This document shows, one piece after another, positions 1-64,000 of a stretch of 64,000 nt of DNA. The position numbers and the translations under genes were made by a program. How positions within the stretch are numbered: the first letter of the stretch is position 1; every line of letters starts with the position of its first letter. The DNA is from Octopus vulgaris (Eukaryota). The DNA is taken from contig OX597827.1 of assembly GCA_951406725.2 (NCBI GenBank), forward strand, positions 84,134,001 through 84,198,000. The letters run 5' to 3'. The notes beneath the pieces were generated by a model. The model was not told the origin of the DNA. It worked only from the letters and a program-made list of their open reading frames with translations, and ran no database searches.

Positions 1-1
1 T

Positions 2-1201
2 GTGGACTTGGAGAAAGCCTTTGACAGGGTTCCCCGTTCCCTTATCTGGTGGTCGATGCGGAAACTGGAGATTGACGAATGGCTAATAAGGGCTGTACAG
101 GCTCTATACAGAGAGGCTGTCAGCAAGGTTAGGATTGGCAACGAATATAGTGAAGAATTCCGGGTAGAAGTAGGTGTGCACCAAGGCTCAGCCCTCAGTC
201 CCCTTTTATTCATCATAGTCCTCCAGGCAATAACAGAGGAATTCAAAACAGGATGCCCCTGGGAGCTCCTCTATGCTGATGACCTGGCTCTCATAGCAGA
301 ATCACTTCCGGAACTAGAAAAGAAATTTCGGGTGTGGAAGCAAGGGTTAGAATCAAAGGGCCTTAGAGTAAATGTAGCAAAGACCAAAGTTATAGTAAGC
401 AGAAAGGCAAACTCAGCACACACCCCCTCGGGCAGGTGGCCCTGCTCGATCTGTAGGAAAGGTGTAGGTAGAAACTCCATAAGATGCACCCAATGTAAGC
501 TATGGACGCACAAGAGGTGCAGCAACATTAAAGGGAAATTAACAGATAAGATAGCTTTCATGTGTGGCAGATGCACAGGGACAATAGACACCACAGACAC
601 TCAGAAAACAGATTCCATCACACTCCAGGGAGAGAAACTAGAAGTAGTTGATAGTTTCCGCTACCTGGGTGACCAAGTTAGTAGTGGAGGTGGATGCACA
701 GAGAGTATCACCACTAGAATACGAATAGCCTGGGCAAAGTTTAGAAAGCTCCTACCCCTACTGGCGACAAAGGGTCTCTCGCTCAGAGTGAAAGGTAGAT
801 TGTACAATGCATGCGTGCGAACTGCCATGCTTCACGGTAGTGAAACATGGGCTGTGACTGCAGAGGACATGCGTAGACTTGAAAGAAATGAAGCTAGCAT
901 GATCCGCTGGATGTGTAATGTCAGTGTGCACGCACGACAGAGTGTAAGCACCCTGAGAGAAATGCTGGGTATAAGAAGCATCAGATGTGGTGTGCAAGAG
1001 CGACGCTTGCGATGGTATGGTCATGTGCTGTGGATGGATGAGGAGAGATGTGCGAAGAAGTGCTACTCCCAAACAGTTGAAGGTATCAGGGGAAGAGGTA
1101 GACCCAGGAAGACATGGGATGAGGTAGTCAAGCATGACCTCAGAGCGATGGGCCTCACTGAGCAATGGCGAAGGACCGAGATCTCTGGAGATATGTTGTG
1201 A
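2..1201 (+). mobile_element. RTE-clade non-LTR retrotransposon, reverse transcriptase (C-terminal part) with an embedded PHD-like finger
   Basis: RT motifs DLEKAFDRVP, GVHQGSALSP, LLYADD, FRYLG and RLRWYGHV, plus the RTE-typical GRGRPRKTW. C4HC3 finger CSIC..CTQC..HKRC..CGRC. Apparent 1-bp frameshift near 1163; the alternative frame continues MAKDRDLWRYVV. Confidence 0.95.
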
Positions 1202-1755
1202 CTGCAAAGACCCGGGCTGCTTCCTGCATCAGTTCCGCATAGCCCCTGCCCATTCAAAGTACCCCGGATCCCAGAACGTCCCGCTGTGCTTGAGGAGACC
1301 TGTTGAGTCAAGTACATGAACATGAACGTCGAAATAAATATCAATGGAAATAGTAGTTGTGATGCCTGTGCCGGTGGCACATAAAAAGCACCATCCAAAC
1401 GTGGCCGATGCCAGCACCGCCCCGACTGGCTCCTGTGCCAGTGGCACATAAAAAGACCATCCGAACGTTGCCAGCGCCGCCTTGGCTGGCTTCCGTGCTG
1501 CTGGCATGTTAAAAGCTCCAACTGATCGTGACCGATGCCGAACCCCCCCTGGCACCTGTGCAGGTGGCACGTAAAAAGCACCGACTACACTCACGGAGTG
1601 GTTGGCGTTAGGAAGGGCATCCAGCCGTAGAAACTCTGCCAGATCAGACTGGAGCCTGGAGCAGCCCCTGGCTTCCCAGACCCCAGTCGAACCGTCCAAC
1701 CCGTGCTAGCGCGGAAAACGGACGTTAAACGATGATGATGATGATGATGATGATA
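1202..1755 (+). mobile_element. 3' UTR of the RTE element, ending in a (GAT)n tail
   Basis: Follows the RT ORF. Contains about four tandem units with GTGCCNGTGGCAC..AAAAGCACC, then GGTTGGCGTTAGGAAGGGCATCCAG...GACGTTAAAC(GAT)n. The same tail recurs many times in the window. Confidence 0.85.
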
Positions 1756-1769
1756 TATATATATATATG

Positions 1770-1900
1770 AGGCTGCACCAGACTCCAGTCTGATCTGGGA
1801 ATATTTCTACAGCTGGATTTCCTTCGTAACACCACCCACTGTGTGTGCTTTTTATGTGCCACCTGCACAGGGGCCAGAGGGGGCTGGCATCAACCACCAT
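1770..1900 (-). repeat. Inverted fragment of the RTE 3' UTR
   Basis: Reverse complement of the motifs at 1560-1665 (CCAGATCAGACTGGAG, GGCACATAAAAAGCAC). Confidence 0.7.
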
Positions 1901-2321
1901 CGGATGAAGATTTTGTACCTTTGCATTCCAATTAGAGAAACACTATAAATACTTTAGTTGATCAAAAATGAGACATTTTTATATTTGGTTCAGTTGATAT
2001 AAGTAAATTGAAACCACTTTTCATATCCAGGTCTCTACGTCTTCACCAACACCAAACAATTATGAAAGGATATTGGAATCAACATAATTTAGCTAAATTA
2101 AATTTATTATTTGAAGAAATGTTTTCACTGATATAGCTGAAGAAAGTTGCACTGCAAATATTAGGTAACCTTTCTATTTCCAGAAGTATAAATGGAGATT
2201 TTACAAAAGACATCTCATAGTAAATAAAAATTAGTTTTGTAATTGAAATATATCTTGTAATCTTCAATAATGAAATTAACTTGAAAGTCAAAAGAACATT
2301 AAAATCAAAGAGATATTCACA

Positions 2322-2371
2322 TCAGCAGGGCAGCTGACCGCTACAACAGTGCATATTTTTTCTTGTCAATC
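2322..2371 (-). CDS. Possible terminal exon of the malectin/FBA gene (GLTRKNMHCCSGQLPC*)
   Basis: A gtttag acceptor gives a phase-1 continuation of exon 3058-3181 and ends at TGA. It lacks the expected FBA C-terminal motif, so the true last exon may lie outside the window. Confidence 0.25.
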
Positions 2372-3057
2372 CTAAACAATGATATTCAGCCTGTTTTTGG
2401 CACTTAGTAGAAGTTTTAATGGGAATGTTCCACCAACATTCCTTGGGTTAGATATTTATGTATATTTCACTTAATGGGAATTGTTTTATTATGGTGGCCT
2501 AAGTCAACAGACAAGCAGGAAACTCCATACATCATTTATATTTAGATATTTCCAGCTTTGCCTCAACAAACAACAATTAATTCTTTGTCCTCTTCATATA
2601 ATTATTTTAGTATTGGAAACATTTGTTATTGATTGGCTCCAAGTCAGCCCTGATCTTGCAGACCTAAGATCAAAGCTATCCCACACATAACTGACTCGTC
2701 TTTTTAAGGGTATAAAATACTTCCAGTTGTACCATTGTCACATACAATATGGTTTCTAGAAGATTTGGCTTCTATTTCTGGCATATTTAGCCACCACGTA
2801 TAAGCTACCATATTAAATCATTATAATAGCCATTGGGCTAATTATACTATTCCACACTGTATTGTTCTTTCTAATTAGCTTTCAATAATCTCTGAAAGAG
2901 ACCTATTTTAACTATAGTTTTTCATGCAGATAGCGCCCCTGAGTAATTAATAGATAAGTATTTACTGCTTCCTTGAGCAACATATCTTAACACTAAAACT
3001 TAAATATCACATTGACGTGTGTCAGAGAAAGAGAAATTTTAAATGTATGTCTCTTAC

Positions 3058-3181
3058 CATATGATTCAATTGCAACACCTCGAACCCCAGGGCCATAGTC
3101 TGAAAATGTGACGCTTACTTCCTGCCACTCATTGTTTTTATAAATTTTTCCAATTTCTCCAGTTGTGAATTGTTTCATGAT
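3058..3181 (-). CDS. Exon 10 (in window) of the repeat-malectin-FBA gene; FBA domain
   Basis: ttttcag|ATC...TAT G|gtaag. Encodes IMKQFTTGEIGKIYKNNEWQEVSVTFSDYGPGVRGVAIESYG, matching the FBA motif W.EVSH.FS.YGPGVR. Confidence 0.92.
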
Positions 3182-3674
3182 CTGAAAATATTGAAATATT
3201 TGACCTCAGAATTACAGGTACAGAATAGTAAGCCTAAAGTTGGCTTGCCCCATTAATTAGCCATTATGTAGTCACTTTATGTAGTCACCCTCAAATAATA
3301 TCTTAATAAAAAGACATGAGATGGTCACGGTTGAGCCTTTCATAAAAGGTTTCTAAAGCAAGCTTGACCTGTATTTGAATAACAACAGCAACAACAAGAA
3401 AGGAAATATTAATGTATGCCCAGAAGCATTGCATGAATAAAAGATAGAAAGGCAATGATGAGTTACAATTTAACTCCTGAAAAGGGAAAAGAAATGAGAG
3501 AACCTATTTTGGAAAGGTTACCTTGTCAGTTATACCTAAGGATGTTGACCAGTTTAGAAACACAGATATACAAAATTTCAATAAATTTTTGTTTAATCAG
3601 TCAAATTAACAAATTATGTGTTGCTCTTGAGTACATGTTGATAGTAAATAAGAAGATTTCAAAAAAGGACAAAC

Positions 3675-3755
3675 CGTTCCATTTTCATCCATTAAAGAAG
3701 CTGTCATGGAATAGAATCCTCCACCACACACTCCTTCTCGGTACCACTCAGAGAC
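3675..3755 (-). CDS. Exon 9; FBA domain
   Basis: caacag|GTC...ACG|gtttg, phase 0-0, 81 nt. Encodes VSEWYREGVCGGGFYSMTASLMDENGT (FBA VSEW....CG..Y....L.D pattern). Not in the ORF track. Confidence 0.88.
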
Positions 3756-4659
3756 CTGTTGTTAGGGATAATAACAGTGTAAATTATTTACAGAGACACT
3801 GAATCTTAAATTACAATCTCACATAAACACCAGAAATTCCATCCTATGGACTAAAAAATTGGGGCTTTTTTGCTGTCCAAGGGGTGGATTGTTAGGATCA
3901 TTAAGGGATTGGGCAATTCCTGTAGTTGGTTAAGGTTTTATCATATTAGATATTCATATCAGGCTTTCTGTTCAAGTTGATGTTTCGAGGCAATAATTAT
4001 TACAACCTTCTTTCTCTCTAGTGATTGTATACAAAATAAAAGTTTGAGTTTGGGATATCATTTTTATTTCATAGTTAATAATTGTTTCAATTCCAAGAGG
4101 ATTAATCTTGCATATTATTTGTAAACTTGTACATTATTAATGATCTAGTCATATACACAGTCTGTTTCCAATACATCGTTTTAATGAAACATTCTAAAAA
4201 AATAATTCCATGGATGCTGTGAAGATAAACTGCACAACATATATAACTTGATCATTAATTACATACAAGACTATAAAACATCATGCAAGATTAATCACCA
4301 CAGAATTGTTGAAACAATTGTAAACTATGAAATACAAAATAATCCTGCAAACTTCAATCTTCAATTTTTGTTTCTTATACTCTGTAATTTGTGGATTTTC
4401 TGCTTATTTGGAACTTTAGTTTTATAAAGGGATTTCCCCTTTGCAATTTCCAGATAGACACTTTCAGTAGAAATGCTTCCCAAGGAAAATGCCTGGATTA
4501 TCAGTTGACATAAAGTACCAGAAAAACTGCTGGACTTGACAAGTGATCAAATTCTTTTTAAGATGGTAGGGTCAATATGGCCATGACTGACAGCTAAAAG
4601 AATCCAAGTTAAATAAAAGAGAGAAAAGAAACAAAGAGGAGACATGCTGAAGTATTTAC

Positions 4660-4830
4660 CTGGATGTCAGGTGATGTATCTAAATAGTCAACACAGAAGA
4701 ATTCAGTGAGGTCTACTTCCTGTTGTTTGGTACATCTCATGTGGGACGTAATGAAAGCCCTTTTAGTGCCATAACCACTTTCATCTATTGTCCAGTCACC
4801 ATAGGCATTCCAGTGTACCATACTGTTTTG
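4660..4830 (-). CDS. Exon 8; FBA domain
   Basis: gccag|CAA...CAG|gtaaat, 171 nt. Encodes QNSMVHWNAYGDWTIDESGYGTKRAFITSHMRCTKQQEVDLTEFFCVDYLDTSPDIQ (FBA F.TS...C.K.Q.VDL...LD..PDI). Confidence 0.92.
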
Positions 4831-6568
4831 CTGGCAATATAATACTTACAGGATAATAACAATTTTGCCACAGTGTAGATCACATAATTAAGCAGAGGAT
4901 AATCAAAATTTTATTTCATGCTAAATTATATGGTAACCACTGGTTAAACCACATAGATTGTCTCCTATTGGTTCCCATCAGTTTTATAATGTATTAGAGC
5001 ATAATTATCTTTAGTTAAGAAATAAAGGTTACTGTTTTGTATCCAGTCTAGTACTATGCACATATCCAAAAATAAGCATAAACCACTTGATAACTACAGA
5101 GTTAGACAATGATTAAATACTGTTTTATATTTAGATGGCCAGCAGTTTAACTTAAGAAATGCAAATGGTGGGGAAAGGACTACAAAACAAAAGAGGTCAC
5201 ATATTCAGCACAGTGCCATGCAAGCACTCTGAACTTGTTGAACCCACAACATTCAGAATTGTTGCTACAACTGAGAAAGCTGATGATCTAAAAGAAAATG
5301 TAAAGAATAGGAGATAGAGTCTTCAACTTGTTTGCATATTTAATGACTGTTAAAATTAGGTCTTATATAACATATTTTCTATTTAAAAAATGGAGACAAC
5401 AGAGCTTCATGGTTCATCTTGTCTCACATACTACTCACCAAAACTGCTAGAGTAGTGTCTGAAAAGAGACACCACTGGCAACTAACTGAGACATTTTTGA
5501 TCACTGTTATCCTTGCTATTTTTTTTTTATACCTTTATCATTTACTTTGTAAACTAGCCATGGAGAACTGCTTGTTTTGTAATAACCAAACTCAATTTCT
5601 CTTTTCTGCATAAATATGCTCTCCTAAGGCAAGCTACTTACATTTCTTTAACACACACACACATAAACATTGATTTTGCAACTGAGTAGCAATGAACTTT
5701 TTTGGTGATTCATAAACAGACAATTTGATATTAATTACATATTTTTTGTTAGAGTGTGTAAATTTATCCTGCAGATATCATGTCCAAGTTTTACAAGTTA
5801 GTGAATGAACAAATTGCCAAATATATTTCATATCACTTTGACAGTCATTCATTGTAAAAATACATTTTATAATGTCAATAAGTGTGTATACAATTACAAA
5901 AGAATTCATCATCGGTTAGTCCACAAATGCCTTTGATTGGCCTCTTGCTCTCTTCCCCTTTACGCTTCTTGTTAGAATGGTTTAGGGTAGTGACTTGTGG
6001 CACATTGTCTGTAGACTTAATTCAAGTATCTATCTTATAGCCACTTGGACATTTGAGGTGAGGATCTTTTCCATACTTAGAACTGCCGCTTTGACATTAT
6101 ACACTGTTGCAATCATCTTCAAACAGCTGTTAATTCATTTCCAATTGAAAAAAGCTTTGCAATGGTGGAATACAAAAGAACTATTACAGCATTGTACTCA
6201 ATTTTGTTCCCACGAACACTGCCCCAAACTGCTAAAACTACTCTTAAAGAAATATATTTTTGGATTATATATGGACAGCTCAACCTTTTAAACACATTGA
6301 TTCTGACCACAAAGAAAGACAATAGGCATGTAGCTTACTTACAATTATAGAACAAGGAAAACACTGAATTATATCTCAAAAGACCTTACCAAGAAGACTT
6401 GGAGAAAATAGAGACAGCATCAAAAAGTGAAGAAAGATTTCAAAAGCTTTTGAGAAAAAGGGCTTTCATAAGTAGCTCTATGAAAATAGAACTTAGGACA
6501 AGTTTAATTGGGTTAATTCTGCCAACATATCTGGAGGGAAACCGATAGTTGTTATCAAACAAATGATT

Positions 6569-6631
6569 TGAAAGCAAGTAGTAAACATTGAAAGCAAGTA
6601 GTAAACATTGAAAGCAAGTAGTAAACATTGA
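6569..6631 (+). repeat. Perfect tandem repeat, 3 x 20 bp (TGAAAGCAAGTAGTAAACAT)
   Basis: Directly visible triplication. Confidence 0.9.
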
Positions 6632-7993
6632 TAAATTATTTAATAGGGTTGTTATTATGAAGAACTTTTTGGTTTCTGAGGCAGAAGTTTATGCAGCACA
6701 AAATTTTAAGTATGAGGAAAAGCGATAAAATTTGTTTTGCTTGTTTCAAAGAAAGACACATATTAGTAAAAAAAAGGTTTTGTTCTATAGTAGACTCATT
6801 TTCTTTTCTCGAATTTGTGCAATAGGTAAAGATTTCTGTAATAGATAAAGAGAGGTCTAAAGAGGTCATTATTGCAGAAGTTACTATCAAGGACTTTCTG
6901 ATTATTAACATCTTAAGCTTTCATAAATTTTAGAGAAAATTGAAATTGACAAAGAATTTATTGTAATATTTTGAGATGGTCATTTTTCTTGCCAAATAAA
7001 CATATGCAGTTTTCGTTTTTCACTTCAGATTTATCGTTGTTCTTATTTTAGGACATAAAATAAGAACAATTATAAATCTGAAGGGAAGAACTAATAAATA
7101 GTGTGTGTTTATTTTGCAAGGCAGAAGAAAAAGTGACTATCCAGAAATATTACAATATCTGTTTCAACACAAGATTTCACATCAGGAATCTTGCAAAACA
7201 AATATATGTGACAATGAACGTTTTAAGTGAAAAAGCTCTGATAATTGAATAGAATATTACTTGACAATAAGAACATGTCTAATTTGATTGACTTTTGAAT
7301 ACTACAATTCTACTTCATAATATTCTACATGCTTGTATTGTCCAGTAAACAATAGTTGCTTTGTACATATTTTTCCTTTCTGCCAACTTGGAAGAGGCTG
7401 CTTTGATATAAGTAGAAAATATGTAATTAAGTTAATATATTGGCAGTAACCCAAATCCACTTTAATACCCAACCCACACATTGTGGCTCATTAGAGCATG
7501 CATGATATTTCCATTGGTCACACTTATATACACAAATATAATACTGATATATACTCATCTAAGTACCAATGCATCCACATACATACCTACACATCCTCAA
7601 ATGCTTACACACATGTAAAACTTATACAGACATTCATATAAATATTTATATCCACATATCAAATGACCCAAGAAGGTATGCCTATATGGTTGCTCAAACT
7701 ATAAGAATTTACAACCAAATCCATCATATCACATCCTACTACCTTAAAGAAAAAGGATACATGGGCTAAAAGAAATCCTACAAACATTAACCGGGAAAAA
7801 ATATGAAATGGTGATTACAGGAGCATCTTTGGTCATGGGTCGAGTGGATCAGTCTGGTGACCTGAGTCTAGATAATGTCAAGTTTAATACTGATTACTAT
7901 ACTATATATATCATATGATGCTCTAATTATACTATATCTGAATCTAACTTGAGTCACTTTGAACAGAACTAGAGTGAATGACCAATCTCTTAC

Positions 7994-8293
7994 CTCTCCA
8001 CTTGCATTTTGAAGTAGATTCTGTGACCAACCAACAATTTTGACTTCCTTTTTCAGTAAGCTATGTAGAATTGGTTTAAAAGATTCTACCAAGTACGAAC
8101 TGTCTCGAAGCACCTGTTGTTTGTCTGGCAAGTGTTTCTTCATAAGAGTTGGGTTAAAAAGGACAAAAGCACAAAGAGCTGTATCTTTGGAACATATTCT
8201 CAAGTGGTGGTCAGTTATTGTTACATGTATGTCTGCTGTATGAGCATGACATCCAGGAGATATCTCATACTGTTGGTGAAACTGGGATTGAAC
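7994..8293 (-). CDS. Exon 7; end of the malectin-like region, linker, and start of the FBA domain
   Basis: atttcag|GTT...GAG|gtaag, 300 nt, phase 0-0. Ends NLLQNASGE, like the NLL.NP.GE motif that opens FBA domains. Confidence 0.88.
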
Positions 8294-8535
8294 CTGAAAT
8301 AACAAAACAAGATCAGCATTTTAGTGGGTTCTGCTTTCTCTGTCAGATCTCAGTCATTACACTGTCCAAGCTGGAGCATTGTTGTTTTGAAGAGTTTAAC
8401 TAAATATATCTATTCCAGTACGTTTTCTGGTACATTTTTAAAGTACATAAAGGAAATGTAATAATAAAGCAAAGGAACTTAACAATACAAGATATCTTAT
8501 GTTCAAATCACTACTCTTTCCATCACCCATCACCC

Positions 8536-8582
<47 letters not shown>

Positions 8583-8586
<4 letters not shown>

Positions 8587-8690
8587 CCTGCTTGCTTAGC
8601 CAGCGGGGTGGCGTCAATCGAAGGCTAAAACAATGTGAACGCATTGTGACCAGCGATGTGTAGCAACATTTGATGGTCTGGTTGGTCACG
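8583..8690 (+). mobile_element. 3' part of a SINE, same family as 27026-27333
   Basis: CTTAGCCAGCGGGGTGGCGTCA...GTGACCAGCGATGTGTAGCAACAT is nearly identical to 27226-27320. Confidence 0.75.
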
Positions 8691-9194
8691 AAAGAAAGAA
8701 TATATATATATATATACACACTTTATTCAAAGCAGCAGAAAATTCAACAAAGCATTTTTTACTTTTTGTCCTTTTGAAGTCAACAAAATATGCACCAGGG
8801 TCAATGTAATTAGCTGACCACCCCTGGTCTTGTGCAAAAATTTCAAACCATTCTTGTTCAACTATTTAACTAATCAACCAGTCAACTAATCGATTGTTTC
8901 ACTCGTCTTTTGATGAATTAATCAATCAGTTGGTTTGTTCTGAAACTACAAATGGCCTTTAGCAATGACAAGGCATTCTGGCTTCAGATCTCTTCAATAT
9001 ATTTTGATACATTCACCAGTATTACCAGGAGTTTGCTTCACAGCTGCATGTTATTCCATGTTCAATGTCAATGTGTGGCCAGTTCAACATTTATCTTCTC
9101 CCATAGGCTTGATCAACACCTCCCATTTGAGTTTTGTAATAGCAGAAACTGCATGGAAGCCTCTTGGAAGTGTGTGTATGTATATATAAATATA

Positions 9195-9612
9195 TGAAGA
9201 CATGGGATGAAGTACTGAAGAATGTCCTCAGGATGCTGAACCTTCCAGGCGAGATGACAAAGGACGAAGATGCCTTGTGAGATGACAAAGGACCTGGTAC
9301 CTTGCTGTATACAAGAAAACCCATACTCCACTGCAGAAGTGCTAAGACTGATTCTTCTGGTGGTGCCATGTAGAAGTGCTTGTGGAGTATCATGTAAAAG
9401 CATCCATGTGACCCCACATAAATGCATCTCTGTGGTGCCATGCAAAAACGCACAGCACACTCTCTAAAGTGGTTGGCATTGTAAAGGACATCCAGCTGTA
9501 GAAACCATACCAAATAATACTGGAGTCTCGTGCAGCACTCTGGCTTGTCAGCTTTGCTCAAACCATCCAACCCATCCCAGCATGGACAACAGACGTTAAA
9601 TGATGATGATAT
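9195..9612 (+). mobile_element. Degraded RTE 3' end
   Basis: GAAGACATGGGATGA..., GGTTGGCATT..CATCCAGCTGTAGAAA..., then GACGTTAAATGATGATGAT. Confidence 0.75.
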
Positions 9613-9639
9613 ATATATATATATATATACATAACAAAA

Positions 9640-10560
9640 TGATGGATGTGTGTCACTTCATCGCAGCTGTTTCCAGTGGATTTCTTTATTAGATTAAGGA
9701 GTACATTACATCATAACTAAAACAAATTACTTTCATCAGATAATACATAACATTTCAAAACAATATAAGAAGAGCACTTTAGCACAGTGGGACAGTTGAA
9801 CTTGATTCCAGCTGAAGCTGACTTGGAATGAGAGAAACAGCAAAGCTTGGATGGCATTAAGGGGACAATAGTGGACAGAGTGCTCAAAGGTTTTACAGCT
9901 ACAGGGCAGTTAGTGGGCATGTTGGTGGCAGGAGAGAGTAAAAGAGCTAAGTAGTCTATTTCACTCTGTAAGATAATATCTGGGTTAACAATAGATGTAT
10001 ATCTCACTACCATTCATTCTATGAGATTTCATTTTATGACAGCTTTATTACACTTGGACCCCAGTTGGGGATGGAATTAAGATAACAGGTATATACAGCG
10101 ATTAATAAGACTTTACCAAGAGCTTATTTAAAAGTGAATAGAAAATGAAGGAACTTAATTAGGGGTTCAGGGTTATAATTAGTGAGAGTGTTGACAATGA
10201 CAAGAGTGGGAGATAATATTAACTAAACGGTATTGGTGAGATTATATAAATTATGAAAATATCATTATTGAAGTAATACTAATTCATTATCTTCCACTCT
10301 CATCATTGTCACCACTCTCTAGTATAACCCTGACCTCTTAATGTCATCCAAGTTTTGCTGCTTCCTTCATTTCAAGTCAGCTTCAACAGGAATCAAGTTT
10401 GACTGTCCCACTATGGTAAAGTGCTCTTCTTACATTGTTTTTAAATGTTATGTATCACCTGATGAAAGTGGTTTTTAAAGTTATACGGTAAAGTACTCAT
10501 TAATCTATTAAAGAAACCCACTGGAAACAGCTGTATTGAAGTGACACATACCCACCGTTC
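9640..10560. mobile_element. Element with ~220-bp inverted terminal repeats carrying a hammerhead-like core (Penelope-like pseudo-LTR pair)
   Basis: 9640-9860 is the imperfect reverse complement of 10345-10560 (e.g. GTGTCACTTCA..CAGCTGTTTCCAGTGG vs CCACTGGAAACAGCTG..TGAAGTGACAC). Confidence 0.65.
10454..10540 (+). ncRNA. Hammerhead-like ribozyme relic with extended stem II
   Basis: CTGATGA at 10459, stem II AGTGG...CCACT, GAAA, palindromic stem III ACAGCTGT with a GUA site. Stem I is weak. Confidence 0.5.
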
Positions 10561-10983
10561 AGTTATATATTTATTTGTTCATAATACTCCTAACTGTAAT
10601 CCTGACCCATCCCATCGATATTCTATACCAAATAACATATGACTAATACAACATAAACTTTTGGATTAGCCCATAGGCTATTAAAATACTCACAAGGATT
10701 CAATTATTTGTGTACATAACCTGAATTTTTCACTGGATGTACTTCGGCACCCATGAGTTTTATTCAATTAAAGATGCTGTTTACCTGTTAATTCTGATCC
10801 TACATGTTGCCTATCATTTAAGTACCTCATTTCTTTGAATCATTCATATTGCGTGTATATATACATACATATATATATACCGGAGTAAACACATAAATGT
10901 GAAACAAGGTGGAAAAAAGAGTACTCAAATACCAGTGGTTGAGTAATATGCTATATTTAAAGCAGCAGAAAATTCAACAAAAC

Positions 10984-11021
10984 CTGTTACTCTGAGTTTC
11001 ACGTTCCCGTTCGTCGGACAG
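10984..11021 (-). ncRNA. Minimal type I hammerhead ribozyme (Penelope pLTR type)
   Basis: Minus strand reads CTGT-CCGACGA-ACG GGAA CGT-GAA-ACTC A GAGT-A-ACAG. All three stems pair, the cleavage triplet is GUA, and the core carries a U4C variant. Confidence 0.7.
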
Positions 11022-11154
11022 TTTTTGCTAGAATAGAACTGATATGTCAATTCTATCAAGACTAATATAAACGCTACACCTTTAAAAATAGACTTGTTTG
11101 ATTGGTCCTTTACAAATAACGGTCAATTTTCGAGCGATAAACAAAAAAAGCTCA

Positions 11155-11201
<47 letters not shown>

Positions 11202-11629
11202 TATAAAATCCGAGGAAAAAACCTTACATCGAATCTTTGGTTAAAATACATATTATCATTAATAAAGGAAATATAATTAATACATGGAAATTGAAATTAA
11301 AATGTTAAAATGCATTAAAATATTACACAACAGTACATACTCATACTAAACTATACATATATACATCAACATACACAGATAGATGCACGCAGACCACATA
11401 CATATACAGACATATAAATACAAAGCTAAAATATGCACACAAATGCATGTACACATATGAATACGCAATCTAGCTCGCATGCAAAATCACTGAATCCATA
11501 TAGACTATAAGCTAAATTCATGGATGGGGAAGGGGCGTTCTTATTTACAACATAAAGCTAAAGACATAAGTAAGGGAGGGAGAGGGGGGGCGTAAAGTTA
11601 CAGGAGCCTTTATTCTTCATAGAATTCCC

Positions 11630-12190
11630 ATTTATAGATGCAGGTTTATATAGGGATGACGGCCTTATAGCCACCCATAATTTAAATGGCCATGAATCAG
11701 ATAGACTTAGGAAGGACCTTATTGCTTTCTTCCAAAGGATGGGCTTACGGGTTACAATAGATACTAACCTGAAAAGTGTAGATTTTTTAGATGTAAATTT
11801 TGATATAAGGTCAGATAGATTTAAACCTTACCGTAAGCCCAATGACAAGCTATCATATATTAGCAAAGATTCGAACCATCCACCAGTTATCCTTAGGAAC
11901 TTAGTCAGCAATGTAGGTAGAAGAATATCGTCAATTTCTTCAGATGATGCAGCATTCCATAATGCTGCACCTTATTACGATAGCACATTAAGGAATAGTG
12001 GATTCTCTGAGAAGATCCAGTACAACCAGCTTAATGCTGGTAGTAATGCTGCGCGCAGAACTAGGACCAGGAAAGTTTTGTGGTTCAACCTGGCTTTCAA
12101 TTTGGCCGTAAAAACTAATATAGGTAAGGAATTCTTGAAATTAGTCTCTAAGCATTTTAAGCAGGACCATAAATTCTATAGAATATAGAA
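11630..12190 (+). mobile_element. Penelope-like element reverse transcriptase fragment
   Basis: GLYRDDGL just upstream of ORF 11739, then VDFLDV, KPYRKPN..YI...SNHPP and LWFN. These are typical PLE RT motifs. A pLTR-like segment with a hammerhead lies at 10875-11030. Confidence 0.88.
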
Positions 12191-12724
12191 GAACCCTTAA
12201 GATTAGCTATTCTTGTTGCAGGAATTTCGCCTCTTACATTAGCCAGCATAATAGGAATCTGATTGATATTAAGCATGGTGCCGATCCCCTTAAGAAATGC
12301 AATTGTAAAGATGAATCCTCCTGTGGATTTCCTAATCATTTATTAAAGTACATCATATGTTTACATACATATGCTAAGTAACTTTAGTAGAGTAACAATT
12401 CCACTAGCATCTATCTTGCAGAAATTGACCAATAGAATGTTTTAAGCTAAGTATTTGTTGCATTCAGTCTCAGCAGTGTGGGAGGTCTTGCAAGATTTAA
12501 AGGCATACTCTCTCTCTCTCTGACTATTTTATACTGAAAGGACATGAGATATGCAGGTAAAACTGTGATGGTGATCATGAGACAAAGTTTATAAACATGA
12601 CAGAAGGAGCATGACACTTATGGCCTTGCATCTTAAGTGGAGAGTAAATGACATTCATGATGAGAAAAAGGCAGGTTACAATATCAGGGGTGATAATAAT
12701 GATAATATTATAGCTATTTCTTAC

Positions 12725-12823
12725 CTTCTGTGAAATATTTTCTCCATTGACAGTTATCCGGCCACAATTGACTACTAGGCAGTGCAACCGAAGAATAAAG
12801 TTGCCATTAGAAACATCATCAAA
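12725..12823 (-). CDS. Exon 6; malectin-like domain
   Basis: cttcttcag|TTT...AAG|gtaag, 99 nt, phase 0-0. Encodes FDDVSNGNFILRLHCLVVNCGRITVNGENISQK (compare malectin G.Y.V.LHFAE...F.V.VNG). Confidence 0.8.
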
Positions 12824-13799
12824 CTGAAGAAGAAGATTAAAGCCACAACATCAACATTAATAATATTTGAGTGTCAAAATATAAGAGAATAGTTTACATC
12901 ACACTTCATTTTTTATTTAAAATACAATCACAATCATAAAGTATGCCATATATGCATGTATATGTATACTAAGAGAGTAAGACACAAAGAAGATTATAAA
13001 AAGGAGAAAATGCACAATTCCTTTGGTATTGTAATTAATCAAATTATTACCTATCAGTTTCATTTCTAAAAAAGGATAAGCATCTTACTGTGCATATGTA
13101 ATGACTTGACTGCTAGCCTTCTATTAAAGTGTGCCACACATTCATCACAATGATTATCATATTTTAGAAGTGAAACTTGTAGGCAATAAAGTCTGACTTC
13201 AAAACCCTGAACCTGATGGAGAAGATGACAAACGCCTGTGATCTCTGGTGATATCAGATTCTCTAAAAGAGCTGCCTTCACCAGTGAAGCTGAGTTCTGG
13301 AAGTATTATTTATTACATTTTTTCACCTGTGTTACTGTGACCCATTTTCTTCTCCCTCCCACTGGCTCTTGCAGACTACTAACCTACTCTCTTGTCCTCC
13401 TGCAGACAACTGTATCATCTTTACTTCTCCTACTGCTCACCCTTCTCTCTCTCTCTCTCCTGACTCATGGATCTTTGCTCATCTACCCGTCAACCCTATC
13501 TATTCTGGCAGTCTGCCTCCCCATCCCCTCATTCTCCTTTCTGTGCAATCATACAAACAGATTTTTCAACTCACCTCATGCCTTGTGGAGCAGTCTAGAA
13601 ATTTCATTGTCATTATCTATTTCTTGCAGCTTAAAACAGTTCATTTTCTCTTTCTCTCTCCTTCCCCTAATAGATATGAGTAACAATGCAGATCCTTTAC
13701 AAAAACTTGTACTGCCTCCTCCCACTTCTCATATTTCAATTTCCTTGTCCACTATCATGAAACTGACTCTCCACCTCCAGGCTTTGTAGTCCTGTAAAC

Positions 13800-14005
13800 T
13801 GCATGGCAACCTCAAAATAGTACAGGTGGCACATAAAAGGCACCCAGTCTATGTTGTAAAGTGGTTGGCCTTAGTAAGGGCATTCAGCCATAGAAACCAT
13901 GCCCAAACAAAAAACACTGGTACATAATGTAGTCCTTGGACACATTAGATCCTATCAAACTGTCCAACTTGTGCCAACATGGAACTTGGACATTAGATTA
14001 TGATG
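13800..14005 (+). mobile_element. Degraded RTE 3' UTR copy
   Basis: GGTGGCACATAAAAGGCACC...GTGGTTGGC..AAGGGCATTCAGC...GGACATTAGATTATGATG. Confidence 0.7.
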
Positions 14006-14771
14006 ACAAAAGGAATTATGCAGTTACTTTTCCTGTATCTAAAAAGTGATATGGAATATTTTTAACTGCTTGTTATAGAGTTTGACATCTAGATAACAAT
14101 TATTTTCACGATAAAAAAAAACAACATTATATACTCAACATTATACACATAGATGTGCATGTTTGTATTTAATTAAGGTTATTTTAAAGCATGTTAAAGA
14201 ATAACAACAGGACATTTATTGACTGTGTATTCAATACTGAGAGTAAAGCTAAATTTACATCAAAATTTGAGTATTTGGAATTAAAAATTATGCCATATGG
14301 CTAATTCAACTGCCTAGTGAAACTTTAAGGCCCCTAAACTTTGTACAATACTTTGTTCTAACCTGCCATCTTAACTGTATTTACTTTTGCAGTTATTTGA
14401 GAGATTTATCCCTGACTTTCTGTCCAACTTTTAAGGCCTTCTTCTTTGTTTGACCTATCTCCTTGAATTCCCTTAATAATTGACAGCCCTCTCCTCATAA
14501 AATCAATCACTCAATTACATTTCCTTAATTTCAGACACAGGAACAATGAATGAGATCAATGAACTGATTGCTTAAATTTGGGCTATGTGTACTATATATG
14601 CATGTTAATGCCACAGAAAAGCACCATTTACACTTGTGAAGCAGTTGGCATTAGGAAGGACAGCCTGATGTTGGTTGTATGGCAAAGCAGACATTGTAGG
14701 TCTGCATTGCTCTGTTGAAAAGTATCGAGTAATCCTTTAGTTTACTGTCAAATTGTTTCTATATATATACA

Positions 14772-14964
14772 CAGGGTGGGCCAAAAGTAATGAAAAGGTA
14801 TGAAATTTTGATTACTTTCCTTGTGATTTAGACATGAAAAATCACAGGTAAATCACAGGTAAATTGCATATATTGTAAATGATGCTAAGCTATTGGAAAT
14901 TTAAAACAAAAAATTAAGAATTTATTAAATATTGAAACATCTTTGTGACTTTTAGACCATACTG
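14772..14964. mobile_element. Short Tc1/mariner-like MITE
   Basis: Imperfect TIRs CAGGGTGGGCCAAAAGT ... ACTTTTAGACCATACTG. Confidence 0.5.
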
Positions 14965-15013
14965 CATAAACTGATATATATGCACACACACATATATATA
15001 TCAAACTTATAGA

Positions 15014-15051
<38 letters not shown>

Positions 15052-15059
15052 ATGCATAA

Positions 15060-15562
15060 GCATTGGGTACAAGAGGCATCTCAAATAAGAGAGATGTTTG
15101 CGCTGGTATGGTCATGTGATGCCTATGGATGAGGACAGCTGCATAAAAGAAGTGCTGATTTCTAACTGTGGAGGGAACTTGTGGAAGAGGTAGGCCCAGG
15201 AAGACATGGAACGAGGTGGTGAAGCATGATTTTTGAACATGGGGTCTCACAGAAGTGATGAGAAGCGATCATGACCTTTGGCAATTTTCTATGCTAGAGA
15301 AGACTTGTCAAGTCAAGTGAAATTGTAGTTGTGGCCAGAGCCAGTGACATATAACTGTATCCATGCTGGTGACACATAAAAGCACCCATGCCAGTAACAC
15401 AGAGGCACCCACTACACTCTCAAATTGGTCATCCAGCTGTAGAAACCAAGCCAAAATAAGACTGGAGCCTGGTGCAGCTCTCTGGTTTACCAGTTCAGTC
15501 AAGCAGTCTAACCCATGCTAGCATGGAAAGCAGACATTAAATTATGATGATAATGATGATGA
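15060..15562 (+). mobile_element. RTE 3' fragment (RT C-terminus, 3' UTR and GAT tail)
   Basis: TGCGCTGGTATGGTCATGTG and GGAAGAGGTAGGCCCAGGAAGACATGG are homologous to 1005-1120. Ends in (GAT)n. Confidence 0.85.
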
Positions 15563-15585
15563 TATATATATACACACACACATAC

Positions 15586-15728
15586 TGTATATATGACATC
15601 TTGTTCATCAGCAGCCTCAACATCAGGGCTTCGCGATGTAAGGTACAGAAAGTTATCTTCAGTTCCTGTGATTTGTTGTGTAACTGAAACATTTGTTTTG
15701 ATACCTCCAAGACATTTCCATCGGCTTC
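15586..15728 (-). CDS. Exon 5; malectin-like domain
   Basis: ttttcag|GA...ACA|gtatgt, phase 1-0. Encodes SRWKCLGGIKTNVSVTQQITGTEDNFLYLTSRSPDVEAADEQDVIYT (compare malectin I.GT.D..LYQT.R). Confidence 0.85.
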
Positions 15729-16159
15729 CTGAAAATATCAAAGACATCAAAACATTTTTATTTATGATATTGAGCATTATTTGACAAGAATAAGAACAAC
15801 CATAATGTAAAGTAGAAAAAAGGAACTCTGAGTACCATTGGAATGTTCCAATAAATAAGTAATTTTGTATGCACCAAGTCATATACACTCTCACAAGCAG
15901 ACATAGATTTTAGGCAAAAAAAAGAAAAAAAAAAGAAAGAAAGAAACATTATACAGCTTGCAAGTAATAAACATATTATAAATGATTTAGACACTGCAAT
16001 AGATAGCTTATGTAATCTCCTGAAAGTAACAGAAACTCAACAGTACAATTGGTAAATATCAGGGGAGTATTCCCATTTAAATGTCTTCACAGCTAATTCA
16101 CTTTTCAATGCAATAAACACTCAGCCGTTATTAGCTTTCATGCATATATGTTTCATTAT

Positions 16160-19150
16160 CAACATTTAATCTCTGTTTTCCATGATGGCATGGGCTGGAG
16201 AGTTCGACAGGATCCAATGAGCCACAAGATATTGTTGCATGCCAGTGTCAGCTTTGGCATGGTTTTTATGGCTAGATGCCTTTCCTAATGCCAGCCACTT
16301 GTATACTGGCTGCTTTTTTGGGGACACCAGCATTAGTGAGGTCACCAAGTAACTTAGAAGATGAGTAGAAGGGGAAAAAAAATCCATTTGACTGAATGGA
16401 GGATGTATTTGAGAGAGGGGGAGGGAATAGCTTTATGCTAAATATGATAGAAAGACAAGCACTGGTCTCTTGATACAAAAGAGGTACATGTCTACCCTGT
16501 ATTATATAAGATTAAATAGCAATGGCTGGAAAGGAGATAGAAATTGTGGTGATGAGTTGGTAGAGCATCTCAAGATGCAAGAAGGTGCGGATAAGAGAGA
16601 ATAGAATAGATCAGTGGGAGGATGAGTGGGTAATTTCATGAGAGCATGAGAGGAGGGTAACATACTTAGAAGTGAATGTAGTGAGTGATGAACAAAGATG
16701 GAGATACGATTGATAAGAAATGTCAGTATGGAGGGGGGTAAGGTGAAGTGAGAGAGATAGAAGTGGTTCAGGAAGTGATAGATGAGAAAGTTGGGGAATG
16801 ATGTGCAAGGTGATGTATAGTGACATAGATGTACAGATGAGAGGCAGTTAAGGATGGCAATGGGGATGGGGGCATTGCTGGCAGACATGAGTGGTGCTAA
16901 AGACAAGGTATGTTAAGTGTTAGATGTTGCTCAGAGAATAGGGAGAGATAACTAAAGGCATTAAAAGTGGGTTATTGGTGAAAAAGAATCACGTGAAAAG
17001 GGATAAGAATGAGACAGATGTTAATAGGTAGTAATTTCAGGTGTGGAGGGAGATAATTGGTTGCTCAAAAACTGTGGGGTGATGTACCAATTCTGATCTC
17101 AAGTGATTACAGCTGCTGAGTAATGCTATACTTACAAGAGTGATGCAGACAATGTCAACTGGACAATGCATGACAGAGAAGACAGAGTAGAGTCTAGCAT
17201 GTCTAGATATTTTCTTTGTGATAGACGGGTCTTCTTCAGTACATGAAATCACCAAGCATTTTGGTTCTTTTTCACCTCCTCCTTGAGACTCAGAATCTTG
17301 AAATCAATCTTGACTACTTTGTCTTGTATCTTCTTGAGTCTACCTTCCACAAGTTCCATCTGCTTTAAACAACCAGCACTTTCTAATCCTTAAACATCTC
17401 ATGGTCAAGCCACATCTTTATTCTTACATGCTACATCTGATTCCACCTAAATTTTTTCTGAGCACATTTACTCTTTGTCATAAATACACATAACATTACA
17501 CATCTAACAGAGCATACTAGCTTCATTTCACTCTAATCAATGCACGTCCTGCCACATCTCACTCCCATTTGGCATGTATGTTTGTACATGAGCATCATAC
17601 AATCAAATTTTTTCTCTGGGAGAGATTTTTTTGTTGCCAACAGAGGTAATAACTCTCCCAACTTACTCCATCCTATTCTTAACCTTGCAACTCTACTTTC
17701 AGAACATCCTCATCCACTGCTAAATAAGTCAACCATCTACAACCACTGGGGAGTCTCCTGGACATTCAAGAAAATCTATTTCTCTGTTAGTCTCCCTTTT
17801 ATTCCACTACACCTATTGTTTGTCTTTTACTTGCACTGGATAAACTGTATGGAGTTTCTGCTGACATATCTAGCGGTTCTATTTACCTGTTTGGAATAGA
17901 GTACTTTTTGTTTTCCTCTTTACTAGAACTTTAGTCTTTGTAAGGTAATTTCAAAACTCTTTGATCCTAGGTTTCGCTTCCATGTCTGGAATTCCATTTC
18001 TTGTTCTACTACAGATGCTACTATGCGTATGAGGTCATCAACATCTAGTAGCATCTGACTTCGAATTCGTCTGCTATGACCTAGAGGGCTCTGATGAATA
18101 GGAAGGGACTAAGAACCAAGCTCTTATAAACTGCTTGTACTCTAAAATTCTCACTATTTATAACTAATTCTTATTGACAATACTACAGTAAATAGCTCTC
18201 ACAAGCTATTCATCTACCCAGGATTCCTCAGAGACCACAAATCACAGAGGGAGGGACTCTGTTTAAAACTTTCTCCGGATCACCAATAACCAAGTACAGT
18301 GGTTTACTTTTAGCTAAGTACTTTTGCATTTCTCTGACTACAAAATTGGTATCAGTAGTACTTCTCTCTAGCACAAAACCATGCTGTATCTCATATAGTT
18401 TGATTTTGTTCCTAATTTTTTGAGCTATAACTAATTCAGTATCTTCCATGTCCTTGTCCCATAATTTGATTCCTCTGTAATTACTTCTATCTAATGCATC
18501 TCCTTTAATCTTGTAACAGCTAATTGTACCAGTCATTGGGTGTGGTACCTTCCTGTACACTTGATAAACTATTCAAGTGACTAGGTTATATTCTACTTCA
18601 CCAGATACTTTAAGCATCTCAGCAGTGATTCTTGATTGACCACAGGTTTCCCTGCCCTCATATTTGTAATTACATTATCATACTGCTATCAACTAGGATA
18701 GCTGGCCCCATGTTGGAAAATTCTTTTTTCTCTTGTGATTTTTTCTGATGAATAGCTTTCCACCATTGCACTTCCATGCTTCTTTCTTATCAGCATTACT
18801 AAGTGCAAGTACACCATTAACCACCTATGCACACCGCTTTTCCACAAAATCTTAATTTTCTCTGATCCACTGTCTTGCAATCCAGAACATTTCATGTCTC
18901 TGATCCTCGTGTTGTAGAATATTTTTTGCTTCACCATTGCTATGTAAACGTTTTCCCTAGCTTCTCTTCTGACTGCCTGATATAATTTTCAGTCTTTCCA
19001 AGACAGTCTTTTTGCTTTTATATCTCTGTCTATTTCACTGATGACCCTTTGTTCTGGCCACATGATTCCTTTTTTGGCAAGTACTTTGCACCAGCCACAG
19101 ATTTAGTCTATAGTTTGTCCTGTAGAAACTCCCAGTTGTCCTCTATGCTA
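16160..19150 (-). mobile_element. Old, fragmented RTE LINE with intervening insertions
   Basis: 3' UTR at 16160-16350, RT C-terminal remnants near 17280-17700, and the ORF 18228-18560 remnant KGDALDRSNYRGIKL...QHGF...STTD. Confidence 0.7.
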
Positions 19151-19354
19151 TATATCCCTAACACCACCTTAAATGCTTAAACAACAGTTAGAAATAATAG
19201 CTCACTGTCCTTCAAACTATATTATACTGTTCAAATAAAGAAAGTATACTTTAGATAATGTGACCCAAGATATATCTGACTATAAGTGAGAATGGTCATA
19301 GATCTTAGTTTTGTTGAAGGAGAGGTAATTTGAGACTAAACAACATTGACTTAC

Positions 19355-19516
19355 CGAATATATAGGAATAAGAGTAGTTGGCAAACTGAGAGTGTTCGCT
19401 TACATAAACAATATTGTCAACCAGTGATTGGTAAGAAGGTCCTCCACAGTTAATGGCAACAACCACTCCAACTGGTTGTTTGATCAACTGACATGGTGAT
19501 CCCTGAAGTTCAATTT
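19355..19516 (-). CDS. Exon 4; start of the malectin-like domain
   Basis: ctctgtag|AA...TTC G|gtaagt, phase 1-1. Encodes IELQGSPCQLIKQPVGVVVAINCGGPSYQSLVDNIVYVSE; AINCGG is the malectin N-terminal signature. Confidence 0.88.
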
Positions 19517-20199
19517 CTACAGAGAAAAGAAATAAATTTTCCAGTAAACATTCCTCAGTATAATTTCAATAATGTCATTCTGTGTGTATTTTTAATAATG
19601 TCTATCTTGCTAAAACTTTCTATGTCCCCTCCAGTAAATATCCAATAATGTTGCATTATATACCAAGGGAATTCATTAATTATCCACTCTAAACTTTTAT
19701 AAATCAAAACTAGTGATGATTTTTTTCTAAGAGGGTGTCACCTTTGTAACCAAAGTGATTTAAATGTCGCCGACATTTCAAAACAACTTTATTTGTACAA
19801 ATCCGTGATTTAATTTGGATCCCATTTTTTCCAACCTTAACTGAAGATAAATCGTTTTTGGATTTGGTTTGCAAGATTCTTTATATGAGTTCGTGTGTTG
19901 AAGCATATTATGTTGTGTCTGGGGAGAGTCATTCTCTTTTAGTACCTTATTATTCAACACACTCACCAGTAAAATTTCCACTTATTTCGTCTTTTTATTT
20001 TCCTAAAATTTTCGTTGCGTCTTGCAACCTTTTCAATAGTTTTGACTCTGTCCGTTATTTACACTGCGTTCCTTTTTGTTTGTTTGTGCCCATGTGTGTG
20101 GGTCAGTGTGTGTGTGCCTATACATGTATACATGTACGTATGTATGTGTGTGTGTGTGTGTGTTTGCATGTGTATGTATGTATATATGTGTATGCATGC

Positions 20200-20230
<31 letters not shown>

Positions 20231-20763
20231 TGTGTGTGCAACTGTATGTACGTATCCTGCATATTTATGTGCTTGCCTGTCCGTGTTTGTGTATTTTCTG
20301 TGTATGTGTTTGTATATGTATGCACCTCTGTCTCCTTGTGTGTGCATATCTGTGTGTGTGTATGTTATGCAACTATGTACTATGTTTGTATGTATAGATG
20401 TGCATCTTTATATGTGTGGATCCGTGTCTCCATATGTGTCTGTTCTTGTAACCAATGTACCTATCCGTCTGTATGTTGATCTGTTTATTTACATATCTAA
20501 ATGCTTACATACAGAAATAAAAAATATAAAAAATAAGAAATAAAACAGTTTACACAGGTAGAGTAGAATAGTTAGTGGATTGTTAGGTAGATAAATTTAT
20601 GTATGTGTGTGTGTGTGTATGCCCCCCCTTTTTTATCATCATAATTTTTTTTCTTATATTTTCTTATATTTTTTATTTTTTATTTCTTATTTTTTATATT
20701 TTTTATTTTTTATTTCTGTATGTGAATTCAAACTGACAGAAAAATAGATATGAATAGGCCAGA

Positions 20764-21060
20764 TTGAAAGACTTCAGACAAAAATCATGCCTCCTCATTG
20801 ATATGACTGTCCCAATCAACATAAATGTATCTGTCAAGATCTACCAAAAACTGAGCAACTATAAAGATCTTGAAATAGAAATTGGCAAAATGTGGAACCT
20901 GAAGACTAAAACAATACTTGTCATATGTGCTCTAGGAATGATAGCAAAAGGGGCTGATTGCTACCTAGCTCAGATACCAGGAAACCCCAAAATGGCAGAA
21001 ATTCAAAAGATAGGGCTCATGGGAACTACCCATATCCTACGTAAAATACTTTCTATGTAA
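20764..21060 (+). mobile_element. Restriction-like endonuclease C-terminus of an R4/Dong-type non-LTR element (fragment)
   Basis: CLLIDMTVP..NV..K...KL..YKDLEIEI.KMW.LKT....I.ALG is the typical RLE tail. Confidence 0.75.
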
Positions 21061-21254
21061 TCTCAAGTTTTAAAACAAACTTATATTTTTCTTATGGTTT
21101 CTTAAACATTCTCTAGAACAACACTATGTACAAAACCAAATATATGGCACCCTAGGCATTAACACCAACATGAACTTCCAATTTTTTGTCTCTTGAGGTC
21201 TCTGGATGAGACTTGGAGCCAACTTGAACAAATGTAAAGCAAAAGTCAAACATA

Positions 21255-21317
21255 GAATAATAATGATGATGATAATGATAATAATAATGATGATAATAAT
21301 AATAATAATAATAATAA

Positions 21318-21348
<31 letters not shown>

Positions 21349-21365
21349 AAAAACAACAACAACAT
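21255..21365 (+). repeat. Compound (AAT/GAT)(AAG)(AAC) microsatellite
   Basis: Directly visible. It accounts for the spurious poly-F/L tail of ORF 21246..22490. Confidence 0.9.
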
Positions 21366-21379
21366 TTGAAGAAACTTAC

Positions 21380-22444
21380 TTTGTGTTTGGTCAGTGATGA
21401 GATTAGCAAAAACTTGCACAAGATTCAGACCAAGCAGGATTTCATTTTCTGCCCACTGTCTGTTAAAGATCCAATTTGAGCCAGTTGCTACCAACTCTTC
21501 TGTTTGTATCTGTGCTACAATCAAACTATTCACTGAAATATATATGTCACATCTTCTGTTCAGAATGCCGTTGATTCTATCTTCTCCAATCTCCACACAT
21601 CCCATAAACAAACCCTCATCACTACCACCAGTAACAACACAAATATCTTTTGATTGGAGTTCAGTCAAATTTGATGTCTCTTCTTCGATATTTGTTATCA
21701 GAGCAAATCTGGCTGGACCTGGTGGACCACACACCTGAAGAAATTTAGTGACTTTATCCACTTCAAATTTCCATTCACTGCGATGAATGCAACCCTCTCC
21801 AAAACTCTCAGACAAAAGTAACACCTGAGTGGTTCCTTTGGACAATGTTATTAAATATGCAGATGCTGAAGTTGCATCTTGCTGGCCACAAGAATGAGAA
21901 CAGAGTGCAATTAAGGATGCATGAGGGAGACAGTATGAAAATTCAATCAGTTTGGAATGCAAAGAGCCATCATGGTTTGATACAAAAATGGTTTTTGCTT
22001 TCTTCTTATTGTTGTTAAGATTTTCTCGGTTATGATATAAACTATAAACAGAGTGTGCACAGCCTTTCACCAACAATTGACCACTTGAATTAACAGAAAA
22101 CTCCCACTGATCTTCACCTTTAATAAATGACTTCTGAAATGTATTTCCTTTGTGCCCACTGCGGATGAGGTAACATGCACTGACAACTGTGTTTTCCTGA
22201 AGGGCACTGCAGATAATGAGGCTGCAGCCACTTCCATGAATCTTATCATAACAACCATTTACATTGAGTGGGCAATTAGTATATTCCTCACAATCATCAC
22301 TTCCTTTAAACACCAAGCCATGTCCACAATGTCCGTTGACCTTCCAGTTTGACATTAGCATCACATGATTTGAGCCAGAAAAGCAGTCAACAATGAGTTC
22401 TCCATTCTCATTAGTTATAAAACTACTAGCTGGGATTAAATGAC
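21380..22444 (-). CDS. Exon 3 (1065 nt); tandem beta-rich repeats
   Basis: aatacag|GT...CAA A|gtaagt, phase 1-1, open for about 355 codons. Internal repeats SL...S......SA.YLI.SG..GN...W.F.V...G.L.V. Confidence 0.92.
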
Positions 22445-23239
22445 CTGTATTAGAGGTAAAAAAAAAAGTATATGATACAATAATTGGCAATAATGATTAA
22501 TTAATAGCTGTGATGACAACTACAACAATAACGAAGTAAAACAACATGATGACATCTTGGCCCTCAAGCTCTTTCACCATGTTTCACATCATTTTTTGAA
22601 CCTAGCACATATATACTTCTTTGCATTTCTGAAATTACCTTTATTGTAAACTACTTTCACTCTGATTCAAAAGTAGAGTCAAGTAACCAAAATACTCTAC
22701 ATTGACTACAATTGTGCCAAGTTGTTTATAGGTCACACAAAAGCCCAAATTTATACCCAGTATGCTGAATTGAACAATCACTGAGCTAACATTTTTGTTA
22801 ATAGTTTTAACCCAACACTGTAATTCCCTGCCACCATCAACTCCTTAGACATTTTGACCGTGTCAACTCCATCCATTGCATTCAATCTCACTTTATTATA
22901 AAACAACACATTTCCTTCCTCATAATTTCTTCAGCCTTCTATTGAGCATAATCTTCTACTGAACTCAGACCACTCAATCAACTGCCTACTCATTCTACAA
23001 TTCATCAATTTCTAACCCACAACCCAAACGTCAGCATCTATCTCTCTTACAAAAACTTTGAACCATTATAGTCTTTATGGCAATTAAACTCATTCAGTTC
23101 TTCTACAGATAAATTTGTGCCAAAACTTCACTATATTCCTTTTGTAATTATGTGGTTAATCATATTAAATAATAATATGTTTGTTAATTTATTAATTATT
23201 CAAACAATGTAATGTTAATTGTGATAATTACATAAATAA

Positions 23240-25350
23240 CTAGCTGACATATCCAGTAATTTCCGAAAAAGTGGGGCTTATCCCTTGGTTCAGTTCACTT
23301 AATTGTTTTGCTAATCCAATAACATAAATACAAAGTATGTAGCCCTTAAAATGGTTTTTATGCACTTACAGAGAATATTGAACTGTCTCACATAGGATCT
23401 TATTTTTAGGAATTCCTAATAAGTTATGAATAGGCAAATTGTGAAGTCAGTTATGTAATAACATGAAATTAGTTACCTGATAGTAAGAATTCAAATAAAG
23501 TAATCCCGTAAAGGTCTTTAATGTGTTCCCAGGGTATACAGAACTTAGGGGGAAATACCAATAAAGTATGTATACCAAAATCATGAAGCATGTTATGTAA
23601 TAACAGGCTAATCAGATATGAGATAATAACAATTCAAAGTAAATAACTCTGAAAAGGGCTTTTGTGCATTCCCAGAGAATATAACCCTTAGGGGTGCTAG
23701 TGTTGAAATAGATTTACAACGAATGTAGAAACAGACTGACATTTAGTTTTACAGTAGACATACAAATAAATTTGCATAAAATAATACGTAGATTATCAAT
23801 ACATTTACAACACTTACAAATATTATAGTTAAATAATAAATACTTGATGATTTGGTGAATCTTATTAAGTTTGCAGAGCTTCTTGATAAACAACATATTT
23901 GATCTTTCCTTGTGGGGCATAAATAAACAAATGATTAGGATTGCCGACTCTTGAGCATCTCACATAAAGTTGGCCATGGGGGAAAACTGGTTTGACAAGG
24001 TTCAGACCTACCACATTCAAGGACTGCCCCTGGGCCTTGTTAATGCTCATTGCAATGCTCAGTTTCAATGGGAATTGTACTGGAAAGGCATATCCAAGGG
24101 AATAAGTAGAATTCTAGGAATGAATGCAGGCTCACCGCTTGCTTTACCAGTCAAAGACTGTTGACATCATCTTCTTTATGCCAACAGTCATGTGCCATGG
24201 CAAAACTTTGGTGGATTGAGGTTTCGAAGCAGCATAATTAGTGCCCCAATGTTGAGGTGCAAGTTGTGAGATGGGAGGCCAGGTGGTGTTAGACTATTCA
24301 AAAGTTTAACTAGATAATTCACAGCTTCATCAATGTTGAGTACTGCATCAATGGAATTGTAGATGTGATACTCACCTGGCAACTGTTCCAGAAATTTAAA
24401 GCTCAAATCATCAACTGCCACAGTTTTTGGAGCTAAAATGGCACGGGTTTTCAGTCAGTTATGGTCTGTAAACTGATTCCTCAGGTTAAGAAACACCTTA
24501 TTCATTAGTTCCTTTAAATCAGATACCATGTGTCCAAAAGGCAAGCTTACCCAGCCATCCTTTTCACCAACTGAAGTGCCATTACCAAAGTGCAATAGTT
24601 GCTTTGAAAAGATTCTGTCTGCATCATCACCACTGAGCTGCACTCTCATGTTGGTTGTGAGTCTCATCTTTCGCACACTGCTCCATAGGTAGGGACGACT
24701 TTATGCTGGCATTTACTTCATCAGCTCTTGTCCCCTTTGGAACCACAGGAACGGTTTGCCTAAAGTCTCCGGCAAGCAAGATTGTGGAACCTCCCATGAG
24801 CCTGGTGTTCTGTTTCAGATCCTGAAGGGCCATGTCAAGAGCTTCAAAGGAAACTTTATGTCTCAAGGGAAATTTTGCTGCTTTATCCCAGATGCTGAAC
24901 CTGCAATCACTCAGAACTTTGCCTTTTATAGAACCACAACTGCATCGTCATTCATGGTATATTCGTGAATAAGTCACTAACCAAAGTAAGTGGATCTATT
25001 GTTTAGGAAAATACTATTTACTTGTTAAAGGGTTGTAGTTGATAAATTGCGAAAATAACTGTAGCAGTTCAAATACTAAGAAATAAACATAGCTTGGTTT
25101 CTACCAAATAATATAAGAAAAGGAATGGATTATTTCCCTTGGCTGTTAAAATAAAATACTTTAGTTATATATAAGGATCCTTTCCAGAGGCTGTGGCCAT
25201 CCAATTATAGATTTTTATTAAACTTCAATGAGTTTAGTAACAAACTGGATGTTACTTTAGAATGTTTGTAAAGTTTCACGAAAATTTACTAATGGATGTA
25301 TATGGCAACTTTGACACAAACAGACAACTTGCTTTTATATATGTATAAGA
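23240..25350 (-). mobile_element. Helitron (internally deleted) with Pif1 helicase pseudogene
   Basis: Minus-strand 5' end A|TCTTATACATATATAAAA at 25350 and 3' end CTAG|T at 23240, with an imperfect hairpin. Internal motifs LLAGDFRQ, LTTNMR, MLLRNL, AMSINKAQGQSL and HGQLYV.SRV lie at 23865-24900. Confidence 0.88.
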
Positions 25351-25354
25351 TAAC

Positions 25355-26430
25355 CTTAATTATGTACAGTTCTATATTTAAGAGATGAGGAATTATATAC
25401 ATTCGACAGATATTTGTCCTCATCTTGTTTTTTCAGCTGATATACCCTCCAGCCTTTTTCAGGTGTCTTGGGGAAATTTCAAACCTGGGTTCTCATTCCA
25501 AAGGTAATTTTTGAGGTTATTATTATTATTATTATTATTGTTGTTATTGCTTAACAGATCATTATTTCTTTCTATGAAGAAATGATCAAGCTCAATAATG
25601 ATCTGTTAAGCAACAACTACTCCAAAAGTATATTATCCATTCTAATTATGAAGAAGAGAGAGGATGAGGCCAATAAACTGTCCACAGTCTGTCTACCCTA
25701 TGTGAATGGCCTCTCTGAAAAGATACAAAAGATATGTGGCCCATATGACATCAGGACAGTATTCAAGAGTAATACAGCACTTTGCAAATATCTCCTTCGA
25801 GTAAAACCACCAACAGAAGAGAATATGATTAAGAACTGCATGTACTCCATCCCATGCAGCTGTGGTAGGTTATACAAAGGCGGAACATGCTGCCCCCTCA
25901 AAATAGGGGTAGACGAACATCGCAAAGCTGTGACATGAGGAGATATTGATAAATCGGGTATAGCTGATCATGTATGGGAAAATGGAGACCACCTCCCCCT
26001 TTGGGATGAAGTTAAAATAATAGACAGAGAACACCACTGGAAAATATGAAAGCTAAAAGAAGCAGCACATATGCTAGGACACAACAACCTCCTAAGCAGA
26101 CTGAGTGCAGATATGAGCAGCATATGAGAACCAGTATTAAGGAAGGATTGAAAAATATTACATTTATAAACCCTAAAATTCATTCCATAATTGCCCACAG
26201 CCTATGGCATAGTGGTTAAAAGCATGGGCTACTAACCTCAAGATTTCGAGTTTGATTCCAAGAAGTGACCTGAACAATAATAATAATAGTAATAATAACA
26301 TGAATGAGAATGCAGGTTTGAAATTTCCCAAGACACCTGAAGAAGGCTGGAGGATATATCAGCTGAAACGTGTTAACAACAAACAAGATGAGGACAAATA
26401 TCCATCGAATGTAAGTAATGTACTTAATTA
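25355..26430 (+). mobile_element. Penelope-like element fragment with GIY-YIG endonuclease, flanked by inverted pseudo-LTRs
   Basis: LPYV.GLSEKI...VFK, then YSIPCSCG..Y.G.T....R..EH (GIY-YIG). 25360-25520 is the reverse complement of 26290-26430. Confidence 0.85.
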
Positions 26431-26466
26431 TGTAGTTGATAATTATAGTGTTTGAAGTAAACTTAC

Positions 26467-26694
26467 CTTGATAACTTTGAACTATTGAGACTACTGCAAA
26501 ATGATTGCAATTGAAGCCAGAACGCAGCAGAAACATCTGTGCTGTGGTGTTGGACCCTTCTGAGCCATAAGCATTTGATATGAAGACAAGAGAGCAACAG
26601 CCACCATAATGGCTATTAATATTGAACTTCAATGGAGCATAGCAACGTATGGGCCATTTGCTTTGGGCTGATGACCACAGGCAGCTATATTGTA
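26467..26694 (-). CDS. Exon 2; first half of repeat unit 1
   Basis: ctttag|TA...CAA G|gtaagt, phase 1-1. Encodes QYSCLWSSAQSKWPIRCYAPLKFNINSHYGGCCSLVFISNAYGSEGSNTTAQMFLLRSGFNCNHFAVVSIVQSYQG, which is homologous to the repeats in exon 3. Confidence 0.88.
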
Positions 26695-26934
26695 CTAAAG
26701 ATAGATAAAGAATAAATTACTAGGGGATGCCATCTACAAGAAAAACTATCAAGTTATAAGTATAAAACACCATTAGTTATGCAGTAAGGAAAATATGATG
26801 TTAACTATCATCTAATGATTAGAGAATCACTAATTAAGTGTACAATAGTCTATAAGAGTAGGCATGAAAAATGGTACATTTTACTTGACTGAAATAAATT
26901 GCTCAAAGGCATCCACTCTTATTTTCCAGACATG

Positions 26935-27014
<80 letters not shown>

Positions 27015-27025
27015 GTGTGTGTGTG

Positions 27026-27333
27026 GAGGCGCAATGGCCCAGTGGTTAGGGCAGCAGACTCGCGGTCGGAGGATCGCCGTTTCGATCCCCAGACCGGGCG
27101 TTGTGTGTGTTTATTGAGTGAAAACACCTAAAGCTCCACAAGGCTCTGGCAGGGGGTGGTGGCGATCCCTGCTGTACCCTTTTGCCACAACTTTCTCTCA
27201 CTCTTTCTTCTGCTTGGCCTTCTCACTTAGCCAGCGGGGTGGCGTCATTTGAAGGCTAGAACAATGTGAAGTGTATTGTGACCAGCGATGTGTAGCAACA
27301 TCTGATAGCCTGGTCGGTCACGGTGATCACGGT
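27026..27333 (+). mobile_element. tRNA-derived SINE
   Basis: A-box TGGCCCAGTGG, B-box-like GTTTCGATCCC and a tRNA-like head. The 3' part is repeated at 8583. Confidence 0.8.
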
Positions 27334-27549
27334 AATATATATGTATATACATACAGACATACACACATTATCCAGTGTGTCCTGCTTTGTTTAAGATGGT
27401 AAAATATGATTTGTGAGAGATTGATTTGGCTGCAATTTCTAGCAGGTTAAGAATTGCATCGTTAGGCACATATTTTATAGGGGTCTTCTTCTTTTCACGA
27501 AGTGCATGCATCTAACACTGAGGAGCACCCATTTCGGCATTACATGAAA

Positions 27550-27865
27550 ATCCCCAGTGCCTGTGCCACAGACATATAGACACCAGTGTTGGTGCCATGT
27601 AGATAAGCACTCGTGCTGATGCCACATAAAAAGCACTTGTATTGGTACCATGTAATTAAGCATTTATGCCAGTGTCACATAGCAAGTACCCATAACAGTG
27701 CACCCTGTAAAAAGCACCCCATAAAGTGCTTGACATTAGGAAGGGCATCCAGCCATAGAAACCATACAAAAACAGTGTGAAGCTCTCTAGCTAGCCAGCA
27801 CCTGTCCAACCCTCCAATCCATATCAGCATGCAATATAGGCATTAAATGATTACCATGATGATGG
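27550..27865 (+). mobile_element. Degraded RTE 3' UTR copy
   Basis: CACATAAAAGCAC units, ATTAGGAAGGGCATCCAGCCATAGAAA, and a terminal GATGATG. Confidence 0.65.
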
Positions 27866-28810
27866 TCTATAATCAAAGGGATTCCTGTGGTGATTATCTT
27901 ATCTTTTATTCATTCATAGTGTATCTAGGACTACACTATCTAATATATTTGACATTATGATTATTGTTGAGGCCAGTTCCAATCCAGTGGACCTTATGAG
28001 CCAATAGATTAAGTTCCATTTTTATTCCAATAGTATATCAAAGACAACATTATCTAATGTCTAATATTGTAATTAGTATTGGGTGTTGTAATTGTTGTTG
28101 TTATTTAATCTTGCTTAACCCTGACACAGCCAAGCTGTGATCTAAGAGGTTCCTGCCTTATTTTTTAAAATTATATTTTGATGAAAGATATTTTGTAAAC
28201 ATTTCACAACCTCTGTTAAAGTACAGAGCACATGCAACTTTCTGTCTCTGTCAGATACTCAGGTAATTACAGAACATCAACAGTTTATTTCATCTGGTTT
28301 TAGAAGATGTAATGATGGCTAAATGTGCTCTGTAATGCAAACAGGTAACATAGCAACTAATAAATACTGGGTTCTTATCTTATCTGTGATACTGCTGTTC
28401 TTATCTCTGCCTCAAATAATTGTTTTTAATGTTAAAATATTCTGAAGTTGTAAATTGCTTAGTGCTTTGACTGTGGGAAGTACTTATGACAGATGATCAT
28501 GGACAATAAGGAAGGAGGTCAGGTCACAAAATGCTAGGTCACACTAATCAGATGATGTGTCATCTGGTGTTATTTAGCCGTGTGTCAGCTCTGACTGAGC
28601 AAATATTTGATCAGAGTCATTCCAGCCATGAATGTTTCTAAGTCAGTAGTAACCTTCAATTGCATTGTCCAATATGTCTTTTCCTTTTCTGTCTGTGTTT
28701 TAAATTTTATTAGTCAAACTCTAAATTCATATATTTATCATCTCTAATATTACATTAAAATCTTAGACATTGATTCATTATTTTTGATTACCCAAGACAT
28801 TTCTACTTAC

Positions 28811-28991
28811 TGTTTTGCATTTGGTTAAATTCCATCTTAGAATTTTCTGGAAAAATGACCTTTGATGTTGACAAAATTTTCTTTTCTGGCTGATTAAAAT
28901 TTTCTGCAATATTCAGAATATCTCCAGAAAGGGAGTCTGTAGAATGGGGAGAATCTAAAGGTTTTGTTCTTACATCAACAGCCAATGGATC
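28811..28991 (-). CDS. Exon 1 (most 5' exon found); low-complexity linker
   Basis: ctactacag|GAT...AAC A|gtaagt, phase 0-1, in frame with exon 2. Encodes DPLAVDVRTKPLDSPHSTDSLSGDIL... It starts at an acceptor, so more exons lie upstream. Confidence 0.72.
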
Positions 28992-29514
28992 CTGTAGTAG
29001 AAGTAAATGGAATGATAAATTTTGGTATGAGATGTTATGTTGTCAGACTATCAGACATTTTTCCATGGGAATTCTAATCAATATGATTATAAATTCCAAA
29101 TTTTATTTAATTTGCTTTGCGGGAAGGACTGTTTCAACAAAGTCGCGTCTTGCCCTTGCCTTCAGAATGTGGAGTAGATGAAACAGGGACAACTGAAAAA
29201 GGGGAATATTCTTTATGTTGTATGTCATGTTTCTCTGTTTGTTTGTTTTTTGTTGTTCGAAAAAAATTTGTTTCTATGTTTTTGTTTTTATGTTTTCATT
29301 TCTCATTGTGTTCAACGTTTTTTTTTATGTCCTGTACCCATATATGCATGTATATATACATATATATGTAGGTATGTACATATATGTATATATGCATATA
29401 TTTATATATTATTTATATTATCAAATGATCGAATGCCACGCATCCTTTTCCATGTACACATATATATACATATGTATACATATACATATATACACACACA
29501 CACCTGTATATATA

Positions 29515-29678
29515 GGTGCAGGTGTGGCTGTGTAGTAAGAAACTTGGTTCCAAAACACATGGTCCTGGGTTCAGTCCCACTGTGTGATGACTTAGCATGT
29601 GTCTTCTGCTGTAGCCTCAGACCAGCCAATGCCTTGTCAGTGGATTTTATAGACAAAAACTGAAAGAAATCAATCATG

Positions 29679-29719
<41 letters not shown>

Positions 29720-29850
29720 ATGTAAGTGTATGTGCATGTCATTGTGTCTGTGTTTCTCCCTCATCACTGCTTAACAACTGCTGTTGGTTTATTTACATCC
29801 CCATAGCTTACTGGTTTGACAAAAAGAAACTGATAGAATAAGTGCCAGGT
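29515..29850 (+). mobile_element. tRNA-derived SINE (degraded)
   Basis: GTGGCTGTGTAGTAAG..GGGTTCAGTCCCAC head with A/B-box-like motifs. Confidence 0.6.
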
Positions 29851-30002
29851 TTATCAAGATAACAAAAGCACTAGGCAGTGTCTCATATTTTTGTTTGCCC
29901 ATTCAATTGTATCTGTCAATCTATTTTTTTGTGTGTATATGTATATATATATATAATACACACACACACACATATACATGGATGTATATGTACATATTCA
30001 TA

Positions 30003-30400
30003 TCTGTTATATAAAATTCAATGTCTTTATGTCTGTTACTTATACATTCGAAAACTGCTGCACCGATCCTAATGAAATTTGGAACCCAAAATCCAAGCCT
30101 AAGGAGAAGGGTAATGCTGTATCTTTCATACAATTTCATGGACCAAAATTACTGAATGGATCCTTATAATATTTGGAACTTAGATTCAATGCATAAGGGT
30201 GGTGAGATGGCTTAAAGGGGGGCAGAACCACACCATGAAAATTCATAAATTTTCGATGTTGATGAAATTCCAACCATGAGTAATTGGCACACATCAAGAA
30301 GTATTCCTAAAGTTCCCACTTCTCTTGATGATTCTAACCATAGATATTAGACCATAGATATTAGACACAAATGATGTAATATTTCTAAAATTTCAACTTA
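30003..30400 (+). mobile_element. Probable Helitron 5' end remnant
   Basis: TCTGTTATATAAAA...GTCTGT...CCGATCCTAATGAAATTTGG resembles the 5' ends of the other Helitrons in the window. Confidence 0.4.
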
Positions 30401-31201
30401 ATGGGGACTTAACACCCACAATTTAGTCATTTTTCTTAAGCAAAGATTAATACAATTGTACTCTTGGAAGTTGTAGGGTCACCTGAGCATAAAAGATGAG
30501 CATTGTCATTCAATGGTACAACAGTGTAAGACTTTGCTTTGAGATATACTTAGATTGTGATTTCTGCAATGTCGTGCATAAATTGTCAAGTAAAGGAGAA
30601 ACATCTTTGCCTCCACTGATTCAGTTGCAATGTGTTGAGCAAAGTTATTTGGTTGCAGACCTCCTTTGAGTCTTTTTATTACCACTGGGTCACAGATAGT
30701 CCCCAGATGGTAACATTGATTTCAGGGCCTTCCCAGATGAGTTACTGGTCATTCTAAGAGATTTATAGATTGCAAACTTATTCTGTCCAGTTACCTATTG
30801 ACATAGTGATCATTGGCAAACTCCAGAGGTAATATTTTCATTTCCCCTTAGTCCTCATGTCATACAGTTGTTAATGTTTATTTGAGTTGGGTCATGCCCT
30901 TCCAATTGCTATAGATCAGTAGTGCATCTTATGGCTGTGCCTGTCACTTGTATGGTGAGGAATCCTACATTGGAGAGAATAGCTGACTGCTTATTGTGAT
31001 CATTTGTCTTTTGGTTTCCTGTAGCTTTACTTTCTTTGACAAACCCATCTCATTTCGGAAAATCAGCAGAACTAATTTTACAGAGAATTTATGTCTTGAG
31101 TATGTACATGAGTGTTAGTTGAAAAAAACCTAGAGTTGAGTGGGGAAGACAACTTACTTTTATTATCTGTATGTGTGTGTACTGATGTATGTGTGTGGTG
31201 T

Positions 31202-31241
<40 letters not shown>

Positions 31242-31585
31242 GTGTGCACACATGTGTGCGCACAGGTGCGTGTGTATCTGATGAACTTTTGAAGGCTTCA
31301 TTACAGAAAGAAAAAGAAGAAAAAGTTAAGACAGGAAAGAAAGAACAGGGGTTTGTATTCTTAAAGTCAGTTGCTATGTAGCTGTTGAAGTTAAAGACAA
31401 TTCAAGATGTCAGTTTTGTTTTAATCATTGTTTTGAAAGTGTCACGTTCTGTCTCATTATATACATATTAACATGTATGTAACTATACACATACATATTA
31501 CACAAACATACACACAGATAATATATATATATATATATATATATTTACATCTATGCATGTGTGTGTGCGTATATATGTGTGTGTG

Positions 31586-31626
<41 letters not shown>

Positions 31627-31629
31627 TCA

Positions 31630-32530
31630 TCATTTCTTGCGAGCTTACGCATATCCTCAGCAGTCACGGCCCATGTTTCACTACCATGTAGCATGGCTGT
31701 ACGTACACATGCATCATACAGTCTGCCTTTTACTCTGAGCGAGAGGCCTTTTGTCACCAGCAGGGGTAAGAGCTCTCTAAACTTTGACCAGGCTATTCTT
31801 ACTTTAGCAGTAACACTTTCAGCACACCCACACCCGCTACTGACTTGGTCTCCTAGGTAGCGGAAGCTATCAACTACTTCTAGTTTGTCTCCCTGGAACG
31901 TGGTAGAAGTTGGTCTCTGCACATTTCCAGTGTTTATTTCTCCTGAGCATCTGCCACATACGAAAACTATCTTCCCAGTTAGCCTACCTTTGACATTGCT
32001 GCACCTCTTATGTGTCCATAGCTTACACTTGGTGCACCTTATAGAGTTTCTACCTACACCTTTTTTACAGATCGAGCAGGGCCATCTACCTGAAGTCGTT
32101 TGTGGTTGGTCCACCTTCCTACTTATTAGGACTTTGGTTTTGGCTAGGTTGATTCTAAGGCCCTTCGATTCTATTCCTTGTTTCCACACCTGAAACTTCT
32201 CCTCCAGTTCTGATAGTGACTCAGCAATTAGAGCAAGGTCATCAGCATAGAGGAGCTCCCAGGGGTATCCTGTCTTGAATTCTTCCGTTATTGCCTGGAG
32301 GACTATGATAAATAGGAGGGGCTGAGGACTGAACCTTGGTGGACCCCAACCTCTACCCGGAATTCTTCACTGTACTCGTTGCCAACCCTCACCTTACTAG
32401 CAGCGTCTCTATACATATGTATATATATATTAGTTTCCTCATTGACCACCAGATGGATTGTCAAAGGCTTTCTCTAAGTCAAAAAAGTTTTGATTTTTTG
32501 GCTATATTTCTCCTGCAGCTGTCTTACCAG
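31630..32530 (-). mobile_element. Second RTE RT copy with PHD-like finger, truncated
   Basis: ORF 31551..32189 is closely similar to ORF 2..1201. The LLYADD region is at about 32240-32260. It is cut by microsatellite at about 31630 and decays into TA-rich noise after about 32410. Confidence 0.92.
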
Positions 32531-32880
32531 AATTTTAGTACTTTTCTGTCTAATATATCATCTAATTATCTCTGTAATTAACTGTATATATATATTCCTA
32601 TATTGTAATTATTTTTAATAGTGTCTTTACCTTTTATTTGTATCTAGCATCTCCTTATTTATACTTTATTATGTGTTATTACACATATATATATATGTAT
32701 ATATATATCCTATATATTTTGATATTCTTTATTCCTATATATTTGATATATATATGATATCTAAGTATATTTTCCTTTTATCTATATGCTTCTCTATTTC
32801 ACCCCAACCCCAACCTTATTGATATATATATCTTTATATATTGATATTTTCTATATTCACATTTATATAGTATATATATG

Positions 32881-32912
<32 letters not shown>

Positions 32913-32998
32913 ATATATATGTATATATATTCTATATTCCTTTTCTTATATAACTGTTTATATATATATATATATCCTATATATAGTCTGATATATAT

Positions 32999-33040
<42 letters not shown>

Positions 33041-33160
33041 CTGTATATATATATATATATATATATTTTATATATATACTATATATACACTATATTCTTT
33101 ATATATATATATAGATATATATATATACCCTATATATATATATATATATTTCATATATAT

Positions 33161-33235
<75 letters not shown>

Positions 33236-33259
33236 ATATATATATTCTATATATATCAC

Positions 33260-33306
<47 letters not shown>

Positions 33307-36029
33307 TATATATATATATATATTGTATATATATATGTATATTTTGGCATTATATAAGCAGCCATCTTTCCTTTTTCTGGCAAGGATGTAGTCGATTATG
33401 ATATATATAGTGACCAGGTTTGTTGGTTTCCTGAAGTTAGTGTTATTAACTATATATCGCATATATATATATATATATGTGTATATAAGTGTATATATAT
33501 CCATATATTTACATATATATACCTATATAATACATATAAATATGTCGTTATTTTCTTTTTTTTTTTATATATATGTATATATAGATATATAGGTGTATAT
33601 ATATTCTATATAAGCACTATATAATCTATATATAATGGATATTTATATATATCACTATTATGTATATATATATCATTTATATTTTATATTGTATTATTTC
33701 ATCAGTTTTATGTTTTTTGTATTTTGTTTAAAGCATATCCTCCTCTCCACCTTATTTCTTATACAACATAAAACACGTCTCCGTTCAAATTTATTCCTTA
33801 CCTTTCAGTTTTTTCATATTAATATATATATTTTATATTTATATACCTATAAGAAGAAAACTCGATTTAGATATATTCATACAAAAGCAATGAACTTAAG
33901 TTCAACCTGTTACACTGCACTAACATGCTTTTGTATGGTCACCACCATATATATTTGGTATTTTTAAGGCCTTTAGGTGTTCATGGAAGAAAAGCAAAGG
34001 AGGGCAAGGTGAGATAAGGACTATACTATGTGAGGGCGGGCGCACTATATATAATACGATATTATAGTGTAAGAAATGGCAGATTTGAGATGGATATATT
34101 TGCTATTTTTTTTTCTATTTTTGTGTTATATTGTTATATTTACGACAGAAAACCAGATTTGAGACTATATTTGTTTTTTTTTTTTTATAAGTTTTATGTT
34201 ATATTTTGTTTTTCACATATATTATAGCATTTATACACAATATATAACGATAATATATGGATACAATATATTATGGATATATAATAATACTTGCAAAAAT
34301 AAAAGGGATATAATATATTTTAATATATTTATATATTATATATTTTTTAGTTTATATTATACACATATATATATATATATATATTTTTTTTTTATTGTGA
34401 TATATATAGTATATAAGGATATATATATACTATATATTCAGAGAGAGAGAGATATATATACAGATACAGAGATATATATATACAAAAGAGATATATATAG
34501 GATATATATAGATATATATAATAAAAACATATATGGATTTATAAAAAGACAATATATAACATATATTTGTTATAATGTATTTTCTATATTTTGAAATAGG
34601 TTATAAGATATATTAAGCGACATATATATATTATATATATATATTTTTTGCGGTCGTGTGAATAAGTTTTTGTGACTTATATACTATAAACATTTGAGAC
34701 GAAGGACAACGATAACGATAATATATGGGGACACAATAATAAGGCTTGATGGTGATAATAATACTTGCAAAAACAATGAAAGAGGGACAGGTCGTGAACT
34801 TAAACATATATATATATAATTTGTATATATAATGCGTACACAACACACACACACACACATATATATATACATATATATAATGTGTTTTATGTATATAAAC
34901 ATATATAAATAAATATGTTATATATTCTGAAAAATACACTTATATATATGTTTAAATGTATTTAATGTAACATAAATACATTTCAACATTTTTTATATAT
35001 TTTTGAATATTTTATTATATATATATATCTTTTTAAATATATAAAAAAATATAAATATATATATATATAATATATTTTGTCACAAATGACTATATATTGT
35101 ATATATACAGGTATATATATACTATATATAATATATATAAAATATATTAATATATTTTATTCAAAATCGCATAGAAAACCCTAATATTCAATTGGGTATA
35201 CAACAAAATTTTATGATAGAATTTGTTATTCTGGTAACTTTCTGATACCCATAATAATATTTATGGCAAAATAGTCTTAATTTCATTTAAGGTTGTGGGA
35301 AACAACTAACTATCCTTTCTTTTTGTTTACAAACGTAACGGTTCGTTTCCGCCATAATGATTTACAAATATAAATATAAAAAGTAAATATATGTATATAT
35401 ATTTATATAGGAAAAGTCTATATATATTTTCTTTCAAAAACACCGAAAGAAACAAATTTTGTATATTTTTATATTATTTTCATTTTCTTTATGTTTATAT
35501 TCACTTTTCACTTTCGGAAAAAAACATCATATTCATTATCAAATACACATTTTTTTTTTTATGTATATTTTCATTTATCAATATATATACATATATATAT
35601 ATGATATATATGATATATTATATATGAAATTTGTATTTTTGTCAGATACAAAGTTTGAAAACACATAAGAAATTTTGGAATTAAAATTACATTAAAAAAC
35701 ACTTCAGGAAAAAAATTATTTCTCTCATGAATTTGGTAATAAAGAATTTTGATAATAAAATGGTATATTTTGGTATAAAAAAAAATGATATTTTTATTTA
35801 AATGAAATAAAGTTGAAATAGTATTATATATAAATTATATCACCAAATAGCAGCTGCTTTGGCATCGAGATTAAAATTTAAAGGAGCTGGTGTCTAGGAA
35901 TTCCTGTCTGTTACACCAAGATAAAAAATTTGCCCACAGCTTTAATCGTCAAGCCGTCCTGCAGAGGGTGGATACAGATGCTTGCCATGGTGATCTCTTC
36001 CTGTCGAGAAATGAACATTCAAAACTTGG

Positions 36030-36165
36030 TGTTTACGAACTCTCATGCACCAAATAGCAGCTAGCTAGAAAGCCTCCATGAAGTGAAACCAAGTAGCAAC
36101 ACAAAATGGCGGTGCCCCAGCATGGCCACAGCTCATAAGCTGAAACTAGAATCAATCAATCAATC

Positions 36166-36167
<2 letters not shown>
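36030..36167 (+). mobile_element. CR1-like LINE 3' end (mirror of 37125-37260)
   Basis: GGCGGTGCCCCAGCATGGCCACAGCTCATAAGCTGAAACTAG(AATC)n. Confidence 0.8.
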
Positions 36168-37123
<956 letters not shown>

Positions 37124-37742
37124 GATTGATTGATTGATTGATTGATTCTAGTTTCAACTTATGAGCTGTGGCCATGCTGGGGCACCGCCATTTGGTGTTG
37201 CTACTTGGTTTCACTTCATGGAGGCTTTCTAGCAACTGCTATTTGGTGCATGAGAGAGTTCGATGCAGCTGCCCTCATCTGCCCCTCCTGCCGTGAAGTT
37301 GGTTCATCTGGGACACCTGACAGGAAGAGATCCAGCTTCATTTTAAAGACATCTGTATCCACCCCATGCAGGTCTCTGAGGTTCTTCGGGAGGATATTGA
37401 AGAGCTGTGGGCCTCGGAAGCCCAGGCTATCACAGAATCTTGTCCTACATCTTGATGGCAGGTTTGGAGTCCCAGGCACCACGCAGTGGCGCCCAGTTCT
37501 GGCATTTGCGTAACTCTCGATGCCAAAGTTCAGGACACTTCCTCCAGGATCTTCCAGATGTATATTATGGCATATCTTCCCGCCTACGCTCCAGGGAATA
37601 TAATTTTAATCTCTTGAGTCTTTCCCAGTAGCTTACATTCTGCATAGAGGCTATCTTCTTTGTGTAGCTTCGTTGGATCGCCTCAAGTTCTGTGATCAAC
37701 TTGACACTGGATGGTGACCACAGCTGAGAGCAATAGTCAAAG
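37124..37742 (-). mobile_element. 5'-truncated CR1-clade LINE (RT C-terminus, 3' UTR, (AATC)n tail)
   Basis: DYCSQLWSP...[18 protein letters not shown] and FRGPQLFNILP...FKMKLDLFLSGVPDEP. Confidence 0.9.
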
Positions 37743-37856
37743 TGTATATATGTATATATATATATGTATATATATATATGTATATATATATATGTATATA
37801 TATATATGTATATATATACATGTATATATATACATGTATATATATATATGTATATG

Positions 37857-37889
<33 letters not shown>

Positions 37890-37964
37890 ATATACGTATA
37901 TATATATGTATATATATATGTATATATATATGTATATATATATGTATATATATATATGTATATA

Positions 37965-38009
<45 letters not shown>

Positions 38010-38058
38010 GTATATGTATATATGTATATATGTATATATATATATGTATATATATATG

Positions 38059-38089
<31 letters not shown>

Positions 38090-38092
<3 letters not shown>

Positions 38093-38566
38093 GGAACTCA
38101 ATTTGTACTCCTTGGAACGAAGACGAGAGGGATATGCAGTGATATACATATGGAAAATCCTGGAGGGACTAGCACCAAATTTTGGAATTGAGAGCTGTTC
38201 CAATCCCCGTACAGGACGTCACTGTGTGGTGCCAAAGGTCCCGTCTTCCACATCCAGGGTAAGGAGCAGATACTGTAATAGCCTGGGGTTCAGGGGCCCT
38301 CAGCTTTTCAACAAACTGCCAAGAAAACTAAGAGATCTACATGATGCGGATGTGGACATTTTCAAAAAACATCTAGACAAGCTGCTTTCCGGGATCCCAG
38401 ATGAACCCACTGCAAGGTACGAAGGTAACCTAAGGGCAGCAGCTACAAACTCTCTCTTAGATCAGTGGCCAGCCACGGCAAACTGGACTTAGAGAGGGTA
38501 GCAACAAGGGCGGTGCCCCAGCATGGCCTCAGCCGGATGGCTGAAACAAGTAAAAGAGTAAAAGAG
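38090..38566 (+). mobile_element. 5'-truncated CR1-clade LINE, related subfamily
   Basis: [21 protein letters not shown]...RGPQLFNKLP..FKKHLDKLLSGIPDEP. 3' end GCGGTGCCCCAGCATGGCC..GAAACAAGTAAAAGAG. Confidence 0.9.
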
Positions 38567-39405
<839 letters not shown>

Positions 39406-39489
39406 TACTTTGATACTTTGATAGGTTTCGGCCATTATTGGCCCAGGCCATGTCTAACTTAATAGCACCACCTGGTGAAGTCTTTCAAG

Positions 39490-41685
39490 TCAGAATTTGG
39501 GCACTATGGCCCACTCAAGTAGAGAGTTATTGTTTACAGAGACATATCCGGGTGTAGGGGGTTTATCCGGGATTTCTTGAAGGAATCTGTCCAAAGACTT
39601 CTTGAACCCTATAGGGTCAGTTTCTGTTTTAATGTGTTTTGGTGTAATGTTAAAGAGAGCGGGGCCAATTGAGGTGAAATAATTGTGCCGTATTGTTGTT
39701 ATGAGATGAGAGTGCGATTTTTGTTTTGGGCGGATGGCACGGGCCCCAAGCCTTGGATGTACCTTAAAGGTGATGCCAACATCATTTGGGCAATGCTGAT
39801 GGAATATTTTCCACATCATGCAGATGATGTAGCGCTCATGACGACGTTGGAGAGAATAGAGTTTTAGCTTTTCTAGTCGACCCCAATAGTCGAGGACTGT
39901 CATGCCATCTATCTTTTTTGTGATTGCCCTTTGAGGTGCTTCAACTTTTATGATACCTTGTATTGTGTGGGGAGACCACAGTGGACAACAGTATTCAAGG
40001 TGGGGTTGGGCAAAAGTGGAGAAGAGAAGGATAATGGTGTGGATATCTCTCGACTGGAAAGTTCTGAGAATCCAGGAACACATTCTGCGGGCCATGTCAA
40101 CTTTGGTGTTTATATGAGTGGCCCAGCTTATGTTGTTGTCCACAATTACTCCCAAGTCTCTGATGTTGTTGGACGCCGCGAGAGTTTCACCTGAAGGAAG
40201 GGAGTATGGGAGTTTCAGGGCATCCTCTTTTCCAAAGTGGATTAGCTCAAATTTATCCTCGTTCAGCAGCATATTGTTTTTTTCTGCCCATTGGATAACA
40301 GCCAGTAGATCTGACTGAAGGCATGTCCGGTCACTCGCCTCATTTATGACCTTCTGTAGCTTGGAGTCATCTGCAAAGATTTTTATGTTGCTGTGCTTGA
40401 TGATGTCATTAATGTCATTAATGTAGATGATGAAAAGAAGTGGGCCCAGCACAGTGCCTTGCGGAACGCCACTACTGACTTTGGCTGGGCTTGATTTTAC
40501 CCCTTCAACTACAACATGTTGAGATCTGTCTGTCAGGAAACACTTGATCCATTTCAGTAACTTTCCAGAGACACCAATGTTGGATAGTTTTTTCAATAGG
40601 ATCTTGTGATCAACCCTGTCGAAGGCCTTACTGAAATCAAGGTAGATGACATCGGTGTTGGAGCCCTCTCCCAAAGCTCTCAAAATGTCATCAAAGTGAT
40701 GCAGGAGCTGCGTTAGGCAGTCCCTTCCATTACGGAACCCATGTTGGTTGGAGATCAGCCGTCTGTTGCTTTCCAGAAATTGGGTTATTCGAGATCTCAC
40801 CACCCTCTCAAATACCTTGATGATATGAGAGGTGAGTGAGATCGGACGGTAATTCACTGCAAGGGACTTGTTTCCCTTTTTGAAAACTGGGACAACAGAC
40901 TGGGACAGAAGGTTTCTTGGAATATAGCCAGCATCCAGTGAGTTTCTCCACAGATTAGCAAGGGGAGATGCAAGTTGGTGTCGACACACCTTCAGGACAC
41001 AAGCAGGGAACCTATCGGGGCCTACTGCTGAATTGTGTTTTATTTCGTTTATCGCCGCTAAGACATCAGGGGCACTAAACGTTATGTCCGATATAGTGTG
41101 TTGGGGGTTGACATCACTGATACAGCCCAGATCGGCCATATCAGGATTGCTGAAAACAGAGCAGTATTGTTTCTGCAGTATCTCGGCCATGGATTTGGCA
41201 TTATCTTGGAGAGTGCCAGTTTCGTCAATTAGAGGGCCTACAGTGGAGACAGTGACCCTGCATTTCCTCGCAAATGAAAAGAACACTTTGGGGTTGAGTT
41301 TGATTTTTTCAATGGCCCACTTCTCCTCAGCTGATCTTTGGTTATTGATGAGGGTCTTCATGCATTGTTGGAGGTTATATTTTTTGGATTCAAGCAGTGC
41401 GATAGCCGTCGAATGTGTGTGTTGCTGTTGGCAGTACTTTAGTTTGTTAATTTTTTTGTTTGTTCTTTTTATTTTTCTGATAATGGTTTTTCTGTTTTGG
41501 GGGATTCTGCACTTTTTGTTCACAGGTCTTGGTGGGGAGTGTTTTGCACATATGTCTGTGACGGTGTCTACAAAGATCTGCCAAGATGTTTTATGGTTGG
41601 TGGAGATGTGTGTATGTGTAAAGGACCAGTCAACATTTGATAGCTCATTCCTGATTGCATCCCAGTTGGCTTTATGGAGATCCAT
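39490..41685 (-). mobile_element. CR1-clade LINE ORF2 (RT domain), 731 aa uninterrupted; 5' part runs into the gap
   Basis: GPD, NYRPISLTS, QHGFR, YLDFSKAFDRV, SGVPQGTVLGP, FADD, RDLGV, LEYCCPLWSP, LYSLQRR. Confidence 0.95.
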
Positions 41686-41706
41686 GTTGTCAAATGGGTG
41701 GGCTGG

Positions 41707-41806
41707 NNNNNNNNNNNNNNNNNNNNNNNNNNNNNNNNNNNNNNNNNNNNNNNNNNNNNNNNNNNNNNNNNNNNNNNNNNNNNNNNNNNNNNNNNNNNNN
41801 NNNNNN
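41707..41806. other. Assembly gap (100 N)
   Basis: Run of N. Confidence 1.
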
Positions 41807-42044
41807 AAGACTAGTGAATGACCTGTTTTTTTTTCTCCCAGAATAAGTAATATTTTGTCTCATTAAAATATTGGCAGATTTTCGAGAAAGTATTTAGTTA
41901 AAGACGGTAAAAACAAGAAACATTTTAGGGATCAAAATACATATCAGTTTTCATCTGTTTTTATTTCCATATCTCACATTATATATAATAAAGCACAGAC
42001 AGGACATTTTAGCAATCAGTGTCTGTGTTGACAATATTTTTAGT

Positions 42045-42340
42045 CTTGGGGTCGATTTGCTCGACTAAAGGCGGTGCTCCAGCATGGCCGCAGTCAAATG
42101 ACTGAAACAAGTAAAAGAGAGTGAATCTAAGGCGGCGAGCGGGTAGAATGATTAGCCCGCCGGGTAACATGCTTTGCGGCATTTCGCCCGTCTTTATGTC
42201 CAAATTCTGCCGAGGTCGACTTTGCCTTTCATCCTTTCGGGATCAATAAAACAAGTACCAGCTGAGCATTGGAGTCGTTGTAATCGACTTCACCCATTTC
42301 CCATGGAGTTGCTAGCCTTGTGCCAACATTTGAAACCAAT
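42045..42340 (+). mobile_element. SINE tail with CR1-like 3' end, followed by a tRNA-headed SINE
   Basis: GGCGGTGCTCCAGCATGGCCGCAG..GAAACAAGTAAAAGAG, then GGCGGCGAGC..CCGAGGTCGACTTTGCCTTTCATCCTTTCGGG. Confidence 0.8.
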
Positions 42341-42636
42341 TTAGTTTTAGTTAATTTATTCTCAAAATCAGGTGAAAACCTCTTGAGAGACTAAATTGAC
42401 TTTGATTAGAAAAAACTCATTATGTCTCATGGATCCCCAATTCTACTGAAATCAACATACAACCAACGGAAGAGGTGTGTGTGAATGATACTACGATTTG
42501 GTATCGAGTTGATACGGATCGAATGAACTCGGATTCCGTTGAGCTTTTAAATGCGAAAATATTTTTTTTGTTAACAGCTAAATGTTGTTAACTTCGAACG
42601 ACAAAGGAAAAATCTTCACAGAAGACAATTCGAAGT

Positions 42637-42791
42637 TTATATGAGATCAGATATAGCAGTAGTCTCCGTCGTGTCTTTCTTGGCCTTAGCTGATTCGGAG
42701 GTGTCGCCGCCGTCACTATCGTCCACTATTGTCTTGGTGCCTCGGACACTGCTCTGGTCTGCTTTCTTTGCTGTCTCATGGCTAAAATGCG
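42637..42791 (-). CDS. Candidate terminal exon of a second, unidentified gene (..HETAKKADQSSVRGTKTIVDDSDGGDTSESAKAKKDTTETTAISDLI*)
   Basis: Non-repetitive, GC-richer open frame after tttag acceptors (exon start 42791 or 42781), ending at TAA. No recognisable domain. Confidence 0.35.
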
Positions 42792-43165
42792 CTAAATATA
42801 CAACTCATGTTCTTGTAAGAAAAAGAGCGCCAATGATTTAATCCTCTGAGCGAATCCCGTTCGTGTTCGTGTCTTTTCTCTTTTTCTTTTTGCATCGGAT
42901 ATAGTGATCCGGATTCGATTTCCAAGTATTCTTGTTACACATTTAAGCATGCATAAAAACGTTGGTAGAGTAAGAGATCGCGGTAAAAAGATGATAAATA
43001 GGTAGATAGATACATGGGTAAATAGATAAATACAAAGATATGTAGATAGATAGAGAGATAGATAGATAGGTTGATAGATAAATATATGGATAAAAAATAG
43101 ATAGGTTGACAGAGAGATAAGTATGTAGATAGGTAGGTTGATAGAGAGATGTGTATGTGCACACA

Positions 43166-43209
<44 letters not shown>

Positions 43210-43574
43210 CGCACACAAACATTGTATTTCATATTGTGAGGAAAGTAACTTAAAAGTTTGTTTAAAGTCATTGAAACAGGAATACAAATATTTATTCTGA
43301 AGTTTTCTTATGGGAAATTTACAGAAGGGAGATTCGCTCATTTTTCTTTCTATTTTGTAATAAACTTTTTTGATGACATTTTCGAAAATGGTTGCTTAAT
43401 GTCTTTAACGACCGTATTGAAAAATATATGTGTATGTCTGTATACATGCATACATGACATACATACATAAATACATGACATACATACATACATACATACA
43501 TACATACATACATACATACATACATACATACATACATACATACATACAGATTGACAGACACAAATACATACAGT

Positions 43575-43607
<33 letters not shown>

Positions 43608-43679
43608 GGTAAGCTGAGAACCAAACCGGAAGTTATGTTACAAACGTATTTCACTAAATTACAACGATTTGTAAAAGCT

Positions 43680-44830
43680 ACAGAAAACCTAACTGGCTAA
43701 CCATATTGGCCTGCTGTAGCATGGACAAGTTTTGTAGTTAAGAGTGAAAACATCAACTTGGTTACAAGATATTCGCTCATTGCTTGCCAAAACATTATGT
43801 AAATATTTTACGGAAAAATATCTACCAATTCCTCCAAGACTATCTTAAGAATCTGGTGACTGATAACAGGTAGGAGAAGACATTGTGGAGATTTATCGAA
43901 CAACATTTGGTAAATAAAGCTGCTGGGAGTAAGAAAACTCTGCAGAAATCTTGTGACTTTATGATATGATTACAGAAAGGTATTCTATTCGAAGCTCATG
44001 GTTGCTGGTGTAGCTGTATTTGATAAAGTACCTACTGACTGTACTTAATAAAGAATCTCCTGATTTTGTTATTGCCATTGAAAAATCTCACCTCGGCATC
44101 AATGTCCATATTTGTAAGTGAAAGCATAACGACTGCCTCCAAAGTTATAATTATTTGAAAGGGAATATTCCAAGGTGACAGTCTGTCTCTGCTTCTGTTT
44201 ATTTTGGCCAGGAATCTACTGTTATTTAAAAAAAAATGAAAATCCAGTTTTTGTCTTGGGGGTCTACAATAGCAAGAGGTAGTAATGTAACCCATAATTT
44301 CTTTGTGGACGATCGAAAGATCTAAGCCTGAAATGTATACAATGCGGACAAACAGCTACATTTAATTACATTTTCCGCTGATCTTGGGAAATGTTCATAT
44401 TTAACAACTGAATATGGAACAAACTATTCCTCAAACCCAAAATCTTTGCATCAACGACATCTCTGTTTCCCCTTTTCCATATAATGAATAATACAAATAT
44501 TTAGGCATTTCTAAAACTATATCATACAAAGGTACTGTGAACAAGTAGTGACCAAAAAATAATCCCAGACGAAAAAAGATATGACCGTCAGAGCTTTCCT
44601 CTTGTAACAAGACAATATCCCAAAATGCATTTTCAGTATCCGTATTGATACCAAGATTCGGGATTTTTGACTGGTCTATAGAGGAAATCTGCTCCATAAA
44701 GTATTAAAATCTGCAAGACCCTGAAAATTCCACTGAAACAATGATAGTAATTAGACGCTATTTCCGAGGAGACATGAAGGGGCTAAAGATCAGTACAGTC
44801 TTTGAGTGTGGTTTGTTATCAATCGTATAA
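43680..44830 (+). mobile_element. Degenerate R4/Dong-like non-LTR RT
   Basis: GIFQGDSLSLLLF near 44162, HNFFVDD near 44294 and YKYLG near 44490, with many stops and frameshifts. Confidence 0.7.
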
Positions 44831-45332
44831 GTTTCCGTAAGGAAGGAATTGCGTAACTAGAGTTTCATTAAGACGTGGTATACCTGGGACATTCCCATCA
44901 AAACTTTCACCCAAAACTAACAGATTTGTTATAATTGAGAGAGAAAATATAAATTATCTACAGTTTTATTGGTCAGCTATCCACCATTATACCAGTAATT
45001 ATTGGTGTATTTAGTGACGTTAGCTAATGTCTAAGTGGTCGAAACTCGAAAAACAGGGGTTTCCCGACAAAGGAAGCTAACCCACACTTTACAGATAGAC
45101 TTTGTTGACAAAACAGTAAAGCTGTACAAGACTCAATGGCAGCAGCTCTAATTCAGTAGTCCATGTTCATTGTTACCATCCATGACCACTTCGTTATATT
45201 TTTAGATAGTATATCTTACTATGGTGGATACACTGTCCTTCTTTTTAAGACAACACGATGTAGTTTAATGAAAAGCTGGCTGCCATTGCTAACAATTTGA
45301 GTGACCAACTATAGGCAGCTGCCTAGTTATCA

Positions 45333-45364
<32 letters not shown>

Positions 45365-45949
45365 GCGCGCGCGTATGAACGTGAATGTGTGTGTATGCTT
45401 ATCTGCCTATTTTTCCTGTAAATCAGATGGTGCGTGCGTGCGTGTGTGTATGTGTGTGTGTGTGTATACTGTAAGACAGAAATACGCCGTAGGTGTGTTT
45501 AAGGATCTGTGCTGTGATCTGAGGCATCGAATTCACTTGCCCTGCATACCTGGAAGGGGTAGAGCAACGAACAATAGATAAACAACAACTCTATGTATGT
45601 ATGTATGTATGTGTGTGCATGCGTGCGTGTGTGTGTGTGTGTGTGTATGTGTGTGTATCTATATGTATGTTGAAAGGGAGTATGAGATGAAGACATTATT
45701 TTTGGACGTCATTAAATCATTAAGTTGGAAATAAAAGAATAAAAACAGAAAGAAAACAAAATATCAGTTTACGTTTTTATCTTAAATTTCGATATTTCGG
45801 GTTTCTCTTATCAAGATGGAGGACAGTGACCAAACGGCGTATCTTACCAAAATATGGGTAAAGAGAGACGGACTGCGGGGCGTACAGATTGCTATTGTTA
45901 CGACACGCCATCAAATGCACACAGTTCATGTCTGTTGTTAATGGGTGCC

Positions 45950-46600
45950 TTCAGTGAGTAAATGAGCCTAACCTCTTCAATCCTTATGTAATTAATGTTC
46001 TGAGAAGCTCTTTGTTGTATCTCATCCATGGTGCACTTGGACATCTAATGGTCAGTAGAGGTTGTCGAAGTTATATGAATTCGCATTTAAAAGGTTTTCA
46101 ATCGCTTTCAACCTTTGCCGCCTCGTTTTAGCTGTAGATAATCTATATTGATTTGATCTGCTGTAGAGTACTTCCGCGATTTAACATCAATGAACAAAAT
46201 CTCATCCAGCGTTCAATAGAACATCTATGTCGATTTTTAAAGTTTTTTTTAGAATTCTTCCTGGAAACTCGAGAAACAAAAGTTCCATCATTGGAATTTG
46301 GGTGAGAACAGCTATTATTGTTACATTCCAATTTTTTAGAAGAGTCTTGCATATTTTCACTGTTCCATTCTCAGATTGTATTGTAAAGCTGATCTCTTTA
46401 TTCGCCTGAAAGCTTCGGCTTTTCCAGATTGTCACTTAAACATTTCCTTGGTGAACATAACCAAGTGAGCCACTAATTACAGGTATAATTTGAATTCATA
46501 ATCAGGGTAGAGGAGCTGCAGGCTTCGAAGTAGTTGTCCATAAATATTCTCCTTTCCGTTCAAAAATGTCCACAACTACAGGGCGACTAATCTTCATCAT
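45950..46600 (-). mobile_element. Degenerate R4/Dong-like non-LTR fragment
   Basis: Minus-strand remnant resembling the 'RLYL.R..GGRGL..IE' motif (RGGKG..AIE near 46125). Confidence 0.45.
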
Positions 46601-47389
46601 CGCGTGACTTATTTTCAGTCCCAAATCGCTATATCATGCTTACTGTTGCATGTGGTACAAGCTCTGATGGGAATGTCCCACAAATATTCTTTGTTTTGAT
46701 ATGTGTGTGTGAATATATGTGTGTACATTGTGTGTATGCAGTCTATAAATATGTATTGAAGTGCGTCTATGCGTCTGTGTGTGTATGTGTATATGTATGT
46801 GTGCATCTACGCGTATGAAAGACTATATCTATGTGTTTATTTGTATGCATTCGTGTATGTGCCTATGTATGCATCGTTTAGCTAGACACTGTGTGCCTAA
46901 GAACACATCATGTAAAGTGCAGACACAGGATGGTCATAGTTGGAACACCTTGGATTCTAAGAGCAAAGCCATGATGAAAGCTATTCTTCTGCCATGGCGA
47001 AAGCTATTCTAGTTATGACCATCAAATCATTTTTAGTAGGAGACACATTATCTAATGTCTCCAACAGAGCAGGATGGAATTTCTATCTCTTGTACAAATT
47101 CGTCTGGTGATATCCTTTACTAACAACTAAGGGCTGCCTCACTCTTAGAGAATCTGACAGGCACCAAACACCAACCATATTGTTCGATGAAGTTTTCATG
47201 AATTAGCTCTGGTTTCATCCATTTCCTTAACTGGTCCTTCTCGGTTTATTGGGACTTTTCGCAACAGGTTAGTTTTATAGGGTTGCCGGATTAATCGTCG
47301 ATTACCGGATCAAGCAACAAGCTGTACTCTATTACATGAACACGGTCAAACACACACACACACACACACAAACGTATGTATGTATTCTG

Positions 47390-47865
47390 CCAGCTCGCCG
47401 CAGGCAGAATCGTTAGCACGCCGGGCGAAATGCGTAGCCGTATTTCGTCCGTCCTTACGTTCTGAGTTCAAATTCCGCCGAGGTCGACTTTACCTTTCAT
47501 CCTTTCGGGGTCGATTAAATAAGTTCAAGTTACGCACTGGGGTTGATATAATCGAATTAATCCGTTTGTCTGTCCGTGTTTGTCCTCTCTGTGTGTAGCC
47601 CCTTGTGGGTAGTAAAGAAATAGGTATTTCGTCCGTCCTTACATTCTGAGTTCAAATTCCGCCGAGGCCGACTTTGCTTTTCGTCTTTTCGGGGTCGATT
47701 AAATAAGTACAAGTCGCGCATTGGGGGGGGGGGGGGTCGATGTAACTGGTTTAACTACTCCTGTGTGTGAGCATAAAACCTGCATCCCACCGCCAAGCCG
47801 ATTTGTTCGACTAAAGGCGGTGCTCCAGCATGACCAAAGTCAAATGACTGAAATAAATAAAAGAA
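47390..47865 (+). mobile_element. SINE cluster with a duplicated core and a CR1-like tail
   Basis: Two copies of GTTCAAATTCCGCCGAGG.CGACTTT.C.TTTC...TTTCGGGGTCGATTAAATAAGT, then GGCGGTGCTCCAGCATG..GAAA. Confidence 0.8.
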
Positions 47866-47875
47866 TATATATATA

Positions 47876-48065
47876 CCAGCAGTATAACCCGGCCTTGCCC
47901 GGGATTAAGTTACGATTATTAAACTAATCAAGTTCTTTATTTCAAACCAAACTAAGTAATATAGACGTCAAATTTGGGCGAAATCCGTTGAATTTAGTTA
48001 TATTATATATATATTATATATATTATATATATATTATATATATATTATATATATTATATATATAT

Positions 48066-48140
<75 letters not shown>

Positions 48141-49121
48141 CTATATATATAAAACTGTAGTTGTGTGAGTGTCTGTCTCCTACGATTTAGATTCCTAACT
48201 ACTCCCACATTTTGCGGTGCTGTTTCACCAAATTCGGGTATCTTATAGTCGTGATTCATATCGAGCCCGTCTGGCTATTAGCGCGCGTCTACGATGAGTC
48301 TACGATTTTAAAAAATAATTTAACATCATTTTTTATTCCATGTTAATGCATAATTTTTCCTGTGTCAATGGCGGCAGAGTTGGCGTCCATGGTCACACCT
48401 GCACCTGTTTGCTTCTCCCCCTTCTTCCCTCCCTCGTGAAACTGTGGGGAAGGGAATGTAAGGAAATCAACGTCGTAAAGCGTTGTCAAGGAGACCAGCG
48501 TTCTTTTAGAACAACGACTTCATGGCTTGAAGACACCAAAACAGAAATGGCTATAAGGGAAGTAACTCTCTAAAAATGCTTATATAGTTATTTCCCTTAC
48601 AAACCCGAGCAACGCCGGGCGATACTGCTAGTATATTATATATATATTATATATATATTATATATATATATTATATTATATATATATTATATATATATTA
48701 TATATATATATATATATATAATATAAATATATATGGACAACAGACGCGAACACACATACACACACGTACGTACGTACACCTATTGCATGTTTTGTGCACA
48801 CATAGATGTTCAAAAACAGAAATGAATGGGGAAAACGTTGTTAAATTTGTAGATTAACACTCGCACAATTTTCACTATGAAAAAAATCGTTTTTTTTTTT
48901 GCATGGAATCAACTACTCTGGCCTCAAAACCCTTTTTGTGGTCCGTGAAACGGAGTGGGGTGTGGTGGAAGCCTCGCAAATTGTACTCATTTATATTGTG
49001 TAACTCACTGACAAATTGTTACTCACCTCTTTGTTTCTTTGTTGTTCAATAAATGGATTGTCAACAAAACACTTTTTTACTCGGCGTAAAATAAAAACAA
49101 AACTCTTTCGTACCCAAAGTA

Positions 49122-49191
<70 letters not shown>

Positions 49192-49662
49192 GGGAGAAAG
49201 ATGAACGATTTAAAATAAATATATTGTAATTGTTGTGTGAGAAAGTATATATACTATGATTATAAAATATAATGTGCCTTTCAGAGACAAAAAAACAAAA
49301 CATTTTACATAGTATTTTTATGAACGTAGTCACTTACTCTCTCTCTCCCCCCTCTCACTTTGTCTTTCCCGTGAAACTCTCTGCCTCCTTCTTCCACTTT
49401 TCTTTATCTTATTTTTTTTTTTGCTAGACACTATCAAAAAGCAATGGCTGATATTTTTTATGGTTAAAAGCTATGGTTGGAAATAGATTTTTACCCCATC
49501 CGCAGGTGCCTCGGGGAAAAGATAAGTTGACAAAACCCAGATAAGATGTTGACAAATGTCCTCCTAAAATTTGAGCGACATGCGTGCTAATTTGTGGATG
49601 TGCATAAATTACAATCACGTGCACACACACACGCACACACATCCTCCTTTTTATAGATATGA
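47876..49662 (-). mobile_element. Non-autonomous Helitron (outer element)
   Basis: Minus-strand 5' end A|TCATATCTATAAAAAGG at 49662. 3' hairpin CCCGGGCAAGGCCGGG followed by CTGG|T at 47876. Confidence 0.6.
48140..48631 (+). mobile_element. Non-autonomous Helitron nested in a TA tract
   Basis: A|TCTATATATATAAAA 5' end. 3' hairpin CCCGAGCAACGCCGGG followed by CTAG|T. Confidence 0.82.
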
Positions 49663-50960
49663 TATATATATAAGCTTGTGAGAAAGATTTCCATGTTAAC
49701 ACTGCAAAGTCAGTCGACATCTGCGTGTGATTACCCATGATGCCAGTCTAGACCAGCCTTCTGAACTGTACGATGGCGTTTTGTAATCTTAGTTACCACT
49801 ATAAGTTAACCGTGACACTTAATTATCAACCCTGTAGCAGCAGCAGCAGCAGTAATTAGTGGCCGAAATATGCAGAAGACAAATCCAAATTTCCCATCAG
49901 TTTTACTTCTCACTTTTCTAAACTAATTTACATCCAGCTTGTTATAAATAGTGTGCCGTCTGCTCAGAGTTTTGCTATGGATGCACCTCAACATAAATCT
50001 AATAACATTAGTTACCACACCAGATGTCGATGCTATCACTTTGAACTCAGCTAGACACATAAAAACGAATAGCTATCACAAATTTCACGTTTGTCTCTAA
50101 CAAAAAAAAAATGTTTTTTTTTGTTTTTCATTAAAACCCTTGTCGTTGCTGTTGATTTTTTACAACCATTTTGGTTTTTCTCTTTTTTTTCTTTCTTATT
50201 TTACACACCATTACAACAGTTTATTCCTCAAGAGTCTTGGCGGCTTTCTAATATCATTTTATCCTTTAATGTTCTGATTTACCGTTCGTTTTATGTTCTT
50301 ACGATTCGTTAATGAATAATTTGTAAGCTTGTTTGCTTTCAAGAGTCAAAAGTTCGAATGGTGGAATTTCTTTTATAGAATTGATTTCATCCATTTTTTA
50401 TTGATGTTTCCCATTGATTCCAGACGTTCCGTTGCGATAAAATGAATTTGATTGAACCAACTCGTAACATTCTATTACATCTCTGCTTCTGCCTGTTCCT
50501 CTAGCTTGTACTTTAACAAACCACTTATATAGATGATTGAGCATTTAGCTGGAAACACTAACATTCGAACACTCGTCTCGCCTTCTTCGACAAACAACAG
50601 CTGTTCATCTAAATAAGGATGTTTCAATATTGTTTGTGTGTGTGTGTTTACAACGCAACGATTCGAGCGAGAGACTACAATAACCAGAGTTCCAGTGGCT
50701 AGCAGGAAATCTACCGATACAAACTCCACTTGCCAGAAAATACCATTTGTTCAATTAATGTCGGTGGAATACATCGTAGATGCTCGCTTCCGGATAATTT
50801 GCATAAGCTTCCGGATAAATGTGATATACATCCGGACTTTCTAAAAGATACTGAAGTTGAGTGTGATTTATTGTCAGAATGAAATAACAGGAGTGATGGC
50901 TTGATTGACCATCGAAGTTTGTCTTCATTAAATACTGGTCGATGAATGGGTGGCACTTAC

Positions 50961-51020
50961 TTGCGATGAGACAAATCTTTTTACTCTACTGACTGATCTG
51001 ATTATATTTAAAGAAAGACT
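50961..51020 (-). CDS. Candidate exon of the second gene (SLSLNIIRSVSRVKRFVSSQ)
   Basis: Strong ccctccag acceptor and gtaagtg donor, 60 nt, only one open frame (phase 0-0). Confidence 0.4.
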
Positions 51021-51435
51021 CTGGAGGGAATGAGCCATCAATATGGCACAAACAAAACCAGTGGCACAAAAGTTATTTAGACGACAGTATTACTAATAAA
51101 TACTGTGATTTAGTAAATGTGAGACTGTGATGAAGTTTTAGGTTTAAATATCTTCGTTACGTGACAATTTCATGACAATACTACATTTAATCAAAATGGA
51201 AGACACTATCAGGTCACCGTAATTAACATATTTTAATATATTCTAGTTGTTACGTAGACACACGTGACATCACTAATTGTGTGTGGCGATACTGGAGTAC
51301 GACCTTCAGAGGTTTTAATCAGTCATATAAACTCCGATACATATTTCTTCCTGGTATTTATTTCATCGATCTCTCTACTGAAACACCAGGTCACGCTATT
51401 TGACACAACACCGGTTTCACACCGGTAGCAGAAAA

Positions 51436-51700
51436 AAAAAAACTGGCACTCCGTCGGTTACGACGACGAGCGTTCCAGTTGATCCGATCAACGGAACAGC
51501 CTGCTCATGAAATTAAGGTGCATGTGGCTCAGCACTCTGCAGACACGCGTACCCTTAATGTAGTCGTCAGGGAATTTCAGCGTGACACAGAGTGTGACAA
51601 GGTTGGCCCTTTATATTACAAGTACAACTCATTTTTGTCAGCTGAATTTATTGGGGCCTAACACAACGCTAAGAATCGAACTGGCGATCAGAAATACACA
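51436..51700 (-). mobile_element. Probable SINE-like interspersed repeat
   Basis: GC-rich ~250-bp island in AT-rich context; family not identified. Confidence 0.4.
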
Positions 51701-51810
51701 CACGGAGACAGTTACAAATATGCAGACATATATCACGTTGTTCCTCTTCGTAACTATACACAAACACACCACCACACATCGCTAGGAATACCACCACAAA
51801 CACACACGCG

Positions 51811-51844
<34 letters not shown>

Positions 51845-52518
51845 TTCACAAACATACGTATGCACATCTCAGTGGCTCCTGCATAGCCTCAGCAGGATTC
51901 CATTGGCAATATGATCGCAGGGTTGCAGTATGTAAACAGTTCCCCACTGTACAACGTTATCGGATTACATCTTGAACCACGTAATTTCGAATCTTAACCA
52001 TTAGGTTTATTTATATTTTAGTTAATTATTTTATTATACATTTAATAATCAATGACGTCATTAGTTCCAGTCCAATAGGCCAAAGTTTTTGAGAGTGTCA
52101 AGGGAGTGTATCTACAACTGGGCGGAACAAATTCCACACAGGATATTCATTTATTAAACGCGTCGGTTTTTCGGTTCTTTTGCGATGTTTTACATCTTTT
52201 TACCGATTGGTGAAGCACGCACACATACATACACCCATACACACAAGCACACGCACACGCAAATACATATGCATACACACGAACACACACACACACGTAC
52301 ATACACATGCATCACACACGCATAATTTTTATATAAATATATATATGTTTATGCACACACACACACACACACACATACACACACACATCAAAGAGTGCAA
52401 AGAATATAAAAGGTAAATCGAGACTACAGGTGTAACCAAACTAAACTTAATATGTCTTACGTAACACAGAAAAACACTAACTTCTTGTACCAAGATCGTT
52501 TCGGATCGTATTATTCTA

Positions 52519-52562
<44 letters not shown>

Positions 52563-52611
52563 TGTTTGGATATAAGTCGCTAGGATAGGTAAATGAATAC
52601 GGCAAACTTAC

Positions 52612-52661
52612 GAGGACGTGCTTAATAGACACATTTTTAGTCTCTATGTTAAAAGTAGAGA
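52612..52661 (-). CDS. Candidate exon of the second gene (STFNIETKNVSIKHVL)
   Basis: ctttccactacag acceptor and gtaagt donor. It ends in phase 0, compatible with 50961-51020. Confidence 0.33.
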
Positions 52662-53957
52662 CTGTAGTGGAAAGACAAGTTTGTCTTTTGTCGTTACGAT
52701 TCTGTTTGTGATGTGGCAAAAACGGAGAACAATTTCTGATGAGGCTTTAATAAACGATGGAACTAGTGAGATTAATTTTCTTTTTCCTGGTCATAGACAG
52801 AAAGCAAACCAAAAACATTGTGGTTTAAAGAACATTATTTACTTTCATAACAAGTCTTCAAGTAATTTACTGCGGTCTTATTATCTGCAGGATTAAGGAA
52901 AAACAAACTACCAAGATAATAAATGTAAACATATAGTTTTCTATTGATTATTTATCGATTGGGGAAAATCTAGTCTAAGGGCAACATATCGGTGTTTTGA
53001 ACAAGTCGAAATAAAACGAGACTTTGTAAGAAGAACAAGATGAGAATTAATGTCATATAGACGAGAAATAATATATTTAATCTAATCTAATCTAATCTAG
53101 CTTGAAGCACTAATGTCGTAAGATAGTTGCTACCAAAACATTTCATTGTTGTTGAAATCTAACGTGTGTGCGTGTGTACCAAAAAATAAGACACACATAT
53201 ACATAGCTAAAGTATATTAAAGTTTAGAATGGAGTCAGAGAAGACTAATGTTAAAAAAAAGATTAACGACTGTTGTGTCGAGTCAATTAAAAGCAAATTC
53301 GAAGAACCGTGTTCAAATCCAGTTATTACGGGTGGACAGATTGTTGGAGGGTAAGAAAAAAATTGTTTTTGTTTTTGAATAGAATGTTCAGGATAAATAG
53401 CGTTTCATCAGTATTTATATATATTAAAATATGGTCCTGTGTGACTCAGTGCTCCACCTAGCGGACGAGTTGTGACACTCTGAGGTGGAGGGTATAATTA
53501 CCGGATTTTATGTTTGGAAAACTGCTTATTTATTCTAAAGGTTTGTATATTTTAATGAATATGTTAATTCTAATTAAATTAATTAGCTGTAAATTAATCA
53601 GTCTCTATAGTATTACTGAGAGTCTGATATCTAAAAAAAAAAATATATATATATATATACTTTAATTTTCATAAACTCATTGTAACATCCTGAGCCAAAA
53701 GTTTCCAGATGAAATGTGCGAGTGGGACATCAGTTAAAACAACCAGGTTATACCCACAAATAGAAAGCTACGGACAGATTTCCTGACTTTTTGTTCCATC
53801 CTCTACAGATTCGGGTTAATCCTATAAAGTGTTATTATTTTTTGATTTAAGACAAAGACATTTCTGAGATAATAATCTAATAGATGTATAAACTTCCCTG
53901 CTGATCATTGATCACTTGAAAATTTCTATTTGAAGGGAGATAATTCATTTGCCGATC

Positions 53958-53989
<32 letters not shown>

Positions 53990-55484
53990 TGTTGATTGTT
54001 ACTTATTTGGAAGATATCAACGGTTTGAAGTATTTTAATGTTTTGAAACTTATGTCAACAGGATGAAGCTAATTCCGAGTTTCCATTACGTGACGGAAAC
54101 TCGGATTTGGTTGTAGGAGAATAGAATTTCATAAGATTCAGGGGTTCATAGATGATAAGAGTTTCCATTGGAAATATAAGCTTTTGTAAATCCTAACAAG
54201 TGTTGGGTGACATTAAATGCAAAGGTGGTGGGTCGAAAGTGACCTGCCTGCTTTCCTGCTCTAGTTTCTAAGCATATGGGAATGTTGACAGAATCCTTTT
54301 TAAAATGAACTGACGTCAGTCCTAATTAGAGAAGTTCTTGATACCGAATTAGTGTTGACCGTGGCGCAATAAACTAAATATTTGTCTTTTTTTTTTCCCC
54401 AATTTCTTTCAAAGGGAGACATTTCGATGTTTGTGCTGTTACAATTACGTGGACTCAGGTTATAAGGATTGGCTTGTAATTGCAATAGATTCCACTATTT
54501 TTATGCAAAATTATAAACAGGAGAATTTTAAAATATTGACTGAAAAACTCAGGGTATGTATCTCAATTAGTAAACTATTTTAGGAGGGTTTTAGTTGAAG
54601 TTTAGCCATAGTGTTGGTAGGTGTGAGTGAAACGGCAGATTATACCGGAGGCGAGACTGTTAACAATTGTTCAACTGGTTTTACTCTTATATTAAACATT
54701 TTCTTTATCCTCGCTTCTATTAAGTGTTTTAATTACATTTCTCTTGGAGGGAAAATAATTTTAACAAACCAAGAATTAATCTTGTATTTAATATACTTTT
54801 ACTCGTCTTACACCAACGCAAAACCTAAAAACTCCTGCAGAGTTCCTGTTTACCAAATTCTTCTCGCAAGATTTCAGCCATGATGAGGTTATGATAGAAG
54901 GCACTTGTCCGAGGTGACGCGCTGTGGGATGGAAACCAGGACCACGTTGTTGCGAACCATAGTCGTTAAAGTTTTAGCTACATAGACATAACAGTTTAAA
55001 ACATTACAAGTGAGAGGTGTAAATCGGCCAATTAATTGTGTACTTGTGGAGGAATTTCAACTGTGTTTCGTGGTCTGCTATCACAACAGCTCCTTTATAG
55101 GATCCAGTTAGCTCAAGACATCATCAGGAGGAACCACATCTGGTTTCGGCCCCTACTCCTTTACCGTTTTGACATGCCCCCTCCCCCTTCGGAGGTGTCT
55201 TCAATACATGCTGAACTTACACAGATCTACGTCCTTAAAATATTGTAGACGCCTCTAAGTGGTTGTCCCGTTTGTTAGAAATAGCAGCTAGGTTTCTCTC
55301 AAATTGCACACATCATCGTAACTAATACAATAGTATTATATAATCTAAAGCCTGTAAAAAGACAGGATGGTCACGGTTAGAATATCTTTCTTCAATCAAG
55401 AATGACCAAAGGTTAAAAAAACAACAAAAATAACAACAACAACAACCAGAAAGAGCAGGGATTGGTTAAAAGTAGATAACCATA

Positions 55485-55625
55485 GGGGGCGCCACCTTAA
55501 CTGTCAACCTCACCACCTGGGAGAGTCGTCACTTAAACTGTCCAACCTTACCACAAGAGGGAGCTACCATCTAAATTATGCCCCCACCCTCATCACTAGG
55601 GGGAGCTACCATCTAAATTGACAAG
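55485..55625 (+). repeat. Degenerate ~40-45 bp minisatellite
   Basis: Three to four units of GGGAGCTACCATCTAAATT / ACTGTCAACCTCACCAC. Confidence 0.55.
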
Positions 55626-56831
55626 CAAATATTTCTAACCTATCAAATGTAGTTTTCTTGATAACACGTCAAAACAGCTTGAAGGGCGACCACCCGTGTC
55701 GTGGTCGGGTTGCAGGGGTTGGGGGTGCGAGAGGGTAATGGTGGTAAAAGTAGAAACGTATTTGAGGTGATAATGCAGACCGTATTGGTGGTGGTGGTGA
55801 TGGTGGTGGGTGAGTTTGATGGAAAATGAGTGAGGTGGTCTCTGCTGACAGCCTTAGAGCACACTGACCGTACAGAGGTGGTGGTGGTGGAGGTGGTGCA
55901 GTAGACGCAAGAAGGAGGAGGAGACAAAGAGAGCGGGTAGTGAGGCGTCCGTCTGAAAGTCTGCAAGATTCCGCCTTAATTAAGGTGTGGAGCTGAAAGG
56001 TGGTGCGTCTCACTAAATATCCACTTACCTGTACAATATGATAAAGGTGTATACAGCTATATACACCTGTAAACACGTATATACACCTGTTATACAGGTG
56101 TAATCAGCCGTGCATACAAATATTCACAGCATTCTCACCTAGAGTGTAGGTGGGGTACTTTTAATTTACTAATGTCTCCTAATTCTTCCACTACGCCTTC
56201 TCCTCTTGTTCCTTCTTCTTCTTCTTCTCCTCCTCCTCCTCCTCCTCCAACTCTTCCTCAATGGCAAGACCCCGCCAGTGACTCTTGTCCCCTGTGCCAC
56301 CAGCACCACAAACTCATGTTGAAGTCTGGATTAGAATAAACTTGAAGTGAATGAATAAAAAGCAACGGGCCCAAGGAGGGGCGAGATGGTGGTGCGTGGT
56401 ATTGAACCTAGTCAGAGTGGGCGATACTCGACAGTGATGGTGATGATGGTGATGATGACGGTGATGGTAGTAGTAGTGATATTTGTGGTTATGACGATAG
56501 TAGTAGTAGTAGTAGTTGAGGTGGTGGTAGTAGTTTCGGCGATAGTATCAGTGGTTGTTGACAATTCTTATTTGTTCAGCTGTTTTATCTCAATCGTTCA
56601 TTTTTGTGCGATAACGTTGACAGCTCCACCGGCGCCATCGCCTCCTCTTCTTCCCCATACACACACACATACATACATATGTACATACATACATACGTAC
56701 ATATGCATATGGAAATCTCTCTCTCTCTCTCTCTCTCTCCAAAACACATATGCACTGTAAAGCTCGATACGTAACCAAAAATTCGAGCTCTTTAGTTCGG
56801 ACCATTCTCCACTCCTACATCCAAATTTGTT

Positions 56832-56907
<76 letters not shown>

Positions 56908-56919
56908 CTAACCCCCTTT

Positions 56920-56982
56920 AAGGCGGCGCTCCAGCATGGCCGCAGTCAAATGGGTGAAACAAGTAAAAGAATAAAAGAATAG
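56920..56982 (+). mobile_element. Isolated SINE/CR1 3' tail
   Basis: GGCGGCGCTCCAGCATGGCCGCAGTCAAATGGGTGAAACAAGTAAAAGAATAAAAGAA. Confidence 0.7.
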
Positions 56983-57951
56983 ACACAACACACACACACA
57001 CACACACACTCATGCATATTTTTCTATTTCTATATTTGTTTTTAAATACATCCCTTATATCTCTTACACATACACACCTCGTTTTGAATAATTTTGTTAA
57101 TTCTTGTTTATAAATTCTTTTGTACTATGCATTCGCGCGCGCGCGCGTGTGTGGTGTGTGTGTGTGTGTGTGTGTGTGTTGTGTGTTAGATTGTTAGATT
57201 TAGATATTGACAGAGATAAACTCAAGTGTGCGTATGTGTACGGCGTTCCACACACCTACGGCTCCACATGCACAAACACAGCCGTCAACATGGAGTGTTG
57301 GCGGTAAATTTAATAAAGATAAGTGCATATTTATGGCTGCCAAGTCAAACGGCAAACCGTGTCAGTGTGAAGCAGGTCAACAGTTGTGTCGGGGTGGAAC
57401 TAGCTGGGTCCTCACTCGTCGCTTCGGCCACACCTCACTGAGTTCGTTCCTCCACAGTGGTTTACAAGGAGAGGGAAACGACGATGATAGCAGCGACAAC
57501 AACAACAACAACATATGTAAAAACAACCGTAATATCAACAATAACAACGACTAGAACAAATTTGCAACAAAAAAAGCCTTCAACGCCACCGACACCATCA
57601 GCAACTTCAATTACAATTACGACAACAACAACAACAACAACAAGGCTAGAGTCAGAGAATAGTCTGAAGAAACAAACCAAACGGAAAGAAAAACCATTTC
57701 AATGTCTTTCTACTATTTTTGTTGGTTCATTTAAATTACAAAAAAACAATAAAATTATTGTAAATATTATAAGTTTTATTGTCTTTCTCTGAGTTACACT
57801 CGATTCTGAAAGATTGACACTCAACTCCCGCAAATTTACACTCAACTCTTCAACTTTTGTTGAATCCTTATTTTTGTTCCACTTCTAGTATCAAGTTCTT
57901 TGTGTTCGCTCCTGTCTCCACCTACCGACGAATTGTGTTCCCCAACCTGAC

Positions 57952-57997
<46 letters not shown>

Positions 57998-58802
57998 CAC
58001 AATACGCATACATAGACACAAACGCACAAACACACACGACGGGTTGTCATAACGTTTGGTATTTATTAAACCCCCGACTCACAAATGCTTAGTTAACCAG
58101 AAGGTAGAGAAAAAATCCCTTTGTCCGAAATACCGTGTACTAAGATCGAGCCCCAAACCACTGTCTCCATACTTATGTTCGAAAATCCTGTAACAAAGGA
58201 GCAATTAAAATTGGTATATTTCCATAGTTGTCACCATAGCAACCACAAAGCAAACTCTCTGCTCCCCAGCCGGCTCCGCATATTTCCATTTAATTGTTAA
58301 TTTAGAGTTGTCTACCTTGTAAATGTTGATAAGAATTATCATTAAACCTAATAATTATCTTCAGTAGCAATGTAATTATTGTTGATTAAACATGTATTAG
58401 GGTTGTGCATATGTCCACGTGATTTGGGTCAGCCCTCGTATTGCCCCACGTTCTTGTAACCGTACAAAGAGAGAACTGTGTATGGATTCAGTTGGTTTGT
58501 CAGAAATGGGAGGAGAGGGGAGGGGAACATCTATTTCCTTCTTATGAAAAGAAGACAGTTCCATCAGTAAGGGGTTTTAGGCAGGTTAAGAACTCCCTAA
58601 TGTGGATACTTCTTCAGAGATGTATAAATGGAGGATATTGTATATAGCTGTTGTAGCCATGGTAACACTGTATATATGTAACAATAACAGCTGTGAGTAT
58701 ATTTGAACCAGTGCTTTGAATAGGGTATGGCCAGCCATACAGACTCTGTGTGCATGTGTAAGTCGGACTGTCTATCTATCTTTCTTTCTATATATCTATC
58801 TA

Positions 58803-58869
<67 letters not shown>

Positions 58870-59496
58870 TTCTATATATCAATATCTTTATGTACATAAA
58901 TGTACATACCATAGTTATATGTGTGCGTGTGTGTGTGTGTGTGTGTGCGTGTGCGTGCGTGCGTGTGTGTGTATATATTTATGTAAGTCCTACACAAAAC
59001 ACACACATATTAGTTTGGTATGTGTGAGTGACATGTCTTGAGTCTGCTGTGTTCCTGTTTCATGTCTTCAACCAAAGGTTATCTCTGCATCTTTATCAGA
59101 CCTTTCTTTTTCGTTTAGCCAAATAATGTATTTGGGTCCATTCACATTTCAACTCTTTCTCGATTTCATCTTTTGAATGAAGGAATGATTGTAGCATGTT
59201 GTTGATGCTGATTTCCCTATCATTTAACTCTTAGCTCCTGCTTACTTTATAATTTATTTCATCCGTCCTTTATTTGTGTTGATTATTGGCTTGTGTTTTA
59301 ATTTTAATAAACATTCCATAGCCAATCTAATTTTTTTGTTTCCTGTACTGTTTCCTTGTTGTACATCTATGATCAAACACCGAGGAAATGTCGTAACTGT
59401 ATTTTTTTCAGATCTCACAGTTGAAGTCAAGAAGTTGTAAACTTCTTGTTGAGAAAGTTGTTCACTCTGTTGTTATTGTAATATTTACTAACCATA

Positions 59497-59705
59497 AGGC
59501 GGCGAGCTGGCAGAAACGTTAGCACGCCGGGCGAAATGCTTAGCGGTATTCCGTCTGTCTTTGTGTTCTGAGTTCAAATTCTGCCGAGGTCGACTTTGCC
59601 TTTCATCCTTTCGAGGTCGATAAATTAAGTACCAGTTGCGTACTGGGGTCGATCTAATCGACTGCCCCACCCCCAATTTCAAGCCTTGTACTTAGAGTAG
59701 AAAAG
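59497..59705 (+). mobile_element. tRNA-derived SINE (GCCTTTCATCCTTTCG core family)
   Basis: GGCGGCGAGCTGGCAGAAACGTTAG..GAGTTCAAATTC..CCGAGGTCGACTTTGCCTTTCATCC. Confidence 0.85.
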
Positions 59706-60178
59706 AATATTTACTAACTATGAACTTGTCGTTTCGTGTTTATATATGGTGTAGTCTGTTTTGGGATTTCAGTTTTAATGGAATCTGAAACAAACATCAA
59801 TTACTGACAGTTACCGGGAGCTTTTGGCTGGCCAAACCAGAGAACGAAGAAAGTCCATTCTCGCGCCGCACACAGAGACAAAACAGATAAAAACAATCCT
59901 TAAACACACACAGGTTGAACCTAGATATATAATATACCTATTAGTATATAATATACGCTATATATAGTAAACACAAATAAGCTATACATACATATAGCAT
60001 ATTTGTACTTATATAGTATACCAACCGAAATTGCAAAGGTAATCTGGAAGTCGATTGAGGAAAGAAAACTCTGAATGACCCGTCCTTGTTTCCTTGTATC
60101 GTCTATCTGGATGTTTTGTTGTCCCTTTTATCTATCACCTAACAGTCTGGATGTTTTGCCTTCTTGTCCCATATTGAG

Positions 60179-60211
<33 letters not shown>

Positions 60212-60212
<1 letters not shown>

Positions 60213-60365
60213 AGGCGGCGAGCTGCTGGACTCGTTACCACACCGGACAAAATACTTCCTGACATTTCTTCTGAGTTCAAATGCCGTTGAAGTCAACTTC
60301 GCCTGTCACTCTTTTCAGAGTCGATAAAATAAGTACCAGTTGTGTGCTGAGATCAATCTAATCGA
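60212..60365 (+). mobile_element. Degraded copy of the same SINE family
   Basis: GGCGGCGAGCTG..GAGTTCAAAT..GTCGATAAAATAAGTACCAG. Confidence 0.7.
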
Positions 60366-61222
60366 TTCGATATTGTTATTGCCTCTCGCTAAAATATATT
60401 TTCGTAACAAGGTCACTATCCATCGTATTAGTATATACATTATAATAAATACACGCGATTAAATGTATACTGTTCCACATATATACCATTTTATTTTGTG
60501 TGCCATTATTTAATGGCATATCAAGGAGTCAGGATGGTCGTACCTGGAACGCCTTCGGTTATACACCTACTGTATCAGAATTGACCTAGGGCCACACAAG
60601 AACAACAACTGTCCTAATTTTCATCCTCTCTCCTTCCCTTCTCTCTCTTTCTCTCCATATTACTCTCCCGTCTCTTCCTTTTCCTAAACAGTCCCCCCCT
60701 TCAGTTAATCCCCTATCCACAGTCACACCTCTGTTCCCCCGTCCTACACCACCCTTTACCCGCCTTTACCTTAATCACGTGACTTGTCCCAAGACACATA
60801 AAACATGGCTGACAACAAGACTTCCGTCGGTCACTCATTTCTGCCGTCGCTTAGAGTCTTGTGTCGTAATAAAGTAGACACCATCCCCATCGCACTATAC
60901 CACCACCACCACCACCACCAAAATCATCATCATCATCATCATCATCAACAACGACGACGACAACAACAACAACAACAACAAAAACAGCAGCAGCAGTAAA
61001 AACAACAGCAACAACAATAAGACAGTCCATTGTTAGCTGTTCTGGAACTGAATTATTCAGTCAACCAAATTCTCCTGAAATATCTGGAGAATATTTACCA
61101 ATAACAGAGAGTGTATATATTTATATAGATACACTTGGATACACTAACACACGCACGCGCCTGCGCTCACTCTCATTCGCTTACATACACACACATATAC
61201 AAACACACATACACACACACAA

Positions 61223-61262
<40 letters not shown>

Positions 61263-61328
61263 ACACAGACACTCATACACAGATATGTAAATATGTATGT
61301 CTAGAAATATATATACCTCTATCTATTC

Positions 61329-61387
<59 letters not shown>

Positions 61388-61433
61388 CATAATAAGCGCA
61401 AAGACATGTGCATGCTAATGTATGTGTTGAATA

Positions 61434-61534
<101 letters not shown>

Positions 61535-61539
61535 CACTG

Positions 61540-61735
61540 CACTTATTTGACAACATAAACTTCCACAAAGCGGATTAGGGATCAATCAGAAAGGATCTGT
61601 CCTTTATCGACTGGTCCTTCATTCTCAGTTCCACTGACACTGAAACCCCATGGCAGCACTTTGAGGACATTGTCACCTATACATGATCAAAACACGCTCC
61701 TACGAAATCCATTTACACAAACAGAAACAGGCTCC

Positions 61736-61785
<50 letters not shown>

Positions 61786-62910
61786 CTCATCAGACGCATC
61801 AAAAGACTTAATAAAAAAATCAATCAATCAATCAAAATACTCCCACATGCAACATCCACATTCAACAACAATGAAAAGGCTGGAGTTGGAAAACATGAAA
61901 ACCAGCATTGAAAAATCAAAGAGCTGCAGAGGAACAGGGTAATAAAAAAAAATCAAACTGGACCAAAAAGTGTTTCATTCATCTGCAAATAAGAATAGGA
62001 CAGCTCTTATACCACATCGATGATATCCTTAAAACCTTGGGATCAAGTTCGAGCTCTGATGTCATATATCTTGACTTCAGTAAAGCGTTCGACAATGTTG
62101 ACCATAATATCCTACTGTCAAAATTGTCAAATGTTGGAATCCGTGGAGAACTTCAACACCGGATTGAGTATTTCCTGGAGAACAGAACACAAAATCTTGT
62201 GATCGGTGGAATCCACTGAAGCCCGGCAAAAGTCACCAGTGGTTCCCCTCGGCGGACTGTCTTGGGTCCGCTCCTCATTATAGTCTATATAAACGACTTT
62301 TCTAGCGTCATAAAACACAGCAAAGTGAAAATATTCGCTGAAGAAGAAGAAGACCGAACTGAACTCCAGTCTGATCTATATGCTGTGAGTCAATGGGCAG
62401 ACAGAAACAAAATGCAACTAAACGAGGGAAAATTTGAGCTGATGCATTTTGGAAGAAAGACTATGCTAAAACAGCCATACTCTCTTCCTTCAGGGGAACC
62501 ACTCACAGCTTGTAAATATCAGAGACCTAGGAGTAATTGTTGATAACAATCTTAGCTGGAGTGCCCACATCAACACTAAGGTCGATATAGCTCGTAGGAT
62601 GAGCTCCTGGATCCTAAGATCCTTCCGGTCCAGAGAACAAGGTGTCATCATTCCTCTTTTCTCCTACTTTGCACGGCCATACCTCGAATACTGCTGCCCC
62701 CTGTGGTCTCCCCATACAAAACAAAACATCTCGAAAATTGAATCATCCCAGAGGTCGTTCGCAAAAAGAATTAAGGGCATGACTGATTTCGAATCAGATC
62801 AAAGAGGAAAAGGATCCCATCACCTTTAAACGGAATCTGGACAAATTTCTTCAAAGAATACCAGGTAAGCCACCCATACCTGGATACAACTCACTCAACA
62901 AGAACTCCGT
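61540..62910 (+). mobile_element. Degraded, internally deleted CR1 copy related to 39490-41685
   Basis: DVIYLDFSKAFDNVDH, GPLL.IVYIND, LEYCCPLWSPHT. Frameshifts, an (AG)n insertion, and a large deletion near 61990. Confidence 0.88.
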
Positions 62911-63506
62911 TTGCATAAATTTAGATATACGTACGCGCTTGCACTGACTCCTGTGTACGTGTTTACAAATATGAACGTGTGTGTGTGTGTGTGTGCAGTA
63001 AACAATTATAAATTAGCAGAAAACCTATGCACGTGGTTTTCATCCGCACACATTTATAAAGGTGCACCTATATGTATTGAATGTATATGTATATCTGTTT
63101 ATGTATGAGCTAGTGTGTGTGAACATACGCACGCACACACACATACACACACACGCTCACACACACACATACACGCACACACACATTTAAATATTAGAGC
63201 GTTATTACATAAGAAGTAATCCACGATTAAAATAAAAAAAGTGCCGAAGCCTCTTTAATTACAATAAATACTTTTAAGTTGGAAATTGTTTGATTTTAGG
63301 CAGAAATTCTCAAAGCCTTCATATGGAGACGACTTTGGTGAAAACAGGGAACGATGATGGGGTGCGGAGCTGAAAGGAGATGGGAGCAGTCACCAGAAAC
63401 GGGAAGTGAAATAGGTAAGAAAAAAAAAACGAAAAGGAACAAACTGAATGATGTAAATTTTTGAGGGAAAAGAATTAAAACAAGTATTTTCCTATTGGAG
63501 AGGATA

Positions 63507-63690
63507 GGGTGGTGAGCTGGCGGAATGGTTCGCAGGCCGGGGGAAATGCTTTGCGGTATTTCGGCCAACTTTACGTTCTGAGTACAAATTCCTCCGAGGT
63601 CGAGTTTACCTTTTGTCCTTCCGGTATCGATAAAATAAATACCAGTTGAGTACTGGGGTCGGTGTAATCGGCTAGACCCCTCCTCCCTGA
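63507..63690 (+). mobile_element. tRNA-derived SINE (same family as 59497)
   Basis: GGTGGTGAGCTGGCGGAATGG..CCGAGGTCGAGTTTACCTTTTGTCCTTCCGGTATCGATAAAATAAATACCAG. Confidence 0.8.
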
Positions 63691-64000
63691 AGCCAATATT
63701 TCGGGAGGATGAGTTTAAAAAATATTTAAATGTAGATTTCCATGGAGATTATTGGTTGGTGAAGTGAAAGGAAAATTACTGAAGTTGGATGGGGTGAGAG
63801 GAGTGATTGGCTGAAAAGAATTGGATGAGTAAAGTAATTAATTACTTTTATGCTAATTGGGACAGGAAAAATGAAGCAAGGTAAGTGAGGAATGTATGAG
63901 ATATTGAAAGTCGATCTCGTTGTAAGGGGTTCAAAGATAATTCTAGATAATGTATGGTGTAGAAGTATAAAAAAAAAGGCAGTGAGAAAGGGAGTTCTTA

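Follow-up and report, generated by a model that had tools for sequence, protein, structure and literature searches.

Within the 64,000-nt window, which is the whole stretch of Octopus vulgaris DNA analysed here, ten coding exons lie on the minus strand, and their AG acceptors and GT donors were verified at the coordinates given below. The exons splice to 2,554 nt, or 851 codons; frame 0 is free of stops, whereas the two other frames hold 44 and 72. Gapless alignments of the encoded peptide were obtained with O. sinensis XP_036364943.1 (798/799 residues identical) and with O. bimaculoides XP_052828708.1 (95% identity over 851 aa). Splicing, frame stops and octopus homologue alignments thus confirm the ten AG/GT exons and ~851 open codons proposed in the initial annotation. 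The exons, and the repeats and the conserved domain that they encode, are as follows.

28811..28991, minus strand: coding exon, first in the window; poorly conserved linker
26467..26694, minus strand: coding exon, start of repeat 1
22347..26632, minus strand: repeat 1, across an intron, a homologue of the phage tail-fibre/spike C-terminal domain; 53.8 bits
22023..22283, minus strand: repeat 2; 37.3 bits
21690..21944, minus strand: repeat 3; 11.2 bits (control maximum 4.2)
21380..22444, minus strand: 1,065-nt coding exon that completes repeat 1 and holds repeats 2 and 3 and most of the conserved ~95-aa domain
19491..21647, minus strand: conserved ~95-aa domain ending in GSP, across an intron
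19355..19516, minus strand: coding exon, start of the malectin-like domain (AINCGG)
15586..15728, minus strand: coding exon, malectin-like domain
12725..12823, minus strand: coding exon, malectin-like domain
7994..8293, minus strand: coding exon, end of the malectin-like domain (to 8153), linker, and start of the FBA domain (from 8026)
4660..4830, minus strand: coding exon, FBA domain including the position equivalent to Fbs1 F177 (His here)
3675..3755, minus strand: coding exon, FBA domain
3058..3181, minus strand: coding exon, FBA domain; terminates in a GT donor

The exon at 26467..26694 is missing from CAI9733595.1, the gene model deposited for O. vulgaris. The ten exons leave the gene incomplete on either side, with exon 10 closing in a GT donor. 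No further exon was found in window positions 1–3057, and no MGCS-type first exon, with which the O. bimaculoides gene begins, was found in the window. A further ~1,000–1,070 residues, comprising the end of the FBA domain, a DUF4062/NIR domain, a NACHT domain and TPRs, are encoded past the left edge of the window (position 1). Pfam scans of single exons gave weak FBA matches only, and complete homologous proteins were required. Rfam gave no matches; the best presumed-RNA runs reached 0.38 and 0.37 of words, against an exonic share of 0.383, and were not counted as evidence.

Comparison with complete homologues identifies the ten exons as the N-terminal ~45% of a predicted STAND NTPase of ~1,900 aa, in which three repeats are followed by the conserved ~95-aa domain, the malectin-like domain, the FBA domain, DUF4062/NIR, NACHT, and TPRs. 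Homologues carry the whole architecture in one continuous reading frame, and full-length proteins of 1,870–2,130 aa are present in cephalopods, bivalves, Lineus, echinoderms, and amphioxus, some of them on transcript-sized contigs. Specifically, Logan proteins of 1,952, 2,000, and 1,874 aa are encoded on contigs of 6,023, 6,430, and 5,944 nt, respectively. Contigs of these lengths have no space for introns, and we infer that they are spliced transcripts, so that one transcript would encode the full protein. Family members come from molluscs, an annelid, a nemertean, echinoderms, amphioxus, and Trichoplax (N-terminal half). Identity across phyla is 38–57%, and the named matches suggest a single, slowly evolving gene in each species.

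Pfam confirms that malectin-like and FBA domains share one chain, and the search of mollusc and other lophotrochozoan proteins for this architecture, proposed in the initial annotation, recovered it in molluscs, an annelid, and a nemertean. The initial annotation did not recognise the architecture, and our literature search found no paper describing the domain combination. Searches for malectin with NACHT and F-box associated domains in molluscs, and for five family gene ids, returned no paper; the one paper returned for DDB_G0287407 mentions it just by naming a syntenic neighbour, and the words 'malectin' and 'FBA' are both absent from the placozoan and Aplysia immunome papers.

Hydropathy scanning detected no signal peptide and, with a maximum 19-residue value of 1.46, confirmed that there is no TM segment. 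Among 25 family proteins, all 12 that begin with MG have an MGxxxS start, eight of them with Cys3, and the remaining 13 models begin without MG.

Of 13 animal proteins scanned, eight have a malectin-like domain that scores above the Malectin (PF11721) cut-off, among them the O. sinensis model (24.0 bits; cut-off 23), and in the PDB the family profile matches malectin chains only (four matches, best E 1.8e-4). The malectin residues that bind diglucose are replaced: Y89, Y116, and F117 align to non-aromatic positions, so that all three testable residues are lost, while Y67 and D186 fall outside the aligned stretch. Malectin (PF11721, CBM57-type) is related by sequence homology of the domain, but has a signal peptide and a TM anchor, both of which the octopus family lacks. 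The absence of a signal peptide, the MGxxxS starts of homologues, and the loss of Y89, Y116, and F117 make an ER-malectin role unlikely. The apparent puzzle of two glycan-binding folds from opposite compartments in one chain thus dissolves. The ~95-aa domain upstream has no Pfam match; an Ig-like fold would be a guess.

The FBA domain (PF04300) scores 96–105 bits in complete octopus models and matches Fbs1 structures with E 2e-29. No F-box model matched in any family protein scanned, in agreement with the earlier report of no F-box ahead of the FBA domain. Equivalents of Fbs1 Y279/W280 (aromatic-Trp) are present in 17 of 25 proteins, from molluscs, annelid, nemertean, starfish, crinoid, and amphioxus; the motif is absent in five sea-urchin proteins and Trichoplax, and the O. 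vulgaris and O. sinensis models have Tyr-Arg, placing Arg at the essential W280 position. The F177 position is His, Tyr, or Phe across the family. The family shares the FBA domain, and in most members the Y279/W280 equivalents, with Fbs1/FBXO2, Fbs2/FBXO6, and Fbs3/FBXO27, but these sugar-recognising proteins have an F-box; lacking it, the octopus family would form no SCF ligase. Fbs3/FBXO27 is an N-myristoylated FBA lectin that detects ruptured lysosomes (PMC6389600), and N-myristoylation is likewise predicted for the octopus family. In FBXO44 the pocket residues are present, yet the protein does not bind sugar.

The repeats, described earlier as novel, indeed belong to no Pfam family but are homologous to a ~90-aa phage domain (hhalign 98.9%, E 3.5e-17), which has no name and sits at the C-terminal end of tail fibres and spikes. 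Three repeat matches above the control maximum are present in 19/19 family proteins. At the sensitivities used, the phage domain gave no Pfam, PDB, PHROG, or GTDB match, and the three-repeat form was not found in viral contigs. Repeat trees of 88–90 columns do not settle the direction of transfer; with three long rows left out, a single clade of animal repeats is neither rejected (p-AU 0.64) nor demonstrated. ESM Atlas offered three viral hypothetical clusters (0.83–0.87) for the phage domain, taken as a lead only, and a Pfam Gp10_D3 match was seen in one of eight (E 0.049). A Sortilin/BNR propeller for the repeat region, also a lead only, from ESM Atlas clusters under 0.9, was rejected. There is a precedent in MYRF, an animal protein with a domain related to the phage tailspike chaperone, by the account in PMC3742443; the octopus repeats are another domain, which matches no Pfam family, forms three tandem copies, and resides in an NLR-like protein.

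The core lies outside the window. In XP_036364943.1, DUF4062 scores 47.6 bits (cut-off 24.7), and it is directly followed by NACHT (32 bits; cut-off 26.7); the C-terminal repeats score 102 bits (TPR_12). Walker A and B motifs are present in 22 of 25 family proteins, the remaining three models being truncated. The NIR domain matches TEP1 structure 11gz with E 2e-16 to 1e-22, and the alignment offset that places TEP1 R908, R954, R976, and E1008 on the right residue types equates E1008 with the Glu of SVTxLE. Twenty-one of 25 proteins retain this catalytic-position Glu, and the region itself is missing from the remaining four models. The R908 position is K/R in 18/25 and the R976 position is Arg in 19/25, with Lys at both in octopus; Ala mutants of TEP1 R908 and R976 have lowered activity.

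Two 2026 preprints describe DUF4062/NIR as a TIR-like NADase that depends on oligomerisation and is shared by TEP1 and antiphage systems, among them Avs STAND-TPR proteins; human NWD1, NWD2, and NPHP3 showed no NADase activity in either preprint, leaving TEP1 only (bioRxiv 10.64898/2026.05.01.722283; 10.64898/2026.09.04.749371). For Avs2 with NIR, NAD+ depletion upon ligand sensing has been demonstrated, and phage terminase is sensed via the C-terminus. The octopus family shares the core domain order with this NIR-STAND-TPR protein, which lacks an N-terminal lectin-type array and a lipid anchor. TEP1 and NPHP3 likewise have DUF4062 directly before NACHT, a helical region, and C-terminal repeats. 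TEP1 (23% identity over 505 aa, for eel TEP1) also shares the catalytic-position Glu, but has TROVE-vWA and WD40 in place of the ~850-aa N-terminal array and TPRs. NPHP3 shares the TPRs and MG start, but the best scores of its specific Pfam models are all below cut-off (NPHP3_N 19.9/24.8, NPHP3_hel 18.3/27.9, TPR_NPHP3 99.9/100).

The protein likely acts inside cells as a sensor that would destroy NAD+ once triggered. We tentatively favour, at somewhat less than even confidence, a membrane-anchored, glycan-responsive NLR-like NADase of invertebrates. A predicted N-myristoyl anchor at Gly2, with palmitoylation of Cys3, would hold the protein on the cytosolic membrane face, where the N-terminal array would meet glycans foreign to the cytosol and switch on NAD+ hydrolysis. 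The FBA domain, the best supported for glycan binding, would recognise the N-glycan core from ruptured endosomes or phagosomes, as Fbs3/FBXO27 does, while the ligand of the repeats would be microbial surface polymers. Ligand would drive NACHT oligomerisation and cluster the NIR domains, and the output would be NAD+ depletion or ADP-ribose release. Against this reading stand the octopus Lys residues at the R908 and R976 positions, Arg at W280 in the O. vulgaris and O. sinensis models, the loss of the motif in five sea-urchin proteins and Trichoplax, the lost diglucose residues and the FBXO44 precedent of an FBA protein that binds no sugar, an apparently slow single-gene evolution unlike that of expanding immune receptors, the inactivity of three human relatives (NWD1, NWD2, and NPHP3), and the 13/25 models without an MG start.

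Known Avs/NLR proteins carry their sensor at the C-terminus, and the N-terminal array may thus serve localisation and not triggering. An active NIR-STAND-TPR NADase that senses through its TPRs, with the array docking it to a compartment or complex and glycans not acting as the trigger, would accord with the C-terminal repeats of Avs, with the extra domains (TROVE-vWA) before NIR in TEP1, and with the decay of sugar sites in octopus (W to R), in sea urchins and in the malectin-like domain, set against the conservation of NIR, NACHT, and TPR. Retention of FBA sugar residues in 17/25 proteins, from molluscs to amphioxus, speaks against it, and we consider it unlikely. Only a little less doubtful is an NPHP3-like myristoylated ciliary protein, routed by UNC119/ARL3, with an inactive NIR scaffold and an array that binds ciliary partners. 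The family has the same DUF4062-NACHT-helical-TPR core as NPHP3, with sub-threshold TPR_NPHP3, NPHP3_hel, and NPHP3_N matches; NPHP3, itself without NADase activity, is a myristoylated UNC119 cargo required in cilia (PMC8246649), and all named family members are from aquatic invertebrates, where the gene is apparently single-copy. However, no NPHP3-specific Pfam model reaches cut-off (best 99.9 vs 100), and the catalytic-position Glu and active-site motifs are kept across phyla.

The initial annotation had proposed a stand-alone multi-lectin reading diglucosylated and high-mannose N-glycans in glycoprotein quality control. Both domains are real, and some gene models end after FBA (O. bimaculoides 922 aa, Capitella 994, Trichoplax 1,070, Mytilus 1,117). 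The chain nevertheless continues into DUF4062(NIR)-NACHT-TPR in the 1,870–2,130-aa proteins, the short Capitella and Mytilus models enter DUF4062 before their ends, malectin Y89/Y116/F117 are lost, and signal peptide, TM, and F-box are all absent, making this proposal highly improbable. Of the suggested glycan sensor for quality control or innate immunity, the immune half is strengthened by the NLR-like core.

A bolder and distinctly unlikely scenario starts with the domestication of a phage receptor-binding tip domain by an early animal. Its triplication would have produced a mimic of the trimeric tail tip in a single chain, which was then coupled, along with two lectin-type domains, to a NIR NADase switch. 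The resulting immune receptor would detect bacteria by the phage's own recognition module and answer with a bacterial-style NAD+-depleting effector. The family also defines an unnamed domain that phage tail ends share with an animal protein. Should NIR prove inactive, the gene would still be conserved, unstudied and of unusual domain history. Because candidate ligand-binding modules share a chain with the NIR-STAND core, and FBA has a known ligand class (the N-glycan core), activation is directly testable. The favoured glycan-responsive NADase would give molluscs, echinoderms, and amphioxus an ancient candidate cytosolic sensor.

In the window, AG acceptors and GT donors are present at all ten minus-strand exons of the gene, their phases agree, and the spliced 2,554 nt translate into 851 open codons. 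A gapless alignment of the spliced peptide with Octopus sinensis XP_036364943.1 shows 798 identical residues out of 799, and another with O. bimaculoides XP_052828708.1 shows 95% over 851 aa; together with the splice sites and phases, this bears out the ten-exon chain proposed in the initial annotation. The chain is unclosed at both ends: exon 10 terminates with a donor, no additional exon lies beyond it in 1–3057, and the first exon of O. bimaculoides (MGCS...) is absent from the window. The deposited O. vulgaris model, CAI9733595.1, is 100% identical to exon 3. It lacks four of these ten exons and takes its start elsewhere; that start exon is listed here with the other features of the window:

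44092–44109, minus strand: start exon of CAI9733595.1 (18 nt, coding MDIDAE), within an unrelated 107-aa ORF
2–1201, plus strand: LINE reverse-transcriptase remnant (RVT_1, E 5e-19) carrying a PHD-like finger
31551–32366, minus strand: LINE reverse-transcriptase remnant (RVT_1, E 7e-8) carrying a PHD-like finger
39490–41859, minus strand: long LINE reverse-transcriptase ORF (RVT_1, E 1e-30)
24627–24947, minus strand: PIF1-like helicase fragment in intron 2 (E 1.5e-16)
11574–12188 and 25555–25938, plus strand: ORFs resembling, by eye, Penelope/GIY-YIG retroelement pieces
32800–39400: several (AT)n-rich microsatellite fields of 350–960 bp, GC down to 14%

The start exon and the four omissions are probably gene-prediction artefacts. 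The two LINE remnants with a PHD-like finger are related to each other; the long LINE ORF is broken by the sole N gap of the window (41707–41806) and has related fragments near 37200–38500 and 61900–62830. The helicase fragment is likely a Helitron remnant, while the two Penelope/GIY-YIG-like ORFs have no Pfam match.

The window encodes about 45% of a larger protein. Homologues are 1,800–2,130 aa long with the Pfam order Malectin, FBA, DUF4062, NACHT and TPRs; of 13 animal proteins scanned, 8 score over the Malectin cut-off. The multi-lectin first envisaged is not supported as a self-contained chain, as DUF4062, NACHT and TPRs come after FBA. We infer that both halves belong to one transcript, because RefSeq models span both and the contigs of three Logan proteins (1,952, 2,000 and 1,874 aa) exceed their ORFs by only 164–427 nt. 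Some deposited models from O. bimaculoides, Mytilus and Capitella are split or truncated. Named members come from cephalopods, bivalves, Lineus, Capitella, Branchiostoma, Patiria, Anneissia and sea urchins, and from Trichoplax as a model of the N-terminal half only; no vertebrate or ecdysozoan orthologue is among the named matches (20 of 131 profile-search matches looked up, most nameless). The gene, initially called hidden, is known as a prediction in public annotation, yet unstudied. Its architecture was not found described in literature, mostly outside subscription journals, on DDB_G0287407, DUF4062, or malectin with NACHT, FBA and mollusc, nor under five family gene ids, although the supplementary hit tables of the NIR preprints cited below may list the family, nor in the accessible parts of NLR-like surveys of Trichoplax and Branchiostoma (PMC6321704, PMC9334734, PMC11890989).

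The C-terminal half has the NIR, NACHT and TPR core of NIR-STAND-TPR systems such as Avs2. As shown in two 2026 preprints, DUF4062, renamed NIR, is a TIR-like NADase that antiphage systems use, NIR-STAND-TPR Avs2 among them, and that is also active in human TEP1, while NWD1, NWD2 and NPHP3 were inactive under the conditions used (10.64898/2026.05.01.722283; 10.64898/2026.09.04.749371). The family matches TEP1 structure 11gz, and a single numbering offset places R908, R954, R976 and E1008 each on the correct residue type. Specifically, catalytic-position E1008 corresponds to the Glu of SVTxLE; 21 of the 25 family proteins have it, and the other four are models without that region. R976 corresponds to Arg in 19 of 25 but to Lys in octopus. 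The Walker A and Walker B motifs occur in 22 of 25. NPHP3-specific Pfam models score under cut-off, and the automatic label 'NPHP3' is therefore unsupported as orthology.

Upstream of the malectin-like domain lie three repeats of ~90 aa. Many genomic ORFs of 380–470 aa (P0022–P0040) span the repeats and the next domain, ending near the octopus exon 3/4 boundary, which suggests a single large exon in other animals. A profile of this block matched 131 proteins among 1.84 billion, the strong matches being family members or fragments thereof. From the 48 weakest matches (P0102–P0149), 35 judged by eye not to be family fragments were picked; each carries one copy, and the stretch that the profile matched sits at or close to the C-terminus, a position toward which later distance measurements are biased because their model was built from those ends. 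Of nine scanned against PHROGs, seven match tail fibre or tail spike families upstream of the domain, several proteins contain a pectate-lyase beta-helix, and gp50, annotated as the tail fibre of Roseobacter phage CRP-345, ends with the domain. In all eight IMG/VR loci no more than 22 residues separate it from the end of the ORF, and in four it is a stand-alone ORF of ~100 aa (L002, L003, L005 and L008, 96–110 aa); in L005 it sits among further short ORFs resembling tail-fibre tip modules. Profile-profile comparison links the octopus-family repeats to this tail-end domain (98.9%, E 3.5e-17), and a model built from the stand-alone domains only finds exactly three copies in 19 of 19 family proteins above 4.2 bits, the best score reached by any control (19 reversed sequences, 190 shuffled ones). 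The domain has no match in Pfam, PHROG or PDB. Tail spikes are trimers that bind host polymers with their ends. In a quick tree, the first, second and third repeats each mostly cluster across protostomes and deuterostomes; the triplication is therefore old.

Pfam and PDB matches uphold the pairing of malectin-like and FBA domains in one chain. A profile built from seven proteins places the malectin-like region on malectin only (four PDB matches, best E 1.8e-4), but the family has non-aromatic positions at the equivalents of Y89, Y116 and F117, which belong to the malectin diglucose site (PMC7783096). The FBA domain matches Fbs1 structures (E 2e-29); Fbs1 requires F177, Y279 and W280, and FBXO44 retains the sugar-site residues yet does not bind sugar (PMC4603797). 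Position 177 is His, Tyr or Phe in the family; positions 279–280 are aromatic-Trp in 17 of 25 proteins, Tyr-Arg in O. vulgaris and O. sinensis, and lack the motif in five sea-urchin proteins and Trichoplax. In sea-urchin proteins P0052 and P0171–P0174, FBA has decayed so far that Pfam no longer detects it, and none begins with MG, while NIR, NACHT and TPR are conserved.

Hydropathy reveals neither a signal peptide nor a TM segment, the latter as initially noted. An MG start occurs in 12 of 25 proteins, all 12 reading MGxxxS, which we take to be the myristoylation consensus, and eight having Cys3. Two precedents give the leading readings of such a predicted anchor: myristoylated Fbs3/FBXO27 senses glycans on ruptured lysosomes (PMC6389600), and myristoylated NPHP3 reaches cilia via UNC119B (PMC8246649). 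An NPHP3-like ciliary scaffold with an inactive NIR is a possible but rather unlikely outcome of the second. It is doubtful that an active NADase senses through its TPRs, with the N-terminus solely for docking, and a stand-alone quality-control lectin is very improbable.

From the anatomy, which is what is observed, we tentatively favour a lipid-anchored cytosolic NLR-like sensor, although three human relatives (NWD1, NWD2 and NPHP3) are inactive, the sugar site has decayed in O. vulgaris itself, and conservation is apparently single-copy. In such a sensor, the lipid anchor would hold the protein at the membrane, the N-terminal array would bind glycans bared by membrane rupture or borne by microbes, the NACHT domain would oligomerise upon binding, and the clustered NIR domains would hydrolyse NAD+.

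Follow-up and report, generated by a model that had tools for sequence, protein, structure and literature searches.

Which kind of domain is repeated three times at the start of a large octopus protein, where did it come from, and why are there exactly three copies? We approached these questions at a locus of Octopus vulgaris, taking as the window 64,000 nucleotides of contig OX597827.1, whose minus strand encodes a portion of a protein some 1900 aa long; the repeats make up its N-terminal part only. An earlier note, made from the letters alone, had described three tandem copies of an unnamed beta-rich unit of ~75-110 aa, likened it to small C-terminal modules of marine phage or giant-virus fibre proteins and suggested horizontal acquisition.

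The repeat units and their exons

The units quoted in that description are all present on the minus strand, and hhalign and AlphaFold2 agree on three of them in tandem, each of about 105-110 aa and eight strands, with the same strand pattern occurring three times. Real as the repeat is, its limits had been drawn too tightly: on the N-terminal side the units have one strand beyond the motif then given, and unit 1 starts near 26680 instead of 26620. The shared pattern does recur, but its RSG..GN loop is eroded or lost in unit 3.

Most of the array lies, as had been claimed, in one exon of 1065 nt (exon B, 21380..22444, phase 1-1), which carries the last strands of unit 1 (22347..22444), unit 2 (22029..22325), unit 3 (21690..22001), the most diverged of the three, and an unnamed domain 4 of ~100 aa (21381..21650), conserved in ortholog alignments. 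An intron of 4022 nt (22445..26466) splits unit 1, the bulk of which is encoded by exon A (26467..26694, 228 nt, phase 1-1), delimited by its splice sites. Both exons have AG/GT ends and are joined in frame without stops. Exon B is 100% identical to the public O. vulgaris model P0003, from which exon A is missing; exon A is 98.7% identical to the O. sinensis RefSeq protein P0015 and is predicted to be a coding exon of the O. vulgaris gene. Tblastn of P0003 and P0004 places an upstream coding exon, with acceptor and donor seen, at 28809..28994; it encodes a low-complexity linker preceding the repeats. In the other direction, the malectin-like domain, together with the stretch linking it to the FBA lectin domain, was mapped by exact match to P0015 and occupies four exons (19516-19355, 15728-15586, 12823-12725 and 8293-7994; 7994..19516 overall), followed by the FBA domain in three (4830-4660, 3755-3675 and 3181-3058; 3058..4830 overall). 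All these exons are on the minus strand, and the coding parts for the FBA end and the NIR, NACHT-like and TPR regions fall outside the window.

Within the octopus protein alone, the pairwise self-similarity of the units is weak: among 2000 shuffles, the real score was reached by 2 for units 1 and 2, by 19 for units 2 and 3, and by 455 for units 1 and 3, which is not significant. With homolog profiles (28, 34 and 36 rows for units 1, 2 and 3) the self-similarity implied by the earlier note became clear, hhalign giving a probability of 97.6 (E 4e-12) for units 1 and 2, 98.7 (E 2e-16) for units 2 and 3, and 73 (E 3e-5) for units 1 and 3, the last at a score of 29, where 40 column shuffles reached 15.5 at most. 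At the level of sequence profiles, these comparisons show the three units to be mutually homologous. A single-module HMM finds three matches in 29 of 39 animal proteins and one or two in the remaining 10, which are fragments, but never four; in this 39-sequence database it matches P0015 with E 2e-12 in unit 2 and E 2e-3 in unit 3, the latter with a profile-profile probability of 98.8. Some motifs are specific to a unit and kept across phyla (FGxNH in unit 1, DATSA in unit 3). Domain 4 was considered as a fourth repeat and rejected, being without similarity to the others; searches of Pfam and PDB gave no convincing match for it.

The unit had been called unassignable to any known animal domain. 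The Pfam search yielded no family matching the unit, while vertical inheritance was seen for the host gene. There is likewise no NCBIfam family, no PDB sequence or sequence-profile match and no PHROG for the unit, PHROG matches falling only on other parts of the fibres discussed below.

Relatives in phage tail proteins

An HMM of the animal region, searched against 1.84 billion representative sequences, gave 104 matches, 10 of which are single C-terminal or stand-alone modules in proteins not of the animal type, several with tailspike or tail-fibre families upstream. Outside animals, the module occurs as one copy, which either closes tail-fibre- or tailspike-like proteins at their C-terminus or makes up a small ORF. 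A reverse profile recovers gp50 of the cultured marine Roseobacter phage CRP-345 (UAW59136.1, a putative tail fibre; tblastn E 3e-12), in which the module forms the last ~88 of 1084 aa and is 42% identical to P0115 over 90 aa, as well as IMG/VR viral contigs and one protein of an Elusimicrobia MAG; it reaches animals at whole-database E values of 2e-22 (Sinanodonta) and 2e-15 (Acanthaster). Sequence-profile homology between the animal unit and the gp50-type module is thus reciprocal, and the likeness to phage fibre termini, put forward in the earlier note, is borne out, a marine phage included. The link emerges only via profiles, direct searches with the animal sequence returning nothing viral. 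The giant-virus part of the comparison did not stand: no sequence-level homolog was seen, and one Mimivirus and two Marseillevirus models appeared as weak Foldseek rows only.

Two narrow scans of GTDB genomes gave no relative with P0115 and, with a DNA motif, a single locus in an Elusimicrobia MAG. Loci L005-L007 were set aside, having matched a different part of P0102 with no module match there. In the ESM Atlas, animal unit 3 scored below 0.9; the nearest clusters of the phage module are unnamed, two of three being mostly viral (0.91-0.93), which should be taken as a lead only.

Against the single-module profile, units 1, 2 and 3 score 96, 113 and 86, whereas among themselves they score 62 (units 1 and 2), 81 (units 2 and 3) and 29 (units 1 and 3); such an order is expected if the single form is ancestral, with the reservation that the first 10 single modules were picked by the animal profile and are hence biased towards the animal units.

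Three copies of the P0105 module are predicted to form a homotrimer with a score of 0.83 against 0.00 for the best control, a mark attained by 21 of 30 solved pairs and by none of 23 solved single chains in a calibration on two copies. The runs show a contact agreement of at least 68%, a partner pLDDT of at least 76 and a cyclic interface, and the phage-type single module is accordingly predicted as a cyclic homotrimer, which would give a meaning to the number of exactly three animal copies. The animal triple is predicted to fold as one rigid body (AlphaFold2, pLDDT 94.4, pTM 0.93), and it very probably has a pseudo-threefold geometry, as a single-chain copy of the phage trimeric tip. At seven predicted interface positions the commonest residue (L, L, S, L, L, I, N) is identical in the three animal units; conservation of the interface is weak overall (p 0.03; 0.013, 0.19 and 0.17 for units 1, 2 and 3), the conserved residues lying mostly in core and interface. 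It should be noted that the trimer score may reflect likeness to solved tailspike trimers.

In a fold search of 48,161 chains, the best six rows are C-terminal domains of phage tail proteins, among them 7xy1 (Z 7.6, rmsd 2.5, 84 aligned), 6e1r (Z 7.6, rmsd 3.5, 84 aligned) and 9f4a_LA (Z 6.7); the best match covers 84 of 86 residues, and a Z below 8 may merely stand for a common arrangement. In Foldseek, 6e1r comes first (E 3e-3) and T4 gp9 fifth; laminin and neurexin rows were rejected (TM 0.12-0.16, rmsd >22). The best fold matches, namely C-terminal beta-sandwich domains of tailspikes and fibres (the tailspike of Acinetobacter phage vB_ApiP_P1, 6E1R; gp42 of Klebsiella phage Kp9, 7XY1; AM24, 5W5P; Fri1, 6C72) together with T4 gp9 (1QEX), cover the single module and the individual animal units. 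The solved tailspike, fibre and gp9 structures are trimeric. The single module shares the C-terminal position with the solved tailspike and fibre domains, but identity to the latter is at most 23% and there is no sequence-profile match; moreover, the animal subunits are fused in one chain, in a protein without a fibre shaft. For the triple in its entirety, none of the solved chains gave a match, which is not proof of a new arrangement. True sequence homologs of the unit are CRP-345 gp50 and fibres or tailspikes of uncultured phages. In gp50, an unnamed and uncharacterised copy sits at the virion-fibre end, whereas the animal form, a derived one and not a fibre, has it three times in tandem towards the N-terminal end of a STAND protein.

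The host protein

Full-length orthologs have the order three repeats, domain 4, malectin-like domain, FBA, DUF4062/NIR, NACHT-like NTPase and TPR; this context, like the meaning of exactly three copies, was absent from the earlier account. The malectin profile PF11721 is above its cut-off in P0004, P0006, P0007 and P0035, and is not listed for P0003 and P0005. The FBA profile is above cut-off as well (FBXO2 match E 3.5e-19), and the aromatic-Trp pair, of which we take the Tyr-Trp form to be the glycan-binding residues of the Fbs1 type, is kept in 13 of 14 matched orthologs; in O. vulgaris and O. sinensis, Arg replaces the Trp. The FBA domain and the Tyr/Phe-Trp pair of most orthologs are shared with FBXO2, FBXO6 and FBXO27, but no F-box was detected by domain profile searches in these proteins, and the output is NIR-STAND instead of an SCF ligase.

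DUF4062, of the TIR-like NADase type, is above the Pfam cut-off in P0003 and its orthologs, encoded by exons outside the window, and the NIR domain matches TEP1-TIR (E 1.7e-14). In 11 of 13 orthologs a glutamate aligns with TEP1 E1008, the two others being O. vulgaris P0003, where the stretch is absent from the model, and Anneissia, without a match in the motif search; the equivalents of TEP1 R908 and R976 are Lys in O. vulgaris and O. sinensis. Walker A was found in all 13 orthologs long enough and the Walker B pattern in 12 of 13, which together with the helical domain and the C-terminal TPRs places the engine among the STAND/NACHT-like NTPases; the NACHT profile is at or above cut-off in P0005, P0024, P0043, P0047 and P0055 and just under it in P0003, P0006 and P0007. 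The NPHP3 profiles remain below their curated cut-offs (TPR_NPHP3 43-85 bits against 100, NPHP3_hel 15-18 bits against 27.9), and the protein is not classed as an NPHP3 ortholog. An MGxxxS start was seen in 8 of 16 orthologs and in none of the Octopus models; no first exon of this kind was found upstream of the repeats within the window. DUF4062, the E1008-aligned glutamate, the NACHT-like P-loop and the C-terminal TPRs liken the protein to the eukaryotic NIR/DUF4062-NACHT proteins (TEP1, NWD1, NWD2, NPHP3, TTC41) and to the NIR defence proteins Avs and Vulcan of bacteria, from which it differs by an N-terminal extension of ~900 aa that houses the triple, domain 4 and the malectin-like and FBA parts. 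We found no published account of these orthologs; FBA and molluscs are absent from the main text of both NIR preprints, whose supplements, lying outside the search, may list them, and DUF4062 does not occur in the accessible part of PMC8195603.

Descent, origin and possible function

Orthologs of the gene occur in bivalves, an annelid, amphioxus and echinoderms, and those of molluscs, amphioxus and echinoderms track the species tree. On this sequence evidence, the host gene has been handed down vertically from the ancestor shared by molluscs and echinoderms at the latest; a transfer, if there was one, is therefore older than the divergence of protostomes and deuterostomes and not specific to octopus. 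Of the proposed horizontal acquisition, the phage homology thus holds, while any transfer would be ancient and its direction is our inference. Mean identity is 34-37% in the repeats and 53-75% in the NIR, NACHT and helical regions; given the species-tree descent and the 75% identity of the NIR region between phyla, the protein is unlike a fast arms-race receptor.

We favour, at a probability of roughly 0.45, a captured phage or bacterial tip that was triplicated and now likely serves as the sugar-recognition module of a probably membrane-tethered STAND protein, a predicted NADase. A beta-sandwich of ~90 aa from the end of a phage tail fibre or tailspike would have been acquired from a phage or bacterium before the protostome-deuterostome split, and three units would pack as a single-chain version of the homotrimeric tip. 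An N-terminal lipid anchor would tether the protein to the cytosolic face of a membrane, where exposed microbial or luminal glycans would engage the triple, malectin-like and FBA modules; the NACHT-like domain would then oligomerise and cluster the NIR domains, which would cleave NAD+ as a death or signalling output. For glycan binding by the lectin-like modules the odds are about even. 6E1R-like domains are termed putative saccharide binders in the accessible text of PMC12923769, and for the phage C-terminal domains, too, a role in sugar binding is putative; the available part of PMC6389600 describes FBXO27 as myristoylated and detecting exposed glycans on damaged lysosomes. The scheme of NACHT-triggered NIR activation, including NAD+ cleavage, is a tentative one, drawn from DUF4062 being a NADase family present in NLR-like eukaryotic proteins (2026 preprints), and the protein may have an immune role.

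Several other readings have to be weighed. That the repeat or its phage likeness is a chance similarity of glycine-rich beta proteins might be argued from units 1 and 3 in octopus alone, and from the cadherins P0108 and P0121, which entered the 104 matches by chance and were dropped; reciprocal whole-database matches, profile-profile probabilities of 98.8-99.5 between single modules and animal units with shuffle controls, and agreeing strand patterns leave it a negligible likelihood, and profile comparison together with the whole-database search already refutes it for practical purposes. More serious is the reverse direction, phages or bacteria having taken one animal unit, or an old shared fold with no transfer at all. 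Among cultured phages the sequence family is rare, with a match over the module in 1 of 50,697 records; fibres have been reported to pick up domains from animals, C1q being an example, and the unit tree (90 columns) cannot be rooted. Left free, this tree has no single animal-unit clade, and such a clade is not rejected by the AU test (p 0.31). Yet the fold relatives further afield belong to phage tails, a single unit predicted to form homotrimers is a natural precursor of a fused triple, single modules resemble all animal units at least as well as the units resemble each other, and the 104 matches, most of which are unnamed, include no further type of eukaryotic protein that carries the module. 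We hold transfer from phage or bacterium to animal to be probable, and these alternatives to be quite improbable. Slightly less credit still is due to the triple being a structural block without a ligand of its own, a rigid spacer or remnant of a trimerisation domain comparable with T4 gp9: gp9, which connects fibres, ranks with the closest folds, conservation falls largely on core and interface residues and the RSG..GN loop is gone in unit 3, but the unit-specific motifs persist across phyla and the phage module sits at the distal C-terminus.

A different objection accepts the origin and the pseudo-trimer and sees a housekeeping STAND scaffold, NPHP3/TTC41-like, of ciliary or membrane trafficking, with a triple that binds a protein or glycan of the animal itself and a NIR domain that is silent or a protein-interaction module. 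NPHP3 is myristoylated and ciliary. Species-tree descent, the strongly conserved NIR, NACHT and helical regions and the NPHP3-type helical and TPR models, matching under cut-offs, suit this picture, as does the lack of NADase activity in vitro of human NWD1, NWD2 and NPHP3 (NIR preprints). The catalytic glutamate kept in most orthologs, two recognisable lectin folds adjoining the triple and the faster divergence of the repeats than of the C-terminal engine argue against it, and we consider it unlikely, if a serious contender. Slightly more doubtful is the boldest form of the captured-tip reading, in which a phage receptor-binding trimer, domesticated by early bilaterians and with its three subunits joined in one chain, would have been reading bacterial surface glycans in the cytosol, wired to an Avs-like NAD-depleting STAND effector, for >500 million years; if true, an animal immune receptor would have been made from the tip by which a phage recognises its host and from an effector domain that bacteria use against phages.

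The unit represents an unnamed domain family that connects the tips of phage tails with a conserved gene of animals, and, on prediction, a clear example of a viral homotrimer recast as a single-chain triple. In the NIR-NACHT-TPR class, described in the 2026 preprints as NLR-like NADases, the eukaryotic triggers are largely unknown, and the candidate ligand-binding domains found here make the trigger of an animal NIR NADase directly testable. In molluscs, annelids, amphioxus and echinoderms, the gene may stand for a pattern-recognition route to which scans for NACHT-LRR genes would be blind. As a minor observation, the intron within unit 1 contains a broken remnant of a PIF1 helicase of Helitron type (~23865-24947; Pfam PIF1 E 1.5e-16, Pif1_2B E 7e-11).

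Three repeats in a minus-strand octopus gene

The repeat region belongs to a minus-strand gene, of which 10 exons were mapped within the window from 28994 to 3058 and whose 3' half lies beyond it. The unusually long exon of 1065 nt proposed in the earlier note exists as described (22444-21380, minus strand), is 100% identical to the public O. vulgaris protein model P0003 (CAI9733595.1) and has a GC content of 0.39, similar to that of the other exons. Unit 1, quoted in that note as one piece, is present in the sequence, but is divided between this exon and one of 228 nt, which carries most of it (26694-26467, minus strand); the two exons have canonical splice ends and are joined in frame. The 228-nt exon is omitted by the public O. 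vulgaris model and included in the O. bimaculoides-cluster protein P0004 and the O. sinensis RefSeq protein P0015 (98.7% identity to the latter). Several further exons of the window are also missing from the public model, and its first exon of six codons (MDIDAE, 44092-44109, minus strand) looks doubtful as the true start.

We regard the repeats as real, and the earlier reading as three tandem copies holds. Judged from octopus alone, the similarity of units 1 and 2 and of units 2 and 3 is significant or marginal (2 and 19 of 2000 shuffles, respectively, reach the real score) and that of units 1 and 3 is not significant (455 of 2000), whereas in alignments of homolog profiles all pairs match, with probabilities of 97.6 for units 1 and 2, 98.7 for units 2 and 3 and 73 for units 1 and 3, the last scoring 29 versus 15.5 for the best shuffle. 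AlphaFold2, run on the triple with a 58-row alignment (pLDDT 94.4, pTM 0.93), yields an eight-strand pattern three times over and predicts the triple to be one rigid body. None of the sequence models in Pfam, PHROG, NCBIfam and PDB spans the unit, in agreement with the earlier note, which could not assign it to a known animal domain; within the libraries scanned it carries no family name.

The repeats are followed by a conserved domain of about 100 aa (21381-21650, minus strand) with no convincing Pfam or PDB match; its pattern may resemble that of bacterial Ig-like domains, and it could have arrived together with the repeats. About 12 single ORFs from the profile search, at least one of them on a 2.3-Mb contig, span the three repeats and this domain unbroken, so that the block is intron-poor elsewhere too, which would fit a foreign origin, yet is no proof of it. 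Comparing the ends of the ORFs P0079, P0085, P0090, P0113 and P0123 with the record P0012 suggests that certain animals have an intron behind the FLLR motif of unit 1, and that another record has one where octopus does; such introns may be independent gains. Within the octopus intron dividing unit 1 lies a broken PIF1-helicase remnant of Helitron type (23865-24947, minus strand). Reverse-transcriptase-like retroelement remnants were spotted by eye in the ORF lists at 2-1198, 11574-12185, 25555-26140 and 61899-62826 (plus strand) and at 31551-32366 and 39493-41859 (minus strand); a Pfam scan of 25555-25935, the only stretch scanned among these, gave no hit.

The module in phage fibres and its fold

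Searching 1.84 billion representatives with a profile of the animal region gave 104 hits; among the matches listed, 92 appear on inspection to represent this animal gene, whole or in pieces, and 10 contain a single module, either C-terminal or as a small protein. Two cadherins among the 104 (P0108, P0121) were set aside as chance similarity. Upstream portions of five of the 11 proteins scanned (the 10 and a longer cluster mate) match tail, tailspike or virion families. The reverse profile recovered additional single-module proteins, one from an Elusimicrobia MAG, as well as two named animals (E 2e-22 and 2e-15). The likeness to C-terminal modules of phage fibres suggested in the earlier note is borne out by this and by the phage genes themselves: the module forms the end of gp50, a putative tail fibre of the marine Roseobacter phage CRP-345 and the sole one of 50,697 cultured-phage records that the searches matched over the module. 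Among IMG/VR viral contigs, it is the last part of a 208-aa fibre-like ORF adjoining tail genes (L001) and of a 460-aa tailspike amid head genes (L008), and constitutes a 103-aa ORF adjoining a long fibre-like gene (L002, 7953-8264). Of 39 animal proteins, 29 are hit three times and none four times by an HMM of the 10 single modules, which were first picked by the animal profile; the E-values are relative to this 39-sequence database.

Where it makes up a small ORF by itself (103-128 aa), the module may represent a separately encoded tip adhesin; two such proteins (P0105, P0115) are from short contigs or unplaced, and their sequences may be truncated. In the Elusimicrobia MAG (L010, 3878-6160, minus strand) the module ends a fibre-like protein amid chromosomal-looking genes, and bacteria are therefore also possible donors.

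When the single-module model was compared with 48,161 chains, the top six were all phage tail proteins, at moderate Z; they include the C-terminal domains of Kp9 gp42 (rmsd 2.5) and of the P1 tailspike (rmsd 3.5), both with Z 7.6 over 84 residues. Foldseek points weakly the same way and also finds T4 gp9, and the individual animal units match the same phage C-terminal domains. Tail fibres and tailspikes assemble as homotrimers. For the P0105 module in three copies, the prediction is a cyclic trimer, with a score of 0.83 against 0.00 for the best of three controls, and with contact agreement of at least 68% and partner pLDDT of at least 76 in the trimer runs. Among solved structures, 21 of 30 pairs and none of 23 single chains attain this mark, which was calibrated on two copies, and the pass may stem from likeness to solved trimers. 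The animal triple probably has a pseudo-threefold geometry. Seven interface positions have the same, mostly hydrophobic, majority residue in all three animal units, and interface conservation overall is weakly above the rest (p 0.03).

Age and direction of transfer

Named orthologs occur in Octopus, Sepia, Mytilus, Sinanodonta, Capitella, Branchiostoma, Patiria, Acanthaster, Anneissia and Strongylocentrotus. An unrooted tree built from 10 full-length proteins, with 6 of its 7 inner branches starred, agrees with the species tree in how it groups cephalopods, bivalves, molluscs, asteroids and echinoderms. Units at the same position in different species group together (three label changes, the minimum), rather than those of one species, and the triplication is thus older than the protostome-deuterostome split. 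In the free tree the animal units are not monophyletic, yet their monophyly is not rejected (p-AU 0.31). Transfer into animals is favoured on three grounds: the more distant relatives by fold are phage proteins, each of the three units has a likeness to the single form, and a fused triple would naturally derive from a homotrimer. The reverse direction, for which it speaks that fibres are reported to take up animal domains (PMC12923769), is considered improbable.

The host protein and its possible role

Full-length orthologs (1870-2000 aa) consist, from N to C, of a low-complexity region, the three repeats, the unnamed domain of about 100 aa, malectin-like and FBA domains, DUF4062, a NACHT-like NTPase, a helical region and TPRs. 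The parts (tailspike tip fold, NIR-NACHT-TPR, FBA) are of known kinds; no description of the architecture or its phage link was found in the literature covered, mostly as listings and with passages of PMC11058221 and PMC8195603, most subscription papers and preprint supplements being outside this scope.

According to two preprints of 2026 (10.64898/2026.05.01.722283; 10.64898/2026.09.04.749371), DUF4062, or NIR, is a TIR-like NADase of bacterial anti-phage defence, is active in human TEP1 with activation via oligomerisation, and shows no in vitro activity in NWD1, NWD2 and NPHP3. The octopus NIR domain can be aligned to the sequence of the TEP1 structure, and TEP1 E1008 falls on the Glu of SVTQLEI (register from R908, R954 and R976), a catalytic-type residue kept in 11 of 13 sequences. 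Walker A is intact in all 13. Eight of 16 orthologs, none of them an Octopus model, begin with MGxxxS, a start of the myristoylation type. A precedent is FBXO27, which combines FBA with myristoylation and is reported to detect glycans exposed via membrane damage (PMC6389600).

With a probability of about 0.45, we propose a membrane-tethered cytosolic glycan sensor triggering the NIR NADase: held at the membrane on its cytosolic side, the protein would use its pseudo-trimeric tip together with its malectin-like and FBA domains to read glycans not normally facing the cytosol, the NACHT-like domain would then oligomerise, and the clustered NIR domains would cleave NAD+. Its main rival, a housekeeping scaffold similar to NPHP3 or TTC41, draws on the slow evolution along the species tree and appears rather unlikely; that the triple serves a structural role with no ligand seems improbable.

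The Tyr/Phe-Trp pair aligned to FBXO2 is retained in 13 of 14 FBA domains. At the Trp position, which is encoded beyond the window, O. sinensis (P0015) and O. vulgaris (P0003) have Arg, and 13 others, O. bimaculoides included, have Trp; glycan binding may recently have been lost or altered in the lineage with Arg.
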